From the NCBI GenBank assembly GCA_002411005.1, contig DHQC01000009.1, forward strand, positions 36,404 to 100,403: DNA of 64,000 bases, in the 5' to 3' direction. Shown piece by piece: positions 1-64,000 of the stretch. Position 1 is the stretch's first letter. Each line of letters starts with the position of its first letter. The translations under genes and the position numbers were made by a program. The notes below the pieces were generated by a model. The model had not been told where the DNA came from. It did not search any database and saw only the letters and a list, made by a program, of their open reading frames with translations. Source of the DNA: Bacillales bacterium UBA5348 (GTDB lineage Bacteria > Bacillota_I > Bacilli_A > RF39 > UBA660).

Positions 1-1
1 A

Positions 2-232
2 AAAAATGAAGTGGGATTCTATCGTGTAGATAAACAGAACTCAAATATTTTAACATTGCTATTTAGAGTTCCGACAATAAATAGAATAAAATTTATAGCT
101 GATGATATATATTTTGTTAGTAATGATACTTTATATTCATACCAAGAAAACCTTGGATTGAGACCATTGATAAAATATAATGAATTTATTTTTAATAGTA
201 GTGATTTATATAATGTATACATAGATGAATAA
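2..232 (+). CDS. 3' end of a CDS that starts upstream of the window (hypothetical protein)
   Basis: The frame is open from the first bases of the window to the stop at 230-232. No recognisable motif. Confidence 0.35.
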   Translation, partial: KNEVGFYRVDKQNSNILTLLFRVPTINRIKFIADDIYFVSNDTLYSYQENLGLRPLIKYNEFIFNSSDLYNVYIDE

Positions 233-252
233 AAATAGTAGGAGTGGTAAAT

Positions 253-1857
253 GTGATACTTAGAAAACCATATGCTTTACTTATTAAAAATTTTAAGAAA
301 ATACATTTGGTTTTGTGTGTTTTTATGGTCTATATTGCTTATCGTTCAAGTAATATTTTTACCTTTTTTAATGATTTGATAAACCATGGTACATTTGACC
401 GTACTGCTTTTTCACTTCCTTCTACATATATTAATATATATATGTTTATTATAACTATCTTTATAGTGGCAGTAACGCTAGTTATATATATTTTAATGCG
501 TGAAAAAAAGAAGCCTAAGCTATTATATTTATTAATAATATTTTTTTACTTGGCTTTAATAATCTTCTTTTTTGGAACATATAATACTCTTGAAGCAATT
601 GAAATATCTACTATGAATCCAAGAACTCTCAGAATTATAAGAGATATTACCGGTATTATTTGTTATGTACAATATGCTTTCATCATTTTAATAGCTATTA
701 GAGCGCTTGGTTTTAATATTAAAAAGTTTAATTTTGGTGAGGATTTAGCTGAATTAAAGATAGATGTTAGCGATAATGAAGAGTTCGAACTTAATGTTGG
801 TATAGATTCACGAAAGATTGGAAGAAATCTTCGAAGAGGAAAAAGAGAAGTTAAATATTTTGTGGTTGAAAACTTCTTCGTTTTGTCACTTATTTTGCTT
901 GTGTTAGTAACCTTCCTTGGTATTGGAGTGTTTTTAAATACACAAGTTTATAACAAAGTTCACTCTCAATACAAGTCGTTTAAAGTAAATAATTTTATAG
1001 TTCAAGCAAATGAAAGTACCTTTACACGAATAAATCAACGAGGAATTGAAATAGCACCTGATGGTAAAATATTTGTTATAAGTAATATTACATTTAAAAA
1101 CGTTGATAATAAGCCTCATAAACTTGATCTTGATGATATAAATTTAACATTTGGCAAAGATATTTTTAGCCCAATTATATCACGTTACCAATCTTTTCTT
1201 GATTTAGGTACTGGATATATTAATCAATCAATAAAAGCAGGGGAAACAAGGGCTTTCATTTTTGTATTTGAAGTTGATGAAAAAGTGAAATTAAATAAAT
1301 TAATATTCAGATATAGAGAAAGCCTACATATAAGCCCTGCCAAACTAGAAGCTAAATATAAAAGAATACGATTAAATGGAAAAATAAACGATGAAGTAGT
1401 TAATGTTGATGGGGTAAAAATGAATGAAGAACTGTCATTTGAATCATCTTCACTAGGTAAAACAAAATTGAAAATAAACGACGTACAAATTGCAGACTTA
1501 TTTATTTATGAAGCAAAGGCTTGCTCGGGAATTGTTTGTAATATTTATCAAAATAATTTAACAATGGAGTATACGACTGAAAAGGCTACATTAATGAAAC
1601 TTTCATTTGATTATATCAAAGATCCAACTACTGTTATAAACAATGTTGCCAAGCTGTCACATCTTGTCAATTCGTTTGGTTCTATTTACTATAGTGTGGG
1701 TTCTAAGAATTACTCAACTGAATTAAGTAATGTAACACCATCTAATTATAATGGCAGCGATTTATATTATAAGGTTTCGTCTAATATTAAAAATGCAGAT
1801 AGCATTCAATTGGTATTCTGTATAAGAGATAAACAATTTGTTTACAAATTAAAATAA
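253..1857 (+). CDS. Multi-pass membrane protein with a large C-terminal extracytoplasmic domain, function unknown
   Basis: Long ORF. AGGAG at 239-243 favours the in-frame GTG at 253 over the GTG at 244. Several hydrophobic helices occur in the first ~230 aa. Confidence 0.6.
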   Translation: MILRKPYALLIKNFKKIHLVLCVFMVYIAYRSSNIFTFFNDLINHGTFDRTAFSLPSTYINIYMFIITIFIVAVTLVIYILMREKKKPKLLYLLIIFFYLALIIFFFGTYNTLEAIEISTMNPRTLRIIRDITGIICYVQYAFIILIAIRALGFNIKKFNFGEDLAELKIDVSDNEEFELNVGIDSRKIGRNLRRGKREVKYFVVENFFVLSLILLVLVTFLGIGVFLNTQVYNKVHSQYKSFKVNNFIVQANESTFTRINQRGIEIAPDGKIFVISNITFKNVDNKPHKLDLDDINLTFGKDIFSPIISRYQSFLDLGTGYINQSIKAGETRAFIFVFEVDEKVKLNKLIFRYRESLHISPAKLEAKYKRIRLNGKINDEVVNVDGVKMNEELSFESSSLGKTKLKINDVQIADLFIYEAKACSGIVCNIYQNNLTMEYTTEKATLMKLSFDYIKDPTTVINNVAKLSHLVNSFGSIYYSVGSKNYSTELSNVTPSNYNGSDLYYKVSSNIKNADSIQLVFCIRDKQFVYKLK

Positions 1858-1874
1858 GGGATTAAATCCCTTTT

Positions 1875-2330
1875 TTAGTTTTTAACAATTATACCGCAAG
1901 CAATGCGTTCTCCAGCATCACCTGAAGGTTGGGTTCTATAATCATCTGGCTTTAGATGGACAATAACAGCTTTCTTGATTATATCTTCAGGTTTAAACCT
2001 GCTGGTATAAAAAGTCATGAAAGAGTAGCCATTATTGGATAGAAGCGATGGTAAATCACCAGCATGAAAGGGATGCTCTTTTTTTGTTGGATTGTAATGG
2101 CCTTTGGCCATTTTAAAGTGATCTTCAGAATCATCACAGGTGCTTCCCTCATGGATATGAAATGCAAAGAATCCGGTATTTTCCTGATTGTTGGTTGTTT
2201 TATTTACAGATGGTAAGTTCGCAATTTCAACCTTTACAAGGGTACCATCTAACCAAGGGAAAAAATCTATTTTTCCATCTAGTTTTGGGGCAAACTCATT
2301 TCCAATTAAATGTGTTGTAGCATATGGCAT
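1875..2330 (-). CDS. sodC: Cu/Zn superoxide dismutase family protein
   Basis: Motifs FHIHEGSTCDD, GHYNP, HAGDLP and GDAGERIACGII. The internal ATG at 2330 is preceded by AAGGAGGA, so the ORF-track start at 2405 is probably too long. Confidence 0.8.
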   Translation of the reverse strand: MPYATTHLIGNEFAPKLDGKIDFFPWLDGTLVKVEIANLPSVNKTTNNQENTGFFAFHIHEGSTCDDSEDHFKMAKGHYNPTKKEHPFHAGDLPSLLSNNGYSFMTFYTSRFKPEDIIKKAVIVHLKPDDYRTQPSGDAGERIACGIIVKN

Positions 2331-2444
2331 ATAATCCTCCTTGATACATTTTATACAAAAATTTATTATATATTCTTTTGTATTGCAATAGCGTCTTTTT
2401 TTCAAATGCTATACATATAATTTGTTGGAGGCAAGACAAGATAT

Positions 2445-3362
2445 ATGAGAGAAGAAACAATGGCGGTAGGTATCCCAAAAGCATTACTTTATCATAATTA
2501 CCATGTTTTGTGGGAACATTTTTTTAATGAACTCGGGGTTGATTTAGCATATAGTAAATCGACCGATAAAGAAATTTTAGAGAGGGGTAAAAAGCATTCG
2601 ATTGATGAAGCTTGTTTATCCTTAAAAATATACTTAGGGCATGTTGATTATCTAATGGATAAAGTTGATTATATTTTAGTGCCTAGGATTGTATCTTTAA
2701 AAAAATATGATAAATTATGCACTAATTTTTATGCTTTATATGACATAGTAAACAATTTATTTAATACTAAAATAATAAATTACAACATTGATATAGATAA
2801 TCACATAAATGAGAAAAAAGCATTTATCAGAATGGGAAAGGATCTTGGTTTTACAAGAGCTTCATCAGTCCATGCTTATATGAAAGCTAAGCGAATAGTT
2901 AAGCGAAATGCTAAGCATCGCTTTATCAAACAAAGTCATCTATTAGAAAGTCCGAAATTAAAAATTCTTTTGGCAGGGCATCCTTATAACTTACGTGATA
3001 AGTTTATTGGAGGAATGGTAGCGAACATTTTAAAAAAACTTGATGTTGAAATAATTTATAGCGATATTTATGATGAGAGAGAATCTCGCGATAAATATAA
3101 AAGTATTTCACCACGCTTATACTGGACATATAATCAAGACATAATCAATTCAATTCTTTATTATCAACAGAAAGTAGATGGTATTATTATGATTACTAGT
3201 TTTCCATGTGGCCCAGATTCTTTAGCTAACGAAATGTGTTTAAGAAAAATTGATAAGCCAATCATCAATCTAATTATAGATGAATTAAGTAGTGAGGTAG
3301 GATTAGAAACAAGAATAGAGAGTTTTATAGATATTATCAAAGCGAGGTTAAAAAATGGATAA
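2445..3362 (+). CDS. Acyl-CoA dehydratase activase-related protein (DUF2229-like)
   Basis: The GIPKALLYH N-terminus and the PCGPDS motif are typical of the uncharacterised domain fused to CoA-substrate-specific enzyme activases. Overlaps the next gene. Confidence 0.6.
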   Translation: MREETMAVGIPKALLYHNYHVLWEHFFNELGVDLAYSKSTDKEILERGKKHSIDEACLSLKIYLGHVDYLMDKVDYILVPRIVSLKKYDKLCTNFYALYDIVNNLFNTKIINYNIDIDNHINEKKAFIRMGKDLGFTRASSVHAYMKAKRIVKRNAKHRFIKQSHLLESPKLKILLAGHPYNLRDKFIGGMVANILKKLDVEIIYSDIYDERESRDKYKSISPRLYWTYNQDIINSILYYQQKVDGIIMITSFPCGPDSLANEMCLRKIDKPIINLIIDELSSEVGLETRIESFIDIIKARLKNG

Positions 3363-4422
3363 AAAGATTATTACTTTTCCACAGTTGGCTAACTATCATA
3401 TACCAATTGAGTTTTTATTAACTAATCTTGTTGAGTGTGATGTTTTAAAATCCCCGCCTATTACACAAAAAACAATTGAATTGGGTTCTAAACATAGCCC
3501 TGAATTTGTTTGTATGCCATTTAAATATAATCTTGGTAATTTTATAGAATCATTGGATTTAGGTACAAATGTTTTGTTACAGGCTGGTGGTGGTTGTCGT
3601 TATGGATATTACGCTGAGGTTCAAAAACAAATCCTAAAAGATTTAGGTTATAAGTTTGAGTTTTATTCTATAACTGAAACTGATAAAATCGCTATTATAT
3701 CAGTTTATAAGACGTTAAAGTCATTGAATCCTAAGCTGAAGTTCTTTAAATATCTTTATTATTTAATTATTACTTTTAAGATGATTCACTACATGGATAA
3801 AATTGATATATATATTAGAAAAAATATTGGTTTTGAAGTAATCCCTGATAGTTTTGATAAGTTATTATTAGAGATGTTGGATGATTTTAAGAATACAACT
3901 GGATTGTTTCATTTGAATAAATTATATCGTATATATCTCTCTAGATTTAAGAAACTAGAAATAAATAAGCCTAATAAAAATTTAAAAATAGGTGTTATTG
4001 GAGAACTTTATACTTTGATGGAACCTTTCTCTAATTATGATTTAGAAAAAATGTTAGCCAAAATGAATGTTGAGGTAAGTAGGTATACAAATGTTACTTA
4101 TTTAATAATTACTAAGAGATTTAATAATAAGAAAATGTTAAAAATATGTAATAAATATTGTAAATATCCAATAGGAGCTGATGGTATGGATAATATAGCT
4201 AGTGCTATTTCCCTAGCTTTAGAGGGATATGATGGTCTTATACACATTAAGCCCTTTGGTTGCACCCCGGAGATTGGTGCAATGCATATTTTAAACAAAG
4301 TCAGTGAAGATTATAAAATCCCTATTATATATTTCACTTTTGATAATCAGACCTCGATAGAGGGAATAAAAACTCGTTTAGAGGCATTCTACGACATGAT
4401 AAAGATGAGGAGGAGTAAATGA
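3355..4422 (+). CDS. 2-hydroxyacyl-CoA dehydratase / activase-associated family protein
   Basis: Motifs SPEFVCMPFKYNLGN, GGGCRYGYY and KPFGCTPE. Coding overlaps with both neighbours suggest translational coupling. Confidence 0.6.
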   Translation: MDKKIITFPQLANYHIPIEFLLTNLVECDVLKSPPITQKTIELGSKHSPEFVCMPFKYNLGNFIESLDLGTNVLLQAGGGCRYGYYAEVQKQILKDLGYKFEFYSITETDKIAIISVYKTLKSLNPKLKFFKYLYYLIITFKMIHYMDKIDIYIRKNIGFEVIPDSFDKLLLEMLDDFKNTTGLFHLNKLYRIYLSRFKKLEINKPNKNLKIGVIGELYTLMEPFSNYDLEKMLAKMNVEVSRYTNVTYLIITKRFNNKKMLKICNKYCKYPIGADGMDNIASAISLALEGYDGLIHIKPFGCTPEIGAMHILNKVSEDYKIPIIYFTFDNQTSIEGIKTRLEAFYDMIKMRRSK

Positions 4423-5369
4423 TGAGAGAATGTTGGTTAGGTATTGATGTAGGGTCTATTTCGACTAAAGGTGTTATTATTGATGAAAACAATAAAATAA
4501 TTGCTACTTCATATTTATGGACAGAGGGAAATCCTATGGAGGCTGTAAAAAAGGTTATTAATAATTTAGAACAGAAGTTACTAGAGAAAAACAGTGTTGT
4601 TGTTGGAGTAGGTGTTACGGGGAGTGCTAGAAAATTAATTGGCTCCATGGTAGGAGCAAATATGATTAGAAACGAAATAACAGCCCATGCTATAGGTACT
4701 TTGTCATTATTTCCTAATGTTAAAACTATACTTGAGATAGGTGGCCAAGATTCTAAAATAATTATTTTAGAAGATGGCGTAGTTGTCGATTATGCCATGA
4801 ATACATTATGTGCAGCAGGAACCGGTTCATTCCTAAGTTCCCAAGCAAAAAGATTAGGGGTACGGGTAGAGGACTTTGGAGATATCGCCCTTAAATCAGA
4901 TAATCCTGCAAGAATAGCTGCGAGATGCACCGTTTTTGCAGAATCCGATTTAGTTCACAAAACCCAAGCTGGTTATAAAAAAGCAGAAATAATAGCAGGT
5001 TTATGTGATTCTGTTGTTAATAATTATTTAAATAATGTAGCTAGAGGGAAGAAAATAATTCCTCCTATTGTCTTTCAAGGAGGAGTTAGCAAAAATAAGG
5101 GGGTTATAAGATCCTTTGAAAAAATATTAAACGAAAAAGTACATGTAGATGAATTAGGTCATCTAATGGGTGCTTTAGGAATAGCTATTCTTTCAAGAAA
5201 GACACAACTAAAAGAGCCCTTTTCCTTTAATATCACAAACGAGAAATTCGAAACAAAAGGTCATGAATGTTCAAATTGTCCTAATCGTTGTGAAATAGTA
5301 GGTATTTATAAAAATAAAGAGTTAATTGATGTATGGGGAAACAGATGTGAAAAGGGTGTAAATAGTTAG
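4419..5369 (+). CDS. BadF/BadG/BcrA/BcrD-type ATPase (CoA-substrate-specific enzyme activase)
   Basis: Motifs GIDVGSISTKGV, EIGGQDSK, CAAGTGSFL and FQGGVSKN, plus a C-terminal Cys cluster (CSNCPNRCE...GNRCE). Confidence 0.8.
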   Translation: MMRECWLGIDVGSISTKGVIIDENNKIIATSYLWTEGNPMEAVKKVINNLEQKLLEKNSVVVGVGVTGSARKLIGSMVGANMIRNEITAHAIGTLSLFPNVKTILEIGGQDSKIIILEDGVVVDYAMNTLCAAGTGSFLSSQAKRLGVRVEDFGDIALKSDNPARIAARCTVFAESDLVHKTQAGYKKAEIIAGLCDSVVNNYLNNVARGKKIIPPIVFQGGVSKNKGVIRSFEKILNEKVHVDELGHLMGALGIAILSRKTQLKEPFSFNITNEKFETKGHECSNCPNRCEIVGIYKNKELIDVWGNRCEKGVNS

Positions 5370-5414
5370 AATTTTAACTATATGAATATAAGTTTTAAAA
5401 TATGCAATAATCAT

Positions 5415-5443
5415 TTGACATTGTTTAATAATATATATATACT
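5415..5443 (+). promoter_or_regulatory. Sigma-A-type promoter of the TetR gene (TTGACA-17 nt-TATACT)
   Basis: TTGACA at 5415-5420, a 17-nt spacer, and TATACT at 5438-5443. Confidence 0.55.
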
Positions 5444-5448
5444 TATAT

Positions 5449-5463
5449 ATGACAATATGTCAT
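5449..5463. promoter_or_regulatory. Candidate TetR operator (perfect palindrome ATGACA-ATA-TGTCAT)
   Basis: A 15-bp inverted repeat lies between the -10 box and the RBS of the TetR gene. Confidence 0.45.
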
Positions 5464-5475
5464 TAAGGAGAATGC

Positions 5476-6081
5476 ATGATGGTAAAACAAACATTTTTAA
5501 ATTTATCAACAGAAAAACAAGAACGAATATTAGAAGCTGCAAAACGTGAATTTTCAAGAGCTTCACTAAACGAAGCCTCAGTTGCTAACATAATAAAAGA
5601 CGTGGGTATTCCTAGGGGAAGCTTCTATCAATATTTTAATGATTTAGAAGATATATTTTATTATATTTTAGAAAATCACTCTCAAGATATAAAGCAACGT
5701 TTGACAACTAATTTAGTCTATTTTAAAGGAGATATTATTAAATCTTTTGCTGATCTATATAAATATATTTTAGATAAGGTTAGTGAAGATAACAATAAAT
5801 TATATTTTAAAAATATATTTTTAAATATGGATTATAAACTCGAAAAGAAGTTTTTACCAAATTTGGAGGATAATTTAAATGAAATTATTCAACTTGTTGA
5901 TATTACATCATTAAATATTAATAGTCGTTTACAATTGATATATGTACTTGAAATTATTGAAGCTGTAATGATGCGAAATCTTGTTCAAGTTTTTCAAAGA
6001 AGTCTTTCTAAAGAGAAAGACATAGAAATATTTATAAAAGAACTCTTATTACTTAAAGAGGGCCTTTATAATAAAAGTTGA
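5476..6081 (+). CDS. TetR/AcrR family transcriptional regulator
   Basis: The N-terminal HTH signature ...SVANIIKDVGIPRGSFYQYF is typical of TetR_N. Confidence 0.85.
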   Translation: MMVKQTFLNLSTEKQERILEAAKREFSRASLNEASVANIIKDVGIPRGSFYQYFNDLEDIFYYILENHSQDIKQRLTTNLVYFKGDIIKSFADLYKYILDKVSEDNNKLYFKNIFLNMDYKLEKKFLPNLEDNLNEIIQLVDITSLNINSRLQLIYVLEIIEAVMMRNLVQVFQRSLSKEKDIEIFIKELLLLKEGLYNKS

Positions 6082-6095
6082 AGTTAATCAGAACT

Positions 6096-7445
6096 TCAAC
6101 TTTTTAATTGGGTGCCTGGATAATAATGACTCAATATATTTTCGTAAGTATAGCCTTCCTTTGCCATTCCATTAGCTCCATATTGGCTCATGCCAACACC
6201 ATGGCCGTAACCTCTTGTAACAATAACAGCTATTGTACCATCTGTTTTTATATCAAAATCAGCTGACCTTAAACCTAATAGAGAGCGCAATTCTATCCCG
6301 GTATAAATATTATCACCAATTTTTATTTTATCAATTCTATTACCACTAGTTTTTGAAAGTACTTCTACATTTGTCGTTGCATTAAAATCAAGACCAATAA
6401 TTGAACTTAAAATGTTAAATTCTTTTGTTGTTTCCCTTAGGTAACTACTAGCATCTAGATCCCAGTGGCTATCAACACTTTTTAAATATGGAAAAGAATT
6501 TCCCCATACTGCTATAGCGTCCTCGGTTTGACCGTTGCTAGTTGAATGATAAACGGCTTCAATATAAGTACCATTATAGGTTAAATATTGACTTTCAGTT
6601 TCAGATACAGCATTCTTTATTTTATTATAATATGTTTGGAAATCCGCTCCCCACATTAATTTTAATTGACCTATATCTTTATATACTTGGTTAGATGTAT
6701 TGTCTTTTAAAACTTGATTTGTTTCAATTTTTTTCAAGGCGTAGGTTCTTGCTAGAACGCTTTGTGCTTTCAATGCTTCACTATTGAACGAGGCAGGCAT
6801 TTCACCTGCGACTACCCCAACAATATAATCTTCTAAAGCAATTTGTTCAACAGTTCCGTTATATCTATAGACGGTAACTATATTTTCGGCAGGAGTAGGT
6901 ATGGTAGGGGGTGCAGGGGCAACTTTTGCAGGGGGTTGTTCTATAGGGGTTATAGGAGGTTCAGGAGCAGGTGGGGTAACATTGTCAATAATATTTTTAT
7001 TAGGTGGGGTAGCAGCCTCTTGGTATGAAGAAGTTTCATGAGTCTCCTTAACTATCGGTGTTGTTATTTTGCTTTCGTTAGTTTGCTCGATCGTTTCCTC
7101 TTTCTGGAAAATATCAGTTACTGTTTTGTTTTCTCCAAAAATATCTATTTGTTCAACATATTTATATTTTGGTTCAAAAGAATTTTTTAAATTATTAAAT
7201 TGGTAATTTGAAATAAATAAAGATCCTACGACTAAACCACCAACAACAAGAAACACTTTCCCCATTTTAAAATCAATCTTTTTTTCTTTAATATAATTGA
7301 CAACTTTATTATATATAGTTTCAATTTTTTCTTTTTTTCCCTTAAATTCAAAATCTGTACCAAATTCATAATCAAAATCAACAAATAGATAGAGAGATTC
7401 TTCCTCATTTTCCTCATTACTAATTTTCAAATGTTTATAAAACAT
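6096..7445 (-). CDS. SpoIID/LytB domain protein with an N-terminal membrane anchor and a proline-rich linker
   Basis: Motifs EDYIVGVVAGEMPASFNSEALKAQSVLARTYAL and GYGHGVGMSQYGANGMA. A Pro-rich stretch (TPPAPEPPITPIEQPPAKVAPAPPTIPTP) separates the anchor from the catalytic domain. Confidence 0.8.
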   Translation of the reverse strand: MFYKHLKISNEENEEESLYLFVDFDYEFGTDFEFKGKKEKIETIYNKVVNYIKEKKIDFKMGKVFLVVGGLVVGSLFISNYQFNNLKNSFEPKYKYVEQIDIFGENKTVTDIFQKEETIEQTNESKITTPIVKETHETSSYQEAATPPNKNIIDNVTPPAPEPPITPIEQPPAKVAPAPPTIPTPAENIVTVYRYNGTVEQIALEDYIVGVVAGEMPASFNSEALKAQSVLARTYALKKIETNQVLKDNTSNQVYKDIGQLKLMWGADFQTYYNKIKNAVSETESQYLTYNGTYIEAVYHSTSNGQTEDAIAVWGNSFPYLKSVDSHWDLDASSYLRETTKEFNILSSIIGLDFNATTNVEVLSKTSGNRIDKIKIGDNIYTGIELRSLLGLRSADFDIKTDGTIAVIVTRGYGHGVGMSQYGANGMAKEGYTYENILSHYYPGTQLKS

Positions 7446-7551
7446 AATATCACCTATGATTAGTATCTTTTAAAATGGTCAAAATAATACTGTTGTAAAT
7501 AATAAAATCTGTAATTTCAACATATACTAATTTTCAAAGGGGTGTTTTCGA

Positions 7552-8268
7552 ATGGATTTTATGCATACTCTAGAGGTTCTTTTAAGAAGTGTAGTCTCTC
7601 TGGTGGCCTTATTTTTTTTGACAAAGATGTTAGGCAAAAAACAAGTATCTCAGCTTAGTGCTTTCGATTATGTTATTGGTATATCAATGGGATCCATAGC
7701 AGCTGAAATGACAATAAATATGGATGCCCCATTTTTTGACGGCCTAACAGCTATGGCTGCTTATGCAATAGTTGCCTTTTTAGTTTCTTATCTAACACTT
7801 AAAAGTATTCGTTTACGAAGATTCTTTACGGGAGTACCTATTATTTTAATACAGGATGGTAAAATAATTAAAAAGAATTTACGAAAAGCCCTTCTTGATC
7901 TTAATGATTTACTTGAGGAGGCTCGTAATGAAGGATATTTTGAAATAGGTGAAATAGCTTATGCAATTATGGAAACGACCGGGCATATTAGTTTTCTTCT
8001 TAAGACAGAAAATAGACCTGTTACACTTAAGGATTTAAAATTAAAAGATACAGTAGCTGGTTTGTCAGCTAATGTCATAATAGACGGTAATATTATGGAG
8101 AATAATTTAAAAATCATAAAAAAAGAAAAGAAATGGCTTATAAAAGAAATAAAAAAACAGGGATACGAGAACCCTGAATCTATTTTTTTAGCTACTGTAG
8201 ATGTTAATTATAAAGTTGTAATATATGAATATTCAGAAAACATAGAGCCTAAAGATGTTTTAGAATAA
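7552..8268 (+). CDS. DUF421 (YetF-like) membrane protein
   Basis: The LGKKQVSQLSAFDYVIGISMGSIAA signature and overall length match the family. Confidence 0.7.
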   Translation: MDFMHTLEVLLRSVVSLVALFFLTKMLGKKQVSQLSAFDYVIGISMGSIAAEMTINMDAPFFDGLTAMAAYAIVAFLVSYLTLKSIRLRRFFTGVPIILIQDGKIIKKNLRKALLDLNDLLEEARNEGYFEIGEIAYAIMETTGHISFLLKTENRPVTLKDLKLKDTVAGLSANVIIDGNIMENNLKIIKKEKKWLIKEIKKQGYENPESIFLATVDVNYKVVIYEYSENIEPKDVLE

Positions 8269-8808
8269 TTACAGTTTAAAATCGTCGGTTTTTTTATCAT
8301 TCATATCTTTTCCATCGTAGAAAGTTCTTTCTTTAAAACGAGCTGTTTTAGCTATAATATTTGAGGGAAACATTCTGACGAGTTTATTAAAATTTGAAAT
8401 AGTATCATTGTAATATGCTGTATATCCATTTAGTTCAGCTTCGTTTTCTCTTAAAGAAAAATCCATTTGAGTAAAACTGTCCAATTTAACTAATTCTCTA
8501 TATTTAAACTTTAAATTAGAAAATTCTCTTGTTATAGAAACAAGTATGCGTTCTAATTCAAAACTTGATAACTCAGAATCTTTTATATCTTTTAATTCAA
8601 TCATTACTTCTTCATCAACATGTTCTTTTATAAAACCGGCAGCTTTTCTTAATTGATCAAATCTCTCTCTTAAAGTTGTATCAATTTTGCCTTCAACTTC
8701 ATTTATTTTTATTAAATATCTCTGGAAGGAATTGTAGTATATTACATATACTAATCCAAGGATACACACAACAATTGTAATTAATGAAAAAAACATTAAG
8801 CTATCCAC
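8269..8808 (-). CDS. LemA family protein
   Basis: An N-terminal TM helix, then YYNSFQ... and the C-terminal YYNDTISNFNKLVRMFPSNIIA motif. Confidence 0.7.
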   Translation of the reverse strand: MDSLMFFSLITIVVCILGLVYVIYYNSFQRYLIKINEVEGKIDTTLRERFDQLRKAAGFIKEHVDEEVMIELKDIKDSELSSFELERILVSITREFSNLKFKYRELVKLDSFTQMDFSLRENEAELNGYTAYYNDTISNFNKLVRMFPSNIIAKTARFKERTFYDGKDMNDKKTDDFKL

Positions 8809-8867
8809 ATTATCACCTATTCTTCATTAATGAGTATAACAAAATAAGAAGAATTTTTCAATCCTTC

Positions 8868-9236
8868 TTATCTTATTTGTCCAAACGAAGGGCTATAATT
8901 AATGGGCTCTTCAAAGTCAACATAATTTAAATAAATAATTAATAGTAGGTGCCATAAACCAGTGTTAGGATCACTTATTATAATATGGTCTCTCCCAGCA
9001 GCTTCAATAACGCCTGTAAATATTTTATCTCGCCATTCTACCGAATCAGGGTAGGACATATAAAATTTAGCAACTTTACCTTTATTTAATCTTAAAATAT
9101 TCTCGATGTAAGATTGCTCTGTACCTTGCAGATTAGTTATATTTTGTTCAATTGATGGACCCATTTGTTGATTTGGTGTAGGCGTTTGTAGAGCACTTCC
9201 TGGAAACATTGGATTTGGATAATAACTGTTATTCAT
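8868..9236 (-). CDS. gerQ: Spore coat protein GerQ-like
   Basis: A Q/P-rich N-terminus followed by YIENILRLNKGK..., GVIEAAGRDHIIISDP and a YVDFEE core. Confidence 0.7.
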   Translation of the reverse strand: MNNSYYPNPMFPGSALQTPTPNQQMGPSIEQNITNLQGTEQSYIENILRLNKGKVAKFYMSYPDSVEWRDKIFTGVIEAAGRDHIIISDPNTGLWHLLLIIYLNYVDFEEPINYSPSFGQIR

Positions 9237-9372
9237 AAAATCATTCCTCTCTTAGAATCTATTTAAATATATGTTGTTTTTAAAAAAATAGACTAATTTA
9301 TCCTTTTCTTAATTATTTAGAGAACTTTAAGAATATAAATAGATAGGATTATTTAAAAAAATAGTTAAAACA

Positions 9373-9401
9373 TTTACTTTAATTGATATTCTTGATATAA
9401 T
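9373..9401 (+). promoter_or_regulatory. Candidate promoter of the rpsF-ssb-rpsR operon (TTTACT-17 nt-TATAAT)
   Basis: Hexamers at 9373-9378 and 9396-9401. Confidence 0.45.
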
Positions 9402-9474
9402 TTAAAACGAGTATTAAATTACTCCTTGCTTTTCACTAATGAGAAAAGCCAAAAGACCAAGAGGAGGTGAAAAC

Positions 9475-9759
9475 ATGAAATATGAAATCATGTTTATCGT
9501 AAGACCTGATATGGAAGAAGCAAATCTAAAGGAAGTTGTTACTAGTTTTGAAAACATTCTAATTAACAATGAAGCTAAGATTATAAATTCTAAAAATATG
9601 GGTCAAAGAGAATTAGCTTATGAAATTAAAAAATATAAGCGCGGATTCTATTATGTGTACCAAATTGAAGCTCCAGTAAAAGCGATAAATGAATTTGATC
9701 GTTTAGCTTTACTAAGTGAAGATATGATACGCCATATGATTATTAGATTAGAAGATTAA
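9475..9759 (+). CDS. rpsF: 30S ribosomal protein S6
   Basis: MKYEIMFIVRPD... is a typical S6 N-terminus. GAGGAGGTGA lies 5 nt upstream of the ATG at 9475. Synteny with ssb and rpsR. Confidence 0.95.
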   Translation: MKYEIMFIVRPDMEEANLKEVVTSFENILINNEAKIINSKNMGQRELAYEIKKYKRGFYYVYQIEAPVKAINEFDRLALLSEDMIRHMIIRLED

Positions 9760-9771
9760 GGAGTTGTTGAT

Positions 9772-10239
9772 ATGAATAAAACTTTTTTAGTAGGTCATTT
9801 AACGAAAGACCCTGATCTTAAGTATTTAAGTAATAATACAGCTGTTGCAACTTTTACAGTTGCAGTTAATCGTACTTTTACCAATCAAAGCGGTGAAAGA
9901 GAAGCTGATTTCATAAATGTCGTTGTATGGCGTAAACAAGCTGAAAATGTTAAGAAATATTTAAGTAAAGGCAGTTTGGTTGGAATTGATGGACGTATTC
10001 AAACTAGAAATTATGAAAATCAAGAAGGCAAGCGAGTATATATTACAGAAGTTGTTGCAGATAATGTACAATTTTTAGGTCCTAAAGGACAAAGGGATAA
10101 TAGTAGTAGTGGTGTTAGTCCACAGGATTTTAGTGGCTATGAGAATCAAATTCCACCAGTATCTACAAATATAAGTGATGAACCTTTTGCTGATTTTGGC
10201 GAAACGGTTGAACTTAGCGAGGACGATATAGCATTTTAA
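9772..10239 (+). CDS. ssb: Single-stranded DNA-binding protein
   Basis: MNKTFLVGHLTKDPDLKY OB-fold N-terminus and an acidic C-terminal tail ending DDIAF. Confidence 0.95.
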   Translation: MNKTFLVGHLTKDPDLKYLSNNTAVATFTVAVNRTFTNQSGEREADFINVVVWRKQAENVKKYLSKGSLVGIDGRIQTRNYENQEGKRVYITEVVADNVQFLGPKGQRDNSSSGVSPQDFSGYENQIPPVSTNISDEPFADFGETVELSEDDIAF

Positions 10240-10257
10240 AGTAAGGAGGAAAACTAA

Positions 10258-10473
10258 ATGGCAGAACCATATAGAAGAAGAAAAAAAATTTGCCAAATGT
10301 GTGCTGGTAAATCAGTAGACTATAAAGATATTGAAATTATCAAAAAATATATAAATGAAAAACATAAGATAGTACCAAGAAGAGTTACTGGTGCTTGTGC
10401 AAGACATCAAAGATTTATTGCTGGTCAAGTTAAAAGAGCACGTTTTATGGCATTAGTTCCATATTCAAAATAA
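10258..10473 (+). CDS. rpsR: 30S ribosomal protein S18
   Basis: RRRKKICQMC...VDYKD...PRRVTG...HQR signature. Synteny with rpsF and ssb. Confidence 0.95.
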   Translation: MAEPYRRRKKICQMCAGKSVDYKDIEIIKKYINEKHKIVPRRVTGACARHQRFIAGQVKRARFMALVPYSK

Positions 10474-10497
10474 AAAAGATAGTTTTATCTTTTTTTT
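10474..10497 (+). terminator. Rho-independent terminator after rpsR
   Basis: AAAAGATA-GTTT-TATCTTTT stem-loop followed by a T-run. Confidence 0.7.
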
Positions 10498-10545
10498 ATA
10501 AAAACAGCTGAATATATAGTATAATTAATATAAGGATGTGATAAT

Positions 10546-11532
10546 ATGCAAATAAATGCAGATAAAGTAAAAGAACTTATTGAAGAGTCTTCACAAGTAA
10601 TTATTATGTCTCATACTAATTTGGATTTAGATGCTTTAGGATCTTCCTTAGGATTATATTATTTATGTAAAACAATAGGCAAAAATGCAAGTTTATTAAT
10701 AGACGATGATAATCACGAGACAGGCGTTGCAAGAAGTTTAAGAGAAATAAAACGTCAAAAAATATACGTGAAAATTAGGAAATATTCTGAAATAGAAAAA
10801 ACAATAGATAAAGAAACATTATTGATTATAGTTGATACTAATGCTTCAAACCTTTTACAAAATAAAAACCTTTTGAAAACAAAGAATATTATTGTTATTG
10901 ATCACCATATCAAAAATAATGAAAATGTAATACAACCCAAATACGAATATATTAGTGAAGAACAATCCAGTGCTGTAGAAATAATAATTGAATTATTAAA
11001 ACATTTAGATATTTACATTCATCCCTATATAGCTACAATAATGTTAGCTGGTATTTTCGTAGACACAAATGATTTTTTTAGTAAAACAGGCCATAAAACT
11101 CATGATGCAGCATCTTATTTGTATCAAAGTGGGGCTCTTTTAGAAGAATTACAATATTTATTAAAAGAGGATATGGAAAAATATAATAATCAACAGAAAA
11201 TTATAAGAGAAGCAGAAAAAATTAATTCTCATTTTATTATTGCTAAGGGGCACGATTCTCATTTCTATCGTAAAGAGGAATTAGCTAAAATATCTGATAA
11301 GATGTTATTTTTTAATGATATTGAAGCATCTTTTACAATTGGTAAGTTGGACGAAAAAACAATAGGTATTAGTGCTAGATCTTTAGGTAATGTAAATGTT
11401 CAAAAAATAATGGAACGTTTAGGTGGGGGAGGTCATTTATCTGATGCAGCTACTCAGCTTGAAGGGGAGACACTAGAAGCATCGTTTATTAAACTAAAAA
11501 AGATTGTTAATAAATTGAAGGGTGGTTTTTAG
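10546..11532 (+). CDS. Stand-alone DHH/DHHA1 phosphoesterase in the position that gdpP occupies in Bacillus
   Basis: Motifs DLDALGSS, VDTN, IDHH and GGGGH. Located between rpsR and rplI. No TM, PAS or GGDEF region. Confidence 0.8.
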   Translation: MQINADKVKELIEESSQVIIMSHTNLDLDALGSSLGLYYLCKTIGKNASLLIDDDNHETGVARSLREIKRQKIYVKIRKYSEIEKTIDKETLLIIVDTNASNLLQNKNLLKTKNIIVIDHHIKNNENVIQPKYEYISEEQSSAVEIIIELLKHLDIYIHPYIATIMLAGIFVDTNDFFSKTGHKTHDAASYLYQSGALLEELQYLLKEDMEKYNNQQKIIREAEKINSHFIIAKGHDSHFYRKEELAKISDKMLFFNDIEASFTIGKLDEKTIGISARSLGNVNVQKIMERLGGGGHLSDAATQLEGETLEASFIKLKKIVNKLKGGF

Positions 11533-11976
11533 ATGAAGGTTATTTTTCTTAAAGACGTTAAAGGTCAAGGTAAGGCTGGAGATGTAAAAGAAGTAAGTGA
11601 TGGATATGCTAAGAATTTTCTTATAAAAGGTGATCTTGCCGTTCCGGCTACTAGCACAAGTATGAAACGTTTAAAGGTTGAAACTGATGCAAAGGAAGCT
11701 GAGGAACAAGAAGTTATTAAAGAATGTGAAAAAGTAAAAAAAGAACTAGAAAACAAAGTTTTAATTTTCAAAGTTAAAACTGGAGAAAAAGACAAAGTGT
11801 TTGGTAGCATTTCCTCTAAGCAGATAAGTTCAGAATTATCTGATATGGGTTATGATATAGAAAAAAAGAGTATTTTTCTTCCTGAACAATTATCTAGTTT
11901 AGGAGTACATATTGTTAAAATTATTCTACATAAAAAGGTTATATTAAAATTAAAAATTCAATTAGTTAGGGAGTAG
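11533..11976 (+). CDS. rplI: 50S ribosomal protein L9
   Basis: [30 protein letters not shown] signature. Confidence 0.95.
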
Positions 11977-11985
11977 TGGTAATAT

Positions 11986-13329
11986 ATGAATGGACGTGCT
12001 GTACCACATAATGTAATAGCTGAGCAATCAGTATTAGGAGCAGCTTTTTTATCAAAGTATGCTTTACAGAAAGTTTGTGATGAACTCACAACTGAATCTT
12101 TTTATATTGAAGCGCATGCTAAAATTTTTGATTGTATTTCAGAATTAAAAGCTAGTAATATTCCGGTTGATATGACTACTGTTTCAGCGCGCCTTAAAGA
12201 CAAAAAGGAATTAGTAGCTATTGGAGATATAGATTATTTATTAGCTGTTGTAAATTCTGTTCCTACGGCCGCTAATGTTGATTATTATATTAATTTGGTT
12301 AACCAAAAAGCATTATTAAGAAAGCTTATTGATACCGCTAATGATATATCTAATAGTGCGTATGATGAAAAAATAGATTTTAACGAATTAATCGATAGCG
12401 CTGAGCGTAAGATGTTTGGTGTTTCTAAAATGAGACGTGGTAGTGAGTTTAGAAATATCCAAGACGTCTTAGCTAAAACACAATCAGATTTAGAAAAACT
12501 AGCTGCTGTTGGTAATGAGGTTACAGGTTTATCGACAGGGTTTGGCCAAATAGATAAACTAACATCGGGATTACACGAAACTGAACTTGTTATAATTGCT
12601 GCCCGCCCAGGTATGGGTAAAACAGCCTTTTTACTTAATTTGGCAACTGCTGCTGCTAGCGATAAGAAAACAGTGGCTATATTTAACCTAGAAATGAATG
12701 CTGAACAATTAGCGACGAGAATGATAAGTTCTTTAGGACAAATACCATTAAATAAATTACGTACTGGGAGATTGGAGCACAATGATTGGAAAAGGGTAAA
12801 TGAAGCTATGAGTCAGCTTGCTGATACAAACATATATATAGATGATACTCCAGGTATTACAATCGGTGAAATAAAAGCAAAATGTAGACGTTTAGCTGCT
12901 ACACCTGGCGGTTTGGATTTTGTTTTAATTGATTATTTGCAACTTATTACTAGTAGCGAACGTTATGGTGGAAATAGGCAACAAGAAGTTTCAGATATTT
13001 CAAGAGCGTTAAAAACAATGGCCTTGGAGTTAAATATCCCAGTGGTTGCTGCTGCTCAATTATCGAGGGAAGTTGAAAAAAGAGATGATAAACGTCCACT
13101 GATGAGTGACTTAAGAGAATCTGGTTCGATTGAACAAGATGCTGATATAGTTGCCTTCTTATTCCGAGCCGATTATTACAATAAAGAAGCAAGAATGGAT
13201 GATTTTAATAGTGAGAGTGAATTTATTCTTGGTAAAAATAGAAGTGGTCCTACGGGAACAGTAGACTTGTTATTTAAAAGAAATACTGGTACTTTCTTAA
13301 ATTATAAGAGGGAAGAGAAAGAAGAATAA
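11986..13329 (+). CDS. dnaB: Replicative DNA helicase
   Basis: PHNVIAEQSVLGA N-terminus, Walker A ARPGMGKTAF, and IDYLQL and SRE...R motifs. Confidence 0.95.
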   Translation: MNGRAVPHNVIAEQSVLGAAFLSKYALQKVCDELTTESFYIEAHAKIFDCISELKASNIPVDMTTVSARLKDKKELVAIGDIDYLLAVVNSVPTAANVDYYINLVNQKALLRKLIDTANDISNSAYDEKIDFNELIDSAERKMFGVSKMRRGSEFRNIQDVLAKTQSDLEKLAAVGNEVTGLSTGFGQIDKLTSGLHETELVIIAARPGMGKTAFLLNLATAAASDKKTVAIFNLEMNAEQLATRMISSLGQIPLNKLRTGRLEHNDWKRVNEAMSQLADTNIYIDDTPGITIGEIKAKCRRLAATPGGLDFVLIDYLQLITSSERYGGNRQQEVSDISRALKTMALELNIPVVAAAQLSREVEKRDDKRPLMSDLRESGSIEQDADIVAFLFRADYYNKEARMDDFNSESEFILGKNRSGPTGTVDLLFKRNTGTFLNYKREEKEE

Positions 13330-13332
13330 AAA

Positions 13333-14082
13333 ATGAAAGTTGTTGTACTAGCTAGTGGTAGCAAAGGCAATGTAACATATGTTGAAGAAAAAGGAACACG
13401 TATCTTAATAGATATTGGTAAATCATGTGCTTATGTTGAAAAGAAACTAAAAGAACTAAATATTAATCCTAATACTATAAATGCAATATTAATTACCCAT
13501 ACTCATATTGATCATATAGTTGGTATTGGAACGTTTTATAAAAAATATAAGCCAGAAATTTATATTATGCCAAAAATGTTTCCGGCTTTAAGTGAGTATT
13601 TGTCAGATTTTAATTGTACATATTTTACAAAAATAACTCAGATAAACGACATTAGAGTGAATGTAATAAAGACATCACATGATGTTCCTGACTCAGTAGG
13701 CTTTCTGATGAATGACGAACTTGTTTATATAACTGATACAGGTTATTTGAATGACCGTTATTTACCTATGTTAGAAAATAAAAGTATGTATATTATGGAA
13801 AGTAATCATGATATTGAAATGCTTTATAATGGAAAATATCCATACCATTTAAAAAGACGTATTGCTAGTGATATAGGTCACTTATCTAATACTGATTCTT
13901 CTAATTATTTATCAAAAATAGTTGGAAGTAATACTAAACATATTGTTTTAGCGCATCTTAGTAAGGAAAACAATACTAGAGATAAGGCCTTAGAAACATT
14001 GTTTAATGCAATAGAAAGAACAGAGAACTTAGATGTTGTAGTTGCTGAGCAAGATGAAAGGACTAAGGTAATTGAAATATGA
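13333..14082 (+). CDS. MBL-fold metallo-hydrolase (YycJ/WalJ-like)
   Basis: ITHTHIDH motif. Position upstream of rlmH, as in other Firmicutes. Confidence 0.8.
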   Translation: MKVVVLASGSKGNVTYVEEKGTRILIDIGKSCAYVEKKLKELNINPNTINAILITHTHIDHIVGIGTFYKKYKPEIYIMPKMFPALSEYLSDFNCTYFTKITQINDIRVNVIKTSHDVPDSVGFLMNDELVYITDTGYLNDRYLPMLENKSMYIMESNHDIEMLYNGKYPYHLKRRIASDIGHLSNTDSSNYLSKIVGSNTKHIVLAHLSKENNTRDKALETLFNAIERTENLDVVVAEQDERTKVIEI

Positions 14083-14537
14083 TAAAGATTATATGTGTTG
14101 GAAAAATAAAAGAAAGATATTGGTCTGCTGCAATAGAGGAATATTTAAAAAGATTGTCCAAATATACAAAAATACAAATTATTGAAATTGAGGATGACGG
14201 CAACGATGATATGGACAGATCGTTAAACAATGAGAAAGAAAAGATATTAAAAAAAATTAAACAACAGGATTATATTATAACCTCGGAAATTGACGGTATA
14301 ATGTATGATTCAATATCCTTTTCTGAAAAAATTGAAGAGTTATTTGTTGCAGGCAATAGTGATATAACATTTATTATAGGCGGCTCTTATGGACTACATA
14401 GCGACGTTAAAGAAAAAGCTAATTTAAAACTATCTTTTTCAAAAATGACATTTCCGCATCAATTATTTAGAGTTATTTTATTGGAACAAATATATAGATC
14501 TTTTAGAATTATTAATAATGAAAAGTACCATAAATAG
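14079..14537 (+). CDS. rlmH: 23S rRNA (pseudouridine1915-N3)-methyltransferase RlmH
   Basis: SPOUT fold signature (IIGGSYGL...SFSKMTFPHQLFRVILLEQIYR). Confidence 0.9.
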   Translation: MIKIICVGKIKERYWSAAIEEYLKRLSKYTKIQIIEIEDDGNDDMDRSLNNEKEKILKKIKQQDYIITSEIDGIMYDSISFSEKIEELFVAGNSDITFIIGGSYGLHSDVKEKANLKLSFSKMTFPHQLFRVILLEQIYRSFRIINNEKYHK

Positions 14538-14540
14538 AAC

Positions 14541-14566
14541 AAAGACCTAAAGATAGGTCTTTTTTA
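14541..14566 (+). terminator. Rho-independent terminator after rlmH
   Basis: AAAGACCTA-loop-TAGGTCTTT followed by a T-run. Confidence 0.7.
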
Positions 14567-14658
14567 TTGGAAAAGTGTTTAAAATCTTAAAGATTACTTG
14601 CATAATACATAAAATATGCTATAATAAAAGCCTATTTTAATTTACTGGGGGTATTTTT

Positions 14659-15087
14659 ATGGGGAGTTTATTAAAAGAAACAAATTCAATTTTACAAGGC
14701 AAGTCAGTTAAGGATATGTTCTATAAGAACATTGCTAACGGTGTGTCAGTTTTCACATATAAGGGTTATATGGTTCGTTTAGCTCATAACAAAGATGAAT
14801 ATTTGAGACTAAGTTGCTCTAGTGAAGATATATTAATTGATTTAATTCCTCTTGGTGATGAAGTGATGAAAAGTAATATTATCGCCTCTTATCTGATGGA
14901 TATTGACGATTATAACGAATTGTTGCATACAGCTGAGTGGAATAGCAATCCTCTAAATCGCCAAAGAGAACTTAAAGAAAATGACAATCTTGGTTTTAGA
15001 TGTATTAATTTAAGACTTTATAATGAATGCGAAAAATCAACTAAAGATCGTAGTAATGTAAAAAAATTAAGGATGGGTTTATTTTAA
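14659..15087 (+). CDS. Hypothetical protein
   Basis: ORF with an upstream TTGCAT-16 nt-(TGC)TATAAT promoter at 14598-14625. No recognisable domain. Confidence 0.5.
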   Translation: MGSLLKETNSILQGKSVKDMFYKNIANGVSVFTYKGYMVRLAHNKDEYLRLSCSSEDILIDLIPLGDEVMKSNIIASYLMDIDDYNELLHTAEWNSNPLNRQRELKENDNLGFRCINLRLYNECEKSTKDRSNVKKLRMGLF

Positions 15088-15783
15088 TCCATCCTTTAAT
15101 ATATCCATAACTAATTCATAAACAGAATTGTAAGATCTCATAGTTTTACTTTTTAATTCTATAATACTATTTGACATCGAATAGCTGTTGAAATTATAAT
15201 CTGACATTGAAATATCATTAACATCGTCACCAATTGTATAAACATTACTCTCGTTAATTTTTAGTATATATAAGAGTTCTTTTATCCCGGAACCTTTATT
15301 AACTGTTTTCTCTGTAACATTAATCCATTTATCGCTTAAATAACCATCAACTTCTTTATATTTTTCTTTTATTTCACTTAACAGTTTTTTAGCTTTTTCA
15401 ACATCGTTAAATCTACCTATTAATCCATTAACTGTAGCGGTTTTATCTTTTGTAATAGCCGTTCCTGTATCAATATACCAATCACTTAGACACGAACTAT
15501 TATTATATATATCGGCTATTTCATTAGCGATATTATGTGGTATATCTTTTCTGTATAAGATATTTAAATTTCTATCAAAGATAATTCCACCATCGTTACA
15601 AATTAGATAGCTATATTTTAAATTTAATCCTTCTATATCTTTCAATAACGAATCAAAATATCTCCCTGTAACAATAACAAATAAATTGCCTTCATCAACA
15701 AATTTGTTTATATATTTAATGTTTTTGTGATAATCCTTCTTATTAAAAAGAGTATTATCAAAATCTGTCGCAAGTAACTTCAT
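15079..15783 (-). CDS. Cof-type HAD-IIB family hydrolase
   Basis: LLATDFDNTL (DxD motif), VTGR, and GDDVND at the C-terminus. Confidence 0.8.
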   Translation of the reverse strand: MKLLATDFDNTLFNKKDYHKNIKYINKFVDEGNLFVIVTGRYFDSLLKDIEGLNLKYSYLICNDGGIIFDRNLNILYRKDIPHNIANEIADIYNNSSCLSDWYIDTGTAITKDKTATVNGLIGRFNDVEKAKKLLSEIKEKYKEVDGYLSDKWINVTEKTVNKGSGIKELLYILKINESNVYTIGDDVNDISMSDYNFNSYSMSNSIIELKSKTMRSYNSVYELVMDILKDGLK

Positions 15784-15826
15784 ATTATCACCTATCTTTA
15801 TTTTAACACAAATAACATATAATTAG

Positions 15827-15854
15827 TTGACATTCCGTATAATATTGGTATAAT
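15827..15854 (+). promoter_or_regulatory. Promoter of tRNA-Gly (TTGACA-16 nt-TATAAT)
   Basis: Consensus hexamers at 15827-15832 and 15849-15854, about 20 nt upstream of the tRNA 5' end. Confidence 0.65.
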
Positions 15855-15874
15855 TAAATGTGTGTTTTACATCT

Positions 15875-15948
15875 GCAGATGTAGTTCAATGGTAGAACTT
15901 CAGCCTTCCAAGCTGACCACGTGGGTTCGATTCCCATCATCTGCTCCA
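15875..15948 (+). tRNA. tRNA-Gly (anticodon UCC)
   Basis: A 74-nt cloverleaf, GCAGATG...CATCTGC acceptor stem, anticodon loop CT-TCC-AA, GGTTCGATTCC T-loop, and an encoded CCA. Confidence 0.9.
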
Positions 15949-16039
15949 TTTGAAAACAACTTACGAACCGATATGGTTTCGTGAGTTTTTATTTTATATA
16001 AAGATAATGTTCTCTTTCTAGTGAGGAGGACATTTTTTA

Positions 16040-16333
16040 ATGCTTGAATTTAAGATATTACAAGAATTAAAACCTAATGCTGAATTACTAGAACTACTAA
16101 AAGATTATAAATATAAGGTTAAGAAAGGCAAAGTAAAAGTTCTAGTAAATACTAATCTACAGTTTATAGAACCAACTGAATATTTAATTACATATCCTAC
16201 TACTCTTACTATTCTTGAATATAAAGTCAATGAAATTAGTAATAAACAATTCTACATTAAAGAACATCATCAAAAGTACTCACTAAAAGAAATTGAAGAA
16301 ATTTTAAAAAATAGACTATACAAATTGCTTTAA
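16040..16333 (+). CDS. Hypothetical protein (element-associated)
   Basis: ORF with a strong GAGGAGG RBS. No recognisable domain. Confidence 0.5.
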   Translation: MLEFKILQELKPNAELLELLKDYKYKVKKGKVKVLVNTNLQFIEPTEYLITYPTTLTILEYKVNEISNKQFYIKEHHQKYSLKEIEEILKNRLYKLL

Positions 16334-16334
16334 A

Positions 16335-16530
16335 GTGAGGAAACGTATGAGGAAAACAAAAAAAGTTTACTCTATAGGGGTAAAAAATCGCTTTTTTCTG
16401 GGGAAACAAGTGAAAAGATTAATTAAAATTAGACTACAAATTTTCTAAATTACTTAGGAAACATATGAAAGGAGTTTTTCTAATTTTAATGTTTGCTATT
16501 TTGATTTTTAGTTAGGAAACAATTGAGGGA
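16335..16530 (+). repeat. Four direct repeats, RGGAAAC-N3/4-TGA, spaced 55-63 bp, upstream of the recombinase gene
   Basis: AGGAAACGTATGAGG (16338), GGGAAACAAGTGAAA (16401), AGGAAACATATGAAAGG (16456) and AGGAAACAATTGAGGG (16514). Confidence 0.6.
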
Positions 16531-16539
16531 GATGATGTT

Positions 16540-18326
16540 ATGAATATAAGATGTGGAGTTTATGTAAGAGTAAGCACTGATGACCAAAGAGATACTGGTT
16601 ATTCTATTGATTCACAACTTAGAATGATTAAAGAATATTGTGAAAAAAATGAATATCTAATTGTAGATGTTTATAATGATGCAGAACATTCTGGAAAAGA
16701 TTTAATTAGACCAGAAATGCAAAGGCTTTTAAAAGATATTAAAGCCAAAAAGATTGATAAATTAATTGCTATTAAGGTAGATAGATTAACTCGTAATAAT
16801 TATGATGGATTTTGGCTATTTAATTATTGTGAAGAACACGATGTAAAGATTGAATTAATATTAGAACCTTATGATATATCTACAGCTAATGGTGAGATGA
16901 TATTTGGTATGAATTTAGTATTTGGTCAAAGAGAAAGAAAAGAAATTGGAGCAAGGACTAAACGTGCTATGGAAGAAATGGCTTTAGAAAAAATACACCC
17001 CAGTAAAGCACCTTATGGATATATTAGAAATAAAGATACTGGTCATTTAGAAGTAGAACCAATTGAAGCCCAAGTTGTTAAAGAAATATTTGAACTATGT
17101 AAAAAAGGTCATTCTACAAGAGGGATTGCTAATATTATGAAAGATAATAATTCATATTTAAAACAAGGTAAATGGAAAAGTGATAGAGTCTATAAGATAT
17201 TAACTAATTCTATTTATATTGGTACTTTTGCTTATGGTAAATATAAAAGAAAAGAACAAGATATTTTATATGTAAATGATCATTGTGAGCCTATAATTGA
17301 TAAACAAACTTGGATATAACTAGAAAGAATTTAGAGAAAAATAGACACTCTAATTATGGAGAGCATATTCATTTGTTTACAGCTATTGTTAAATGTCCGG
17401 ATTGTGGCGGAATACTTTCTTCTACTAATTCTTTTAAAAATAGTGGCACACCTAAACAAAAGACTTATTATCATTTAACTTGTAAAAATCCAAATTGTAA
17501 ATCAAAAGGACTTCATTATAGTTCAGATAAAATAGAGCAAAAACTAGGCCGTATATTAAATGAACTTACTAGATATATGTATGATATGGATAACGAAATT
17601 ATAGTATCTAACTCTACAAAAACAAAAGAGATTAAAGATATAGACAATGCTATTGAAAAACTAAAACAACAAGAAAAAAGATTAGTAGATTTATATTTAA
17701 GTTCTACTCTAAATGTAGAAACTATTAACCATAAAAATGATGTTATAAAAAAAGAAATTGATAAATTAAATCAAAAGAAAAATAAACTAGATCCAGATGA
17801 TGATTTTAAAGATTACACAATAGAATTAGTTAAAAAATTAAATTGTGATTATCAAAATGATAACAATATTCTATTTCAAAATAAACTCGGCTTTTCATTT
17901 TTATGGGATAGTCTAAATAGAAAAACTAAGAAAGAATTAATCCAAAAGTTAATAGCAAGTTTAGAAATAACTAGAGATAAAAACTACAATATAGAAATTA
18001 AAAATATAAAATTTACAGATGAATTTATTTCTAAAAGTAATAAAGATTATTTAAATTATCTTAATGAAATTTTAAATAATAATGATATTGAAATTAAATA
18101 TAAAGACCAAATTGATAAACAAGATTTAAAAAATTAGAAAAAATTTTTTATATTTTCTAACAAAAAGTATGAAGAAAATAAATATTCAGAAGCAGATTTA
18201 ATCTTATATATGAAACTAATAAAGCAACACTTTTATTATGATGGCATTATAAATTGTCCATATATTGAAGATAGCAATATAGTAGATAAACTACTACTAA
18301 TACCAAAAACAATAATTGAAATATGA
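16540..18326 (+). pseudogene. Large serine recombinase (TnpX-like), disrupted by a 1-nt frameshift and an in-frame TAG
   Basis: Resolvase catalytic motif YVRVSTDDQ. The frame breaks at 17311-17319 (TGG ATA TAA); restoring one G would give ...DKQTWDITRKNLEKNR. Zinc-ribbon CPDCGG...C..PNC. After the TAG at 18135-18137, 62 further sense codons follow in the same frame, up to the TGA at 18324-18326. Confidence 0.8.
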
Positions 18327-18342
18327 AAGGAATGATTAAATT

Positions 18343-18705
18343 ATGAAAATAAATTATACAAGAATTGGAGATTTTGAATTACCAAATTTAACTTTAAATA
18401 ATAAAACAAAAGAAGAAATAAATAAGTATGGAAGATTAAGACTTAAGTATTTAAAAGAAAATAACAAAGCACTTTATACTACACTTTTAATGAAAGATGA
18501 ATTAACTAATCATCTTATTTAAGTAAGTAAACAAGCTGAAGAAAGATTAAATGTTTTAATGAATAATTATAAAAAGAATGATGAGAAACTATCTGAAAAA
18601 AGTAAAGAACTTAATCAACTTGAGTGGGTAAAACTTATGAATAATTATAAAAATATGGCTGAAGAAATTATATTAAAAGAACTATTTTATACCGAGAATG
18701 TGTGA
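18343..18705 (+). pseudogene. tnpV: TnpV-like transposon protein with an in-frame TAA
   Basis: INYTRIGDFELPNLTL...KYGRLRLKYLKENNKALYTTLLM...NHLI*..QAEERL matches my recollection of the TnpV family. TAA at 18520-18522 interrupts the frame. A TGTGAGTA/TACTCACA hairpin follows the final stop. Confidence 0.65.
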
Positions 18706-18765
18706 GTATGTACTCACATATTTTGTATGGCAAGCACTGAATTTGCACTCCCGCACAAATTCTAT

Positions 18766-18781
18766 TATGGGAATTCCCATA
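18766..18781. repeat. Perfect 16-bp palindrome TATGGGAATTCCCATA upstream of the MobC-like gene
   Basis: Read directly from the sequence. Lies about 30 nt upstream of the ATG at 18813. Confidence 0.7.
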
Positions 18782-18812
18782 CCCTTAAATTTTAGAAAGG
18801 AGATTTTAAAAT

Positions 18813-19179
18813 ATGAGAATAAGAAATAATAAAGTTAATGTATTTTTAAGTGATGATGAAAAATTTTTTAAAAAGAGATTCTTCAAAATTAAACTTATTG
18901 CAATCTGAATATATTAGAAACTTAATTGTAGGATATGAGATTAAAATTCCAGTAGTCAAAGAAGAACCTAAGTCTAAAAAGAATGAATATATTATAGAAA
19001 ATATTAATTGTTTAATCAAAGTAAAAAATAGATTTCATTATCTAGGATATTTTGAAGATGAACGTACTATTCAAACCAAAATTGCAACTTTAAAAGTACT
19101 TAATAATACTGTTAGAAAAAATTTACCACATAGTAAAAATGATAAAGACAATGTCGTATTCCATTGTCTTTATCATTAA
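18813..19179 (+). pseudogene. MobC-like ribbon-helix-helix protein, apparently frameshifted in an A5T6 run
   Basis: The good RBS (AAAGGAG) and ATG at 18813 give only 31 codons (MRIRNNKVNVFLSDDEK...). The +1 frame continues NFLKRDSSKLNLLQSEYIRNLIVG, an RHH-like (L)SEYIR motif. Removing one A at 18859-18863 joins the two frames. Confidence 0.4.
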
Positions 19180-19213
19180 AAATACATTTTATCTAAATTG
19201 GATTCTGTAAATA

Positions 19214-20326
19214 TCATTTGTTTATTTCTATAGGAGTTGGATTTAAGTATACGAGATATGAAGCTCCGCAATCTCTAATATATCCACTTTTCTTATAAAA
19301 AGTCGACTCTTCTTTAGCAAATGGATTTCTATTTATAAATTCAAAATGAATAGTTTGAGAAGTATAATTATATTTATTTAATAGTACCTTAACATTATTA
19401 TATGTTTCTATTAAATCATTGCAAAAGTCTACTTCATTATTAGATATATTATCATCTATAATTAATAATTCTATATTATCAATTGTATTATAATCTTCAT
19501 TTAACTTAAAATCATTTATAGAAAAAAAATTATTATCAATTAAATTATTAAATTCTTTCTTTATTTTATTCTTTTGTTTTTCTTCTTCATTATTTTGATC
19601 TGTTTCCACTGTTTTATCAGCATCATATCCTCGTTTTATGTTTTTATCTTTTAAACTAATAAAAGGTAGCATTGAAATTATTGATAATATTGACAAAACT
19701 GATATTAAAATTATGACAACTGTTTTTTTCTTTATGGTATTATTATCTAACTTATTTCCTATTATAGCTAAAAATATCAAAAGTATGATTAGTGGCCAAA
19801 GGAAAACGATTAAATACCACATTATCATATGTCCGCAATATATTATGCCTATATTTAAAAATATAATAGTTAATGTAAATAAAGATAAGGGATAATAAAC
19901 TTTTCTATAATTAGTTTTTCTTATAATTAAGGTAACAAGCATAATTAAATATGCTATTAAAATAGTCCATACGTAAACAGCTATTTGATTTGCTATTTCA
20001 GAAGTTATTACACCTGATGAAGCTTCATTTCCAGGATATGCACTAGGAAATTTAGAAGTCATACTATTTACAAAAGGAAGTAAAAATATACATGTTAAAA
20101 TAGAAAAAATAATAAAAAGTTTATATAATTTAGTTTTTTCTTTAAGATTTATTGTATCTTGTTTTTGTATATTATTATCTATTATAAAATTATTAGGTTG
20201 ATCTTTTTTAGTTTTATTTATAACAAAACTTATAAATTTTATAATTAAAAATATTACTATTGCATATCCTATAAGAGGAAACAAAAGTAATCCTAATGCC
20301 CACATTCCATTATCCATTAATATCAC
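19214..20326 (-). CDS. Multi-pass membrane protein, function unknown
   Basis: Long ORF with at least 6 hydrophobic helices and a C-terminal soluble domain. No recognisable motif. Confidence 0.5.
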   Translation of the reverse strand: MILMDNGMWALGLLLFPLIGYAIVIFLIIKFISFVINKTKKDQPNNFIIDNNIQKQDTINLKEKTKLYKLFIIFSILTCIFLLPFVNSMTSKFPSAYPGNEASSGVITSEIANQIAVYVWTILIAYLIMLVTLIIRKTNYRKVYYPLSLFTLTIIFLNIGIIYCGHMIMWYLIVFLWPLIILLIFLAIIGNKLDNNTIKKKTVVIILISVLSILSIISMLPFISLKDKNIKRGYDADKTVETDQNNEEEKQKNKIKKEFNNLIDNNFFSINDFKLNEDYNTIDNIELLIIDDNISNNEVDFCNDLIETYNNVKVLLNKYNYTSQTIHFEFINRNPFAKEESTFYKKSGYIRDCGASYLVYLNPTPIEINK

Positions 20327-20466
20327 TCCTATCTTATAACAAAATTATACTATAAAACACAAAAAATTGACATACTTGTATTGAAAAAATATAAAATTAT
20401 ATATATAATATTTATAGAAAGGGAACAAAGTTCGTAAGCTGTAGCTTTATCGCTCCATAAGACAAC

Positions 20467-20493
20467 AAAACCTTGAATAATCAAGGTTTTTTT
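20467..20493. terminator. Stem-loop terminator (AAAACCTTGA-ATAA-TCAAGGTTTT plus a T-run on the + strand)
   Basis: A 10-bp perfect stem. The T-run is strong on the + strand and weaker on the - strand. Confidence 0.6.
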
Positions 20494-20580
20494 ACGCTTA
20501 AATATTGAATGGGTAAGAATTAGGTATAAATTATTCGAACTTTATGTTTAAAGAATTGAGAAGAGGGGAGCTATATTTAA

Positions 20581-21045
20581 CTAATCTTTTAAGAGTATGT
20601 ATTTTGTTAACCATTTTTTAAGGTTTTCAACAGATTCATAATGAGTAGCGTTTTTATCTGAATTAGCGTCTAAATAGGCAATAACCTTTCCTTTGTGGTA
20701 AATAACCACAGAAGGACAATATTTAACGTGCTCAGCTATGCTAGTATCTTTTATACTAGAAAATAACATTTTGTAAAAACTCATTTTATAAGTATTTGTA
20801 AATTCTGTTATATAATTATCAAGATCATAAGAAGCTGCACAAAGTGGTTGATAAACGAAAACAATAAATGTCTTTTTATCTCGCTCTAAAGCCTCAAGTT
20901 TCTCACTATCAAGTTCTATTAAAGAACTATTACCATAATATTCATCATCCAAATAAAAGGATTGTTCTTTTTGGAGATGCATTATTAATAGAAAGGCAAT
21001 TACCGCTAGTAATAATATTGAGAGAGTTAATAATATCTTTTTCAT
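20581..21045 (-). CDS. Membrane-anchored thioredoxin-fold protein (CxxS motif)
   Basis: N-terminal signal/anchor, then FIVFVYQPLCAASYDL...CPSVVIYHKGK, typical of a thioredoxin-like fold. Confidence 0.55.
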   Translation of the reverse strand: MKKILLTLSILLLAVIAFLLIMHLQKEQSFYLDDEYYGNSSLIELDSEKLEALERDKKTFIVFVYQPLCAASYDLDNYITEFTNTYKMSFYKMLFSSIKDTSIAEHVKYCPSVVIYHKGKVIAYLDANSDKNATHYESVENLKKWLTKYILLKD

Positions 21046-21740
21046 TAGTTTACCTTATGTAAGACGTCAACATCAATATCATGATAAGTTACTTTCCAGA
21101 AGTCATAACTAGTCTTGTTAGAAGAAATGTTTTTAATTGCAATATTATTATTACCGTTATAATACCAATGACCGCCAGTATTATATATTTTATCTTTATC
21201 CCAACCAAGCTCAATTAACATGGATTTCATCATGCCGGAGTATCCTCCACCGCCACACATTAGAAATATATTTTTATCTTTAGGGAAATAGTATTCTAAG
21301 AACTCCATAGACTCTTCATAATTAGCAACATATTCACCTTCGTCGGTTAAAGTAAACAGAGTTGGTCCTTGATAAGTATTTCCAACCGTTTCTGGTAAAC
21401 CTGTTACATTAAGCAGAAGTGGAAATGGAACCACTTCGAAACCTTTAATAATGCCGGATAAATATGAATCCCCACCAATACTTTCGTAATCTCCTTCATC
21501 AATTAACATTCTCATATCACGATAAACACTATCATTACGATTTAGATAATTATCAATAGTTTCTTCATTTATGTTTTTATCAATCCCGAAATTCGTTCCA
21601 CGAATCCCCTCTGTAATTTCAGGTTTTGGTAACTCTAGTTGCTTACTATTATCATCATTAAATATAAAATATGAGGTTACACCACCTACCACAAATGTTA
21701 ATAATATAACAATAGCTACAATTATATTACTATTTTTCAT
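21045..21740 (-). CDS. Membrane-anchored rhodanese-like domain protein
   Basis: Active-site loop MCGGGGYSG followed by LGW...IYNTGG. The ATG at 21740 is preceded by AAGGAGG. One-base overlap with the downstream thioredoxin-fold gene. Confidence 0.55.
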   Translation of the reverse strand: MKNSNIIVAIVILLTFVVGGVTSYFIFNDDNSKQLELPKPEITEGIRGTNFGIDKNINEETIDNYLNRNDSVYRDMRMLIDEGDYESIGGDSYLSGIIKGFEVVPFPLLLNVTGLPETVGNTYQGPTLFTLTDEGEYVANYEESMEFLEYYFPKDKNIFLMCGGGGYSGMMKSMLIELGWDKDKIYNTGGHWYYNGNNNIAIKNISSNKTSYDFWKVTYHDIDVDVLHKVN

Positions 21741-21940
21741 ACATTTATTCCTCCTTATATACAAAAAAATATTACGCTGTTCATCAATCTTGTTGTTAGA
21801 AAAAACTATTCTTATATATTACTTAGTATAACTTTATTGTTAACAAGTGTCAATTATGTTATTAAAAGAAAACGTGTAATGGGTTGAAAAATTTGTTCAT
21901 ATGTGTTAATATATGCAGTCACAAAGGGGAATGTGGTAAT

Positions 21941-22828
21941 ATGAAGGTTTTAAATATAAGTAAAAAACAATTTTCAACTCTCGAAAAATACACCCTTCCA
22001 AAAGAAGTTACGAATACAGAATGTGAATTATTTATCGTAAATGATCGTGTGAAGTGGGAAAGAAAACGTCTTCTTTTGAAAAAACTCTATATTGATGAGG
22101 GCGAATATTTTGGTAATAAGTTAATGACTATTAATACTCTGATTAATAGCAGAGAAGAACTTGGGACTGAAAGATTAGTCTTACCAGAAAAGCTTGCCGT
22201 TGTTAATAAAAAAGTAGTTGGCTTTACTATGCCATTGATTGAAAATAGTACTAATTTATTATCTATGTTACGTTCTTATGATGTTTCGAACGAAGAGAAA
22301 ATTGGCTATTTAAAGCAAGTTGGCTTAGTTTTAAAACATATTGAATCGGTTGAGCAGACATTAAAAGGTTTTTTCTTAGGAGATGTTCACGAAGGTAATT
22401 TTATTGTGGATGATGAAACTAAAACGGTCCGTGCTGTTGATTTAGACAGTTGCAAAACAGAGAACAATCATCCATTTGCCTCAAAATATTTAGCTACTAA
22501 TCCAAATCTACAGATGTTACCACAGAAATATCCTAAGAATGCAAAAGGAATAGGAATTCCAAATGCTAATACAGATTTGCTATGCTATAACATGATGGTT
22601 CTTAATTATATATCCCATGGTCCAATTTACAATATGCCATTAGAGGAGTTTTATATGTATCTTCAACATTTATGTGATGAAGGCTTTCCTAATGAATTAT
22701 TAGATTGCTTTTGTAGATTATATAGTTATGCAGATAATTATTCGTCAATGGATTTGCTAGATCAGATTCCAACTAATTTAAATCGTGTTAATTATTCAGT
22801 ATTTAAGTATAAAACAAGAAAAAGATAA
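21941..22828 (+). CDS. Protein kinase-like / phosphotransferase-fold protein
   Basis: Catalytic-loop-like FLGDVHEGNFIVDD and VDLDS (HxDxxxxN ... D motif arrangement). Start moved to the ATG at 21941, which is preceded by AAGGGGA. Confidence 0.5.
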   Translation: MKVLNISKKQFSTLEKYTLPKEVTNTECELFIVNDRVKWERKRLLLKKLYIDEGEYFGNKLMTINTLINSREELGTERLVLPEKLAVVNKKVVGFTMPLIENSTNLLSMLRSYDVSNEEKIGYLKQVGLVLKHIESVEQTLKGFFLGDVHEGNFIVDDETKTVRAVDLDSCKTENNHPFASKYLATNPNLQMLPQKYPKNAKGIGIPNANTDLLCYNMMVLNYISHGPIYNMPLEEFYMYLQHLCDEGFPNELLDCFCRLYSYADNYSSMDLLDQIPTNLNRVNYSVFKYKTRKR

Positions 22829-22863
22829 TATTTACAATACAAAACAAATTTGACAAAATTAGA

Positions 22864-22898
22864 AGACACTAGAATTAATTTCTAGTGTCTATATTTTT
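22864..22898 (+). terminator. Rho-independent terminator
   Basis: AGACACTAGAA-TTAAT-TTCTAGTGTCT followed by ATATTTTT. Confidence 0.7.
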
Positions 22899-22996
22899 AT
22901 ATTAGTTATAAAAATATGTTATTTCCTAAAAAAAGCTAAAAAATCATGATATAATTGTTTTGATATTTAAATTATAGTTAAATGTTGGGAGCTAAT

Positions 22997-23299
22997 ATGA
23001 AAAAATTTACTATGAGAGACGAACAATTTATTTGTGAAAATTGCGGTGTAGAGGTGGAAATACTTGGTTATACAGCAAGAGATCATTGCCCGGTTTGTTT
23101 ATATTCTAAACATGTAGATATAATGCCTGGTGATAGACAAAATAATTGTCATGGTTTATTATGTCCTATAGGTGTGAAAAAATTTAAAGATACCTATAAA
23201 ATCCTTTATCGATGTAGTCGATGTCATAAACAGCATAAAAACATCGCAGCTAAAGATGATAACATGGATGAAATAATAAAATTATCAACAAATATCTAA
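22997..23299 (+). CDS. RNHCP domain protein (multiple Cys-pair zinc-ribbon motifs)
   Basis: FICENCG...ARDHCPVCLYSKH...NCHGLLCP...CSRCHKQH. Confidence 0.65.
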   Translation: MKKFTMRDEQFICENCGVEVEILGYTARDHCPVCLYSKHVDIMPGDRQNNCHGLLCPIGVKKFKDTYKILYRCSRCHKQHKNIAAKDDNMDEIIKLSTNI

Positions 23300-23317
23300 A
23301 ATAAAGGACGTGTAGAA

Positions 23318-24085
23318 ATGAATTTAAATTTTATATTATCAATTCTTTTGGTAACAATGGCAGGGTTATCAACTCTAATAGGAAGTTTGTTAATAATTAA
23401 ATCGAAAAATAAAAGTTATAAAAAATTAGGCTTTTTACTTGGCTTAGCAGTAGGAATAATGCTTTGTATATGTATAAAAGAATTGTTACCTGAATCAGAA
23501 GAATTACTATCAAGTGTTTATAATTATCCTATGTCTTCAATTATTTTGGTTGTTTCTTTGTTTGTAGGTTTTGGTTTGTCAATGATATTGGATAAATTGT
23601 TACATCATCATGACGAAGAAGAGCACCATGATGAACATTGTCAACTTTGTAATGTTGGTATCACAACCGCATTAACGATGGCTCTTCATAAATTACCTGA
23701 AGGAATAGCTATCTTTATTGCAATATATAGTGATTATATGATAGCTATACCTTTCGCTTTAGCTATTGCAATTCATCATATACCTGAGGGAATGATTATT
23801 TCAGCCCCTATATATTATGGAACAGGTGATAAAAAGAAAGCACTTCTTTATTCTGGCTTAACGGGCCTAGTTTTACCAATATCAGGTATCATAGGATTTC
23901 TCTTTTTTCAACCAATATTTACTGATTTAATTGAAGGAATTTTACTTGCTATAACCTCTTCAATTATGTTATATATTACATTTAAGGAAATAATGCCTCA
24001 AGCTTTTAAATATGGTGGTAAAACAACTACTGTATTTGCAGCTATTCTAGGTATTATATTTATATATTTAATTGAGTTAATATAA
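23318..24085 (+). CDS. zupT: ZIP family metal (zinc) transporter
   Basis: Multi-TM protein with a His-rich loop (HHHDEEEHHDEH) and conserved HKLPEG / HHIPEG motifs. Confidence 0.8.
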   Translation: MNLNFILSILLVTMAGLSTLIGSLLIIKSKNKSYKKLGFLLGLAVGIMLCICIKELLPESEELLSSVYNYPMSSIILVVSLFVGFGLSMILDKLLHHHDEEEHHDEHCQLCNVGITTALTMALHKLPEGIAIFIAIYSDYMIAIPFALAIAIHHIPEGMIISAPIYYGTGDKKKALLYSGLTGLVLPISGIIGFLFFQPIFTDLIEGILLAITSSIMLYITFKEIMPQAFKYGGKTTTVFAAILGIIFIYLIELI

Positions 24086-24110
24086 ATTATAAAATAAAGG
24101 AGGATATAAT

Positions 24111-25229
24111 ATGATTTATTTAGATTATTCAGCTACCACTCCTGTAAATGAGGAAGTATTAGAAACATTTATAGAAGCGACAAGAAAATATATTGGTAAC
24201 CCAAATTCACTTCATCGTTTAGGTGTTGAGGCAAACACTTTAATAGAACAAGCAACAGAGCAAATAGCAAATATATTAAAGATAAAACCAAGTGAAATTA
24301 TTTACACAAGCGGTTCCTCTGAATCGAATAATTTAGCAATTAAAGGTATTACTTTAAAATATCAAAATAGAGGCAAACATATAATTACAACAATGTTAGA
24401 ACATTCATCTATTATTGGCCCTTTGAACTATTTACAAGATAATGGCTTTGAGGTTGATTTTGTAAATATTTTAGAAAATGGCCAAGTTGATATTAATCAT
24501 TTAAAGAGTTTATTAAGAGATGACACGATTTTAGTGTCTATTTGTGCAGTTGATAGTGAGATAGGCATAAGGCAACCTGTTGAAGAGATAGGATTGTTAT
24601 TAAAAGATTATCCTAAGATTTATTTTCATGTCGATATGACTCAATGTCTTGGTAAGGATAATATTGACTTAACAAATATAGATTTAGCAAGCTTTTCTGC
24701 CCATAAAATTTATGGTATAAAAGGAATAGGCGGTTTAATTAAGAAAGATACAATAATGTTAGAACCAATTATTCATGGTGGTAAAAGTACTACTGTCTTT
24801 AGAAGTGGAACGCCAACAGTTGGTCTCGTAGCATCTTTATCAAAAGCATTAAGGCTTTCAATGATTGATTTTGATAAAAGAAAGGATTATATTAAAACAT
24901 TAAATACGAAATTAAAGAATTTTCTTTTGAATTATGATAAAGTTGTAATTAATAGTAATGATTATTCGATACCAAATGTTTTGAATTTTAGTGTCATTGG
25001 AACAAAGCCTGAAACATTCCTTCATGCTCTTGAAGAAGATGAAATATATATATCAACCAAAAGCGCTTGTTCAGCAGAGGATACAATTTCAAAATCTGTA
25101 TATGCGCTTAGCAAAAGAGAAGAAGTCGCTAACTCTACATTACGTATATCATTATCATATTTAACGAGTGATGAAGAAATAGAAGCATTTATGGTATCGT
25201 TTGATAAAAATTATAAAAGATTAATTTGA
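24111..25229 (+). CDS. Cysteine desulfurase (class V aminotransferase, NifS/IscS-like)
   Basis: IYLDYSATTPV N-terminus, PLP-lysine motif SAHKIYGIKG, and SACS active-site Cys region. Confidence 0.85.
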   Translation: MIYLDYSATTPVNEEVLETFIEATRKYIGNPNSLHRLGVEANTLIEQATEQIANILKIKPSEIIYTSGSSESNNLAIKGITLKYQNRGKHIITTMLEHSSIIGPLNYLQDNGFEVDFVNILENGQVDINHLKSLLRDDTILVSICAVDSEIGIRQPVEEIGLLLKDYPKIYFHVDMTQCLGKDNIDLTNIDLASFSAHKIYGIKGIGGLIKKDTIMLEPIIHGGKSTTVFRSGTPTVGLVASLSKALRLSMIDFDKRKDYIKTLNTKLKNFLLNYDKVVINSNDYSIPNVLNFSVIGTKPETFLHALEEDEIYISTKSACSAEDTISKSVYALSKREEVANSTLRISLSYLTSDEEIEAFMVSFDKNYKRLI

Positions 25230-25239
25230 GGTGTTGTAA

Positions 25240-25500
25240 ATGAAGGTGATAATAGTAAACGCTGTCTGGTGTCCCTCATGTTTAATAATGAGACCTCGCT
25301 TTGAGAGTGTTAAGAAAGAATGTTCTAATATTGAATTTAAGTTTTATGATATTGATTTGGATGAAGAACCTAAGCTTTATAATACCGGCAATATATTACC
25401 CGTATTTATTTTACTAGACAATAAAAATGTCGAATTAGGAAGATTAATAGGCGAACATAAAAAAGAGGATTTAATTAAACTAATTGAAAATCATTCGTAA
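25240..25500 (+). CDS. Thioredoxin family protein
   Basis: WCPSC active-site motif in an 86-aa thioredoxin-sized protein. Confidence 0.75.
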   Translation: MKVIIVNAVWCPSCLIMRPRFESVKKECSNIEFKFYDIDLDEEPKLYNTGNILPVFILLDNKNVELGRLIGEHKKEDLIKLIENHS

Positions 25501-25515
25501 TATATAGGAGTAGAT

Positions 25516-26733
25516 ATGCAAAAAATAAAGAAGACTATATTTTTATTAGCAATGTTTTTTTTATTGCTACCATTACAATCTAATGCCACTGAGAGCGACG
25601 TAAATATGTATTTATTTTATAGAGATGGATGTTCTCATTGTGATGCTTTAAAAGAAGCTTTAGATGAAATAAAAACAGAATATCCTAATTTAAAAGTCCA
25701 TATGTTTGAAGTAGGAAGAAGTTTTGAAAATAGCACTTTAATGGGAAGGGCTTCAAACCTTTTAGATGCTAATGCAACAGGGGTTCCATTTTCTATTATA
25801 GGGACAAAGACTTTTACTGGTTATTCTGAGGCTATAACTCGTGGTCAAATAGAGTATGCCATAGAATTATATTCTGGTATTTTTTCTTACAGTGATCCTG
25901 TAGGAGAAATGCTTGGTATTGTAACGGACAGTGGTACGTTAACTTATGAAGAAATTATTAACAATAACAACGATAAAAAAGATTATAGTATTGACCTTCC
26001 TTTCACTGGTCAAACTGAAGCTAAGGACCTATCTTTGCCAATAATTTCAATAATTTTAGGTATATTAGATGGATTTAACCCTTGTGCTATGTGGGTATTG
26101 TTATTTTTAATTAGTGTATTATTAGGAATGAAAGATAGAAAGCGTATGTGGATATTAGGCTCTACTTTCTTAATAACATCAGCCGTTATTTATTTAATTT
26201 TTATGTTAGTGTGGCTTAATGTGGCAATATTTATTGGAGCCCTTTGGTGGGTACAATTATTAATTGGTTTATTTGCGCTTGCTGGCGGTTATTTAAATTT
26301 AAGAGCTTATGCTCGAACTAAAGAAGATGGCTGTGAAATTGTTGATGAACGTAAGAGAACAAAAATGTTTACTAAAATAAAAAAGTTTACTAGTGAAAAA
26401 AGTTTCTTATTGGCTTTAATCGGAATTGTTACTTTAGCTATATCAGTGAACTTTATTGAACTTACTTGTTCTGCAGGTTTACCTGTTATCTTTGCTAATA
26501 TTTTAGCAATGAATAATCTCTCAACGATAGAATATTCATTTTATATATTCTTATATATCCTCTTTTTCCTATTAGATGATTTAATAATATTCTTTATTGC
26601 CATGTTTACATTAAAATTAACAGGTATATCTAATAAATATGGTAAGTATTCTCATCTTATTGGGGGAATTTTAATGATTATAATTGGAATTCTATTGATT
26701 TTCAAACCAGAATGGTTGATGTTTAATTTCTAA
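25516..26733 (+). CDS. Secreted thioredoxin/glutaredoxin-like domain fused to a DsbD/CcdA-like membrane domain
   Basis: Signal peptide, CSHC motif, then about 6 TM helices with GFNPCAMWVL and ELTCSAGLP motifs. Confidence 0.65.
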   Translation: MQKIKKTIFLLAMFFLLLPLQSNATESDVNMYLFYRDGCSHCDALKEALDEIKTEYPNLKVHMFEVGRSFENSTLMGRASNLLDANATGVPFSIIGTKTFTGYSEAITRGQIEYAIELYSGIFSYSDPVGEMLGIVTDSGTLTYEEIINNNNDKKDYSIDLPFTGQTEAKDLSLPIISIILGILDGFNPCAMWVLLFLISVLLGMKDRKRMWILGSTFLITSAVIYLIFMLVWLNVAIFIGALWWVQLLIGLFALAGGYLNLRAYARTKEDGCEIVDERKRTKMFTKIKKFTSEKSFLLALIGIVTLAISVNFIELTCSAGLPVIFANILAMNNLSTIEYSFYIFLYILFFLLDDLIIFFIAMFTLKLTGISNKYGKYSHLIGGILMIIIGILLIFKPEWLMFNF

Positions 26734-26802
26734 TTTGATTATATTAATTTAGTTGTGTATAATAAAAATGTTAAACTATTTGAGAGGAAGGGTGTTTCTT
26801 TT

Positions 26803-28251
26803 ATGAGAAAAATTTCAATTAATATGTTATCGAAGGCAGACTCTGTCAAAGGTCAAGGAGTAGGTAGCGCTTATCTTGAACAAGTAAAATTAGTTACTGA
26901 GGGTGCTAGTGATATTTTTGATATTAGAATTAACGATTGGCGAGACGCTGATATAATTCATCATCATACTGTTGACCCGGTTAATTATCTTAGGATGAAA
27001 ACTAACAGAGGTATAAATGTAAGCTATGTTCATTTTTTACCTGAAACCTTAGATGGTTCAATTAATTTACCTAAACCTGCGTTTGAGGTATTCAAAAAAT
27101 ATGTAGTTGATTTTTATAAGAGTGCTGATTATTTAGTTGTTGTAAACCCTATTTTTATTAGTGCTCTAGAAGCTCATGGTATTAAACGCGAAAGTGTAAA
27201 ATACATTCCTAATTATGTATCAAAGGAAGAATTTAACAAAAAGACAGAAAAGGAAGTAAATATTTTACGTGAAGAATTAAATATAGAACCTAGTGATTTT
27301 GTTGTAATAGGTGTTGGTCAGGTTCAAACTCGTAAAGGAGTACTTGATTTTGTGGATGTAGCTTCTAAGATGCCTGATGTAACATTTCTATGGTGTGGAG
27401 GATTTTCTTTTGGAGCCATAACGGATGGTTATAAAGAATTGAAAAAAATCTTTGATAACCCACCAAAGAATGTTAGATTTTTAGGAATTATTCCAAGAGA
27501 GAAAATGAATGATATGTATAATATAGCCGATGTGTTATTTATGCCTTCATATAATGAGTTGTTTCCAATGTCTATATTGGAGGCATCTAATGTTGAAATT
27601 CCAATATTGTTAAGGGATTTAGATTTATATAAAGATATATTATTTGATAATTATTTGATTGGTGATAACAATGATGACTTTATTGCAAAATTAAAATCAT
27701 TAAAGAAAGATAAAAAAGTATATGACAAATATTTTTTAAAATCACGCAATATAAGTATTTTCTATTCTAAAGAAAACGTCTTAAAAATATGGAGAGACTT
27801 TTATACTGAGATTTATAAAAATAAAAAAGTTAATCATTTAGTGTTTTTAAATAAATCGCATTCTTCATTAAAGAAAATAATTGATGGAGATAAAACAATG
27901 ATAGTTCGTGGTGGATCGACAAATAAAAACGTCTTTTCAAAAGTTAAAGCAGGCGATAATTTATATTTTATAGAAAAGGGAACTGCTGGCTATATAGAAT
28001 ACAAAGCAGTTGTTAAAGAAGTTACAACTACAGAAAAACTTGATGAGGAGGCAGCTCTTAATCTTATTTTAGATAAACAAAACGAGTTGTTACTTACTGC
28101 TTCTCAAATAAAAAAATGGGCGACAACATCATATTTAACTTTTATTAGTTTTGACCGAGTAGAGAACAAAGAACCTTTTAAAATTGAAGAATGTAGTTAT
28201 GTTACTATAGATGATTGGATATCAATTAACAGAAAGTTAGATTTAAAGTGA
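26803..28251 (+). CDS. Family 4 glycosyltransferase with an extra C-terminal PUA/ASCH-like domain
   Basis: GT-B/GT4 features (GQVQTRKG, FPMSILEASNVEIPIL E-x7-E region). The C-terminal ~130 aa (KKIIDGDKTMIVRG...KAGDNLYFIEKG) are not part of a normal GT4. Start set at the ATG at 26803, after GAGGAAGGG. Confidence 0.65.
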   Translation: MRKISINMLSKADSVKGQGVGSAYLEQVKLVTEGASDIFDIRINDWRDADIIHHHTVDPVNYLRMKTNRGINVSYVHFLPETLDGSINLPKPAFEVFKKYVVDFYKSADYLVVVNPIFISALEAHGIKRESVKYIPNYVSKEEFNKKTEKEVNILREELNIEPSDFVVIGVGQVQTRKGVLDFVDVASKMPDVTFLWCGGFSFGAITDGYKELKKIFDNPPKNVRFLGIIPREKMNDMYNIADVLFMPSYNELFPMSILEASNVEIPILLRDLDLYKDILFDNYLIGDNNDDFIAKLKSLKKDKKVYDKYFLKSRNISIFYSKENVLKIWRDFYTEIYKNKKVNHLVFLNKSHSSLKKIIDGDKTMIVRGGSTNKNVFSKVKAGDNLYFIEKGTAGYIEYKAVVKEVTTTEKLDEEAALNLILDKQNELLLTASQIKKWATTSYLTFISFDRVENKEPFKIEECSYVTIDDWISINRKLDLK

Positions 28252-28279
28252 ACTGCTTAATTGTTCACTTTAAATCTAA
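28237..28279 (+). terminator. 17-bp perfect inverted repeat overlapping the stop codon of the GT4 gene
   Basis: TTAGATTTAAAGTGAAC-9 nt-GTTCACTTTAAATCTAA. The T-run is poor. Confidence 0.5.
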
Positions 28280-28393
28280 CTCTTCTTTATAATTAAAATT
28301 TTTAATATTAATTATAAAAGATAAAAAGGTATAAAAATCTACCATTTACCATTTACTTATGTTAAAATAATATCAAGAGTAGAGGCGATATTT

Positions 28394-28900
28394 ATGAAGA
28401 AATATAAAAATTATTTGATTTTAATACTGCTTTTAATTGCTAGTATTATAGGCTGTATTTATGCTTTAAAATGGCATACTGTTTATTTAGAAGATAAACT
28501 TAACACGACAATTATTACTGATTATATTCACGAACTTAAAAAGGAAGAATTTACCAATTATCTTAGTGAAAGCCCATATTCTATTATTTATATTGGTGTT
28601 ACTGGCGATGAAAATTGTCGTAGATTCGAAAAAAAGTTTAAAGATTATATCGTTAATAATAATTTAAGGGAAAATATTGTATACATGAATGTTAATGAAT
28701 TAATGGGAGATAATTTTAACACTAAATTAGATAATATTTATAATACTAAGAAATTTCGTGATGAGGGAAAAAGCTTTAAAGAAGTTCCAGCTATAGCTGT
28801 TTATAACCATACTACATTAGTGGACTTTGTTAGCGATAAGGATTTAACTGTTGAAAGAGTTGAGAAATTATTAAAGAAATATAATTTCCTTGATCAATAA
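28394..28900 (+). CDS. Membrane-anchored hypothetical protein, possible redox-inactive thioredoxin-like fold
   Basis: N-terminal anchor and the same general layout as 20581-21045, but without a CxxC/CxxS motif. Confidence 0.45.
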   Translation: MKKYKNYLILILLLIASIIGCIYALKWHTVYLEDKLNTTIITDYIHELKKEEFTNYLSESPYSIIYIGVTGDENCRRFEKKFKDYIVNNNLRENIVYMNVNELMGDNFNTKLDNIYNTKKFRDEGKSFKEVPAIAVYNHTTLVDFVSDKDLTVERVEKLLKKYNFLDQ

Positions 28901-28901
28901 C

Positions 28902-29411
28902 ATGATAAATATAGTTTTATACCAACCAGAGATTCCTGGGAATACTGGTAATATTATGCGTACTTGTGTCGCGACTAACACAAAACTTCATTTAATTAAA
29001 CCACTTGGCTTTTCTCTTGATGATAAACATATGAAGCGTAGTGGTCTTGATTATATAAAATATTTAGATTGTGTTGTTTATGAAAACTATGAAGAATTTA
29101 CTCAACAAAATAAAGGTATGTATTACTATTTAACGAGGTATGGAAATAAACCGCATACTTCTTTTGATTATAGCGACAGTACGGAAAATATATATTTAAT
29201 TTTTGGCAAAGAAAGTACTGGAATACCAAAGGAAATCTTAAAAGACAGTTTGGATCATTGTATGAGAATACCTATGACTAATAAAACGAGAGCTTTAAAT
29301 CTATCTAATTGTGCAGCTATAATGGTTTATGAGGTTCTAAGACAGCAAAATTATAATGAGTTATTAAAAACAGAACCATTTAAAGGGGAAGATTATTTAA
29401 CAAGGGACTAA
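28902..29411 (+). CDS. trmL: tRNA (cytidine/uridine-2'-O)-methyltransferase TrmL (SpoU family)
   Basis: MINIVLYQPEIPGNTGNIMRTC N-terminus, and FGKESTGIP and LNLSN motifs. Confidence 0.85.
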   Translation: MINIVLYQPEIPGNTGNIMRTCVATNTKLHLIKPLGFSLDDKHMKRSGLDYIKYLDCVVYENYEEFTQQNKGMYYYLTRYGNKPHTSFDYSDSTENIYLIFGKESTGIPKEILKDSLDHCMRIPMTNKTRALNLSNCAAIMVYEVLRQQNYNELLKTEPFKGEDYLTRD

Positions 29412-29434
29412 CAACAATGTTTTTGTTGTTTTTT
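29411..29434 (+). terminator. Terminator after trmL
   Basis: ACAACAA-TGTTT-TTGTTGT followed by TTTTT. Confidence 0.55.
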
Positions 29435-29508
29435 ACTTATATAATAAAAATTATTAAATAAAAAGATGTTATAAAATTAAGTTAAGACAATTCCTTGACA
29501 AAATATAC

Positions 29509-29536
29509 TTGAAAACCATCAATTTTATGCTATACT
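29509..29536 (+). promoter_or_regulatory. Candidate promoter of the Tad/T4SS cluster (TTGAAA-16 nt-TGC-TATACT, extended -10)
   Basis: Hexamers at 29509-29514 and 29531-29536, with a TG at -15/-14. Confidence 0.45.
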
Positions 29537-29559
29537 TATTACAGTAGAGTGATATTGGA

Positions 29560-30261
29560 GTGATGAAGCTAATGAAAAAATTGTTATCGTTTTTATTAAT
29601 AATTAGTTTATTTTTAGTTTTCAAACCTAATGTTATCGCTTTAGATACTGCTTGTACACAGGAGGAACGACTTAAATTAAGGCAAACTGCATCTCTCACA
29701 ACTATTAAATATGATTTAATGGATTATGAATATGCTGTGTTTTTTGATGTGACCATATCTGGATTTACTAAGGATATGTATGCAGCTGTGCCTGATGAAA
29801 ATTATGCTTTTTCTTATGTAGAAGGAACTAATACATCAAGGGAAGCCGATTTTACTCCTGGCAAAACCTATAAATTAGAATTTTATGCCACTGATGGGAC
29901 TAAATGCCCTGGAGAAAAAATTTTGACTAAATATCTTCAAATCCCACCTTATAATCATTATTCAAAAAATAAAATATGTGAAGGATATGAGGATTTTGAA
30001 TTGTGTAAAAAACATACTAATTTGTATAAAAGTATAAAAACGGAAGAAGATTTTGTCAAACGAGTTCAGCAATATATTAATTCGGTAAAAAATAATTCTG
30101 CAGACAAAAAAGATAATGACGATAACAAACAAGTTTCATTTTTGGAGAAGACTCTTGTTTTTTTGAACAAGTATTATTTATATATATTTATACCAATAAT
30201 AGTAGTTGGTACTGTTAGTATTATAGTTATTCAAGTACAAAAGAGGAGAAGCATATTATGA
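29560..30261 (+). CDS. Secreted protein with a C-terminal TM anchor, unknown function (first gene of the cluster)
   Basis: Signal peptide (..FKPNVIA/LD), an ectodomain with 5 Cys, and a C-terminal helix followed by QKRRSIL. The start could instead be the ATG at 29563 or 29572. Confidence 0.55.
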   Translation: MMKLMKKLLSFLLIISLFLVFKPNVIALDTACTQEERLKLRQTASLTTIKYDLMDYEYAVFFDVTISGFTKDMYAAVPDENYAFSYVEGTNTSREADFTPGKTYKLEFYATDGTKCPGEKILTKYLQIPPYNHYSKNKICEGYEDFELCKKHTNLYKSIKTEEDFVKRVQQYINSVKNNSADKKDNDDNKQVSFLEKTLVFLNKYYLYIFIPIIVVGTVSIIVIQVQKRRSIL

Positions 30262-33131
30262 AAAAGTTTATTATAATCTCTTTACTTATTTTTAGTGTGT
30301 TTTTTGTTAAAATGAATTCGGCTTCTGCTTTTTATGGTCCATATAATTATGATATTAATCTTATTAGAGTTGTTGATGGGGAACTTTCTCCTGGTGTGCC
30401 TGGTAAAATATTACAAATCTTTGGGTGGGCAGTAGCTAATAATAATAGTCAAAATGCTCATAATATTCAACCGGATTACATACTTCAAATGGTGAATAAG
30501 AATGGGGAAGTTGTTTATTCAACTACAGACACTGCTGGAAAACCAGACTATTCGTCTCCTTCCAGTGATCCGCATGATTTTAATCATTCATATTACGAAC
30601 AATATGCTGGTTTTAAGCATTATACAGATTATCCAACGGATTACAAAAGAGCTATAGCTGTTAGAGATTCAGGAAATTATATGTATATGAATAATAATTT
30701 TGCTTTTGGTGTAGGTTTAGATAAAATAACTAAAATACTTAAAGAAAATGAAGAACTCAGCATGAATTTGGTAATAAATCAAAGTGGTGGGGATAGAACC
30801 GTTTATGGTGTTTATTTTTATCAACCCTCTTTTACTGTAACCATCCCAAACATAAGTGCTCAAACGAGTAGTATTGCAGAATCAGCTAAAAATCTTGATT
30901 TTTTTGAATTGATTGGTTCGGTTACCAAAATCACAACGTTAGTAAATCATGGTATCGTTCAGCGTTCACAAAACTTAGGTGGTCAACCGCGTCGTCCTTA
31001 TACTTACGCTGTACCTGCCGATTTTGATGTTTTAGATAGAATAGTTCAATGGAATAATGTTGCGAGGTACAATATAAATACTTATAAAATTAATTATTAT
31101 ATTAGTGGTGGTCTTGCTTATAATGGCGGTTATCAGATTGGTTATATACCAGCTACCTGGTCAGAACCGTTTCACGGCGGACTAACCCCAGGTCTTAGAA
31201 TAATACCAAAGATAGATCCTTGTGAGACAATTCCTGAATGTATTGCTTTGTCAGAAGATTGCCCTGTGGTATGTTGTGTTGATTTATGTGATGCTGGAGA
31301 AAACGAGGGAAGTGACTTCTGTAATGTTTGTAATGCTCCTGAACCTCCTGAAGATATTTGTCTTGAAGAGGAAGATGCAACGAAACAGTATTGTTGTTAT
31401 CATCCAGAAGATACCGAACTTTGTGAACCAGATGACAATCCAGACGATGATCCAGAGTTTCCATCATATGATTCTGATCCTGATAATAGGTCAGCGGTAT
31501 GTAGTAATTCCGGAACAACAGAAGTTAAATTTAAGTTTCCTAAGGATGGATGGGGTCACACATTAGAAGATAATCAAGCTTGTGTAGTTAGTTGTGAAGA
31601 AGAAATAAAAGTTACTTTCCAACCAACACAATCTGTTAGAGCTGGTATGGGATGGAGTTATCCAATCTCTTCAGATGGTACAAGAATATGTGCAGCATCA
31701 TATAAAAATGTTGAATGGACAGCTAAGATGAATGCGGCAGTTGCTGCTGCAAAAGAAGCTTATAATAATATGAAATCCGCTCTTGAAGATGCCAATGATG
31801 AAGCAACCGATTGTGGTGATAGAGAAAGAGTAGATTTTGTAGTTACTGATTCAGATAGTTGCTGTGAATGTGGTGGATGTTCAGCACATGCTGATTGTTC
31901 TTGCCCAAGTACTAATAGCTATAATAGCAGTAACTACAATACTTATGCTTATTTATTTGATAACATCAAAGAAGAAAAAAACATTATTTTTGCTAAGGCT
32001 AGTTTTAATAAAGGGTATCTTGTGTATAATGTTAATAGACCCTTGCTAGCAGAAGGGGAAGAAGAAGAAGATGAATGCGATATGGGATGTGATTCTGATT
32101 CCTGCAGCAATGATTGTTATGAATATATTTGTTCTGGAAATGGTGACGATTGGGATAGTGGACAATCAGCTGTTAAGAGTGATTTAGGAAGAGCAAAAAC
32201 TTATAAAGATGAGTATGATAATCAGAAAGAAATAATTGATGAACTTAACAGAGATAGAAATACATGCGATAATTGGATAAGTAATAATGTTTATATAAAT
32301 AATTCGGAAACAACTATTAGTATTGATTTGCCTGACCAATCAAGTTATACTTTGACAAGCAATATTTATAGCCCTATAGATAGTTCTTTTGTGAATGGTA
32401 GACTCTTTGAAAGTTCATATGATGTAAAATATTGTAACTATGGTTCACATGGCGTTTCAAAATCTTCATATAACAAATTTAGGACCGGAACTTTTGATAG
32501 AGGAGAATATTGTCTTAGTACATATAATGAAGCGACTATATTTAAGGATTTCTGGGTTGAAAAATCAATTAGAAATATGACTTTTGAATTTTCAACTGAA
32601 TATTATGTTCAGAGATATACAGGTGAATTAGCAACTACGGATTTACCTGGTTATGATTACGATGGACGTTATTCATATACAGATTTCTATACAAGAACTG
32701 GTAGTTATCCTTTCTCGCTTAGTATGACGAGAATCGGGCCAAATCTTGGTACAGTACCAAAATTATGGTCAATAGACCCATTTACTTGTCAATACGAGGT
32801 AGATAATAGAATTTTTCCACCTGATGGCGATGATAATGAACCACCTTATGGAAATGAAGCATTTATGTATAGACAAATATCACTAGTTGATCCTTTTCCA
32901 AATAGATCCCCTGGTGAGAATTGGCAGGGTAAAGAACGTATGATCACATCAAAAGGGTATTCGATTTATGGAGAAGAACCTAAATACGAGATACTTCTTA
33001 ATCCGGGTATAATGCAAGGGATTAGGTCAACATATGGAAATGATTATGGTTCATTTAATATTAATAATCCATATAAGAGTATAATGGTTGAAACATATAT
33101 TAATAATGGCGTCATTAATAAGAGAAGGTAG
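30258..33131 (+). CDS. 957-aa secreted protein with three Cys-rich/acidic islands (candidate pilus-associated adhesin)
   Basis: Sec signal peptide (MNSASA/FY), an ATGA overlap with the upstream gene, no LPXTG motif and no C-terminal anchor. Confidence 0.6.
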   Translation: MKKFIIISLLIFSVFFVKMNSASAFYGPYNYDINLIRVVDGELSPGVPGKILQIFGWAVANNNSQNAHNIQPDYILQMVNKNGEVVYSTTDTAGKPDYSSPSSDPHDFNHSYYEQYAGFKHYTDYPTDYKRAIAVRDSGNYMYMNNNFAFGVGLDKITKILKENEELSMNLVINQSGGDRTVYGVYFYQPSFTVTIPNISAQTSSIAESAKNLDFFELIGSVTKITTLVNHGIVQRSQNLGGQPRRPYTYAVPADFDVLDRIVQWNNVARYNINTYKINYYISGGLAYNGGYQIGYIPATWSEPFHGGLTPGLRIIPKIDPCETIPECIALSEDCPVVCCVDLCDAGENEGSDFCNVCNAPEPPEDICLEEEDATKQYCCYHPEDTELCEPDDNPDDDPEFPSYDSDPDNRSAVCSNSGTTEVKFKFPKDGWGHTLEDNQACVVSCEEEIKVTFQPTQSVRAGMGWSYPISSDGTRICAASYKNVEWTAKMNAAVAAAKEAYNNMKSALEDANDEATDCGDRERVDFVVTDSDSCCECGGCSAHADCSCPSTNSYNSSNYNTYAYLFDNIKEEKNIIFAKASFNKGYLVYNVNRPLLAEGEEEEDECDMGCDSDSCSNDCYEYICSGNGDDWDSGQSAVKSDLGRAKTYKDEYDNQKEIIDELNRDRNTCDNWISNNVYINNSETTISIDLPDQSSYTLTSNIYSPIDSSFVNGRLFESSYDVKYCNYGSHGVSKSSYNKFRTGTFDRGEYCLSTYNEATIFKDFWVEKSIRNMTFEFSTEYYVQRYTGELATTDLPGYDYDGRYSYTDFYTRTGSYPFSLSMTRIGPNLGTVPKLWSIDPFTCQYEVDNRIFPPDGDDNEPPYGNEAFMYRQISLVDPFPNRSPGENWQGKERMITSKGYSIYGEEPKYEILLNPGIMQGIRSTYGNDYGSFNINNPYKSIMVETYINNGVINKRR

Positions 33132-33139
33132 GTAGAAAA

Positions 33140-33544
33140 ATGAAGGAATCATATTGGGGGTTATTCGTTATCATCCTCGGAATTATTGGCATTTCTATGT
33201 TAAATGTTTTACAAAATGTCACAACAACGAATGAAAATAACTACTATCTTCTAAAAGAGGTGACTGAGGCTTCAATGTTTGATGCTGTAGATTTAGGTCA
33301 TTATCGTAAGACAGGCGAATTAAAAATAATAGAGGATAAATTTGTTGAAAACTTTATGCGTAGATTCTCTGCATCTTATGGAAGAACAACGACATTTAAT
33401 GTAGGGATTTATGATATAATAGAATTACCGCCTAAGGTAAGCTTGGTTGTGGAGGTGGGTCAAAGTTTAAAAGTGTATAATTATGAAGCTGTAGATTTTG
33501 ACATTACTAACAGAGTTGATGCTATCTTAGAAACAAAATATTGA
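33140..33544 (+). CDS. TadE-like pseudopilin candidate (134 aa)
   Basis: Short charged leader MKESYWG followed by a 20-aa hydrophobic segment. Same size and layout as the ORF at 37492-37896. Confidence 0.45.
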   Translation: MKESYWGLFVIILGIIGISMLNVLQNVTTTNENNYYLLKEVTEASMFDAVDLGHYRKTGELKIIEDKFVENFMRRFSASYGRTTTFNVGIYDIIELPPKVSLVVEVGQSLKVYNYEAVDFDITNRVDAILETKY

Positions 33545-33560
33545 TATTAAGGAGGAAAAT

Positions 33561-34412
33561 ATGAAAAATTTAATATTTAATGTTAAAAAGTTCTTAACTA
33601 ACAAAAATTCAGTTACAATCATAGGTGTGTTCTTAGGTATTTTAGTCTTGTATGTTGGTTATAATTATCGTGTACAACAAGCTATTAAACCAGAAAGAAT
33701 ACCTTATGCTCTAACAACTATTCAACCACGACAAAAAATTACAGAGGATATGGTGGGGTATACCAACGTTCCACCTGCAATGATTATGGGAAGCGTTATG
33801 CAAAATGCCAATCTTATTGTTGGTAAATATGCTAACTACAACACTATAATTCCAGAAGGAAGTTTATTCTATTCTGACACAATTATTGGTGCATCTGAAT
33901 TGCCTGATTCAGCTTTTATTGATATTCCAGAAGGAAACGTTCCTTTTAGTTTACCGGTAACAGTTGAAACTACTTATGGTAACTCGATTTTCCCAGGTAA
34001 CTACATTAACATTTATTTTAAGGCTCTTGATGAAGAGGGTAAAGTAATAGTAGGTAAACTTGTTGAAAATATTAAAGTATTAGCTGTTAAAGATACTGAT
34101 GGTAAACATGTTTTTGAAAACACAGATGAAGATAGAAAATCACGTTTTATTATATTTGCTGTTCCTGAAGAATTACATTTAATGCTTAGAAAAGCTTTTT
34201 ATTTAGGTCAAGATCAAGATATAATGGCAGCTATTATTCCTGTACCTAATACTGAATCTTATACTACTGATGTTGGCGCAGTAACTATAACAAATCAATA
34301 TTTAAAAGCTTTCATTGAAATTAATACAGGTTTTGTGCCAGAAGATGAATTGCCAGAATTGAATGAAACAACTCCGCCAATTTTGGATGAAACAACTCCA
34401 CCAACAGAATAA
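33561..34412 (+). CDS. cpaB: CpaB/RcpC-like Flp pilus assembly protein (SAF domain)
   Basis: N-terminal TM helix, a SAF-like segment (IPYALTTIQPRQKITEDMVGYTNVP), and an RcpC-like beta region (NIKVLAV). The C-terminus carries an ETTPPxxxETTPP repeat. Confidence 0.65.
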   Translation: MKNLIFNVKKFLTNKNSVTIIGVFLGILVLYVGYNYRVQQAIKPERIPYALTTIQPRQKITEDMVGYTNVPPAMIMGSVMQNANLIVGKYANYNTIIPEGSLFYSDTIIGASELPDSAFIDIPEGNVPFSLPVTVETTYGNSIFPGNYINIYFKALDEEGKVIVGKLVENIKVLAVKDTDGKHVFENTDEDRKSRFIIFAVPEELHLMLRKAFYLGQDQDIMAAIIPVPNTESYTTDVGAVTITNQYLKAFIEINTGFVPEDELPELNETTPPILDETTPPTE

Positions 34413-34430
34413 AGATGAGGATGTGATTTA

Positions 34431-35531
34431 ATGTACGCAGATAACTTATTTTCAAATATCGATTTTGGGCCTATAAAAGAATACATAGATAATGATGATA
34501 TAACCGATATTTCCTATAGTAATAATGGACAATTATGGTTAAAAAGCCTATCTCAAGGTGTTTATAGAGCTGAAAATCAAAGTGTAAATAATGCGATGAT
34601 TGAAAAAATTGCCTTTCAGTGTTCTAATATTATGGGTAAAACATTTAATATGGCCCATCCCTTTCTAGATGCTGAGAGTGCTGAATTACGTCTTAACTTT
34701 GTTCATGATTCAATCGCAAAAAATGGTATAGCATTGGTTGTTAGAAAAACCCCTGCTAAAATCAGACTAAAGAAAGAAAAAATAATTGAAGAACGTTATA
34801 TTACCGAAGAACTTCATAATTTCCTTATCAAATGTGTAGAAGGTTACTGTAACATCATTGTAAGTGGTGAAACAGGCTCTGGTAAAACTGAATTTGTTAA
34901 ATATTTAGCTTCACATACTAAGGAAAATGATAAACTTATTACAATAGAGGATACTTTGGAATTACACTTAGATAGAATCTTTCCTCATCGTGATATTGTT
35001 GCAATGAAAACAAACAACATTGCGTCTTATTCTGAGGTTCTTGTAACTTGTATGAGACAAAACCCTAAATGGATACTATTATCAGAAGTTCGTAGTGCAG
35101 AAGCTGTTACAGCTGTACGTAACTCAATATCTTCTGGTCACAAAATCCTATCAACAATTCATGCTGAGAGAGCACAATCTATACCTCATCGTATGTATAG
35201 TTTGCTTGAAACAAACCTTGACTTAGACCAATTTTTGAAATCTATTTATAGGTATATTCAATTAGGTGTCCATGTCAGAGGATATATGGATAATACTGAG
35301 GGTAGGTTTAGACGTGAAATAGTTGAAGTATGCGAGTTTTATGTTGATAAAGATAATAATCCTCAATACAATATTATTTATCGTAAGACAACAGAAGGAC
35401 ATGTTATGCAAAATAATCCGTCTCAACAATTAGTTGATTATTTATCTACTAGTGGTGTTATAGTTGCTCCAGATGTTTTTGTTAAACAAGAACCGCAAGC
35501 ACCACAAGAACAAGTTGAAATTTTAATTTAA
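34431..35531 (+). CDS. tadA: CpaF/TadA-family secretion ATPase (T2SSE/VirB11 superfamily)
   Basis: Walker A GETGSGKTEF, ITIEDTLEL Asp box, Walker B ILLSEVR, and His box SGHKILSTIHA. Confidence 0.85.
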   Translation: MYADNLFSNIDFGPIKEYIDNDDITDISYSNNGQLWLKSLSQGVYRAENQSVNNAMIEKIAFQCSNIMGKTFNMAHPFLDAESAELRLNFVHDSIAKNGIALVVRKTPAKIRLKKEKIIEERYITEELHNFLIKCVEGYCNIIVSGETGSGKTEFVKYLASHTKENDKLITIEDTLELHLDRIFPHRDIVAMKTNNIASYSEVLVTCMRQNPKWILLSEVRSAEAVTAVRNSISSGHKILSTIHAERAQSIPHRMYSLLETNLDLDQFLKSIYRYIQLGVHVRGYMDNTEGRFRREIVEVCEFYVDKDNNPQYNIIYRKTTEGHVMQNNPSQQLVDYLSTSGVIVAPDVFVKQEPQAPQEQVEILI

Positions 35532-35550
35532 GTAAAGGTAAGGTGAGAAT

Positions 35551-36450
35551 ATGGAACTGTTGATACTTTCTTTTATTGCTATGTACGTTATTATATATCG
35601 TAGGAATAAAGGACAAAATGTTTATCGTTTTATAATAAATCAAGCATCATCTATATACGAAAAATATGCGCCATATTCGTTTAAGAGTGTAAGTGCTAAA
35701 GCAAAAGAATTGAAGCAAGATTATACAATTAGACAATATACAATTCAAATTGTTATTTTTGCTGGTGGTGCGTTTATAATTTCATGGTTGTACTTTTACA
35801 ATATCTTTATAAGTATCGTATATTGCTTAATTGCTGTATCATTTATTCCTTACCTGGCATATTTGAGATACAAGAAAATATATAGTGAATTCATATTTGA
35901 GCAAATTCAAGTATATACAACTAACACAATTATGGAGTTCTCTGTTACAGAATCATTCGTTAAAGCTCTAGAAGGGGTATATTCGTCTGGTGTGTTAGAG
36001 GATCCAGTATCCACTGATGTTAAGTATATGATTGATTTATCATATCAAAATGGTTCTATTGATGAAGCTATTGAGTATATGAATGGTAAATATGATTTTT
36101 ATATGGTTCGTAATATGCATCAATTATTTTTACAAGTTACTAAAGAGGGTTCAAAAAATGCTGCTAAAGAATCACTTGATAATATGTTACTTGATATAGA
36201 TACCTTAGTTGAAGGTGTTTATACCGATAGAATGAATCGTGATACTTTCCATAAATCTTTTGTACAGTATGGTTTAATGTTATATCTTCTCGTTATGCTT
36301 GTTCAATACATGTTAGGTGTTGATGCTTACATAAAGCTGTTGGAATCGATGGTTTATGTTAAGGTTCTCCTTCATGCTATTATCATTATTAACACGTATT
36401 TCCTTATTAATGGGGAAAAATATTATAATGAGAATGTAGGTGCTGAATAA
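35551..36450 (+). CDS. tadB: TadB-like platform protein (T2SSF domain)
   Basis: TM helices flank a helical cytoplasmic domain with the GspF-like pattern (..SFVKALEGV.., ..GSIDEAIEYM.., ..EGSKNAAKESL..). Confidence 0.6.
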   Translation: MELLILSFIAMYVIIYRRNKGQNVYRFIINQASSIYEKYAPYSFKSVSAKAKELKQDYTIRQYTIQIVIFAGGAFIISWLYFYNIFISIVYCLIAVSFIPYLAYLRYKKIYSEFIFEQIQVYTTNTIMEFSVTESFVKALEGVYSSGVLEDPVSTDVKYMIDLSYQNGSIDEAIEYMNGKYDFYMVRNMHQLFLQVTKEGSKNAAKESLDNMLLDIDTLVEGVYTDRMNRDTFHKSFVQYGLMLYLLVMLVQYMLGVDAYIKLLESMVYVKVLLHAIIIINTYFLINGEKYYNENVGAE

Positions 36451-37232
36451 TGGAAATGATATTAATAGGTATTATAGCCTTTGGTGTATTGGAATATCAC
36501 AAAAAGATAAGCACTAATAAATTTATTAAAGATAACGTTCAATATTTTACAATTCTAAAAGAAGATGATTATGACTTCTTAGTAAAAGCTAAATATGGAG
36601 AAAGTATGGATCCTGAGGTGTTATATTCAACAAGAGTAAAGAACACAGGGATTGTTTTAATAGCTTTGGTATGTTTTTTCTTATATGATTTTTCATTTAT
36701 AAATATGTTATTAGCATTTGTTCTTGGATATTTATATTTTAAAATGCAATACAATAGTTTGAAATCTTATTATAAGAAGCATTTGCATCAAATCAACTTA
36801 AAATTACCATATTTTCTAAAAACAATGGAGATATTAGCGCAACACTATACAATTCCAGTTGCATTATCAAGATCTATATCTTCTTCTCCTGATATCTTTA
36901 AACCAGGACTAAGAGAATTAGTAGAAAAAATAAACGCTGGTGATTCATCAGTTGAACCTTATATGGAATTTGCAAAACAATATCCGGTAAGTGATTCGGT
37001 TCGTATGATGAGGCTTTTATATCGTTTAGGTTTAGGTGGCCAAGAGGAGAAACATGAGCAGTTAATTATGTTCTCAAGAGGTGTATCTTCTTTACAAAAT
37101 AAAGCTAGAGATCAAAAATATAGAGATAGATTAAAAGTAATGGAAAACAAGACATTTGTTATGTTAGGTGTAACGGGTGCAGGTGTCATGATATTATTAT
37201 TATTGTCAGTTGTACAGATGATGCAATTTTAA
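36450..37232 (+). CDS. tadC: TadC-like platform protein (T2SSF domain)
   Basis: Its start overlaps the tadB-like stop (TAATGG). GspF-like helical domain (LPYFLKTMEILAQHYTIPVALSRS.., ..AGDSSVEPYMEFAKQYP) and a C-terminal TM helix. Confidence 0.6.
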   Translation: MEMILIGIIAFGVLEYHKKISTNKFIKDNVQYFTILKEDDYDFLVKAKYGESMDPEVLYSTRVKNTGIVLIALVCFFLYDFSFINMLLAFVLGYLYFKMQYNSLKSYYKKHLHQINLKLPYFLKTMEILAQHYTIPVALSRSISSSPDIFKPGLRELVEKINAGDSSVEPYMEFAKQYPVSDSVRMMRLLYRLGLGGQEEKHEQLIMFSRGVSSLQNKARDQKYRDRLKVMENKTFVMLGVTGAGVMILLLLSVVQMMQF

Positions 37233-37296
37233 TTATTGTAAAATAGACCAATCTAATATATAATAGAATTACATACTGAAAGGAGGTTTGCAGTAA

Positions 37297-37461
37297 ATGA
37301 AAGAGGCTACAGGTGAATTAAACATGACTGTTATAACAGTAATAGCTATAGCTGCAATCGGAGCATTTTTGGCATTCTTTTTGCCAGGGATTCTTGATAC
37401 AATCCAAACAAATTGGGAACAAAGCCAGGAATGTTTAGACCCAAGATATTGTAATGATTAA
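37297..37461 (+). CDS. 54-aa Flp-like pilin candidate (not in the supplied ORF track)
   Basis: AGGAGG RBS at 37281-37286. Translation is MKEATGELNMTVITVIAIAAIGAFLAFFLPGILDTIQTNWEQSQECLDPRYCND: a short charged leader ending in Gly, a hydrophobic helix, and a short tail with 2 Cys. Lies between the tadC-like and tadE-like genes. Confidence 0.6.
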   Translation: MKEATGELNMTVITVIAIAAIGAFLAFFLPGILDTIQTNWEQSQECLDPRYCND

Positions 37462-37491
37462 TATTTAACTTTAAAATAAGAAGGTGATGTA

Positions 37492-37896
37492 ATGAGAGAA
37501 TCTGTAGGTGCAACATTCCTGATTAAAATCATGGTTGTTTTCATCGTCTTATACAATAGTATGTTAGCGATTGCTGTAAACTATGCTATGGTTTTCAGAG
37601 TCAAAAACCAAATTATTAACCTTCTTGAACAATACGAAGGCTGTGTTGGCGCGAGAAATAATATAGAGGCATATATAAATAGTGTTGGGTATTATAGAGC
37701 GGTTTCAGATGAAGGACCTTATTCTATAGAACCTATAAACATTTCTGGTAGAGGGACTTATTACCGTGTCACAACGTATATTGAATTTGATTTCCCGATT
37801 GTAAACAGGATATTTCATGTTGATATATCTGGTGAGACCAAAATAATATATGGCGTAAATGAAAATTCAGCTCAGTGTAATGCCGTTGGGCATTAA
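37492..37896 (+). CDS. TadE-like pseudopilin candidate (134 aa)
   Basis: Leader MRESVG followed by ATFLIKIMVVFIVLYNSMLAIAV, then a beta-rich C-terminal domain. Confidence 0.5.
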   Translation: MRESVGATFLIKIMVVFIVLYNSMLAIAVNYAMVFRVKNQIINLLEQYEGCVGARNNIEAYINSVGYYRAVSDEGPYSIEPINISGRGTYYRVTTYIEFDFPIVNRIFHVDISGETKIIYGVNENSAQCNAVGH

Positions 37897-37916
37897 AAGA
37901 GGGAGTTGGTGATTAT

Positions 37917-38903
37917 ATGAATGTAATTGTTTCTAATAAATATCAAGCGTTATTAAGTACACTTGAAATAGACGTCATTAAATCTGTTAATGGCGAATTT
38001 GAGGTGGATGAACTTATAAGTATGTTTTCTAATTTTTTCTATCAGAGAATGATATTGGATATAACAGCCATCAAGGGATATCAAGACGTAAAAAACTTAC
38101 AAAAATTATCTATGGCACTTGATATGGAAAAAATTATTCTTTTATTAGATGACAGTGAAGATAGTTCTTCTTCTATTTATCTTTCAAGACTCATTTCGAT
38201 GGGAATATATAATTTTACTCGAAACAAGGAAGGAATTATGTATTTGTTAAATCATCCCAATTCTTATCGTGATGTTGCCCATATACATCAATTAGATCAA
38301 TTAGCTGAAACAGTTAATGACAAGCATTTAAATGGTAGTGTTAGGGTACTTGGCATAAAAAATTTAACAGACGATGCTGGATCAACAACTTTGATTTATA
38401 TGTTGAAGAAACAATTGTCGAGAAACTACAATGTTGTTGCAATCGAAATAGGCAAAAGAGATTTTGTATATTTTAATGACAAGGAAATGATTTCAACTAC
38501 TAAAGAAGAATTTCCAACTATTTTATTAAAATCAAAAGATGTTGATATAATTTTAGTTGATATAAATGAAAGTAAAACAGAAGAAATATGTGATGATGTT
38601 TTATATTTATTAGAACCTTCTTCTATAAAATTAAATAAATTAATGCGTAGAAATAGAAACATATTTAAACAGTTAAATGGTAAAAAGATTGTTTTAAATA
38701 AAAGCTTGTTGACTTCAAGTGATGTTTTAGATTTTGAAGGTGAAGCAAAGACTAATATATTTTACAATATGCCGCCTTTAAATGATCGTATTTCTAACAA
38801 AACCCTTGATTTATTTTTAGGTAAATTAGGTTTCATTAGGCAAAAAACTAACGAAGAAGAATATGAAGAAAAAGGTAAAATATTAGGTTTATTTAAATTC
38901 TAG
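37917..38903 (+). CDS. TadZ/CpaE-like protein (receiver-like N-domain plus ParA/MinD-like domain with a degenerate P-loop)
   Basis: VRVLGIKNLTDDAGSTTLIYMLKKQL sits where KGGxGKT is expected. DIILVDINES matches the Walker B position. Location inside the Tad module supports the call. Confidence 0.5.
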   Translation: MNVIVSNKYQALLSTLEIDVIKSVNGEFEVDELISMFSNFFYQRMILDITAIKGYQDVKNLQKLSMALDMEKIILLLDDSEDSSSSIYLSRLISMGIYNFTRNKEGIMYLLNHPNSYRDVAHIHQLDQLAETVNDKHLNGSVRVLGIKNLTDDAGSTTLIYMLKKQLSRNYNVVAIEIGKRDFVYFNDKEMISTTKEEFPTILLKSKDVDIILVDINESKTEEICDDVLYLLEPSSIKLNKLMRRNRNIFKQLNGKKIVLNKSLLTSSDVLDFEGEAKTNIFYNMPPLNDRISNKTLDLFLGKLGFIRQKTNEEEYEEKGKILGLFKF

Positions 38904-38938
38904 AATAAGACAAGTGTTCTAATAAGGGAGGTAATTTA

Positions 38939-39277
38939 ATGTTGATGTTAGCTGTCGATTGCTCAGATCCGAATCTTGCTAAAATATTAGGATTAATTAG
39001 GAATATAGTGGAGTTAATTCAAATATTGGTTCCAATCGCTTTAATTTTAATGGGAAGTATTGATTTTGGTAAAGCAGTAATTTCAAGTAATGAGGAAAAT
39101 ATTAAAAAAGAACAAAAGAAATTTATAAGTAGATGCCTTGCAGCTGTTCTAGTATTCTTAGTAGTTGCAATCGTTAATTTTGTAATGAATTTTGTTGGAG
39201 AAGATAGTTGGCAAGGTTGCTGGTCTGCCTCTTCTATAGATGTACATGAAAGAATAACTGATATAGCATATTTGTAA
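38939..39277 (+). CDS. Two-TM hairpin protein, VirB2/TrbC-like pilin candidate (paralog 1)
   Basis: Two hydrophobic helices separated by a Lys-rich loop. Shares GSIDFGKAVIS...IKK...AAVLVFL with the ORFs at 39417 and 41650. Confidence 0.5.
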   Translation: MLMLAVDCSDPNLAKILGLIRNIVELIQILVPIALILMGSIDFGKAVISSNEENIKKEQKKFISRCLAAVLVFLVVAIVNFVMNFVGEDSWQGCWSASSIDVHERITDIAYL

Positions 39278-39365
39278 GAAAAATAAAAAAGTAATTATTT
39301 AAGCTAATACCCCTAGTAATAAAGGATTGTTATGTAAAGGTTTAGTAATATATAAAGTTAAATAA

Positions 39366-39394
39366 TTGACAAACGTTATAAATAAAAGTATTAT
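39366..39394 (+). promoter_or_regulatory. Internal promoter (TTGACA-17 nt-TATTAT) in front of hairpin paralog 2
   Basis: Hexamers at 39366-39371 and 39389-39394, within the 139-bp gap. Confidence 0.6.
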
Positions 39395-39416
39395 GTAAAT
39401 ATGAGGAGGAATTAAA

Positions 39417-39752
39417 ATGTTAATGTTAGAGTGTACTAGAGAAGAATTACTTCCAATAATTGGCTTTATTAAATCTGTATTATTAGTAATTCAAATATTA
39501 ATCCCAATTGGGTTGATTATTTTAGGCACAATTGATTTAGGTAAAGCGGTTATTGCTTCTAAGGAAGATGAAATTAAAAAGAATCAACAAACATTAGTTA
39601 AAAGAGCTTTGGCAGCTGTATTAGTTTTCTTATTGGCTACAATAGTAACTTTCCTAATGGCTTTCGTTGGTGGTGAAACATGGAAAGATTGTTGGGCTTC
39701 AAATCAATGTCAAAATGGTGTAGACCCTATAACAGGCGAATGTAGACCATAA
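39417..39752 (+). CDS. Two-TM hairpin protein, VirB2/TrbC-like pilin candidate (paralog 2)
   Basis: Same architecture as paralog 1 (GTIDLGKAVIASKEDEIKKNQQ...AAVLVFL). Strong GAGGAGG RBS, its own promoter and terminator, and a Cys-containing C-terminal tail. Confidence 0.55.
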   Translation: MLMLECTREELLPIIGFIKSVLLVIQILIPIGLIILGTIDLGKAVIASKEDEIKKNQQTLVKRALAAVLVFLLATIVTFLMAFVGGETWKDCWASNQCQNGVDPITGECRP

Positions 39753-39777
39753 AAACAAGATTTTTTCTTGTTTTTTT
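39751..39777 (+). terminator. Rho-independent terminator inside the cluster
   Basis: AAAAACAAGA-TTTTT-TCTTGTTTTT followed by a T-run. Confidence 0.7.
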
Positions 39778-39866
39778 ATAAGTTTTAACTATAAGAACAT
39801 TTTGTTTATAAAAAAACAAATAAAATGAATGTTAATTAATATTTTAAAAGCAAGGGGATGATGTTA

Positions 39867-41462
39867 ATGAAATTCAAATTAGAAAAAAACAATAACTTTA
39901 AAAGTTTTAAGGTTAAGCCGTTAGTATTAACCATGGTAATGGTGGGCGGTATAATGAGTAGTACTTTAGTTGGATGTAGTTCTAATGAAAGTAATAAGTC
40001 GTTAGACCGAAATCCAAATGTGGTAGTTACATCTGTTAATTCATATAAACTTAATTTAAATGATTTTGATAAAATTGTTGTACCCTCTTTTTCAAGTGAT
40101 GCAAAAGAGACGGTCCATGGGATTGAGAGTTGTACTTTTGAAGATGGAGGTTATAATGCTAAGTTGTTAGATGGCGACAACATTATAAGTTCATTTGATA
40201 ATACACTATTGATTGATACGGACTTTGAACGTAGACAAGCAGGTGACCTTGACAATGGATTAGGTGCTTTTGATGGCGCACTTATAAATTACTATAATCA
40301 GATAAAGGATGTTAAAATTAATAGTGTATCACTAGAAAAAATTGGTGATGAACATTTATTTTTATTTGATACAGGAGCTGTTTCAAATGTTGGCGATAAA
40401 ATAATCACTGAAGAAGAAGTGAAAGTAACAGAAGGAGTGAGAGTTTTACAAACCGTTGATAATGCTATTCCCTATCGTGAATTGGATGCTAATACAGCTC
40501 TCACAAAATATACTAATTCTCGTGAGTATATTGCAGCTTATGTAGAAATCGGCGGAAGAATTGTTGGTCGTTATAAATATATAGGATCTATTGACACTAA
40601 AATAAATGAATGTGATTTTAAATTAGTTTGTTTTAAAAGAAACGATAATACTTATCGTGAATATTTAATAACAAATGATCATTTAATGATTGCCCGTGGT
40701 CTAGCGAAAGAGGAAGAGCCGATTAAGGGAAGCCGATTGGAATATGAAAATGCAACAGGAAATATGAGTATGAATTATAAAGGTGATGTACTTTTTTATA
40801 GGAGAGTTGAGAGTTTAGTCTTAGGTGATGATAATTTCTATTATTTAACCACTAAAAACCGAAACGAAGTTGGGAATATATTGATGACATTCCCTGTAGA
40901 ACATTATAGTTTTGAATTTAGGGATCAAAATAAATTGTTACCTGATGGCTCTGAAACACTTGATATAAGCGATTATACAACGCTATTTTATGACGAAAAC
41001 AGTTTTTCGATGCCTATAATTGGAAAAAACATTACTTTAGCTAAAATAAATGAAAATTATTTATATCTGGTCAACAAACCAAAAAGTTTAGATAAAAAAT
41101 TTGCAGATAATTCAAATACGGCCTTACCTAATCCAACGGCTGGAGTGTATGAAGTTCATTCGATGGCGGTTGGAAAGCATATTACACTGGATGAATTAAA
41201 CAACAATTATACGATGGCTCTAGAACCAATTGATTTTTCGTTTTATTTAGGTAGTAAAGTTTTTAGTAATAATCTTGAGTCGAATGGTAAATATATAGCC
41301 TTTAAAGAGCTTGATATGTTAGGACTTAAGTATTATTCGATTATTCATCAATATAGCGATTCTAATAATCAAACCAAATATTTAGAAATACTTGTTCCAA
41401 AAACATGTGCAGCAATAAAGGGAGAACAACAAGACATTAGTAGACAAAAGATTTATAAATAG
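39867..41462 (+). CDS. Large lipoprotein, unknown function
   Basis: Lipobox STLVG/C after a basic, hydrophobic leader. No recognisable domain. Start chosen 9 nt after AAGGGG. Confidence 0.6.
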   Translation: MKFKLEKNNNFKSFKVKPLVLTMVMVGGIMSSTLVGCSSNESNKSLDRNPNVVVTSVNSYKLNLNDFDKIVVPSFSSDAKETVHGIESCTFEDGGYNAKLLDGDNIISSFDNTLLIDTDFERRQAGDLDNGLGAFDGALINYYNQIKDVKINSVSLEKIGDEHLFLFDTGAVSNVGDKIITEEEVKVTEGVRVLQTVDNAIPYRELDANTALTKYTNSREYIAAYVEIGGRIVGRYKYIGSIDTKINECDFKLVCFKRNDNTYREYLITNDHLMIARGLAKEEEPIKGSRLEYENATGNMSMNYKGDVLFYRRVESLVLGDDNFYYLTTKNRNEVGNILMTFPVEHYSFEFRDQNKLLPDGSETLDISDYTTLFYDENSFSMPIIGKNITLAKINENYLYLVNKPKSLDKKFADNSNTALPNPTAGVYEVHSMAVGKHITLDELNNNYTMALEPIDFSFYLGSKVFSNNLESNGKYIAFKELDMLGLKYYSIIHQYSDSNNQTKYLEILVPKTCAAIKGEQQDISRQKIYK

Positions 41463-41649
41463 TATGATAGTTAAAATTAAGAGGCAAAAAAGCGCCTTTT
41501 TTCTTTTGAAAATAAATTTCAAAGATTATTACAAATCTTTTTTAAATTATAACGATTTTCAGTTTATAAATGTAAAAAAACAAAAATAATTATGTTGATT
41601 ATACTTCGTATTATATGGTATACTTGTAATGTATAAGTGGGTGGTAATA

Positions 41650-42153
41650 ATGTTAAAAATTAAAAAAAGAAACATCTTATTTTTAGTGTCGTTTTTTTTG
41701 CTTACGAGCTTTTTATTTATAGGTGAGGTTAATGCCGCAGGTGTTGATTTTACTGAGGGTAATAATCAATTGGCTTTGGTCAACGAACTGCGTGAGGCCG
41801 AGGAGAGGCAAGCTCAAAGTGAGCAAATCAATTGTGATGATTTTATATATACAGAGGATGAGGCAAATGCAATTGGCAATTATAATTTGGTTCAAGAATT
41901 ATTTAGTCTTATAATGCTGTTGGGACCAATTCTGCTAATTGTTTATGGGACTTTAGATTTTGCTAAGGCTGTTCTGTCAGGGGATGAATCAGCTTTGAAA
42001 AAGGCAGGAACTAATTTTGGCAAAAGAATCTTAGCGCTTATCCTATTATTTCTTATTCCTTTTATAGTTAGTGCACTTCTTAAAATTGCATTTGATGCGG
42101 GTGTATTCGGTGAAGGATTATCAGATATTCCATCTGTTTGTATAACAGAATGA
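41650..42153 (+). CDS. VirB2/TrbC-like propilin candidate with a cleavable signal peptide (paralog 3)
   Basis: Signal peptide ..IGEVNA/AG, an acidic spacer, then a hairpin homologous to paralogs 1 and 2 (GTLDFAKAVLSGDESALKK...LALILLFL). Confidence 0.55.
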   Translation: MLKIKKRNILFLVSFFLLTSFLFIGEVNAAGVDFTEGNNQLALVNELREAEERQAQSEQINCDDFIYTEDEANAIGNYNLVQELFSLIMLLGPILLIVYGTLDFAKAVLSGDESALKKAGTNFGKRILALILLFLIPFIVSALLKIAFDAGVFGEGLSDIPSVCITE

Positions 42154-42173
42154 TTTAGAAAGTAGGTATATAT

Positions 42174-44273
42174 ATGTTGATATTAGATTTTGTGTTAGGT
42201 ATTATACGCCAACTCTTTTTCTTTCTTGATCAAATAATATATGGATTCATTCCAATTCTGTATGACTTTATTATGCTTTTAGCAAAACAGAAACTTTTTA
42301 CAGAAGAAGCAATTCAGGCTTTGGCGGGTAACATTTATGCGATTATAGGTGTTTTTGTGTTGTTTAGACTTGCCTTTGTATTGTTAAATGCAATTATGGA
42401 TCCTGATAAATTAAATGATCAGCAAAAAGGTTTTCCAAAGATGTTAGGCAGAGTAGTCGTAGCTTTAATTTTGATTGTTGCTATCCCTTGGGTATTTTCC
42501 TTTGCTTATAAACTTCAGGCAGTTATAATAAACCAAGGTTTAATAGGCAAGATAATTCTAGGTAGTGATCATGAATATGATCAAGATCCTGGGCAACAGA
42601 TGGGGGAAATGGCATTTAAGGCATTTTTCATGTGTAATCCAAATACAATAGAGGGTTCTGCCCCCCCAGCTGAATCACCATCCACTGGTGAAGGTGAGGG
42701 TGGAACAGGAAACGCTTGTCAAAATGAGTTGGATCAGCAAGGCTTTAAAAAAGCTTTTCCACCAAAGCCTGCTGATGGCGAAGATAAAGCCTCTGCTAAT
42801 TTTGACTGGTTATTAAAACACTTGAATGATGAAAAGGGAGCTGTTAATAGTAATGAAGGCGAAATCTATAAATATTCATATACGTTTGGCATTTCAACTA
42901 TAGCTGGTGGATTTATATTAGCGATGTTAGTAATTTTTATATTTGATATTGCAGTTCGAGTAGTAAAATTAGGATTTTTGCAACTTATTGCACCGGTTGC
43001 TGTCATAGGTTATATTGAGCCAGATGGTGGAATATTCAATAGGTGGCTAAAGATGTGTACATCTACATATATAAATTTATTTGTAAGAATATTAGCAATT
43101 ACATTTGTTGTATATGTCTTAGGTATATTAAATACGTCTCTTATCTTTGAATCGATGGACAGTGTTGAAGCGGCATTTATTAAAATATTTATTATATTTG
43201 GTGCATTGATGTTTGCTAAGGAAGCTCCTGTTATGTTGAAAAATATGTTTAATTTAGAAGAAGGTTCTATTGGAACACTGAACCCAATGAAAAAACTAGG
43301 TGCTGTACCAGTAGTTGGTGGTCTTGCAGCCGCAGGGATAACAGCAGGTGCTAACGCAGGACTTGCAAGAGGTGCAAATAAATTAGCTGGTGTTGGTGGT
43401 GCTCTAGGAGGAGGAATTGGTGCTAAATTAAGAGGTGGAAGTTTTAGAGCTGGCGCAAAAGAGGGTAGAGCGGCAGCTGCTGCTAAGATTCCCGTTCCTA
43501 AGCTTACTGATTCCAAAATTTTTGATAATAAGTTTGCCGCTGCAATAGGTTCTGGCTTGGTAGGCGGTACAACAGCTTTTTCTGGTGTGGCCGGTCAAGA
43601 AGCTGTTATAAAGAAAGCAATAGATAAAGCTGGCGGGGATGAGAGTGCAATGTTTAAGGATCAAGGAGTAAGGGCAGATTATCAAGCTATGGCAGCTAAG
43701 AAGGAAGCTGTAAAACAACAAAAGGAGGCTATGGCAAGACATAGAAACAATTATTCTGACAGTCAATTAAAATATAAAACATCATCTGATACAATGGCTA
43801 ATGCTAATAACAAGTATACACAAGCTAGTCAGGGACTTGCTGCAGCTAAAGCAACTCGCGATTCGGCTCAAGCTATAGCTGCAAAACTAAAACAGGATAT
43901 GGATAGTCTTAGACCTTCAGATCCAAATATTATTTCACCTACATATTCAGCAGCTAAGAGAGAATATGACACATATATGGCTGCCGGTGGTGAATATGAG
44001 GCTGCTAATACTGGTTATAGTTCTGCTGTATCTGTATTTCAAGGTGCAGAAAGAGAGTTGGGTGACGCTCAGACAGCATATACAGATGCTAGAGGAAATC
44101 TTGAAGGTGTTCAAAGAGATTTGCAGACAACCACAGTAAGTCTAGAGACGGCAGAGAAAGCCTTCTCAACAGCAGAAACTAAATTTAATACAAATTTAGA
44201 GGGCCCTGGTAATAGTAAGGATGCTGAAACTTATAAAGCATATAAACGTGGCAAAAGTGCTGGACGTTTATAA
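42174..44273 (+). CDS. VirB6/TrbL-like polytopic channel protein with a long Gly/Ala-rich and coiled-coil C-terminal extension
   Basis: Multiple TM helices in the first ~370 aa. Sits immediately upstream of the VirB3-like and VirB4 genes, as prgH does in pCF10. The C-terminal ~330 aa are low-complexity G/A, then A/Q/K-rich. Confidence 0.55.
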   Translation: MLILDFVLGIIRQLFFFLDQIIYGFIPILYDFIMLLAKQKLFTEEAIQALAGNIYAIIGVFVLFRLAFVLLNAIMDPDKLNDQQKGFPKMLGRVVVALILIVAIPWVFSFAYKLQAVIINQGLIGKIILGSDHEYDQDPGQQMGEMAFKAFFMCNPNTIEGSAPPAESPSTGEGEGGTGNACQNELDQQGFKKAFPPKPADGEDKASANFDWLLKHLNDEKGAVNSNEGEIYKYSYTFGISTIAGGFILAMLVIFIFDIAVRVVKLGFLQLIAPVAVIGYIEPDGGIFNRWLKMCTSTYINLFVRILAITFVVYVLGILNTSLIFESMDSVEAAFIKIFIIFGALMFAKEAPVMLKNMFNLEEGSIGTLNPMKKLGAVPVVGGLAAAGITAGANAGLARGANKLAGVGGALGGGIGAKLRGGSFRAGAKEGRAAAAAKIPVPKLTDSKIFDNKFAAAIGSGLVGGTTAFSGVAGQEAVIKKAIDKAGGDESAMFKDQGVRADYQAMAAKKEAVKQQKEAMARHRNNYSDSQLKYKTSSDTMANANNKYTQASQGLAAAKATRDSAQAIAAKLKQDMDSLRPSDPNIISPTYSAAKREYDTYMAAGGEYEAANTGYSSAVSVFQGAERELGDAQTAYTDARGNLEGVQRDLQTTTVSLETAEKAFSTAETKFNTNLEGPGNSKDAETYKAYKRGKSAGRL

Positions 44274-44298
44274 TAAAATAAAAGGAGTGTGATATATA

Positions 44299-44619
44299 GT
44301 GCATGGTAATTTTTTAATCCCTGCTAACACAAAAAGTGGTGCATTAATGTTTAATATATTTACGCCATTTGATCTAGTTTTGTTTCTATCAGGTGTTAGT
44401 GTTACAATGGTATTACTTTTTATACTACCTATCGAAACATTACCAATAACGCTTATTGCTTTAGCCCCTGCTCTAACATGTACGTTTTTGGTTTTACCGA
44501 TACCTAATTATCATAATGTTTTAACGGTAATTACTAGTGCTTTAAGGTTCTTTAGTGATAGGAGAGTATTTATATGGAAAGGTTGGTGTACAAATGAAAG
44601 ACAAGAAGACAAGAAGTAA
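44299..44619 (+). CDS. PrgI/VirB3-like small membrane protein
   Basis: 106 aa, two TM helices, located directly upstream of VirB4. Confidence 0.45.
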   Translation: MHGNFLIPANTKSGALMFNIFTPFDLVLFLSGVSVTMVLLFILPIETLPITLIALAPALTCTFLVLPIPNYHNVLTVITSALRFFSDRRVFIWKGWCTNERQEDKK

Positions 44620-45145
44620 ATATACTGAAGACTGGATACCTGTAAAATCAATTACTAATGGTATGATTGTACTAGATGATAACACAAAAGTAACAGGTGT
44701 TAAAATAACACCACGTAACATCTTCATTTTAGATGAAGAATCACAGTCTAGTATTATTAGTAATTTAAAAAACTTTTACAATAGTCTAGATTATGAATTT
44801 TGGTTAATGGTGGCAGATAGACCGGTTGATATTACATTATATCTATCGCAATTACAACTTTTGTATAATAATGTCCAAAATAATCAAATTAGAAAATTAA
44901 TTGCTCAAGATGTTGAAAAAGCTAATGATTTTGCAAGTAACAATGTTGTTGACACGGAGTATTATCTTTTATTTAAAGAAAAAAATCCTGAAATTATTGG
45001 AAAACGCATTAGGGCGATCATAAATAATTTAGCAGCTTGTGGTCTTAATTGTTCACAAACAACTAATGATGATTTAAGAGTTATTTTAGATAATTTCTTA
45101 AATGGAGGTAATACTACAGAGTTTGGGACGGTGATGCCTTTATGA
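44594..45145 (+). CDS. VirB4 N-terminal domain encoded as a separate ORF
   Basis: TEDWIPVKSITNGMIVLDDNTKVTGVKITPRNIFILDEESQ resembles the N-terminal region of Firmicutes VirB4/PrgJ/TcpF-type ATPases. Its TGA stop overlaps the next ATG (ATGA at 45142-45145). Confidence 0.55.
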   Translation: MKDKKTRSKYTEDWIPVKSITNGMIVLDDNTKVTGVKITPRNIFILDEESQSSIISNLKNFYNSLDYEFWLMVADRPVDITLYLSQLQLLYNNVQNNQIRKLIAQDVEKANDFASNNVVDTEYYLLFKEKNPEIIGKRIRAIINNLAACGLNCSQTTNDDLRVILDNFLNGGNTTEFGTVMPL

Positions 45146-46929
45146 ATCTAAAATCACAATTAGCTCCGAAAGGATTAAATTTTAACTCGGGTGATTTTGT
45201 TATTAGTGATAAATATTCAACAATTTTAACTGTTATTGCATATCCAAAAGTAATAACAGCAGGTTTTTTAGCATCATTGACAACAATGTCTGGTATCAAG
45301 ATTGTTATTAAGCATATCCCTATTGATTTTGGTGTTTTATCAAAAATGATTAATCGTCAGATTGCTGATTTAAAAGCTAAATATCAAGAAGAAAGAGATA
45401 GAACTGTTCAGGAAAGACTTAGACAAGATATGGAATCTCTTGAATATTTTATTAGTATGTTAGCAAGTAGTCAAGCTCGTATTTTTGATTTCCAAATGCA
45501 CGTAATGATTACGGCTGATAGTAAGGAAGAATTAGAATTAAAAAAAGTAAATGTGAAGAATTATATGACGGCAATGGAATTAAAGGCAATTCCTCTTCGT
45601 TTTGAACAAGAGAAGGTTTTAAAATCAATTGTTCCGATATTCCCTAAACAAGATATTGAAGATCGTATAGGAACACCTATTCCTTCAGTTACAATAGCAG
45701 CAATGTATCCATTTATTTTTGATAGTATAAAAGATCCTGGCTTAGCTGCGTTACTTGGTGTTGACTTCTCTGGTGGTGTTATTTTATTTAATCAATTCTT
45801 ATTTCAAATTAAGAAAGAAAATAACCGCAATAACGCTAACCTTATTATTTTAGGTACTTCTGGTTCTGGTAAATCAACAACAGCTAAGTTAATGCTTAGA
45901 ACACATATAAGAAATGCTTATAAAGTTGTCGCAATTGATCCAGAAGGTGAACTTGAGGATATGTGTAATTTATATGGTGGTAATTTTGTTGACCTTGGAA
46001 AAGGTGGAGACTTCGGGATGGTTAACCCACTCGAAATAGTCCTTGATGCAGATGAAGAAGAAATTGCTCAAGGCCTTGGTTATACGGTTTTAACAAAAAC
46101 GCTACAATTTTTAAAAGCATTTATGAAATATTATGACCCAAGTATTGAGGAAGATGTATTAACACTTTTTAGTGAGGTTGTTCAAGATACATATAAACGT
46201 TTTGGGATAGATTTCAATACTGATTTTTCTAAATTTACAACTAAGGATTATCCAACTTTTTCAGATGTTTATGCAACAATTAAAGGTCGCATGAGTCAAT
46301 ATATGGAAAAAACACACGAGAGTGACATTATGGAACGTCTTGAGTTAAAAATTAGACCTTTGACTAAAGAATTAAAATATTATTTTGATGGACACACAAC
46401 AATAACTGACACAGAAAACAATATAATAGTTTTTAATATTAAAGAGGTAATGAATACTGATGTCAATATTAGGAATGCCTTGTTCTTCAATATTCTAAAA
46501 TATGCATGGGGCTTATGCCTTGATAAAAGTGTAAATACAGTTTTATCAGTTGATGAAGCCCACGTATTGTTAAGCGGTAATAATACTTTAGGTGCTGAAT
46601 TTTTAGCACAAGTACAAAGACGTGCAAGAAAATATAATACAGGTACGATTATTATTACACAACAACCGAGTGATTTTACTGATGCAATGGTTATCACTCA
46701 AGGTAAGGCTATCTTTGATAATGCCTCATATTACATTGTTATGGGACTTAAAAAACAAGCTGTTGAGGACCTGTCAAACTTAATTGATTTAAATGATAAT
46801 GAAAAAGAAAGTATCAAGAGATATGGACAAGGAGAAGCACTCTTTGTTTGTGGAAATAGAAGAATGAGAATAAATGTTGTCGCTACTGAGGCTGAATTAG
46901 AATCATTTGGTAGTGGCGGAGGTTTTTAA
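45142..46929 (+). CDS. virB4: VirB4-family conjugation ATPase (C-terminal ATPase part)
   Basis: Walker A GTSGSGKSTTAK, Walker B VLSVDEAHVLL, and the IIITQQPSDF motif. Confidence 0.85.
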   Translation: MNLKSQLAPKGLNFNSGDFVISDKYSTILTVIAYPKVITAGFLASLTTMSGIKIVIKHIPIDFGVLSKMINRQIADLKAKYQEERDRTVQERLRQDMESLEYFISMLASSQARIFDFQMHVMITADSKEELELKKVNVKNYMTAMELKAIPLRFEQEKVLKSIVPIFPKQDIEDRIGTPIPSVTIAAMYPFIFDSIKDPGLAALLGVDFSGGVILFNQFLFQIKKENNRNNANLIILGTSGSGKSTTAKLMLRTHIRNAYKVVAIDPEGELEDMCNLYGGNFVDLGKGGDFGMVNPLEIVLDADEEEIAQGLGYTVLTKTLQFLKAFMKYYDPSIEEDVLTLFSEVVQDTYKRFGIDFNTDFSKFTTKDYPTFSDVYATIKGRMSQYMEKTHESDIMERLELKIRPLTKELKYYFDGHTTITDTENNIIVFNIKEVMNTDVNIRNALFFNILKYAWGLCLDKSVNTVLSVDEAHVLLSGNNTLGAEFLAQVQRRARKYNTGTIIITQQPSDFTDAMVITQGKAIFDNASYYIVMGLKKQAVEDLSNLIDLNDNEKESIKRYGQGEALFVCGNRRMRINVVATEAELESFGSGGGF

Positions 46930-46937
46930 CATTAACA

Positions 46938-46967
46938 ACAAGATATAAAGGTTTCTTTATATCTTGT
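46938..46967 (+). other. 13-bp-stem hairpin after virB4 without a U-tract
   Basis: ACAAGATATAAAG-GTTT-CTTTATATCTTGT. Confidence 0.5.
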
Positions 46968-47021
46968 ATAAATTATGACAGATTATTAAAACAAAACGCG
47001 CGTTGAAGTAGGTGATTTTAT

Positions 47022-49175
47022 ATGAACGAATTATATGAAAAAGCAAAAAAGGCTCTAAGTTCTAAAATTAAAAATAAGGCACTTATATATATAATTTCCT
47101 TTTTGGCACCATTTTTTCTTTTTCTTTTTACAGTAGTTATAATAATTATGATGTTTATGATGCCTGTAACCCAAGCCTTAGAAAAAATAGATAACTTTAA
47201 AAGGTTTGTTATTGTTTTTGTTGAAAAAACAAAAAACTTTTTTAGCGGTCGAGGATTTCAAGTGATTGATATGACTACAGTTCAGTTGAAAGAGGAAGAG
47301 TTTAATAATGAGGTAGCTAAGTATTATAAATTTTACTATTATACAGGTGGCGTTGAAGTCGATGCCCCTCTTATTTTAGCTACTGTTCACTATCCACTTG
47401 AAATAAGTTTTAATGAAAAAGTGGTTGCCTGTGTAAATGGAATTGATGCAGAAGGTACAGAATGTGCTTCAGAGGAAGAGCAATATGACTTTTGGAAAGC
47501 TAAAATAGAGAAAGTTCCAGATTTATTTGAACATAGTATATCGGAGGTAATTACTAAATATGAATGTATAGGTGTTACGGTAGAGACTGCCGATGGCCCT
47601 AAAACACACTATGTACAGGGTGATCAGATTGGTGAACCTGAAGTGCTTTATCCTTTTCCGGGAACCTTTCATAAAGATGAGCATTGTCACAGTGGTTCAA
47701 GCATAAAGAAATATGATTATAGACAAGAGCCAGATAAATACAATGAATATCTTAGTGATCCCGATGATGGTTATATTGTTAGCAGTGAAGAATACAATTT
47801 TCCTACTGAAATAACTGATATTGAAGAGAAGAAAGAAAGACTCAAACAAATAGTATATAGTATTCACAATTTATCTATTCTTTATTATAACTTATTTGAT
47901 ACCCCCGCAGCAGTTGCACAGAATGTATATGGGGCAATACCATATAATTTATTGAAGAACATGGTTGTTCCCGTCGATCCTACTATAGGGAGTGATGGGA
48001 AAGGTAATTACATAATAACTTCTTGTTTTTCACCTTATCGGTCATTAAGCAATGGTCAAAAGTCTGCCCATAAAGGGATAGATGTAGTTTCCGCTTCTTC
48101 AGATTTAAATATTAGAGCGGCAGCAAAAGGGATTATTTTGGTGGCCCAAGGTTCCCTTTCGCCATCCTTTAACTGTTACAATGGTGATTGTAACAAAAAA
48201 GGTGCCGGTAATTATATTGTAATAACACACGAAATAGAAGGCATACAGTTTAGAACAACATATATGCATTTATCTAGTGTTTCTGTTAATGTTGGTGATG
48301 AGGTTGAAGCAGGACAGATAATAGGTGTTATGGGCAATACCGGTAATTCTAGTGGGACGCACCTTCACTTCCAATATGAAGATGCCAATCAAAACCCTTT
48401 AAACCCGGGCAACTTATTTTCTAATCCAAAGTCGATAAACGCAAATGCTGGTTGTTCAGTTATGTCTGTTGATTGTGCTAATAGAAATGCTCCAGTTGCG
48501 ATAAGCCCTACATACGCAAAATGGGGCAAATCGTCTTATACGATAAATGTAGAAGTAAATGGCATGGCACCAATACCATTAGAACAGTATATTTTAGGTG
48601 TTGCTATAAACGAGATGGGTGGTTCATTTAATATAGAAGCAATAAAAGCTCAAATGGTAGCAGCAAGGACATATACATTTGGTAGCCAAAGATTTAGTTA
48701 TTCTATACAAGAAGCACAGAATCAAATAGTTGTTAATGTAGGGGCAGCAAGTGAAGCAACTCAAACATTTAATTTAAATGGTTTATGTTCATCTAGTGCT
48801 GAGGCTCAGTCTAAATTAATATCAGCCTTGGAAGGAAGCCGTGGGCAAGTATTAGTAACCAGTAAAGGGAAGATGTTTTCGTCCGAATATTCAAGCTACG
48901 CAGCAAATGATGGCTATAAAACTAGAGGTAGCGGATATGTCTGCAAATTGCCAGAACTATCATCAGGATGTGAAAATGTTGCATCGTATGCTACAACGAG
49001 CAACTGTCGACCAAATGGAAGTAACATATGTGGACATGGTAGAGGAATGAGTCAATGGGGAGCTAATAACATGGCAAATAATCATGGATATGATTATACT
49101 TCCATATTAAACCATTTCTATTATGGGAACATTACTGATATAAGTGGTTTAGATATAAGCGACTATGCTAAGTAG
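47022..49175 (+). CDS. Membrane-anchored bifunctional cell-wall hydrolase: M23 (LytM) peptidase plus SpoIID-type lytic transglycosylase domain
   Basis: N-terminal TM helix. M23 motifs HKGIDV and GNTGNSSGTHLHFQ. SpoIID motifs YILGVAINEMGG..EAIKAQMVAARTY and CGHGRGMSQWGANNMA. Confidence 0.8.
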   Translation: MNELYEKAKKALSSKIKNKALIYIISFLAPFFLFLFTVVIIIMMFMMPVTQALEKIDNFKRFVIVFVEKTKNFFSGRGFQVIDMTTVQLKEEEFNNEVAKYYKFYYYTGGVEVDAPLILATVHYPLEISFNEKVVACVNGIDAEGTECASEEEQYDFWKAKIEKVPDLFEHSISEVITKYECIGVTVETADGPKTHYVQGDQIGEPEVLYPFPGTFHKDEHCHSGSSIKKYDYRQEPDKYNEYLSDPDDGYIVSSEEYNFPTEITDIEEKKERLKQIVYSIHNLSILYYNLFDTPAAVAQNVYGAIPYNLLKNMVVPVDPTIGSDGKGNYIITSCFSPYRSLSNGQKSAHKGIDVVSASSDLNIRAAAKGIILVAQGSLSPSFNCYNGDCNKKGAGNYIVITHEIEGIQFRTTYMHLSSVSVNVGDEVEAGQIIGVMGNTGNSSGTHLHFQYEDANQNPLNPGNLFSNPKSINANAGCSVMSVDCANRNAPVAISPTYAKWGKSSYTINVEVNGMAPIPLEQYILGVAINEMGGSFNIEAIKAQMVAARTYTFGSQRFSYSIQEAQNQIVVNVGAASEATQTFNLNGLCSSSAEAQSKLISALEGSRGQVLVTSKGKMFSSEYSSYAANDGYKTRGSGYVCKLPELSSGCENVASYATTSNCRPNGSNICGHGRGMSQWGANNMANNHGYDYTSILNHFYYGNITDISGLDISDYAK

Positions 49176-49203
49176 GTAAATAAATATATTTATAGAGGGT
49201 GTG

Positions 49204-49902
49204 ATGAAATTGCTAAATTTAAAAAAGTTAATATTGATGGTGATGTGCATATTTTTATTATCTGGTTGCGATGTTGCATATGACTTAAAGATTAATAAAG
49301 ATTTAACTGTTACCGAAGAAGTTGTTGCACTAGAAGATAAATATTTTAATGATTTAGCTCACGATTATTTACTTGATAGAATATCAGTTGCATTTTCTAG
49401 TCGTTATGATGAGTTATATGAATATAGCGCAATATCAGAGGATACCAGAATAGGCAATAAAGTTGTCAGAAATTATAATTCATTAAATGAATATAAAGAA
49501 CAAAGTAATGTTTTTCTCGATTTAATCGATAATTATACCATTACTGAGACTGCGGATACTGTTAATTTTAATATAATTGTATCTGACGATATATATGATA
49601 CTAACGATATGGCTTATACCATTATTCCTGAAAATATGACTATAAATATAGAATTACCATATAAAATAATCAATACAAATTCAGATACAAAAACTGGTAA
49701 TATTTACAGTTGGAAAATTGATAAAGATCATAGATCTGCTAATATTATGTTAAGTTTTGAAAAAAATAGACTTAGTGATACCTTATATATTTTGAATATT
49801 GGCATAAGTTATGGTATATTAATAGCAGTAGGAATTATTTTGACAGCAAGTGTTATTGTTCTTGTTATATCCAAAAAAATAAGAGGAATAAATAAAATAT
49901 AG
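49204..49902 (+). CDS. Lipoprotein with a C-terminal TM anchor, in the positional equivalent of PrgL/VirB8-like
   Basis: Lipobox LLSG/C and a C-terminal helix followed by KKIRGINKI. The VirB8-like idea rests only on gene order. Confidence 0.45.
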   Translation: MKLLNLKKLILMVMCIFLLSGCDVAYDLKINKDLTVTEEVVALEDKYFNDLAHDYLLDRISVAFSSRYDELYEYSAISEDTRIGNKVVRNYNSLNEYKEQSNVFLDLIDNYTITETADTVNFNIIVSDDIYDTNDMAYTIIPENMTINIELPYKIINTNSDTKTGNIYSWKIDKDHRSANIMLSFEKNRLSDTLYILNIGISYGILIAVGIILTASVIVLVISKKIRGINKI

Positions 49903-49915
49903 GAGTGCGATTTAT

Positions 49916-52225
49916 ATGAAATTTAAATTTAGAGCTGATACTAAAGATATAATCTATTTTGTAATATTTGCCGTGTTTCTTTTGTACTTAGTAGCTATTG
50001 CAATTTTAAATTTAGCATCTTTAGCACAAAGAACTACTTTTTATGGTTGGAATCCAATAGAGGCTTTTTCGCCACAATTTATTGGCCCTACTTTAATTTT
50101 TTATATTTTGTCACTAGTAGGAATTATTGTTTCTGTTTCAAGTTATTTTTGGGATAAGGAAAAAGGGTTTGGCTTCCAAACGGGGAAACCTGAAAAGAGC
50201 GATTATTCTAGATGGGCAAAAGATGAGGAAATAAAAACAAAACTTAAAGAGGTTAACGTATCGCAACCAACGCTTCCTTATGCTGGTATTCCGTTACTTG
50301 TTAAAGGCAAAAGAGTATGGGTAGATGATAGTGAAGCGCATACCTTGATAATGGGTTCAACAGGTAGTGGTAAAACAACAAGATTAATTAATCCATTAAT
50401 TAAGATTTTAGCTAAAAAGGGCGAATCAATGATTCTAACAGACCCTAAAGGCGAACTTTATGAGGAAAACTCTACAATGCTTATGGCTAAAGGTTATAAT
50501 ATTGTTTTATTAAACTTACGTAATCCTGAAAAAGGTAATGCATGGAATCCACTTACTTTACCATATCAATTATATAAAGAAGAATCAGATAAAGCTAATG
50601 AGTTATTAGCGGATTTAGCGATAAGTCTCCTTCATGATGACAAAACAGATGATCCATTTTGGCAAAACTCATCAGCTGACTACTTTACAGGATTAGCGTT
50701 AGGTCTTTTTGAAGACGCTAAAGAGGAAGAAATTAATTTAAATTCAATCAGTTATATGAGTGCAGCTGGTGAAGAAAAATACGGGGGATCAGTCTATGCT
50801 AAGGAATATTTTTCGAGCAAGGACCCTTCAAAGCCAATATATATAAATGCTTCAGGAACAATTAATGCACCTCAAGATACAAAAAACAGTATATTATCAG
50901 TGTTTAGACAAAAAATTAAGATTTTTGCAACGACTGAGCATCTATCTGAAATGTTATCATATAGTGATTTTGATATGAAAGATATTGGCCGTAGAAAAAC
51001 AGCAGTATTTATCATTATACAAGATGAGAAAAAGACGTATCATGCTTTAGCAACAATTTTTATAAAACAATGTTATGAAACATTGATTGATGTAGCTCAG
51101 GATAATAATGGTAAACTTCCTATTAGGACAAACTTTATCTTGGATGAGTTTGCTAATATGCCGCCTTTAAGAGATGTTACAACCATGATTACTGCGGCTC
51201 GCAGTCGTCAAATTCGTTTTAATTTAGTAATCCAAAACTTTTCTCAATTAAATCAAGTATATGGCGCTGATGATGCAGAAACAATTAAAGGCAACTGTGC
51301 TAATTTAGTTTATTTAATGAGTAAAGAGCTTAAGGCCTTAGAAGAAATAAGTAAACTTTGCGGAGAAAAGAAGGTAAAAGGTAAGGGCGATAAAGACCCA
51401 GATAAAGATAAACCGTTGATTAGTATAAGTGAATTACAAAGATTGAAAATGGGTGACGCAATAATTATCAAAGATAGATCATATCCATTAAAGACAAAAC
51501 TACCAGGTATGTGGGAATATGATTTTAATGAGCCTAAGTCAACTCAAATTAATTATCCAGTGCGCCAAAAAAGAATTGTTAAACTATTTGATATAAAAGA
51601 ATTTGTTAACAATCAAAGGATGAATGCATATCCAAATGGTAATGTGTTTAGCCCTAATATGTTTGATCCACGTTTTGCGGGAGGGATGAATCCTGCTATG
51701 GGTAATACTGATCCATCTCAATTTTTACCACCAAACAATCAATTAGGAAAGCATAATCTTGATGCTACTCCACAACCAAATGCAGGATATAATCAGAACT
51801 TTTTTAGCAATCGTAATAAAGCTAATATGTTTAATGGTGATGATTCATTTAATGTAGATGATTTAATTAAGAAAATTGATGCTAAGATTGCTGAATTAGA
51901 GGCTGAGGAAAAAAGAGAAGAGGAAAATAACGCTGCAGCAACGAATGCTTCAGCGAACAGAACACAAGCAGAGCCGACTAAACCACAGTTTGTTCCAACC
52001 CCACCTGTCAATCCAGTGATCGAAGATATAAAACCTGTTGAACCTATGGCTGTTGAACAAAAGCCTGTTGTTACGAATCCTCAATTTATAGAACCAGAGG
52101 TTGAGGAAGAAGAAACTATTGTTAATATTAATCCTGATATTGATAAAATAATGAATTCAACTTACGAGGATGAAAATACTGATGACCAGTTCTTTGATGA
52201 CTTCTTTAGTGATGATGATGAATAA
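49916..52225 (+). CDS. virD4: VirD4/TraG-family type IV coupling protein with a Pro/Asn-rich, acidic C-terminal tail
   Basis: Two N-terminal TM helices, Walker A MGSTGSGKTT, Walker B FILDEFANMP, and a tail ending DDQFFDDFFSDDDE. Confidence 0.85.
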   Translation: MKFKFRADTKDIIYFVIFAVFLLYLVAIAILNLASLAQRTTFYGWNPIEAFSPQFIGPTLIFYILSLVGIIVSVSSYFWDKEKGFGFQTGKPEKSDYSRWAKDEEIKTKLKEVNVSQPTLPYAGIPLLVKGKRVWVDDSEAHTLIMGSTGSGKTTRLINPLIKILAKKGESMILTDPKGELYEENSTMLMAKGYNIVLLNLRNPEKGNAWNPLTLPYQLYKEESDKANELLADLAISLLHDDKTDDPFWQNSSADYFTGLALGLFEDAKEEEINLNSISYMSAAGEEKYGGSVYAKEYFSSKDPSKPIYINASGTINAPQDTKNSILSVFRQKIKIFATTEHLSEMLSYSDFDMKDIGRRKTAVFIIIQDEKKTYHALATIFIKQCYETLIDVAQDNNGKLPIRTNFILDEFANMPPLRDVTTMITAARSRQIRFNLVIQNFSQLNQVYGADDAETIKGNCANLVYLMSKELKALEEISKLCGEKKVKGKGDKDPDKDKPLISISELQRLKMGDAIIIKDRSYPLKTKLPGMWEYDFNEPKSTQINYPVRQKRIVKLFDIKEFVNNQRMNAYPNGNVFSPNMFDPRFAGGMNPAMGNTDPSQFLPPNNQLGKHNLDATPQPNAGYNQNFFSNRNKANMFNGDDSFNVDDLIKKIDAKIAELEAEEKREEENNAAATNASANRTQAEPTKPQFVPTPPVNPVIEDIKPVEPMAVEQKPVVTNPQFIEPEVEEEETIVNINPDIDKIMNSTYEDENTDDQFFDDFFSDDDE

Positions 52226-52280
52226 TATGCTTTAATCAAATGTTTTTTAACTACATATAATGCTACTAGAAGGTGGTAGG

Positions 52281-52580
52281 ATGTATAAGAAAATAAAATT
52301 GACTGAACTATTTAAAATTAAAGATCCAATTATTATTGATGTGAGAGAACCTGATGAATATAGGCGAGGATGTATTTCTAAAGCGACAAATATCCCAGCG
52401 GGCACTCTTGTAGATAACTGCGAAAAATATTTAAGTATTCATAAAAAATATTATATATATTGCGAGACTAGCTTAAGAAGTATGCGTGTATGTGAGTTTT
52501 TATCAGACTTGGGCTATGATGTATATTTAATAGAAGGTGGATATAAAGAGTGGTTAGCAATTAAAGAAATATTAAAATAA
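52281..52580 (+). CDS. Single-domain rhodanese-like sulfurtransferase
   Basis: IIDVREPDEY and the active-site loop YCETSLRS. AAGGTGG RBS before the ATG at 52281. Confidence 0.75.
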   Translation: MYKKIKLTELFKIKDPIIIDVREPDEYRRGCISKATNIPAGTLVDNCEKYLSIHKKYYIYCETSLRSMRVCEFLSDLGYDVYLIEGGYKEWLAIKEILK

Positions 52581-52608
52581 GAAGTGATAGTTTTATCACT
52601 TCTTTATC
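52580..52608 (+). terminator. Rho-independent terminator
   Basis: AGAAGTGATA-GTTT-TATCACTTCT followed by TTAT. Confidence 0.6.
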
Positions 52609-52657
52609 ATTTATTAATATATTATAAGGGTAATTAAATAATTGTCGTTCTATTATA

Positions 52658-52686
52658 TTGCTCAACCAAATAATATTTGATATAAT
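52658..52686 (+). promoter_or_regulatory. Promoter of tRNA-Cys (TTGCTC-17 nt-TATAAT)
   Basis: Hexamers at 52658-52663 and 52681-52686. Confidence 0.55.
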
Positions 52687-52700
52687 ACTAGTATACATAT

Positions 52701-52774
52701 GGGGCTATAGCCAAGTGGTAAGGCAAGGGACTGCAACTCCCTGAGCGTCAGTTCAAATCTGATTGGCCCCTCCA
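52701..52774 (+). tRNA. tRNA-Cys (anticodon GCA)
   Basis: A 74-nt cloverleaf, anticodon loop CT-GCA-AC, GTTCAAATC T-loop, and an encoded CCA. Confidence 0.9.
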
Positions 52775-52784
52775 AAAAATAAAT

Positions 52785-52815
52785 AAAGACTTGTGGGAAA
52801 TCATAAGTCTTTTTG
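52785..52815 (+). terminator. Terminator after tRNA-Cys
   Basis: AAAGACTT-12 nt-AAGTCTTT followed by TTG. Confidence 0.5.
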
Positions 52816-52944
52816 ATATGATAGTATAAGAGATTTTTTCATGTTAGATAATTTGTTAGAAGTGTTAAAAGAAAGTTATTAAAAAGAATTAAACAATGGT
52901 TTTTTCTATATTGAAAAATAATATAATTAACCTTGAAAAATTTT

Positions 52945-52975
52945 AAAAACTGTAGAAAACTTCTACAGTTTTTTG
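52945..52975. terminator. Bidirectional stem-loop terminator
   Basis: AAAAACTGTAGAA-AAC-TTCTACAGTTTTTT, flanked by an A-run and a T-run. Lies downstream of the minus-strand ORF at 53001-53234. Confidence 0.6.
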
Positions 52976-53000
52976 CTTGGAACTAATTATATCATTATAT

Positions 53001-53234
53001 TTAATTAATACAATTATGTGGTTCAATGGTATAGCAAGTCCTATTAATAATAATTAATGTAATTGCATTTACAATTATTGCAACTGCAAATCCGACGAAA
53101 AATCCTATAACAACAGAAACAAGTACTGCCGAGATAGCTAAACCTATCGCTAGTCCAACTAGTGCTCCTAGCAATAAGAAACCAAGGTAAAATAAAAGAA
53201 TTGGTAATAAAAATCTACTTACACAACGAGTCAT
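53001..53234 (-). CDS. Small hydrophobic membrane protein (77 aa)
   Basis: Strong AAGGAGG RBS. Almost entirely hydrophobic, with Cys near both ends. Confidence 0.55.
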   Translation of the reverse strand: MTRCVSRFLLPILLFYLGFLLLGALVGLAIGLAISAVLVSVVIGFFVGFAVAIIVNAITLIIINRTCYTIEPHNCIN

Positions 53235-53426
53235 GAATGCACTAACCTCCTTGCTATATTATATTAAGATTAAAAATAACGAAGTAATACAGATGTCTTT
53301 AAGTGTTGAAAACTTTATATAATGAGGGTTGATTGCTATGCGTCTTGAAAAATTTATGCTGGTAAAGTATAATCTATTTTAGATAGCGATTAATGCTATT
53401 TAATTAATATATAGGGGGAATATATA

Positions 53427-54092
53427 GTGAATAAAGATAACATCAGGAAAATGGGCTATATCGTTCTACATAAATTATTGTTAAAAATAAAAGAATATAA
53501 TAAAGATAAATTGAAAGATAATTCTTATATTTTATGTCCCAATCATACAAGTGATTTTGACGGACCTGTTTTATGGACATCAAATAACAATATACGAATA
53601 ATGGCGAAAAAGGAATTATTTAAAAACAAATTAATGGCTAAATTTCTGAATAAAATGGATGTTGTTAGTGTTGACAGAAGCAAACATTCTGCCAGGGAAA
53701 TTATGCAAGCTGTTCGATATCTTAAAGAAGGATCAGAACATAAAGTATTTATGTTATTTCCTCAGGGAACTATATCCGATATTAATAAAAATGCTTTAGC
53801 TAGGATAAAAGAAGGAGCTTTTGTTATATCAGCTCTTTCAAAAACTCCAATTGTACCTGTTTTTATTGAACAACCACGTATTTTTAGGAGAAGTAGGATA
53901 GTATACGGTAATCAGCTTTCACTTGATATATTAGATGAGAAAGAAAAAATAGATCGAAAAAAACTTCTTGATGCTAGATTGATTTGGCAACAAGAAATTT
54001 TTAGGCTTCAACAAGAGGCTATCGAGTTAGAAAACAGACCTATTAGAAAAATCAAATTAAGTAAGAAACATGCAAATAATAACCAAGGTTAA
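53427..54092 (+). CDS. plsC: 1-acyl-sn-glycerol-3-phosphate acyltransferase
   Basis: HX4D motif (NHTSDFDG) and the FPQGT motif. Confidence 0.8.
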   Translation: MNKDNIRKMGYIVLHKLLLKIKEYNKDKLKDNSYILCPNHTSDFDGPVLWTSNNNIRIMAKKELFKNKLMAKFLNKMDVVSVDRSKHSAREIMQAVRYLKEGSEHKVFMLFPQGTISDINKNALARIKEGAFVISALSKTPIVPVFIEQPRIFRRSRIVYGNQLSLDILDEKEKIDRKKLLDARLIWQQEIFRLQQEAIELENRPIRKIKLSKKHANNNQG

Positions 54093-54097
54093 AAATA

Positions 54098-54565
54098 TTA
54101 TGATTGCTTATAATTGGCAATCATTTTTTTTATATTTGGCTCTGGTTCTTCTAAAAATGAAATGAATCTATTGAAACAGATTAATGTTTCATTACTAATA
54201 GTGTGTTCCATTTTTTCGGTTTCCTCTAATACGGTATTAGAATCAACTCCGAGAACAGTCAATAAATCTTCTATTATTTGGTGTCTTTTTAACAAGAAGT
54301 CACCTAATTTGGCCCCTTTTTTCTCTAATATAATAAGGCCATACTTTTCATATTTCAAAAGTTTTAATTTAGAAAGTTTTTGGACCATCATTGTTGCTGA
54401 CGGAGGTTGAACATTTAGGGCATTAGCAAGTTCATTGACTCTTGTAAATCCATTTTCTTTAGATAATCTGGAGATCATCTCCAAATAATCTTCCATTGCA
54501 GCGGTCATCTTTTTATCCGTTTGTTTCATGTATTTATCGAAGGTGTGAAATTCTTGCTTTTCCAT
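54098..54565 (-). CDS. mntR: DtxR/MntR family metal-dependent transcriptional regulator
   Basis: MEDYLEMISRL...VNELANALNVQPPSATMMVQKL HTH region. The ATG at 54565 is preceded by AAAGGAG. Divergent from mntH. Confidence 0.8.
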   Translation of the reverse strand: MEKQEFHTFDKYMKQTDKKMTAAMEDYLEMISRLSKENGFTRVNELANALNVQPPSATMMVQKLSKLKLLKYEKYGLIILEKKGAKLGDFLLKRHQIIEDLLTVLGVDSNTVLEETEKMEHTISNETLICFNRFISFLEEPEPNIKKMIANYKQS

Positions 54566-54648
54566 TATGAGCTCCTTTTGATTTAAAATATATGCTAAAT
54601 TATTATAAACCATGATAAAGGCATAGACAGATAAACGGACTTTTCATA

Positions 54649-54672
54649 AATTAGTATAGTCTAATAAGGTTA
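54649..54672. promoter_or_regulatory. Candidate MntR/DtxR-type operator (TTAG/CTAA half-sites)
   Basis: ATTAG-TATAGT-CTAAT overlaps CTAA-TAAGG-TTAG in the mntR-mntH intergenic region. Confidence 0.35.
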
Positions 54673-54708
54673 GTTGCAATTAACTTTTTTAAACTATAGG
54701 AGTGAATT

Positions 54709-55935
54709 ATGAATTTGTATGGTAAAAAGAATTATATAAAAAATATTTTTAAGTATCTAGGGCCTGCTTTTATTATTAGTGTTGCATATGTTGACCCTGG
54801 TAATTTTGCAACCAATATCACAGGGGGCTCTCTTTTTAATTATGATTTATTGTGGGTAATTTTAGCTAGTAATCTTATGGCAATATTTTTACAAATCAAT
54901 TCGGCTAAATTAGGTATCGCAACAGGAAAAAATTTACCTGAAATGTGTAGGGAAGAGTTTACTAAGAAAACTAACGTATTGCTTTGGGTTTTTGCAGAGT
55001 TGGCTGCGATAGCGACAACGATGGCGGAATTCCTAGGCGGGGCATTAGGGTTGTATCTTTTATTTAGAATTTCTTTACCGATAGCAGGATTATTAACATG
55101 TATTATTACATTTATGATAGTTTCAATGCAAAAATATGGTCAGAAGGTAATTGAAATAATTATTACTGTTTTTGTTGCAATAATATGTATAGGTTATGGT
55201 GTGGAAATGTTTTTAGCTGAACCTGATTGGATAGAAGTGGGAATTCATTCTATAATGCCTTCAATACCCAACAGTGAGGCATTATTAATTGCTGTTGGTA
55301 TGCTTGGAGCTACTGTTATGCCCCATGTAATATTTCTTCATTCACAATTGGTACAATCACGCAACAAAACTAATGACGTCAATGAAAAAAGAAGGCATTT
55401 GAAGATGGAAAAAATAGATATAGCTATAGCTATGAACATTGCCTTTCTTGTAAATGCATCTATGCTCATTGTCTCGGCTTCGGTTTTTTATACACAAGGC
55501 CTTGTTGTTGATTCAATTGAATTGGCACATCAATCGCTTGAACCATTATTAGGTATTTTATCCAGTACAGCTTTTGGTATAGCGTTATTAGCTTCAGGCT
55601 TCTCTTCATCTGTTGTGGGGACTATGGCTGGAGAATCAGTAATGGATGGATTTATCAATGTAAAAATATCTAGCAATTGGAAAAGGTTTATTACAATGGT
55701 TCCTGCTCTGTTGGTAATACTGAGTGGAGTAAATCCAATGCAAGCCCTAATTTTTAGCCAGGTCAGTTTGAGTTTTATTTTGCCTATGGCTGTTATTCCT
55801 CTCTTAATCATAACTAGTAAAAAAGAGGTGATGGGAGTCTTTACTAATACCAGAGTAGTAAAAACACTAGGTATAATAATAGCAACATTAATAATAATCC
55901 TAAATATATTTTTAATAATAAAGGCTTTTGTGTAA
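54709..55935 (+). CDS. mntH: Nramp family divalent metal (Mn2+/Fe2+) transporter
   Basis: VAYVDPGNFATN signature, about 11 TM helices, and MPHVIFLHS. Confidence 0.9.
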   Translation: MNLYGKKNYIKNIFKYLGPAFIISVAYVDPGNFATNITGGSLFNYDLLWVILASNLMAIFLQINSAKLGIATGKNLPEMCREEFTKKTNVLLWVFAELAAIATTMAEFLGGALGLYLLFRISLPIAGLLTCIITFMIVSMQKYGQKVIEIIITVFVAIICIGYGVEMFLAEPDWIEVGIHSIMPSIPNSEALLIAVGMLGATVMPHVIFLHSQLVQSRNKTNDVNEKRRHLKMEKIDIAIAMNIAFLVNASMLIVSASVFYTQGLVVDSIELAHQSLEPLLGILSSTAFGIALLASGFSSSVVGTMAGESVMDGFINVKISSNWKRFITMVPALLVILSGVNPMQALIFSQVSLSFILPMAVIPLLIITSKKEVMGVFTNTRVVKTLGIIIATLIIILNIFLIIKAFV

Positions 55936-55946
55936 AGTTTAGAAAA

Positions 55947-55973
55947 ATAGCACTCTCTCTTTGTGAGTGCTAA
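55947..55973. promoter_or_regulatory. CIRCE element (HrcA operator) ATAGCACTC-N9-GAGTGCTAA
   Basis: Perfect TAGCACTC/GAGTGCTA arms with a 9-nt spacer. An extended -10 box (TGTTATAAT, 55980-55988) follows directly. Confidence 0.8.
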
Positions 55974-56009
55974 AAGTTGTGTTATAATGATAATGGAAGG
56001 TGAGATAGA

Positions 56010-56396
56010 ATGAATTTAATTCCAAGAAGACTATATTGGGATAATCTGTTTGATGATTTCCTTATCTCAGGTACAAATAATTTAAAATGTGACATCTATG
56101 AAAAAGACAATACTTTTTTCTTAGAGGCCGATATTCCAGGCTTTAAAAAGGAAGATATTAACGTTGAAGCTGAGGACGGATACTTATTAATAAGTGCGTC
56201 TAAGGAAGAAGAAAAAAAGGAAGAGGATAAAAATTATCTTCGTCGTGAAAGATATTCCAGCTCATATGAAAGACAATTTTATTTAGGAAATATTGATGAA
56301 GACAACGTTAAAGCTGAATTTAAAGCTGGAACTCTAAAGATTATTGTACCTAAAAAAGAGGAACTTCCAAATAGTAAGAAAATTGAAATTGAATAA
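56010..56396 (+). CDS. Hsp20/alpha-crystallin family small heat-shock protein
   Basis: Alpha-crystallin core (DIYEKDNTFFLEADIPGFKKEDINVE...GTLKIIVPK). Confidence 0.85.
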   Translation: MNLIPRRLYWDNLFDDFLISGTNNLKCDIYEKDNTFFLEADIPGFKKEDINVEAEDGYLLISASKEEEKKEEDKNYLRRERYSSSYERQFYLGNIDEDNVKAEFKAGTLKIIVPKKEELPNSKKIEIE

Positions 56397-56407
56397 AAAA
56401 TAATAAT

Positions 56408-56427
56408 AGTCTAGATTAATCTAGACT
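56408..56427 (+). terminator. Stem-loop after hsp20
   Basis: AGTCTAGA-TTAA-TCTAGACT. The T-run is weak. Confidence 0.45.
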
Positions 56428-56554
56428 GTTATTGTGTAAATATTAATATCTAATATTTCTTATGTTTTATCATATAATGTATAGACAAAAGATATATAAT
56501 CATGTAAAATTATAGTTGAATAAGTAACATTTTGAATTTTAAGAAAGAAAAAAG

Positions 56555-56583
56555 TTGACAAAATGTAACTCTTGTGCTATTAT
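56555..56583 (+). promoter_or_regulatory. Promoter TTGACA-17 nt-(TGC)TATTAT
   Basis: Hexamers at 56555-56560 and 56578-56583, with an extended -10 TG. Confidence 0.6.
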
Positions 56584-56615
56584 AATGCCCAATAAATCAA
56601 AAGGGGGTTTTTGAT

Positions 56616-58199
56616 ATGTATAATGAAAGTGGATTTTCAGTAAAAGATTTTATTTTAAAAATAATATTAGTTGTATTATTTGTTTTCTTGTTGATGTGGT
56701 TATTTCCAATGCCAAATTTAAAACCTGTTTATGATAGGATTTATGCAGACAACATTGAAACTATGAAAGATGCAGCTAAGAGTTATTACACAGTTGAGAG
56801 ATTGCCTAAAGATGTAAATGACTCTGTTAGAATGACATTAAATGAAATGCTTGCAATGAAATTATTATTACCAATAGCAGATTCAGATGACGTTTTATGT
56901 GATGGTCAAGCATCATTTGTCGAAATAATGAAATCAGATACCGAATATATTGTTAAAACTAATTTAACATGTTCTAATAAGTCTGATTATGTAATTGAAT
57001 ATATGGGTTGTTATGACCTTTGTGGAGACAAATGTGTTGAGGAGGAAGCTCCTGTTGCCGTAGCTCCGACAGTTAAAAAGACTACAAAAACAGTTGTAAA
57101 ACAACCTGTTAAGAAAGATCCTGTTAAAAAACCTGTTGTTGAATATGTAACCATGTATCAATTAAAAAGAGATTGGTATAAAGGTTATACAACTAATACA
57201 ACAGCAGCTACAACACAATATAAACATGTGAAATATGGAACTGAAACGGTATTTAAAGGTTATGACTATTCATGTCCGTCAGGTTATGGGGATAGACAAG
57301 GCGATACTTGTTATAAATATGATACAGATTATGAATATACATGTTCAGAAGGCACATTGGTAGGTAGTCAATGTAAAACTACAACTACAACATACAGTTA
57401 TTCATGTCCATCAGGATATTCACAAAGTGGTAGTGGTTCTAACACGAAATGTTCAAAAGAAGATTCTACTAGTAGCTACTATTGTACAACTGGCACATTA
57501 GTGGGTAGTCAATGTAAGGTTGCTAATGTAACATATAGTTACTCATGTCCATCAGGATATTCACAAAGTGGTAGTTCATGTTCTAAGAGTGTATATAATG
57601 GAACATCTAAAGTATATCAAGGTACTGGTGAAGGAAAATATATTCCTTCAAGTAATTCTACATATAGTTATGTAAGTACTGGTGCTAGATCTGTTAAAGA
57701 TTGTAATGCATGTGCTTCATATTATGTATACACATATAAGATTTACAAGAATGTAGCTTCTTATAGCACGGTTTATGCTAGTCCAACTAGTACACCTACT
57801 ACAACATATAGTTATGTTCCTGCAAAATTGAATAGTTCATCAAATACTACTACAACAGCACCTATTGTAACTCCTAAAACTAAAACACATTATAGTTCAG
57901 CTCAATTGAATACGTCGACAGATGTAAGAAGTAGAGCAGCAACTAAGACAGCTCAATATGATTATCGTACATATGTTGAAGACAGCAAATGGACTTATAA
58001 TTCATATGAAAAGGGATATACAATGGTAGATCAAAAGACTATTCCTGGTGATACAACGAAGGTATATACACCGGATTGGGTATTAACTTTACCTGCTGGT
58101 TATGTAAGAACCGAAATTAATACTGAATATAAGTGGTCAAACACAAATGCAGAAAACGGTTGGATATATACAGGTGTAACTAAAAAAATTCAAAAGTAA
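56616..58199 (+). CDS. Pilin-like N-terminus fused to a Cys-repeat, Thr/Ser-rich surface domain
   Basis: MYNESG/FSVKDFILKIILVVLFVFLLMW (short leader, Gly, hydrophobic helix), a Pro/Lys/Val-rich linker, and 47-aa Cys-containing repeats (YSYSCPSGYSQSGS... / C..GTLVGSQCK). Confidence 0.55.
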   Translation: MYNESGFSVKDFILKIILVVLFVFLLMWLFPMPNLKPVYDRIYADNIETMKDAAKSYYTVERLPKDVNDSVRMTLNEMLAMKLLLPIADSDDVLCDGQASFVEIMKSDTEYIVKTNLTCSNKSDYVIEYMGCYDLCGDKCVEEEAPVAVAPTVKKTTKTVVKQPVKKDPVKKPVVEYVTMYQLKRDWYKGYTTNTTAATTQYKHVKYGTETVFKGYDYSCPSGYGDRQGDTCYKYDTDYEYTCSEGTLVGSQCKTTTTTYSYSCPSGYSQSGSGSNTKCSKEDSTSSYYCTTGTLVGSQCKVANVTYSYSCPSGYSQSGSSCSKSVYNGTSKVYQGTGEGKYIPSSNSTYSYVSTGARSVKDCNACASYYVYTYKIYKNVASYSTVYASPTSTPTTTYSYVPAKLNSSSNTTTTAPIVTPKTKTHYSSAQLNTSTDVRSRAATKTAQYDYRTYVEDSKWTYNSYEKGYTMVDQKTIPGDTTKVYTPDWVLTLPAGYVRTEINTEYKWSNTNAENGWIYTGVTKKIQK

Positions 58200-58212
58200 T
58201 AGTTTTATAAAC

Positions 58213-58246
58213 AAAAGCAAAGATTAAATCTTTGCTTTTTTCTTTT
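58213..58246 (+). terminator. Rho-independent terminator
   Basis: AAAAGCAAAGAT-TAA-ATCTTTGCTTTT followed by a T-run. Confidence 0.75.
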
Positions 58247-58305
58247 TAGCGAAAAATGGTTGTATAAACTAAAATTAAGATGCTATAATATAATAGGTGA
58301 TAGTT

Positions 58306-58758
58306 ATGGAATATAAAGTTACAACAAGAAATGAAACTGAGACAATTGCATTAGCACAGAATGTTGAAGCAGAAAAATTTCCTAATATGGTTATTTGTCT
58401 AGAAGGAGATTTAGGAAGTGGTAAAACAGTATTTGCGAAAGGGTTTGCTTCCTCTCTTGGAATAGAAGAAGTAATTACTTCTCCAACATTTAATATAATA
58501 AAAGAATATAATGTTGGAGAGTTGCCACTTTTTCATATGGATGTTTATCGCTTGGATGGTGATGTAAGTAGCCTTGGTTTAGAGGAATACTATAACAAAG
58601 ATGGTATTGTAATTATTGAGTGGGCTGATATAATTCGTGATTATTTGCCTAAAGAACGTTTAGAAATAAAAATTAAGGTAATTGATGAGGATACAAGAAT
58701 TTTTATTTTTAAGCCTTATGGAAAAATATATGAAGATATATGTGAGGCGGTATTATGA
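58306..58758 (+). CDS. tsaE: tRNA t6A37 biosynthesis ATPase TsaE
   Basis: GDLGSGKT Walker A and SPTFNI motif. Operon with tsaB-rimI-tsaD. Confidence 0.9.
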   Translation: MEYKVTTRNETETIALAQNVEAEKFPNMVICLEGDLGSGKTVFAKGFASSLGIEEVITSPTFNIIKEYNVGELPLFHMDVYRLDGDVSSLGLEEYYNKDGIVIIEWADIIRDYLPKERLEIKIKVIDEDTRIFIFKPYGKIYEDICEAVL

Positions 58759-59390
58759 AGTATCTCTTCATTGATACATCAACCCACGACTTAACGGTTG
58801 CTGTATTGTCTAATGAGGAGATTCTTGGAATTTCTACATCACACAATACCAACGAACATTCTAAATATGCTTTAACTGATCTAGAAAATACCTTTAAAAA
58901 AGCAAAGTTGACTCCAAATGACATTGATAAGGTAATGGTTGTAAATGGACCAGGATCATTTACGGGGATAAGAATTGGTGTTACTATTGCAAAAACCTTT
59001 GCTTGGGCCTTAAAAAAGGACGTTATACCAGTCTCTAGTTTATTAGGATATGCTCTTGGTTATAGCGGATATGATTACTATGTATCTGTTTTAGATGCTA
59101 GAAGAGGATATGTATATGGAGCAATATATAACAGTAATTATGAGGTTGTATTAGGTGAACAATATATTATTATTGATGAATTAAATAATGTTATCTCTTC
59201 ATTGAATGGAGATATTTTAATTACTGGTGATATAGATATTAACGATACAGGAACAAGCCCGATATTAATTGATGCTGTTAGAATAATTAATTATTATAAA
59301 AATAAGCAGGCTGTTCCTGCACATTCTTTGAATCCACATTATTTAAAAAGGGTTGAGGCTGAGGAAAAGATGATGGAGGTGATTGAATGA
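58755..59390 (+). CDS. tsaB: tRNA t6A37 biosynthesis protein TsaB
   Basis: LFIDTST.., GPGSFTGIRIG motif. ATGA overlap with tsaE. Confidence 0.9.
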   Translation: MKYLFIDTSTHDLTVAVLSNEEILGISTSHNTNEHSKYALTDLENTFKKAKLTPNDIDKVMVVNGPGSFTGIRIGVTIAKTFAWALKKDVIPVSSLLGYALGYSGYDYYVSVLDARRGYVYGAIYNSNYEVVLGEQYIIIDELNNVISSLNGDILITGDIDINDTGTSPILIDAVRIINYYKNKQAVPAHSLNPHYLKRVEAEEKMMEVIE

Positions 59391-59797
59391 TAAGGGATTT
59401 TACACCTGATGATATCGTATATATTGGGCAAATAGGAACTAAATTTAATCCAAATTATAAATTCAAAATAAACCCCTATACTAGATGCTTTGTTTATGAA
59501 ATAGAAAAAAAAGTGGTAGGATTTATAACTTTTTCTATAATTTATGAAAAAGCAGAAATTATAGATTTAGCAGTTAAAGAAGACTTCCAAAGGAAGCATA
59601 TTGGTTCGGATTTATTGAATGCCGTTATCAAAGAGTGTGTTTCTCATAAATGCGAAAGTCTTACTTTAGAGGTTAGGACTACTAATCAAAGTGCTATATC
59701 ATTATATAAAAAACATGGTTTTAGGGAGATTTCAATGAGAAAAAGCTATTATCATGATGGAGAAGATGCTTTAGTTATGATAAAGATGGTGATTTAA
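59387..59797 (+). CDS. rimI: Ribosomal-protein-alanine N-acetyltransferase (GNAT)
   Basis: GNAT motif A (QRKHIGSDLL). Position between tsaB and tsaD. Confidence 0.8.
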   Translation: MIRDFTPDDIVYIGQIGTKFNPNYKFKINPYTRCFVYEIEKKVVGFITFSIIYEKAEIIDLAVKEDFQRKHIGSDLLNAVIKECVSHKCESLTLEVRTTNQSAISLYKKHGFREISMRKSYYHDGEDALVMIKMVI

Positions 59798-60825
59798 TGA
59801 AAGATAAATATATATTAGGAATTGAATCTAGTTGTGATGAAACAAGTGCAAGTATTGTAAAAAATGGTACTGAGGAAATTAGTACAGTTGTATTGTCACA
59901 AATGGATATCCACAAAGTATTTGGTGGTGTTGTTCCTGAAATAGCAAGCCGTAATCATGTTGAAAATATTACAATGGTAATTGAAGAAACGCTTGAAAAA
60001 GCTAATATGGAATTAAAAGATATTGACGCTATTGGTGTCACTTATGGCCCAGGTTTAATTGGATCGTTATTAATAGGTTTACAAGCTGCGAAAACATTAT
60101 CTTTTACACATGACAAGCCTTTAATTCCGGTACATCATATAGCAGGGCATATATATGCTAATAAGTTAGTAACTGACTTTAAGTTTCCGTTAATTGCTTT
60201 AGTTGTAAGTGGCGGACATACAGACTTGATATATATGGAGGAAGAATATTCTTTTAAAAAGATTGGTGGAACATTGGATGATGCAGTAGGAGAGGCTTAT
60301 GATAAAGTTGCTAAAGTAATAGGTCTTGCTTATCCTGGTGGTCCAATAATTGATAAATTAGCTCAAATAGGTAATGATACATATACTTTGCCAGCACCGT
60401 TAGATGATGATAGCAATAATTTCAGTTTTAGTGGCTTAAAAAGTGCTGTTATTAATTTAGTTCATAATGAAGAGCAAAGAGGAAATATTATAAATCAAGA
60501 GGATTTAGCTAAATCTTTTCAATCTAGAGTTATATATATATTGACTAAGAAAACAATGCGAGTTTTAGAGGAATATGGTGTTTCTACCCTGTTATTAGCT
60601 GGTGGGGTATCGGCTAATAAAGGACTTAGAGAGGAATTTGCTAAGTTGTGTAGCGAAAGAAATATAAATTTTGTTGTTCCACCTATGAAATATTGCACTG
60701 ATAATGCAGCGATGATAGCATCGTCAGCTTATTATGCATATGAAAAGGGACTAACAGCAGATTTGTCACTAAATGCAATAGCCACCACTTCCTTAGAAAA
60801 GATTGGAGATGTTAAAAGTGAATAA
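59797..60825 (+). CDS. tsaD: tRNA N6-adenosine threonylcarbamoyltransferase TsaD
   Basis: GIESSCDETS, VHHIAGHI and GGVSAN motifs. Confidence 0.95.
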   Translation: MKDKYILGIESSCDETSASIVKNGTEEISTVVLSQMDIHKVFGGVVPEIASRNHVENITMVIEETLEKANMELKDIDAIGVTYGPGLIGSLLIGLQAAKTLSFTHDKPLIPVHHIAGHIYANKLVTDFKFPLIALVVSGGHTDLIYMEEEYSFKKIGGTLDDAVGEAYDKVAKVIGLAYPGGPIIDKLAQIGNDTYTLPAPLDDDSNNFSFSGLKSAVINLVHNEEQRGNIINQEDLAKSFQSRVIYILTKKTMRVLEEYGVSTLLLAGGVSANKGLREEFAKLCSERNINFVVPPMKYCTDNAAMIASSAYYAYEKGLTADLSLNAIATTSLEKIGDVKSE

Positions 60826-61183
60826 AAAAGCCTTTACTCTTATCGAAGTACTAGCAACTATTGTTATTTTGGGTGTCTTATCAGCTATAGTATTTATTAA
60901 CGTGAATGGGTATATTCAAACATCAAGAGAAACATCTTATGATACACTCGTGAAAACGATTAAATTGTCAGCAGAATTATATGTTTCTGAACATAGTAAT
61001 GAATTCCCACAATTAGAAGTGTCTGGTTCAATGTTTTATATTGAACTTATTGATTTAGTGAATGCTGATTATCTAGACGAACCTATCGTAGATGAACGAA
61101 CAGGGGAGGAAATCCCCTTAACAACGAAGGTTAATATAACGGTTATTAATAAAAATGATATTACAATAGATTTAGATTATTAA
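60818..61183 (+). CDS. Type IV pilin-like protein with a prepilin N-terminal cleavage/methylation motif
   Basis: MNKKA/FTLIEVLATIVILGVLSAIV. The GTG at 60818 lies 9 nt after GGAG and overlaps the tsaD stop. Alternative starts are the ATG at 60809 or the TTG at 60803. Confidence 0.7.
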   Translation: MNKKAFTLIEVLATIVILGVLSAIVFINVNGYIQTSRETSYDTLVKTIKLSAELYVSEHSNEFPQLEVSGSMFYIELIDLVNADYLDEPIVDERTGEEIPLTTKVNITVINKNDITIDLDY

Positions 61184-61185
61184 AT

Positions 61186-61218
61186 AAAAAAGTTAATTAT
61201 ATTTAATTAACTTTTTTT
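61186..61218. terminator. Bidirectional terminator between convergent genes
   Basis: AAAAAAGTTAATTA-loop-TAATTAACTTTTTT. Confidence 0.6.
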
Positions 61219-61981
61219 CTATAATGATAATAATATAATACATGATAAAAGATATGATACATAACAGAACAATTCCTGTCATTACAAGGTTTAGATTGAA
61301 GACTTGTGAACCATACATAATTAGATAACCAATACCCTCTTTTGATACTAATAATTCGCCCATAATTACCCCTATTAAGGACATGCTTATATTTATTTTT
61401 AAAGCATTGAAGATATTGTTCATGTTTCCTGGCAGTATTAAGTAAATAAACAATTGCAATTTAGTTACATTAAAACTTTTAAGTAATTTTATTTTATTTT
61501 CATCAGTACTACTAAATCCGTGATAAACGGTGATAATAGTAATAATTACAGATATTAAAAGAGCCATTATAATAATAGAAGACATATTAGCCCCGGCCCA
61601 TATTATAAGAATTGGACCCAAAGCCACTTTAGGTAAGCTATTTAGAACAGTTAAATATGGATTTAAAACTTTTGCGAAAAAGTTGTTCCACCACATTATC
61701 GAAGCTATTAGAATTCCTATAATGGTACCTAAACCAAAACTAATAAATGTTTCATATGCAGTGATAAGAATATGATTAAAAAGCGTTCCTTCATTATATA
61801 ATTCGATTATAGTTTTAATGATATTACTTGGACTAGATGTTAGAAAAGGATTTATCAAAGAATAATAGCTCGCGGCTTCCCATGCTGCAATAAAGGTTAT
61901 AAAGATAATGATTTGTGTCAAGAGTACTAGTCTTTTTTTTCTATTCCTTTTCTTAAGATATAACTTATGTTCATCAGACAT
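61193..61981 (-). CDS. ABC transporter permease (NitT/TauT family)
   Basis: About 6 TM helices. The SFNVTKLQLF...PG.. segment resembles the EAA-loop region. Operon with the ATPase and the NMT1-like binding protein. Confidence 0.75.
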   Translation of the reverse strand: MSDEHKLYLKKRNRKKRLVLLTQIIIFITFIAAWEAASYYSLINPFLTSSPSNIIKTIIELYNEGTLFNHILITAYETFISFGLGTIIGILIASIMWWNNFFAKVLNPYLTVLNSLPKVALGPILIIWAGANMSSIIIMALLISVIITIITVYHGFSSTDENKIKLLKSFNVTKLQLFIYLILPGNMNNIFNALKINISMSLIGVIMGELLVSKEGIGYLIMYGSQVFNLNLVMTGIVLLCIISFIMYYIIIIIEKKLIKYN

Positions 61982-62723
61982 GGATATCTAAATCCTTCCA
62001 GATAGTTTTGTAATACGAATTAAATTTTTCATCAGTACGTCTATCAATTGGATTGTCATATTGGTTTAACTCAATTTTATAAATATTTTTAATAACAGAT
62101 GGTCTATTACTTAAAACGATAACGATGTCAGCCATGCTTATGGCTTCACTTATATCGTGTGTTACCATTATTGTAGTTTTCTTTTCCCTTTTTATTATTT
62201 TATAAACATCATTAGAAACTTCTAATCTAGTTTGATAGTCAAGTGATGAGAATGCCTCATCTAATAATAAAATATCGGGATTAATAGCAAGTGTTCTAAT
62301 CAAGGCAACTCTTTGTCTCATGCCTCCAGATAAAGCTGCAGGATAGTAATTGACAAAGTCGCTTAGACCATAGGTTTTTATAAGTTCCATTACTTTTCGC
62401 TTAGTTTCTTTATTTAAATTACCATTTATTTTTAAACCTAGTAGTGAATTGTCTAGAACATTAAGCCAAGGAAATAAGGTATCTTGTTGTAACATGTAAC
62501 CAAACTGTATATTTTCTTTACAAAATGTTAATTCTCCATTTGATTTGTTTTCTATATTACATAAGATTGATAGAATTGTTGATTTACCACAACCTGAAGG
62601 ACCTACAATAGCAACAAAAGTGCCTTCATTTAATGAAAATGTAAAATTTTTTATAGCCTCTATTTCGCCATTGTCGGTATGATATTTCTTTCGTAAATTC
62701 TTTATATCTAGAAGTGTTTTCAT
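61974..62723 (-). CDS. ABC transporter ATP-binding protein (NitT/TauT family)
   Basis: Walker A GPSGCGKST, signature LSGGMRQR, and Walker B LLLDEAFS. The ATG at 62723 is preferred over the TTG at 62732. Confidence 0.9.
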   Translation of the reverse strand: MKTLLDIKNLRKKYHTDNGEIEAIKNFTFSLNEGTFVAIVGPSGCGKSTILSILCNIENKSNGELTFCKENIQFGYMLQQDTLFPWLNVLDNSLLGLKINGNLNKETKRKVMELIKTYGLSDFVNYYPAALSGGMRQRVALIRTLAINPDILLLDEAFSSLDYQTRLEVSNDVYKIIKREKKTTIMVTHDISEAISMADIVIVLSNRPSVIKNIYKIELNQYDNPIDRRTDEKFNSYYKTIWKDLDIHV

Positions 62724-62734
62724 CGTAAACAATC

Positions 62735-63724
62735 CTACTTAGAGAATGAATTATTTACTAAATCTTCAAATGGAGTCTTTTTATTTAATTCTCCAGCACT
62801 AATCATTATCTCTTGCAAATGATTGAATGACTGTTCAGTAAAGTTTGTTGTTTTTAACCATGCATCTTGATCTTTATATCTTTTGGTGACAGAAACTAAT
62901 TCGTTAAGTGTTAAATCTGGAAAAAATTTATATATACTATTAGCAATTTCTTCGTTACTTTTTTCATGAACAAATGTTAGTCCTTTATTTATAGCTTTTG
63001 TAAAGCCTTCAATAACTTTAGGATTATCTTCTATATAACTTTTTCTTGCGTTATAAGCGGTATATGGAACTTCTCCACCTAATTCTCCGATTGAAGCAAC
63101 AACGTAGCCGTAGCCCTCTTTTTCGAGCTGTAGAGCAACTGGTTCAAACAAAGTTACAAAGTCTCCAGTTCCACCAATAAATGCCCCCTGCATAGCAGCA
63201 AAAGCAATACTTGTATCAATTTTTAAATCAGTTTTAGGATTAATGCCATTTTGTTTTAAAGCCCACTCAAAGGTCATTTCAGGCATACCACCTTTTCTTC
63301 CACCGATAACATATTTTCCTTTTAAATCATTTAATGTGAAATTCTCTATTTTTTCGCGTGATACTAAAAATGAACCATCTCTTTTAGTAAGTCCTGCAAA
63401 GGTTACCATATAATCCTTTTCACCACTATTGTATACGTATAATGTAGCTTCGGGTCCGGAAAATCCTATTTGAACATCGCCGGATAAAACAGCAGCAGCA
63501 ACTTTATCAGCACCAGGTGTTAAAATAAGTTCAACATCCAGGTTTTCTTCTTCGAAATATCCCTCACTTAACGCTACATATTGTGGCGCATAAAAAACAC
63601 TATGTGTAACTTCTGCTAATTTAATTTTAGTTAAATCACTTTCTTTATTTCCTTTGTATATTATTGCTGAACCACATAACATAATTACAATTAAAACACC
63701 AAGTGATATAATAATTTTCTTCAC
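62735..63724 (-). CDS. ABC transporter substrate-binding protein (NMT1/THI5-like)
   Basis: N-terminal anchor, then AEVTHSVFYAPQYVALSEGYFEEENLDVEL, typical of the NMT1/SsuA-like fold. Confidence 0.75.
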   Translation of the reverse strand: MKKIIISLGVLIVIMLCGSAIIYKGNKESDLTKIKLAEVTHSVFYAPQYVALSEGYFEEENLDVELILTPGADKVAAAVLSGDVQIGFSGPEATLYVYNSGEKDYMVTFAGLTKRDGSFLVSREKIENFTLNDLKGKYVIGGRKGGMPEMTFEWALKQNGINPKTDLKIDTSIAFAAMQGAFIGGTGDFVTLFEPVALQLEKEGYGYVVASIGELGGEVPYTAYNARKSYIEDNPKVIEGFTKAINKGLTFVHEKSNEEIANSIYKFFPDLTLNELVSVTKRYKDQDAWLKTTNFTEQSFNHLQEIMISAGELNKKTPFEDLVNNSFSK

Positions 63725-64000
63725 TTTTTTACCTCCTTTATTCTAAAACATTATATTCCTTTTAGGAAAATGAGTGCTTGCTATTATAGAGTATTAGTAC
63801 TTGTTTATGAGCAAAATAGTTTGTAAAGGTATATATATGTTTTTAAAACAATAAAAATAATTTGATAATTACAGTACAATATTAAAAAGTTAAATATAAG
63901 AATAAGCACTTTAAAGATATCTTTTCAGCAAGTGTAGGAGAATAAAAGCAATTCAAAATGTTCGCAGCAAGTATATTATTTGTTGACAAAAACATTTAAT

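Follow-up and report, generated by a model that had tools for sequence, protein, structure and literature searches.

[quoted passage not shown] Southlakia epibionticum the chromosomal T4SS is reported to be essential for epibiotic growth (PMC12102498). Among conjugative plasmids, the 42-kb tra region of pAW63/pXO2 has a "VirB11" part that corresponds to a pairing of Tad-like and T4SS genes, with VirB11, VirB4 and VirD4 all present in the pAW63 tra region (PMC1196294). R64 and PAPI-1 use a type IV pilus together with the T4SS for mating-pair formation or transfer (PMC12857230). The view that Gram-positive T4SSs are pilus-less, from which the earlier note on this DNA started, is now outdated (bioRxiv 10.64898/2025.12.18.695078), and the cluster described here itself has three VirB2-like genes.

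This cluster occupies positions 29560-52225 of the window (the whole 64,000-nucleotide stretch that was analysed) and consists of a Tad-like pilus module (Module 1, 29.5-38.9 kb) followed by a Gram-positive T4SS module (Module 2, 38.9-52.2 kb), the latter being a monoderm T4SS of MPF-FATA-like type. By analogy, its closest precedent is the Patescibacteria T4SS: both are monoderm, MPF-FATA-like and chromosomally fixed in a reduced-genome uncultured lineage, both have a TrsD-like gene adjoining VirB4, divergent VirB2-like pilin arrays (PF18895) and an M23 peptidase, and both lack a relaxase in hosts that also encode type IV filaments. In the cluster, however, VirD4 is linked and always retained while it is mostly unlinked in Patescibacteria, a Tad-like module is physically joined, and the nearest named relatives of VirB4 are found in Erysipelotrichales and on Bacillales/Mycoplasmatota plasmids rather than in Patescibacteria. 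The IncI plasmid R64 and the PAPI-1 island likewise encode a T4SS together with a separate type IV filament, but both are diderm mobile elements with relaxases, which the cluster is not, their pilus is of type IVb rather than Tad-like, and the sequence relationship does not go beyond the superfamily level.

Gene content and boundaries of the cluster

The cluster is an unbroken series of intact genes on the + strand, as the earlier note had described, although the number of genes is 22 rather than the 21 it counted because VirB4 is split into an N-terminal gene and an ATPase. The ORF listing also bears out the junctions it gave: genes overlap by ATGA at 30258 and at 45142, and TAATG lies at 36448-36452. 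The flanking trmL (SpoU_methylase), rhodanese and tRNA-Cys genes are confirmed as housekeeping bounds, while the trmL terminator amounts to a weak AT-rich hairpin as judged by eye. Before the first gene lies a promoter-like site, TTGAAA-16-TGnTATACT (29509..29536, + strand, consensus match only); TTGACA additionally occurs at 29495.

Module 1 opens with a protein of 233 aa that its sequence features mark as secreted and anchored in the membrane by its C-terminus (o01, 29560..30261) and that has homologs in 59 related loci, and with a 957-aa Cys-rich surface protein with a signal peptide (o02, 30258..33131); neither has a match in a Pfam profile search. The latter evolves fast (orthologs are 26-44% identical) and has a large protein at the equivalent position in plasmid relatives, and it may be regarded as a candidate pilus-associated adhesin. 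It is followed by a pilin-like DUF5411 protein (o03, 33140..33544; Pfam 1.4e-50), in which the leader MKESYWG and the hydrophobic helix after it are conserved, and which has a pBMB67 homolog at the equivalent position (profile E 6e-8).

Two of the Tad hallmarks claimed earlier pass Pfam directly. The CpaB/RcpC-like pilus assembly protein (o04, 33561..34412) scores 31.2 bits against RcpC where the Pfam cutoff is 28.8, and its profile matches CpaB/SAF proteins encoded on plasmids (1e-43 and 2.5e-42), with a match to TIGR03177 at 1e-10 that falls under the NCBIfam model cutoff. The CpaF/VirB11-family secretion ATPase, i.e., the pilus motor (o05, 34431..35531; Pfam T2SSE 4.8e-26), has VirB11 and a TadA-family conjugal-transfer ATPase as best NCBIfam matches, and its Walker A GETGSGKT, Glu and His-box residues are invariant.

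The remaining assignments, namely both "T2SSF" proteins, the 54-aa "Flp", "TadE" and "TadZ", have no match in Pfam or NCBIfam, so that indirect tests were needed. The first polytopic membrane protein (o06, 35551..36450), a TadB/T2SSF-like platform candidate with no direct Pfam match, hits a PGAP-annotated T2SSF-family gene on a Parageobacillus plasmid by tblastn (E 2e-4), the same gene being matched by its family profile at 5e-11. This links o06 to the T2SSF family at the level of sequence; its AF2 model was too low in quality for use. For the second polytopic protein, a putative TadC-like platform (o07, 36450..37232), no direct T2SSF match was found in Pfam or NCBIfam, and in both pBMB67 (8e-12) and the Parageobacillus plasmid (5e-9) its profile matches the gene after the platform gene.

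The candidate Flp-like major pilin (o08, 37297..37461, 54 aa) has the leader MKEATG followed by ELNMTVITVIAIAAIG; across lineages its N-terminus is nearly invariant and its C-terminus variable, and it does not have the canonical Flp motif G/XXXXEY. Next comes a 134-aa minor-pilin-like protein (o09, 37492..37896) with the leader MRESVG, a hydrophobic helix, and no match in a Pfam search, which is duplicated in many lineages. Two or three minor pilin-like proteins have the same type of leader as the Flp-like pilin, M-K/R-E-x-x-G.

The last protein of the module (o10, 37917..38903) combines a flavodoxin/receiver-like domain with a ParA/MinD-type domain whose Walker A is degenerate (AGSTT). Its AF2 model (pLDDT 81.5) returns HypB, MeaB and ParA in Foldseek along with a two-domain match to 3FKQ, the TadZ of E. 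rectale, at E 8e-4, and its P-loop region aligns weakly with an AAA_31 protein of pBMB67 by hhalign. The predicted structure supports a TadZ-like assignment at the level of fold.

Relative to canonical Tad/Flp (type IVc) systems, including that of monoderm Bifidobacterium, the module shares a CpaF/TadA-superfamily ATPase, CpaB/RcpC, two platform-like proteins, the TadZ-like two-domain fold of 3FKQ, and a short pilin plus minor pilins whose short leaders end in Gly. It differs in that only the RcpC and T2SSE models exceed their family cutoffs, the Flp motif is missing, no prepilin peptidase (TadV) is found within the window, and the module sits within loci of conjugation type.

Module 2 begins with VirB2-like T4SS pilins that the earlier note had missed: a two-helix hairpin protein (o11, 38939..39277; Pfam T4SS_pilin 7e-5, 23.2 bits), a paralog recognised by jackhmmer grouping (o12, 39417..39752), and a third directly 5' of the VirB6 gene with a signal peptide and N-terminal extension (o14, 41629..42153; 1e-5, 26.0 bits). 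The PF18895 scores of 23-26 bits are just below the threshold of 26.6, and jackhmmer places all three in one family. A promoter-like site with an 11/12 match precedes the second (39366-39394). Between the second and third pilin genes lies a 534-aa lipoprotein (o13, 39858..41462) that is hypervariable even among near-identical MAGs, with a 413-aa and a 159-aa gene in its place at one related locus (L002).

The T4SS hallmarks claimed earlier hold throughout, by Pfam for VirB6, VirB4, the hydrolase and VirD4 and by a pBMB67 profile match for VirB3/PrgI. The VirB6/TrbL-like channel protein (o15, 42174..44273; TrbL_4 2.1e-8) has a long Ala/Gly/Gln-rich C-terminal extension. The 106-aa VirB3/PrgI-like membrane protein (o16, 44299..44619) matches by profile the PGAP-annotated PrgI protein of pBMB67 (4e-6) and the equivalent Mycoplasmatota plasmid gene (5e-10). 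The detached N-terminal part of VirB4 is a 183-aa TraC/TrsD-like protein (o17, 44594..45145; PF26593 TraC-like) whose profile matches the gene 5' of VirB4 on pBMB67 at 1e-21, and the 595-aa VirB4 ATPase itself (o18, 45142..46929; P-loop_TraG 5e-16, AAA_10, DUF87) is 74-89% identical across the clade. The cell-wall hydrolase (o19, 47022..49175), with M23 endopeptidase and SpoIID domains (Pfam 7e-22 and 3e-12), is by its predicted domains the VirB1/PrgK analog. A lipoprotein with a C-terminal anchor follows (o20, 49201..49902), weakly LppM-like at 2e-4, which is under the Pfam family cutoff, and the series ends with the VirD4 coupling protein (o21, 49916..52225; T4SS-DNA_transf 3.8e-53, TrwB_AAD_bind, TraG-D_C), which has a low-complexity acidic tail of roughly 200 aa.

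Plasmid relatives and chromosomal inheritance

The joining of a Tad-like module to a Gram-positive T4SS, presented earlier as unusual, is already found on pBMB67 of Bacillus thuringiensis (NC_009841), which is typed as conjugative and has a MobP3 relaxase, on a Parageobacillus thermoglucosidasius plasmid (NZ_CP063416), where the gene order is the same, a MobQ relaxase adjoins the modules and VirD4 is present, and on a Mycoplasmatota bacterium plasmid. Profiles built from the cluster match the plasmid CpaB, ATPase, both platform proteins, VirB3, split VirB4 and VirD4, with values for Bacillales plasmid proteins spanning 1e-9 to 1e-88, and by these profile comparisons both modules are shown to be homologous to plasmid tra regions. 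As the pairing recurs on conjugative plasmids, the composite would therefore have been inherited from conjugative elements rather than assembled here.

Compared with the pAW63/pXO2/pBT9727 family, pBMB67 and NZ_CP063416, the cluster shares both modules and VirD4 and, with the Parageobacillus plasmid, a gene order that runs from a large surface protein through a DUF5411-like protein, CpaB, the secretion ATPase, two membrane proteins and small pilin-like genes to TrbL/VirB6, VirB3/PrgI, VirB4 and the hydrolase. Unlike the cluster, the Bacillales plasmids have partition genes in addition to a relaxase (MobP3 or MobQ), and a ParA-like AAA_31 ATPase of canonical type is encoded between their CpaB and motor ATPase genes; in the cluster the P-loop of the TadZ-like protein is degenerate, its gene stands after the pilins, and VirD4 is at the far end. 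VirB4 is less than 30% identical to the plasmid copies, and the cluster is inherited vertically as part of the chromosome whereas the pBMB67, pAW63 and Parageobacillus copies are on plasmids.

Copies of the motor ATPase with 70-86% identity occur in at least 550 species-level genomes, all of them uncultured Bacilli, "Mollicutes" or "Tenericutes" MAGs, Ca. Fimihabitans (RF39) included. Gene order is conserved across hundreds of species, often with the same flanks (identical in six MAG or metagenome contigs), and sequence conservation resembles that of housekeeping genes. Sequence comparison thus shows clade-wide vertical inheritance in uncultured Bacilli including RF39, and the earlier description of a fixed, intact chromosomal machine rather than an ordinary ICE stands. 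The new finding is that the cluster forms a conserved chromosomal gene set, the module join itself being already known.

Competing readings and a proposed mechanism

We consider it probable, from the sequence comparisons, that the cluster is a domesticated, chromosomally fixed tra apparatus of the pAW63/pXO2/pBMB67 kind that now serves as a pilus-assisted, contact-dependent transfer machine. The strongest competitor, which we think unlikely, is that two independent systems are simply neighbours, a Tad-type pilus for adhesion or colonisation and an uncoupled T4SS. Independent transcription of the halves, which the earlier note had set against its own idea, is partly indicated: a terminator-like hairpin with a T-run lies between them (41479..41500, + strand) with promoter-like sites downstream, and in about 10-30% of lineages they are at different loci, the Tad half being followed by Dus/LysRS or UvrA in some and the T4SS half preceded by TrmB, tRNA synthetases or MurC in others. 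The two halves therefore need not act together, and many bacteria have Tad pili acting alone. Most lineages nevertheless retain both together (the other half is adjacent in 33/50 ATPase-anchored and 36/40 VirB4-anchored loci), the pairing recurs inside tra regions on plasmids of three distant hosts, and the cooperation in R64 and PAPI-1 gives a precedent for joint action. The hairpin and split loci argue against one obligate operon and not against functional pairing.

Less likely still is a ComB- or Ced-like import machine through which an auxotroph with a reduced genome would take up DNA for transformation or to obtain nucleotides. The system is chromosomal and without a relaxase, strong reduction and numerous auxotrophies are described for RF39 (PMC12306168), ComB is a precedent for T4SS-based import, and in Liberibacter DNA uptake is proposed to depend on Tad (PMC8513845). 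On the other hand, VirB4 is followed by VirD4 in 38/38 loci, and VirD4, which ComB lacks, recruits export substrates; at 60803-61183 the same window also encodes a pilin N-terminus of canonical ComGC type, which hints at a separate competence pilus.

Very improbable, and largely refuted already, is a mobile element of the usual sort (an integrated plasmid or an ICE, with relaxase and integrase beyond the examined stretch): its closest characterised relatives are all on relaxase-carrying plasmids, GC is slightly raised (0.30-0.37 vs. about 0.28-0.30), which might fit a foreign DNA origin, tRNA-Cys lies just 3', and a decayed, split serine recombinase lies 12 kb upstream, but the conservation and flanks described above count against it, ZIP transporter, aminotransferase, glycosyltransferase and trmL genes separate the recombinase from the cluster, which is on the 5' side of tRNA-Cys and not at its 3' end, and no relaxase, integrase or replication gene was found within 29560-52225 (as the earlier note had claimed), no direct or att repeats bracket the cluster, none of 160 related loci (2.54 Mb) has a MobP3, MobQ or serine/tyrosine recombinase homolog, and plasmid and phage collections hold no near-identical DNA.

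In the domesticated transfer apparatus that we favour, the filament would make or tighten contact with a neighbouring cell, the hydrolase would open the wall, VirB4 would power assembly of a VirB6/VirB2 conduit, and VirD4 would pick a cytoplasmic substrate for export through it. With roughly even chances this substrate is protein or DNA, the latter by way of an unlinked or unrecognised relaxase; one could be present elsewhere in the genome, as the search covered MobP3 and MobQ near the cluster loci. Having lost its own mobility, the machine may have been exapted for host-beneficial, contact-dependent transfer, and its clade-wide retention in small-genome gut Bacilli (RF39 and relatives) suggests a core cellular use.

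Gene content of the cluster

The cluster is a continuous series of plus-strand genes in the ORF listing, running from 29560 to 52225 in a window with a GC content of approximately 30%. The tight junctions claimed in the earlier note (ATGA overlaps at 30258 and 45142, TAATG at 36448-36452) are all present, and the co-directional run it described is also found, with 22 genes rather than the 21 counted there because VirB4 is split over two genes. The first of these is a TraC/TrsD-like gene corresponding to the N-terminal part (44594-45145, plus strand, 183 aa; PF26593 in the precomputed annotation), while the ATPase part comprises 595 aa. The run is bounded by housekeeping genes on both sides, as the same note stated, with DUF6568 and the SpoU/TrmL methyltransferase upstream and rhodanese, tRNA-Cys (52701-52774), an acyltransferase, an iron-dependent repressor and Nramp downstream.

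The second half carries the parts of a monoderm (MPF-FATA-type) type IV secretion system (T4SS), namely VirB4, VirD4, VirB6/PrgH, VirB3/PrgI and a wall hydrolase adjoining VirB4, and the assignments originally made from sequence alone are upheld here by Pfam. VirB6 (42174-44273) matches TrbL_4 at 2e-8, the VirB4 ATPase matches P-loop_TraG, AAA_10 and DUF87, the hydrolase matches Peptidase_M23 and SpoIID, and the VirD4 coupling protein (49916-52225) matches T4SS-DNA_transf at 3.8e-53 along with TrwB and TraG-D_C. For the 106-aa VirB3/PrgI-like protein the support is a profile link, as its family profile matches the PGAP-annotated PrgI of plasmid pBMB67 at 4e-6. Overlooked in the first inventory were three paralogous two-helix, VirB2-like proteins at 38939, 39417 and 41629, which score 23-26 bits against T4SS_pilin (PF18895; threshold 26.6). 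The gene at 41629 directly precedes VirB6, a placement that fits a preprint (bioRxiv 10.64898/2025.12.18.695078) reporting that most Gram-positive T4SSs encode VirB2-like proteins beside virB6 and that these are essential in pCF10. VirB2-like genes number 1 to 4 per lineage in related loci (L019-L085). Two low-complexity regions were also observed: VirB6 is extended at its C-terminus by about 300 aa with a high content of Ala, Gly and Gln, where local GC rises to 0.37 and accounts for long spurious antisense ORFs at 43010-43766, and VirD4 has a tail of about 200 aa with an acidic end run (..DDFFSDDDE).

In the Tad-like half, direct profile support extends to three genes only. The DUF5411 gene matches its Pfam family at 1e-50, the CpaB-like protein passes the Pfam RcpC cutoff (31.2 bits vs. 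28.8), and the ATPase matches Pfam T2SSE at 4.8e-26 with conserved Walker A, Glu and His boxes. The best NCBIfam matches of the ATPase are VirB11 and "TadA family conjugal transfer-associated ATPase"; these and TrbB all score under their cutoffs. Its sequence fits a hexameric secretion ATPase of the TadA/CpaF type, as expected of a Tad system, with none of these three subfamilies singled out. The CpaB-like gene also carries, at its 3' end, a 24-nt tandem repeat (34352-34399) encoding PELNETTP/PILDETTP.

The remaining five Tad-like assignments have no Pfam or NCBIfam match and were then tested indirectly. For the two putative platform proteins, o06 and o07, PDB profile searches were likewise empty, and an AF2 model of o06 from a 42-sequence alignment (pLDDT 56) was too poor for a fold search. 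A tblastn search with o06 matches a Parageobacillus plasmid gene annotated by PGAP as T2SSF family (E 2e-4), and the o06 family profile matches this same gene at 5e-11. When the o06 and o07 families were pooled with four plasmid proteins into a set of 47, Pfam T2SSF matched 6, a count for the pool as a whole, in which matching members were not distinguished and one of the plasmid proteins was already annotated T2SSF. On both pBMB67 (8e-12) and the Parageobacillus plasmid (5e-9), the o07 profile matches the gene that comes after the platform gene, which together with position is its only link. Comparison of o06 and o07 by hhalign aligned the N-terminal helix only, giving no evidence that the two are paralogs, and hhalign of either against the platform proteins of a Mycoplasmatota plasmid was not significant.

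A better model was obtained for o10 (AF2 pLDDT 81.5). Foldseek places its C-terminal domain among SIMIBI NTPases (HypB, MeaB, ParA), and the two-domain match is 3FKQ, the Eubacterium rectale TadZ structure, at E 8e-4 with a low TM-score (0.30). The Walker A lysine is lost (AGSTT), and a PDB profile search with the family gave nothing meaningful. The predicted structure is thus TadZ/CpaE-like at the level of fold only, with a receiver-like domain and an atypical ParA/MinD ATPase.

The 54-aa protein (o08), the 134-aa protein (o09) and the DUF5411 protein share the start M-K/R-E-x-x(x)-G followed by a hydrophobic helix, with N-termini nearly invariant across lineages and variable C-termini, and on this pattern they appear pilin-like. 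In the 54-aa protein the short charged leader MKEATG is followed by ELNMTV; the Flp processing motif G/XXXXEY is absent (no EY). A prepilin peptidase (TadV/CpaA, A24) has no candidate in the cluster, and none was seen in the window, where flanking ORFs were scanned in part. Taken together, the direct and indirect evidence justifies the description "Tad-like type IV filament module" and not a strict "Tad system". The earlier reading of this half as a Tad system is supported for RcpC/CpaB, the T2SSE ATPase and the TadZ fold; the Flp motif that such a system should have is absent. In the related loci L019-L085, the minor-pilin-like gene (o09) occurs as two tandem copies in many lineages, and the short pilin gene (o08) does so in several.

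Distribution, conservation and separability of the two halves

The exact VirB4 protein is found on nine MAG or metagenome contigs, with identical flanks in the six shown. In a species scan using one genome per species and the ATPase as anchor, the locus is present in at least 550 species, and across the best 80 of these at least 550 loci the ATPase is 70-86% identical. Carriers among the matches listed are all uncultured "Bacilli", "Mollicutes" or "Tenericutes" MAGs, including Clostridium sp. CAG:609 and Ca. Fimihabitans intestinipullorum, the latter placed in the order RF39 in GTDB (PMC8035907). Iterative profile searches on related loci show that gene order is kept from o01, the first gene, through VirB4. 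T4SS core genes are reached in 33 of the 50 ATPase-anchored loci having at least 9 kb downstream, and a metagenome scan anchored on VirB4 gives the reciprocal picture, with Tad-like genes upstream in 36 of 40 loci having at least 9 kb upstream and VirD4 downstream of VirB4 in all 38 of 38.

Conservation of the neighboring trmL (60-85%) is matched or exceeded by that of the ATPase (70-86%) and VirB4 (up to 89%). The variable parts are the large surface proteins and pilins, even between near-identical MAGs. This conservation of cluster parts is consistent with purifying selection. In a comparison of window positions 39858-42153 with positions 4608-7083 of a related locus (L002), taken from MAGs whose neighboring genes are 98-100% identical, a 534-aa lipoprotein is replaced by genes for 413-aa and 159-aa proteins, and the VirB2-like pilins and VirB6 are only 77-87% identical. 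The interval is a local diversification hot spot in surface-exposed parts.

Promoter-like sites occur downstream of a hairpin and T-run at 41479-41500 that resemble a terminator. In some lineages Dus/LysRS or UvrA follows the Tad half, which then sometimes includes the VirB2-like genes, and in others a stand-alone T4SS half has TrmB, tRNA synthetases or MurC upstream. The hairpin and the split lineages together indicate that each module can occur apart from the other and that the two are probably separate transcription units; the separated modules are both still chromosomal and relaxase-less. The earlier note had treated independent transcription of unrelated halves as fatal to its idea of a single machine, and here separate transcription is probable while the loci themselves are split in some lineages only. 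In one lineage with a stand-alone T4SS half (L131), a 1517-aa protein (77-4630) with FHA and FtsK/SpoIIIE domains, an architecture resembling EssC of type VII secretion, is encoded upstream of the pilin/VirB6 genes, no more than about 1.1 kb away and with three or four small ORFs between.

Mobility and plasmid ancestry

The nearest recombinase was rejected as the integrase of the cluster on two grounds: housekeeping genes lie between them, and related loci lack the gene. This large serine recombinase, the only recombinase in the window, is frameshifted into 16540-17319 (Resolvase and Recombinase) and 17310-18137 (Zn_ribbon_recom) and lies just after tRNA-Gly (15875-15948). GC falls to 0.21-0.25 around it, and the interval 15875-20326 looks like the decayed remnant of a tRNA-integrated element unrelated to the cluster.

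The proposal that the cluster is a fixed machine and not an ordinary ICE is supported by the mobility tests. Searches of plasmid and phage collections returned no near-identical DNA, no direct repeats bracket the cluster, and it lies 5' of tRNA-Cys rather than at the 3' end of this tRNA gene. No relaxase was found in the cluster or among the scanned ORFs of the window, and phmmer searches of 2.54 Mb from 160 related loci, covering two MOB families near the cluster, found no MobP3, MobQ or serine/tyrosine recombinase. The terminal integrase, att direct repeats and patchy distribution of an ICE are not observed, nor are the relaxase and oriT required for the label "conjugative", in the scanned window ORFs and, with respect to MobP3 and MobQ, the 160 loci.

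The joining of a Tad module to a Gram-positive T4SS, presented previously as the main novelty, does not survive comparison with plasmids, as three of them carry both modules. On pBMB67 of B. thuringiensis (MobP3, typed conjugative) the genes run from VirD4, TrbL, PrgI, TraC-N-like and VirB4 through a large protein, a DUF5411-like protein, SAF/RcpC, an AAA_31 ParA-like ATPase and a T2SS/T4P/T4SS ATPase to two membrane proteins, a small protein and DUF4320. On the Parageobacillus plasmid MobQ and VirD4 come first and the two modules then follow in the order of the window; both modules are also present on the Mycoplasmatota plasmid. Profiles built from the chromosomal clade match the plasmid genes for CpaB (1e-43), the ATPase (9e-43), both membrane proteins (about 1e-12), TraC-N (1e-21), VirB4 (5e-88) and VirD4 (3e-81); the nearest plasmid VirB4s are less than 30% identical. 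Despite this low identity the plasmid loci decide the matter: the composite is an inherited trait of a family of Gram-positive conjugative elements and not a new join. In the 42-kb tra region reported from pAW63/pXO2/pBT9727 (PMC1196294; PMC9673590), the shared plasmid block is the "VirB11" part, and the closest known system by ancestry is the pAW63/pBMB67-type tra region.

PLSDB/MOB-suite types the Parageobacillus (NZ_CP063416) and Mycoplasmatota (CP074574) plasmids as non-mobilizable, yet the former has a MobQ relaxase, VirD4, VirB4 and the full Tad-like module, and the latter VirB4 and the Tad-like module. This plasmid family therefore seems poorly covered by current typing models.

Likeness to Patescibacteria and possible roles

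By status, the closest known system is the chromosomal T4SS of Patescibacteria, which is relaxase-less, includes TrsD, VirB2 arrays and M23 peptidases (PMC12102498), and without which one species cannot grow epibiotically (PMC12102498; PMC12857230). The cluster shares with this exapted type its chromosomal location, the lack of a relaxase, TrsD by VirB4 and arrays of VirB2-like genes; the split of VirB4 into a TraC/TrsD-like protein and an ATPase is also shared with the pGO1 subclass. The nearest named VirB4 relatives belong to Erysipelotrichales and to Bacillus and Mycoplasmatota plasmids (at most 34% identity), with no Patescibacteria among the 20 nearest cluster representatives checked, so this looks like an independent domestication. 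A literature search on RF39 with T4SS, Tad or pilus found no description of the system, and the new aspect is its clade-wide fixation in an abundant, uncultured gut lineage with reduced genomes.

With the identity and ancestry of its parts established, we can suggest how the machine might operate. The filament would mediate contact, the hydrolase, VirB4, VirB3, VirB6 and VirB2-like proteins would build a conduit, and VirD4 would select a cytoplasmic substrate, either DNA or protein. Since VirD4 is retained universally, export is favored over import of the ComB kind. Elsewhere in the window, a 126-aa ORF at 60803-61183 begins like a classical type IV/ComGC-type prepilin (..NKKAFTLIEVLATIVILGV..), which suggests that competence has its own machinery and implies a separate competence-type pilus, with a prepilin peptidase somewhere in the genome.

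A more speculative reading, to which we give only a small chance, is that RF39-type Bacilli depend on contact with bacterial or host cells of the gut, and that the pilus and T4SS form their core interaction apparatus, delivering effectors to a partner or extracting resources from it, in convergence with the essential T4SS and type IV pili of epibiotic Saccharibacteria. If true, this would go some way to accounting for the reduced genomes and for why these organisms have not been cultured alone.

Common in the gut and uncultured, RF39 and its relatives have very small genomes and many auxotrophies, and at least 550 of these species keep an entire conjugation-type machine together with a Tad-like pilus, with no relaxase found. 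The ATPase, VirB4, VirD4, variable pilins and adhesins are targets for questions of lifestyle and resistance to culture, and unannotated families such as DUF5411 and the "VirB11 region" of the pAW63/pXO2 tra locus gain a role and a context. After Patescibacteria, this would make a second large example in which a T4SS has become a core organelle of the cell, here with its origin in a different, identifiable plasmid lineage.
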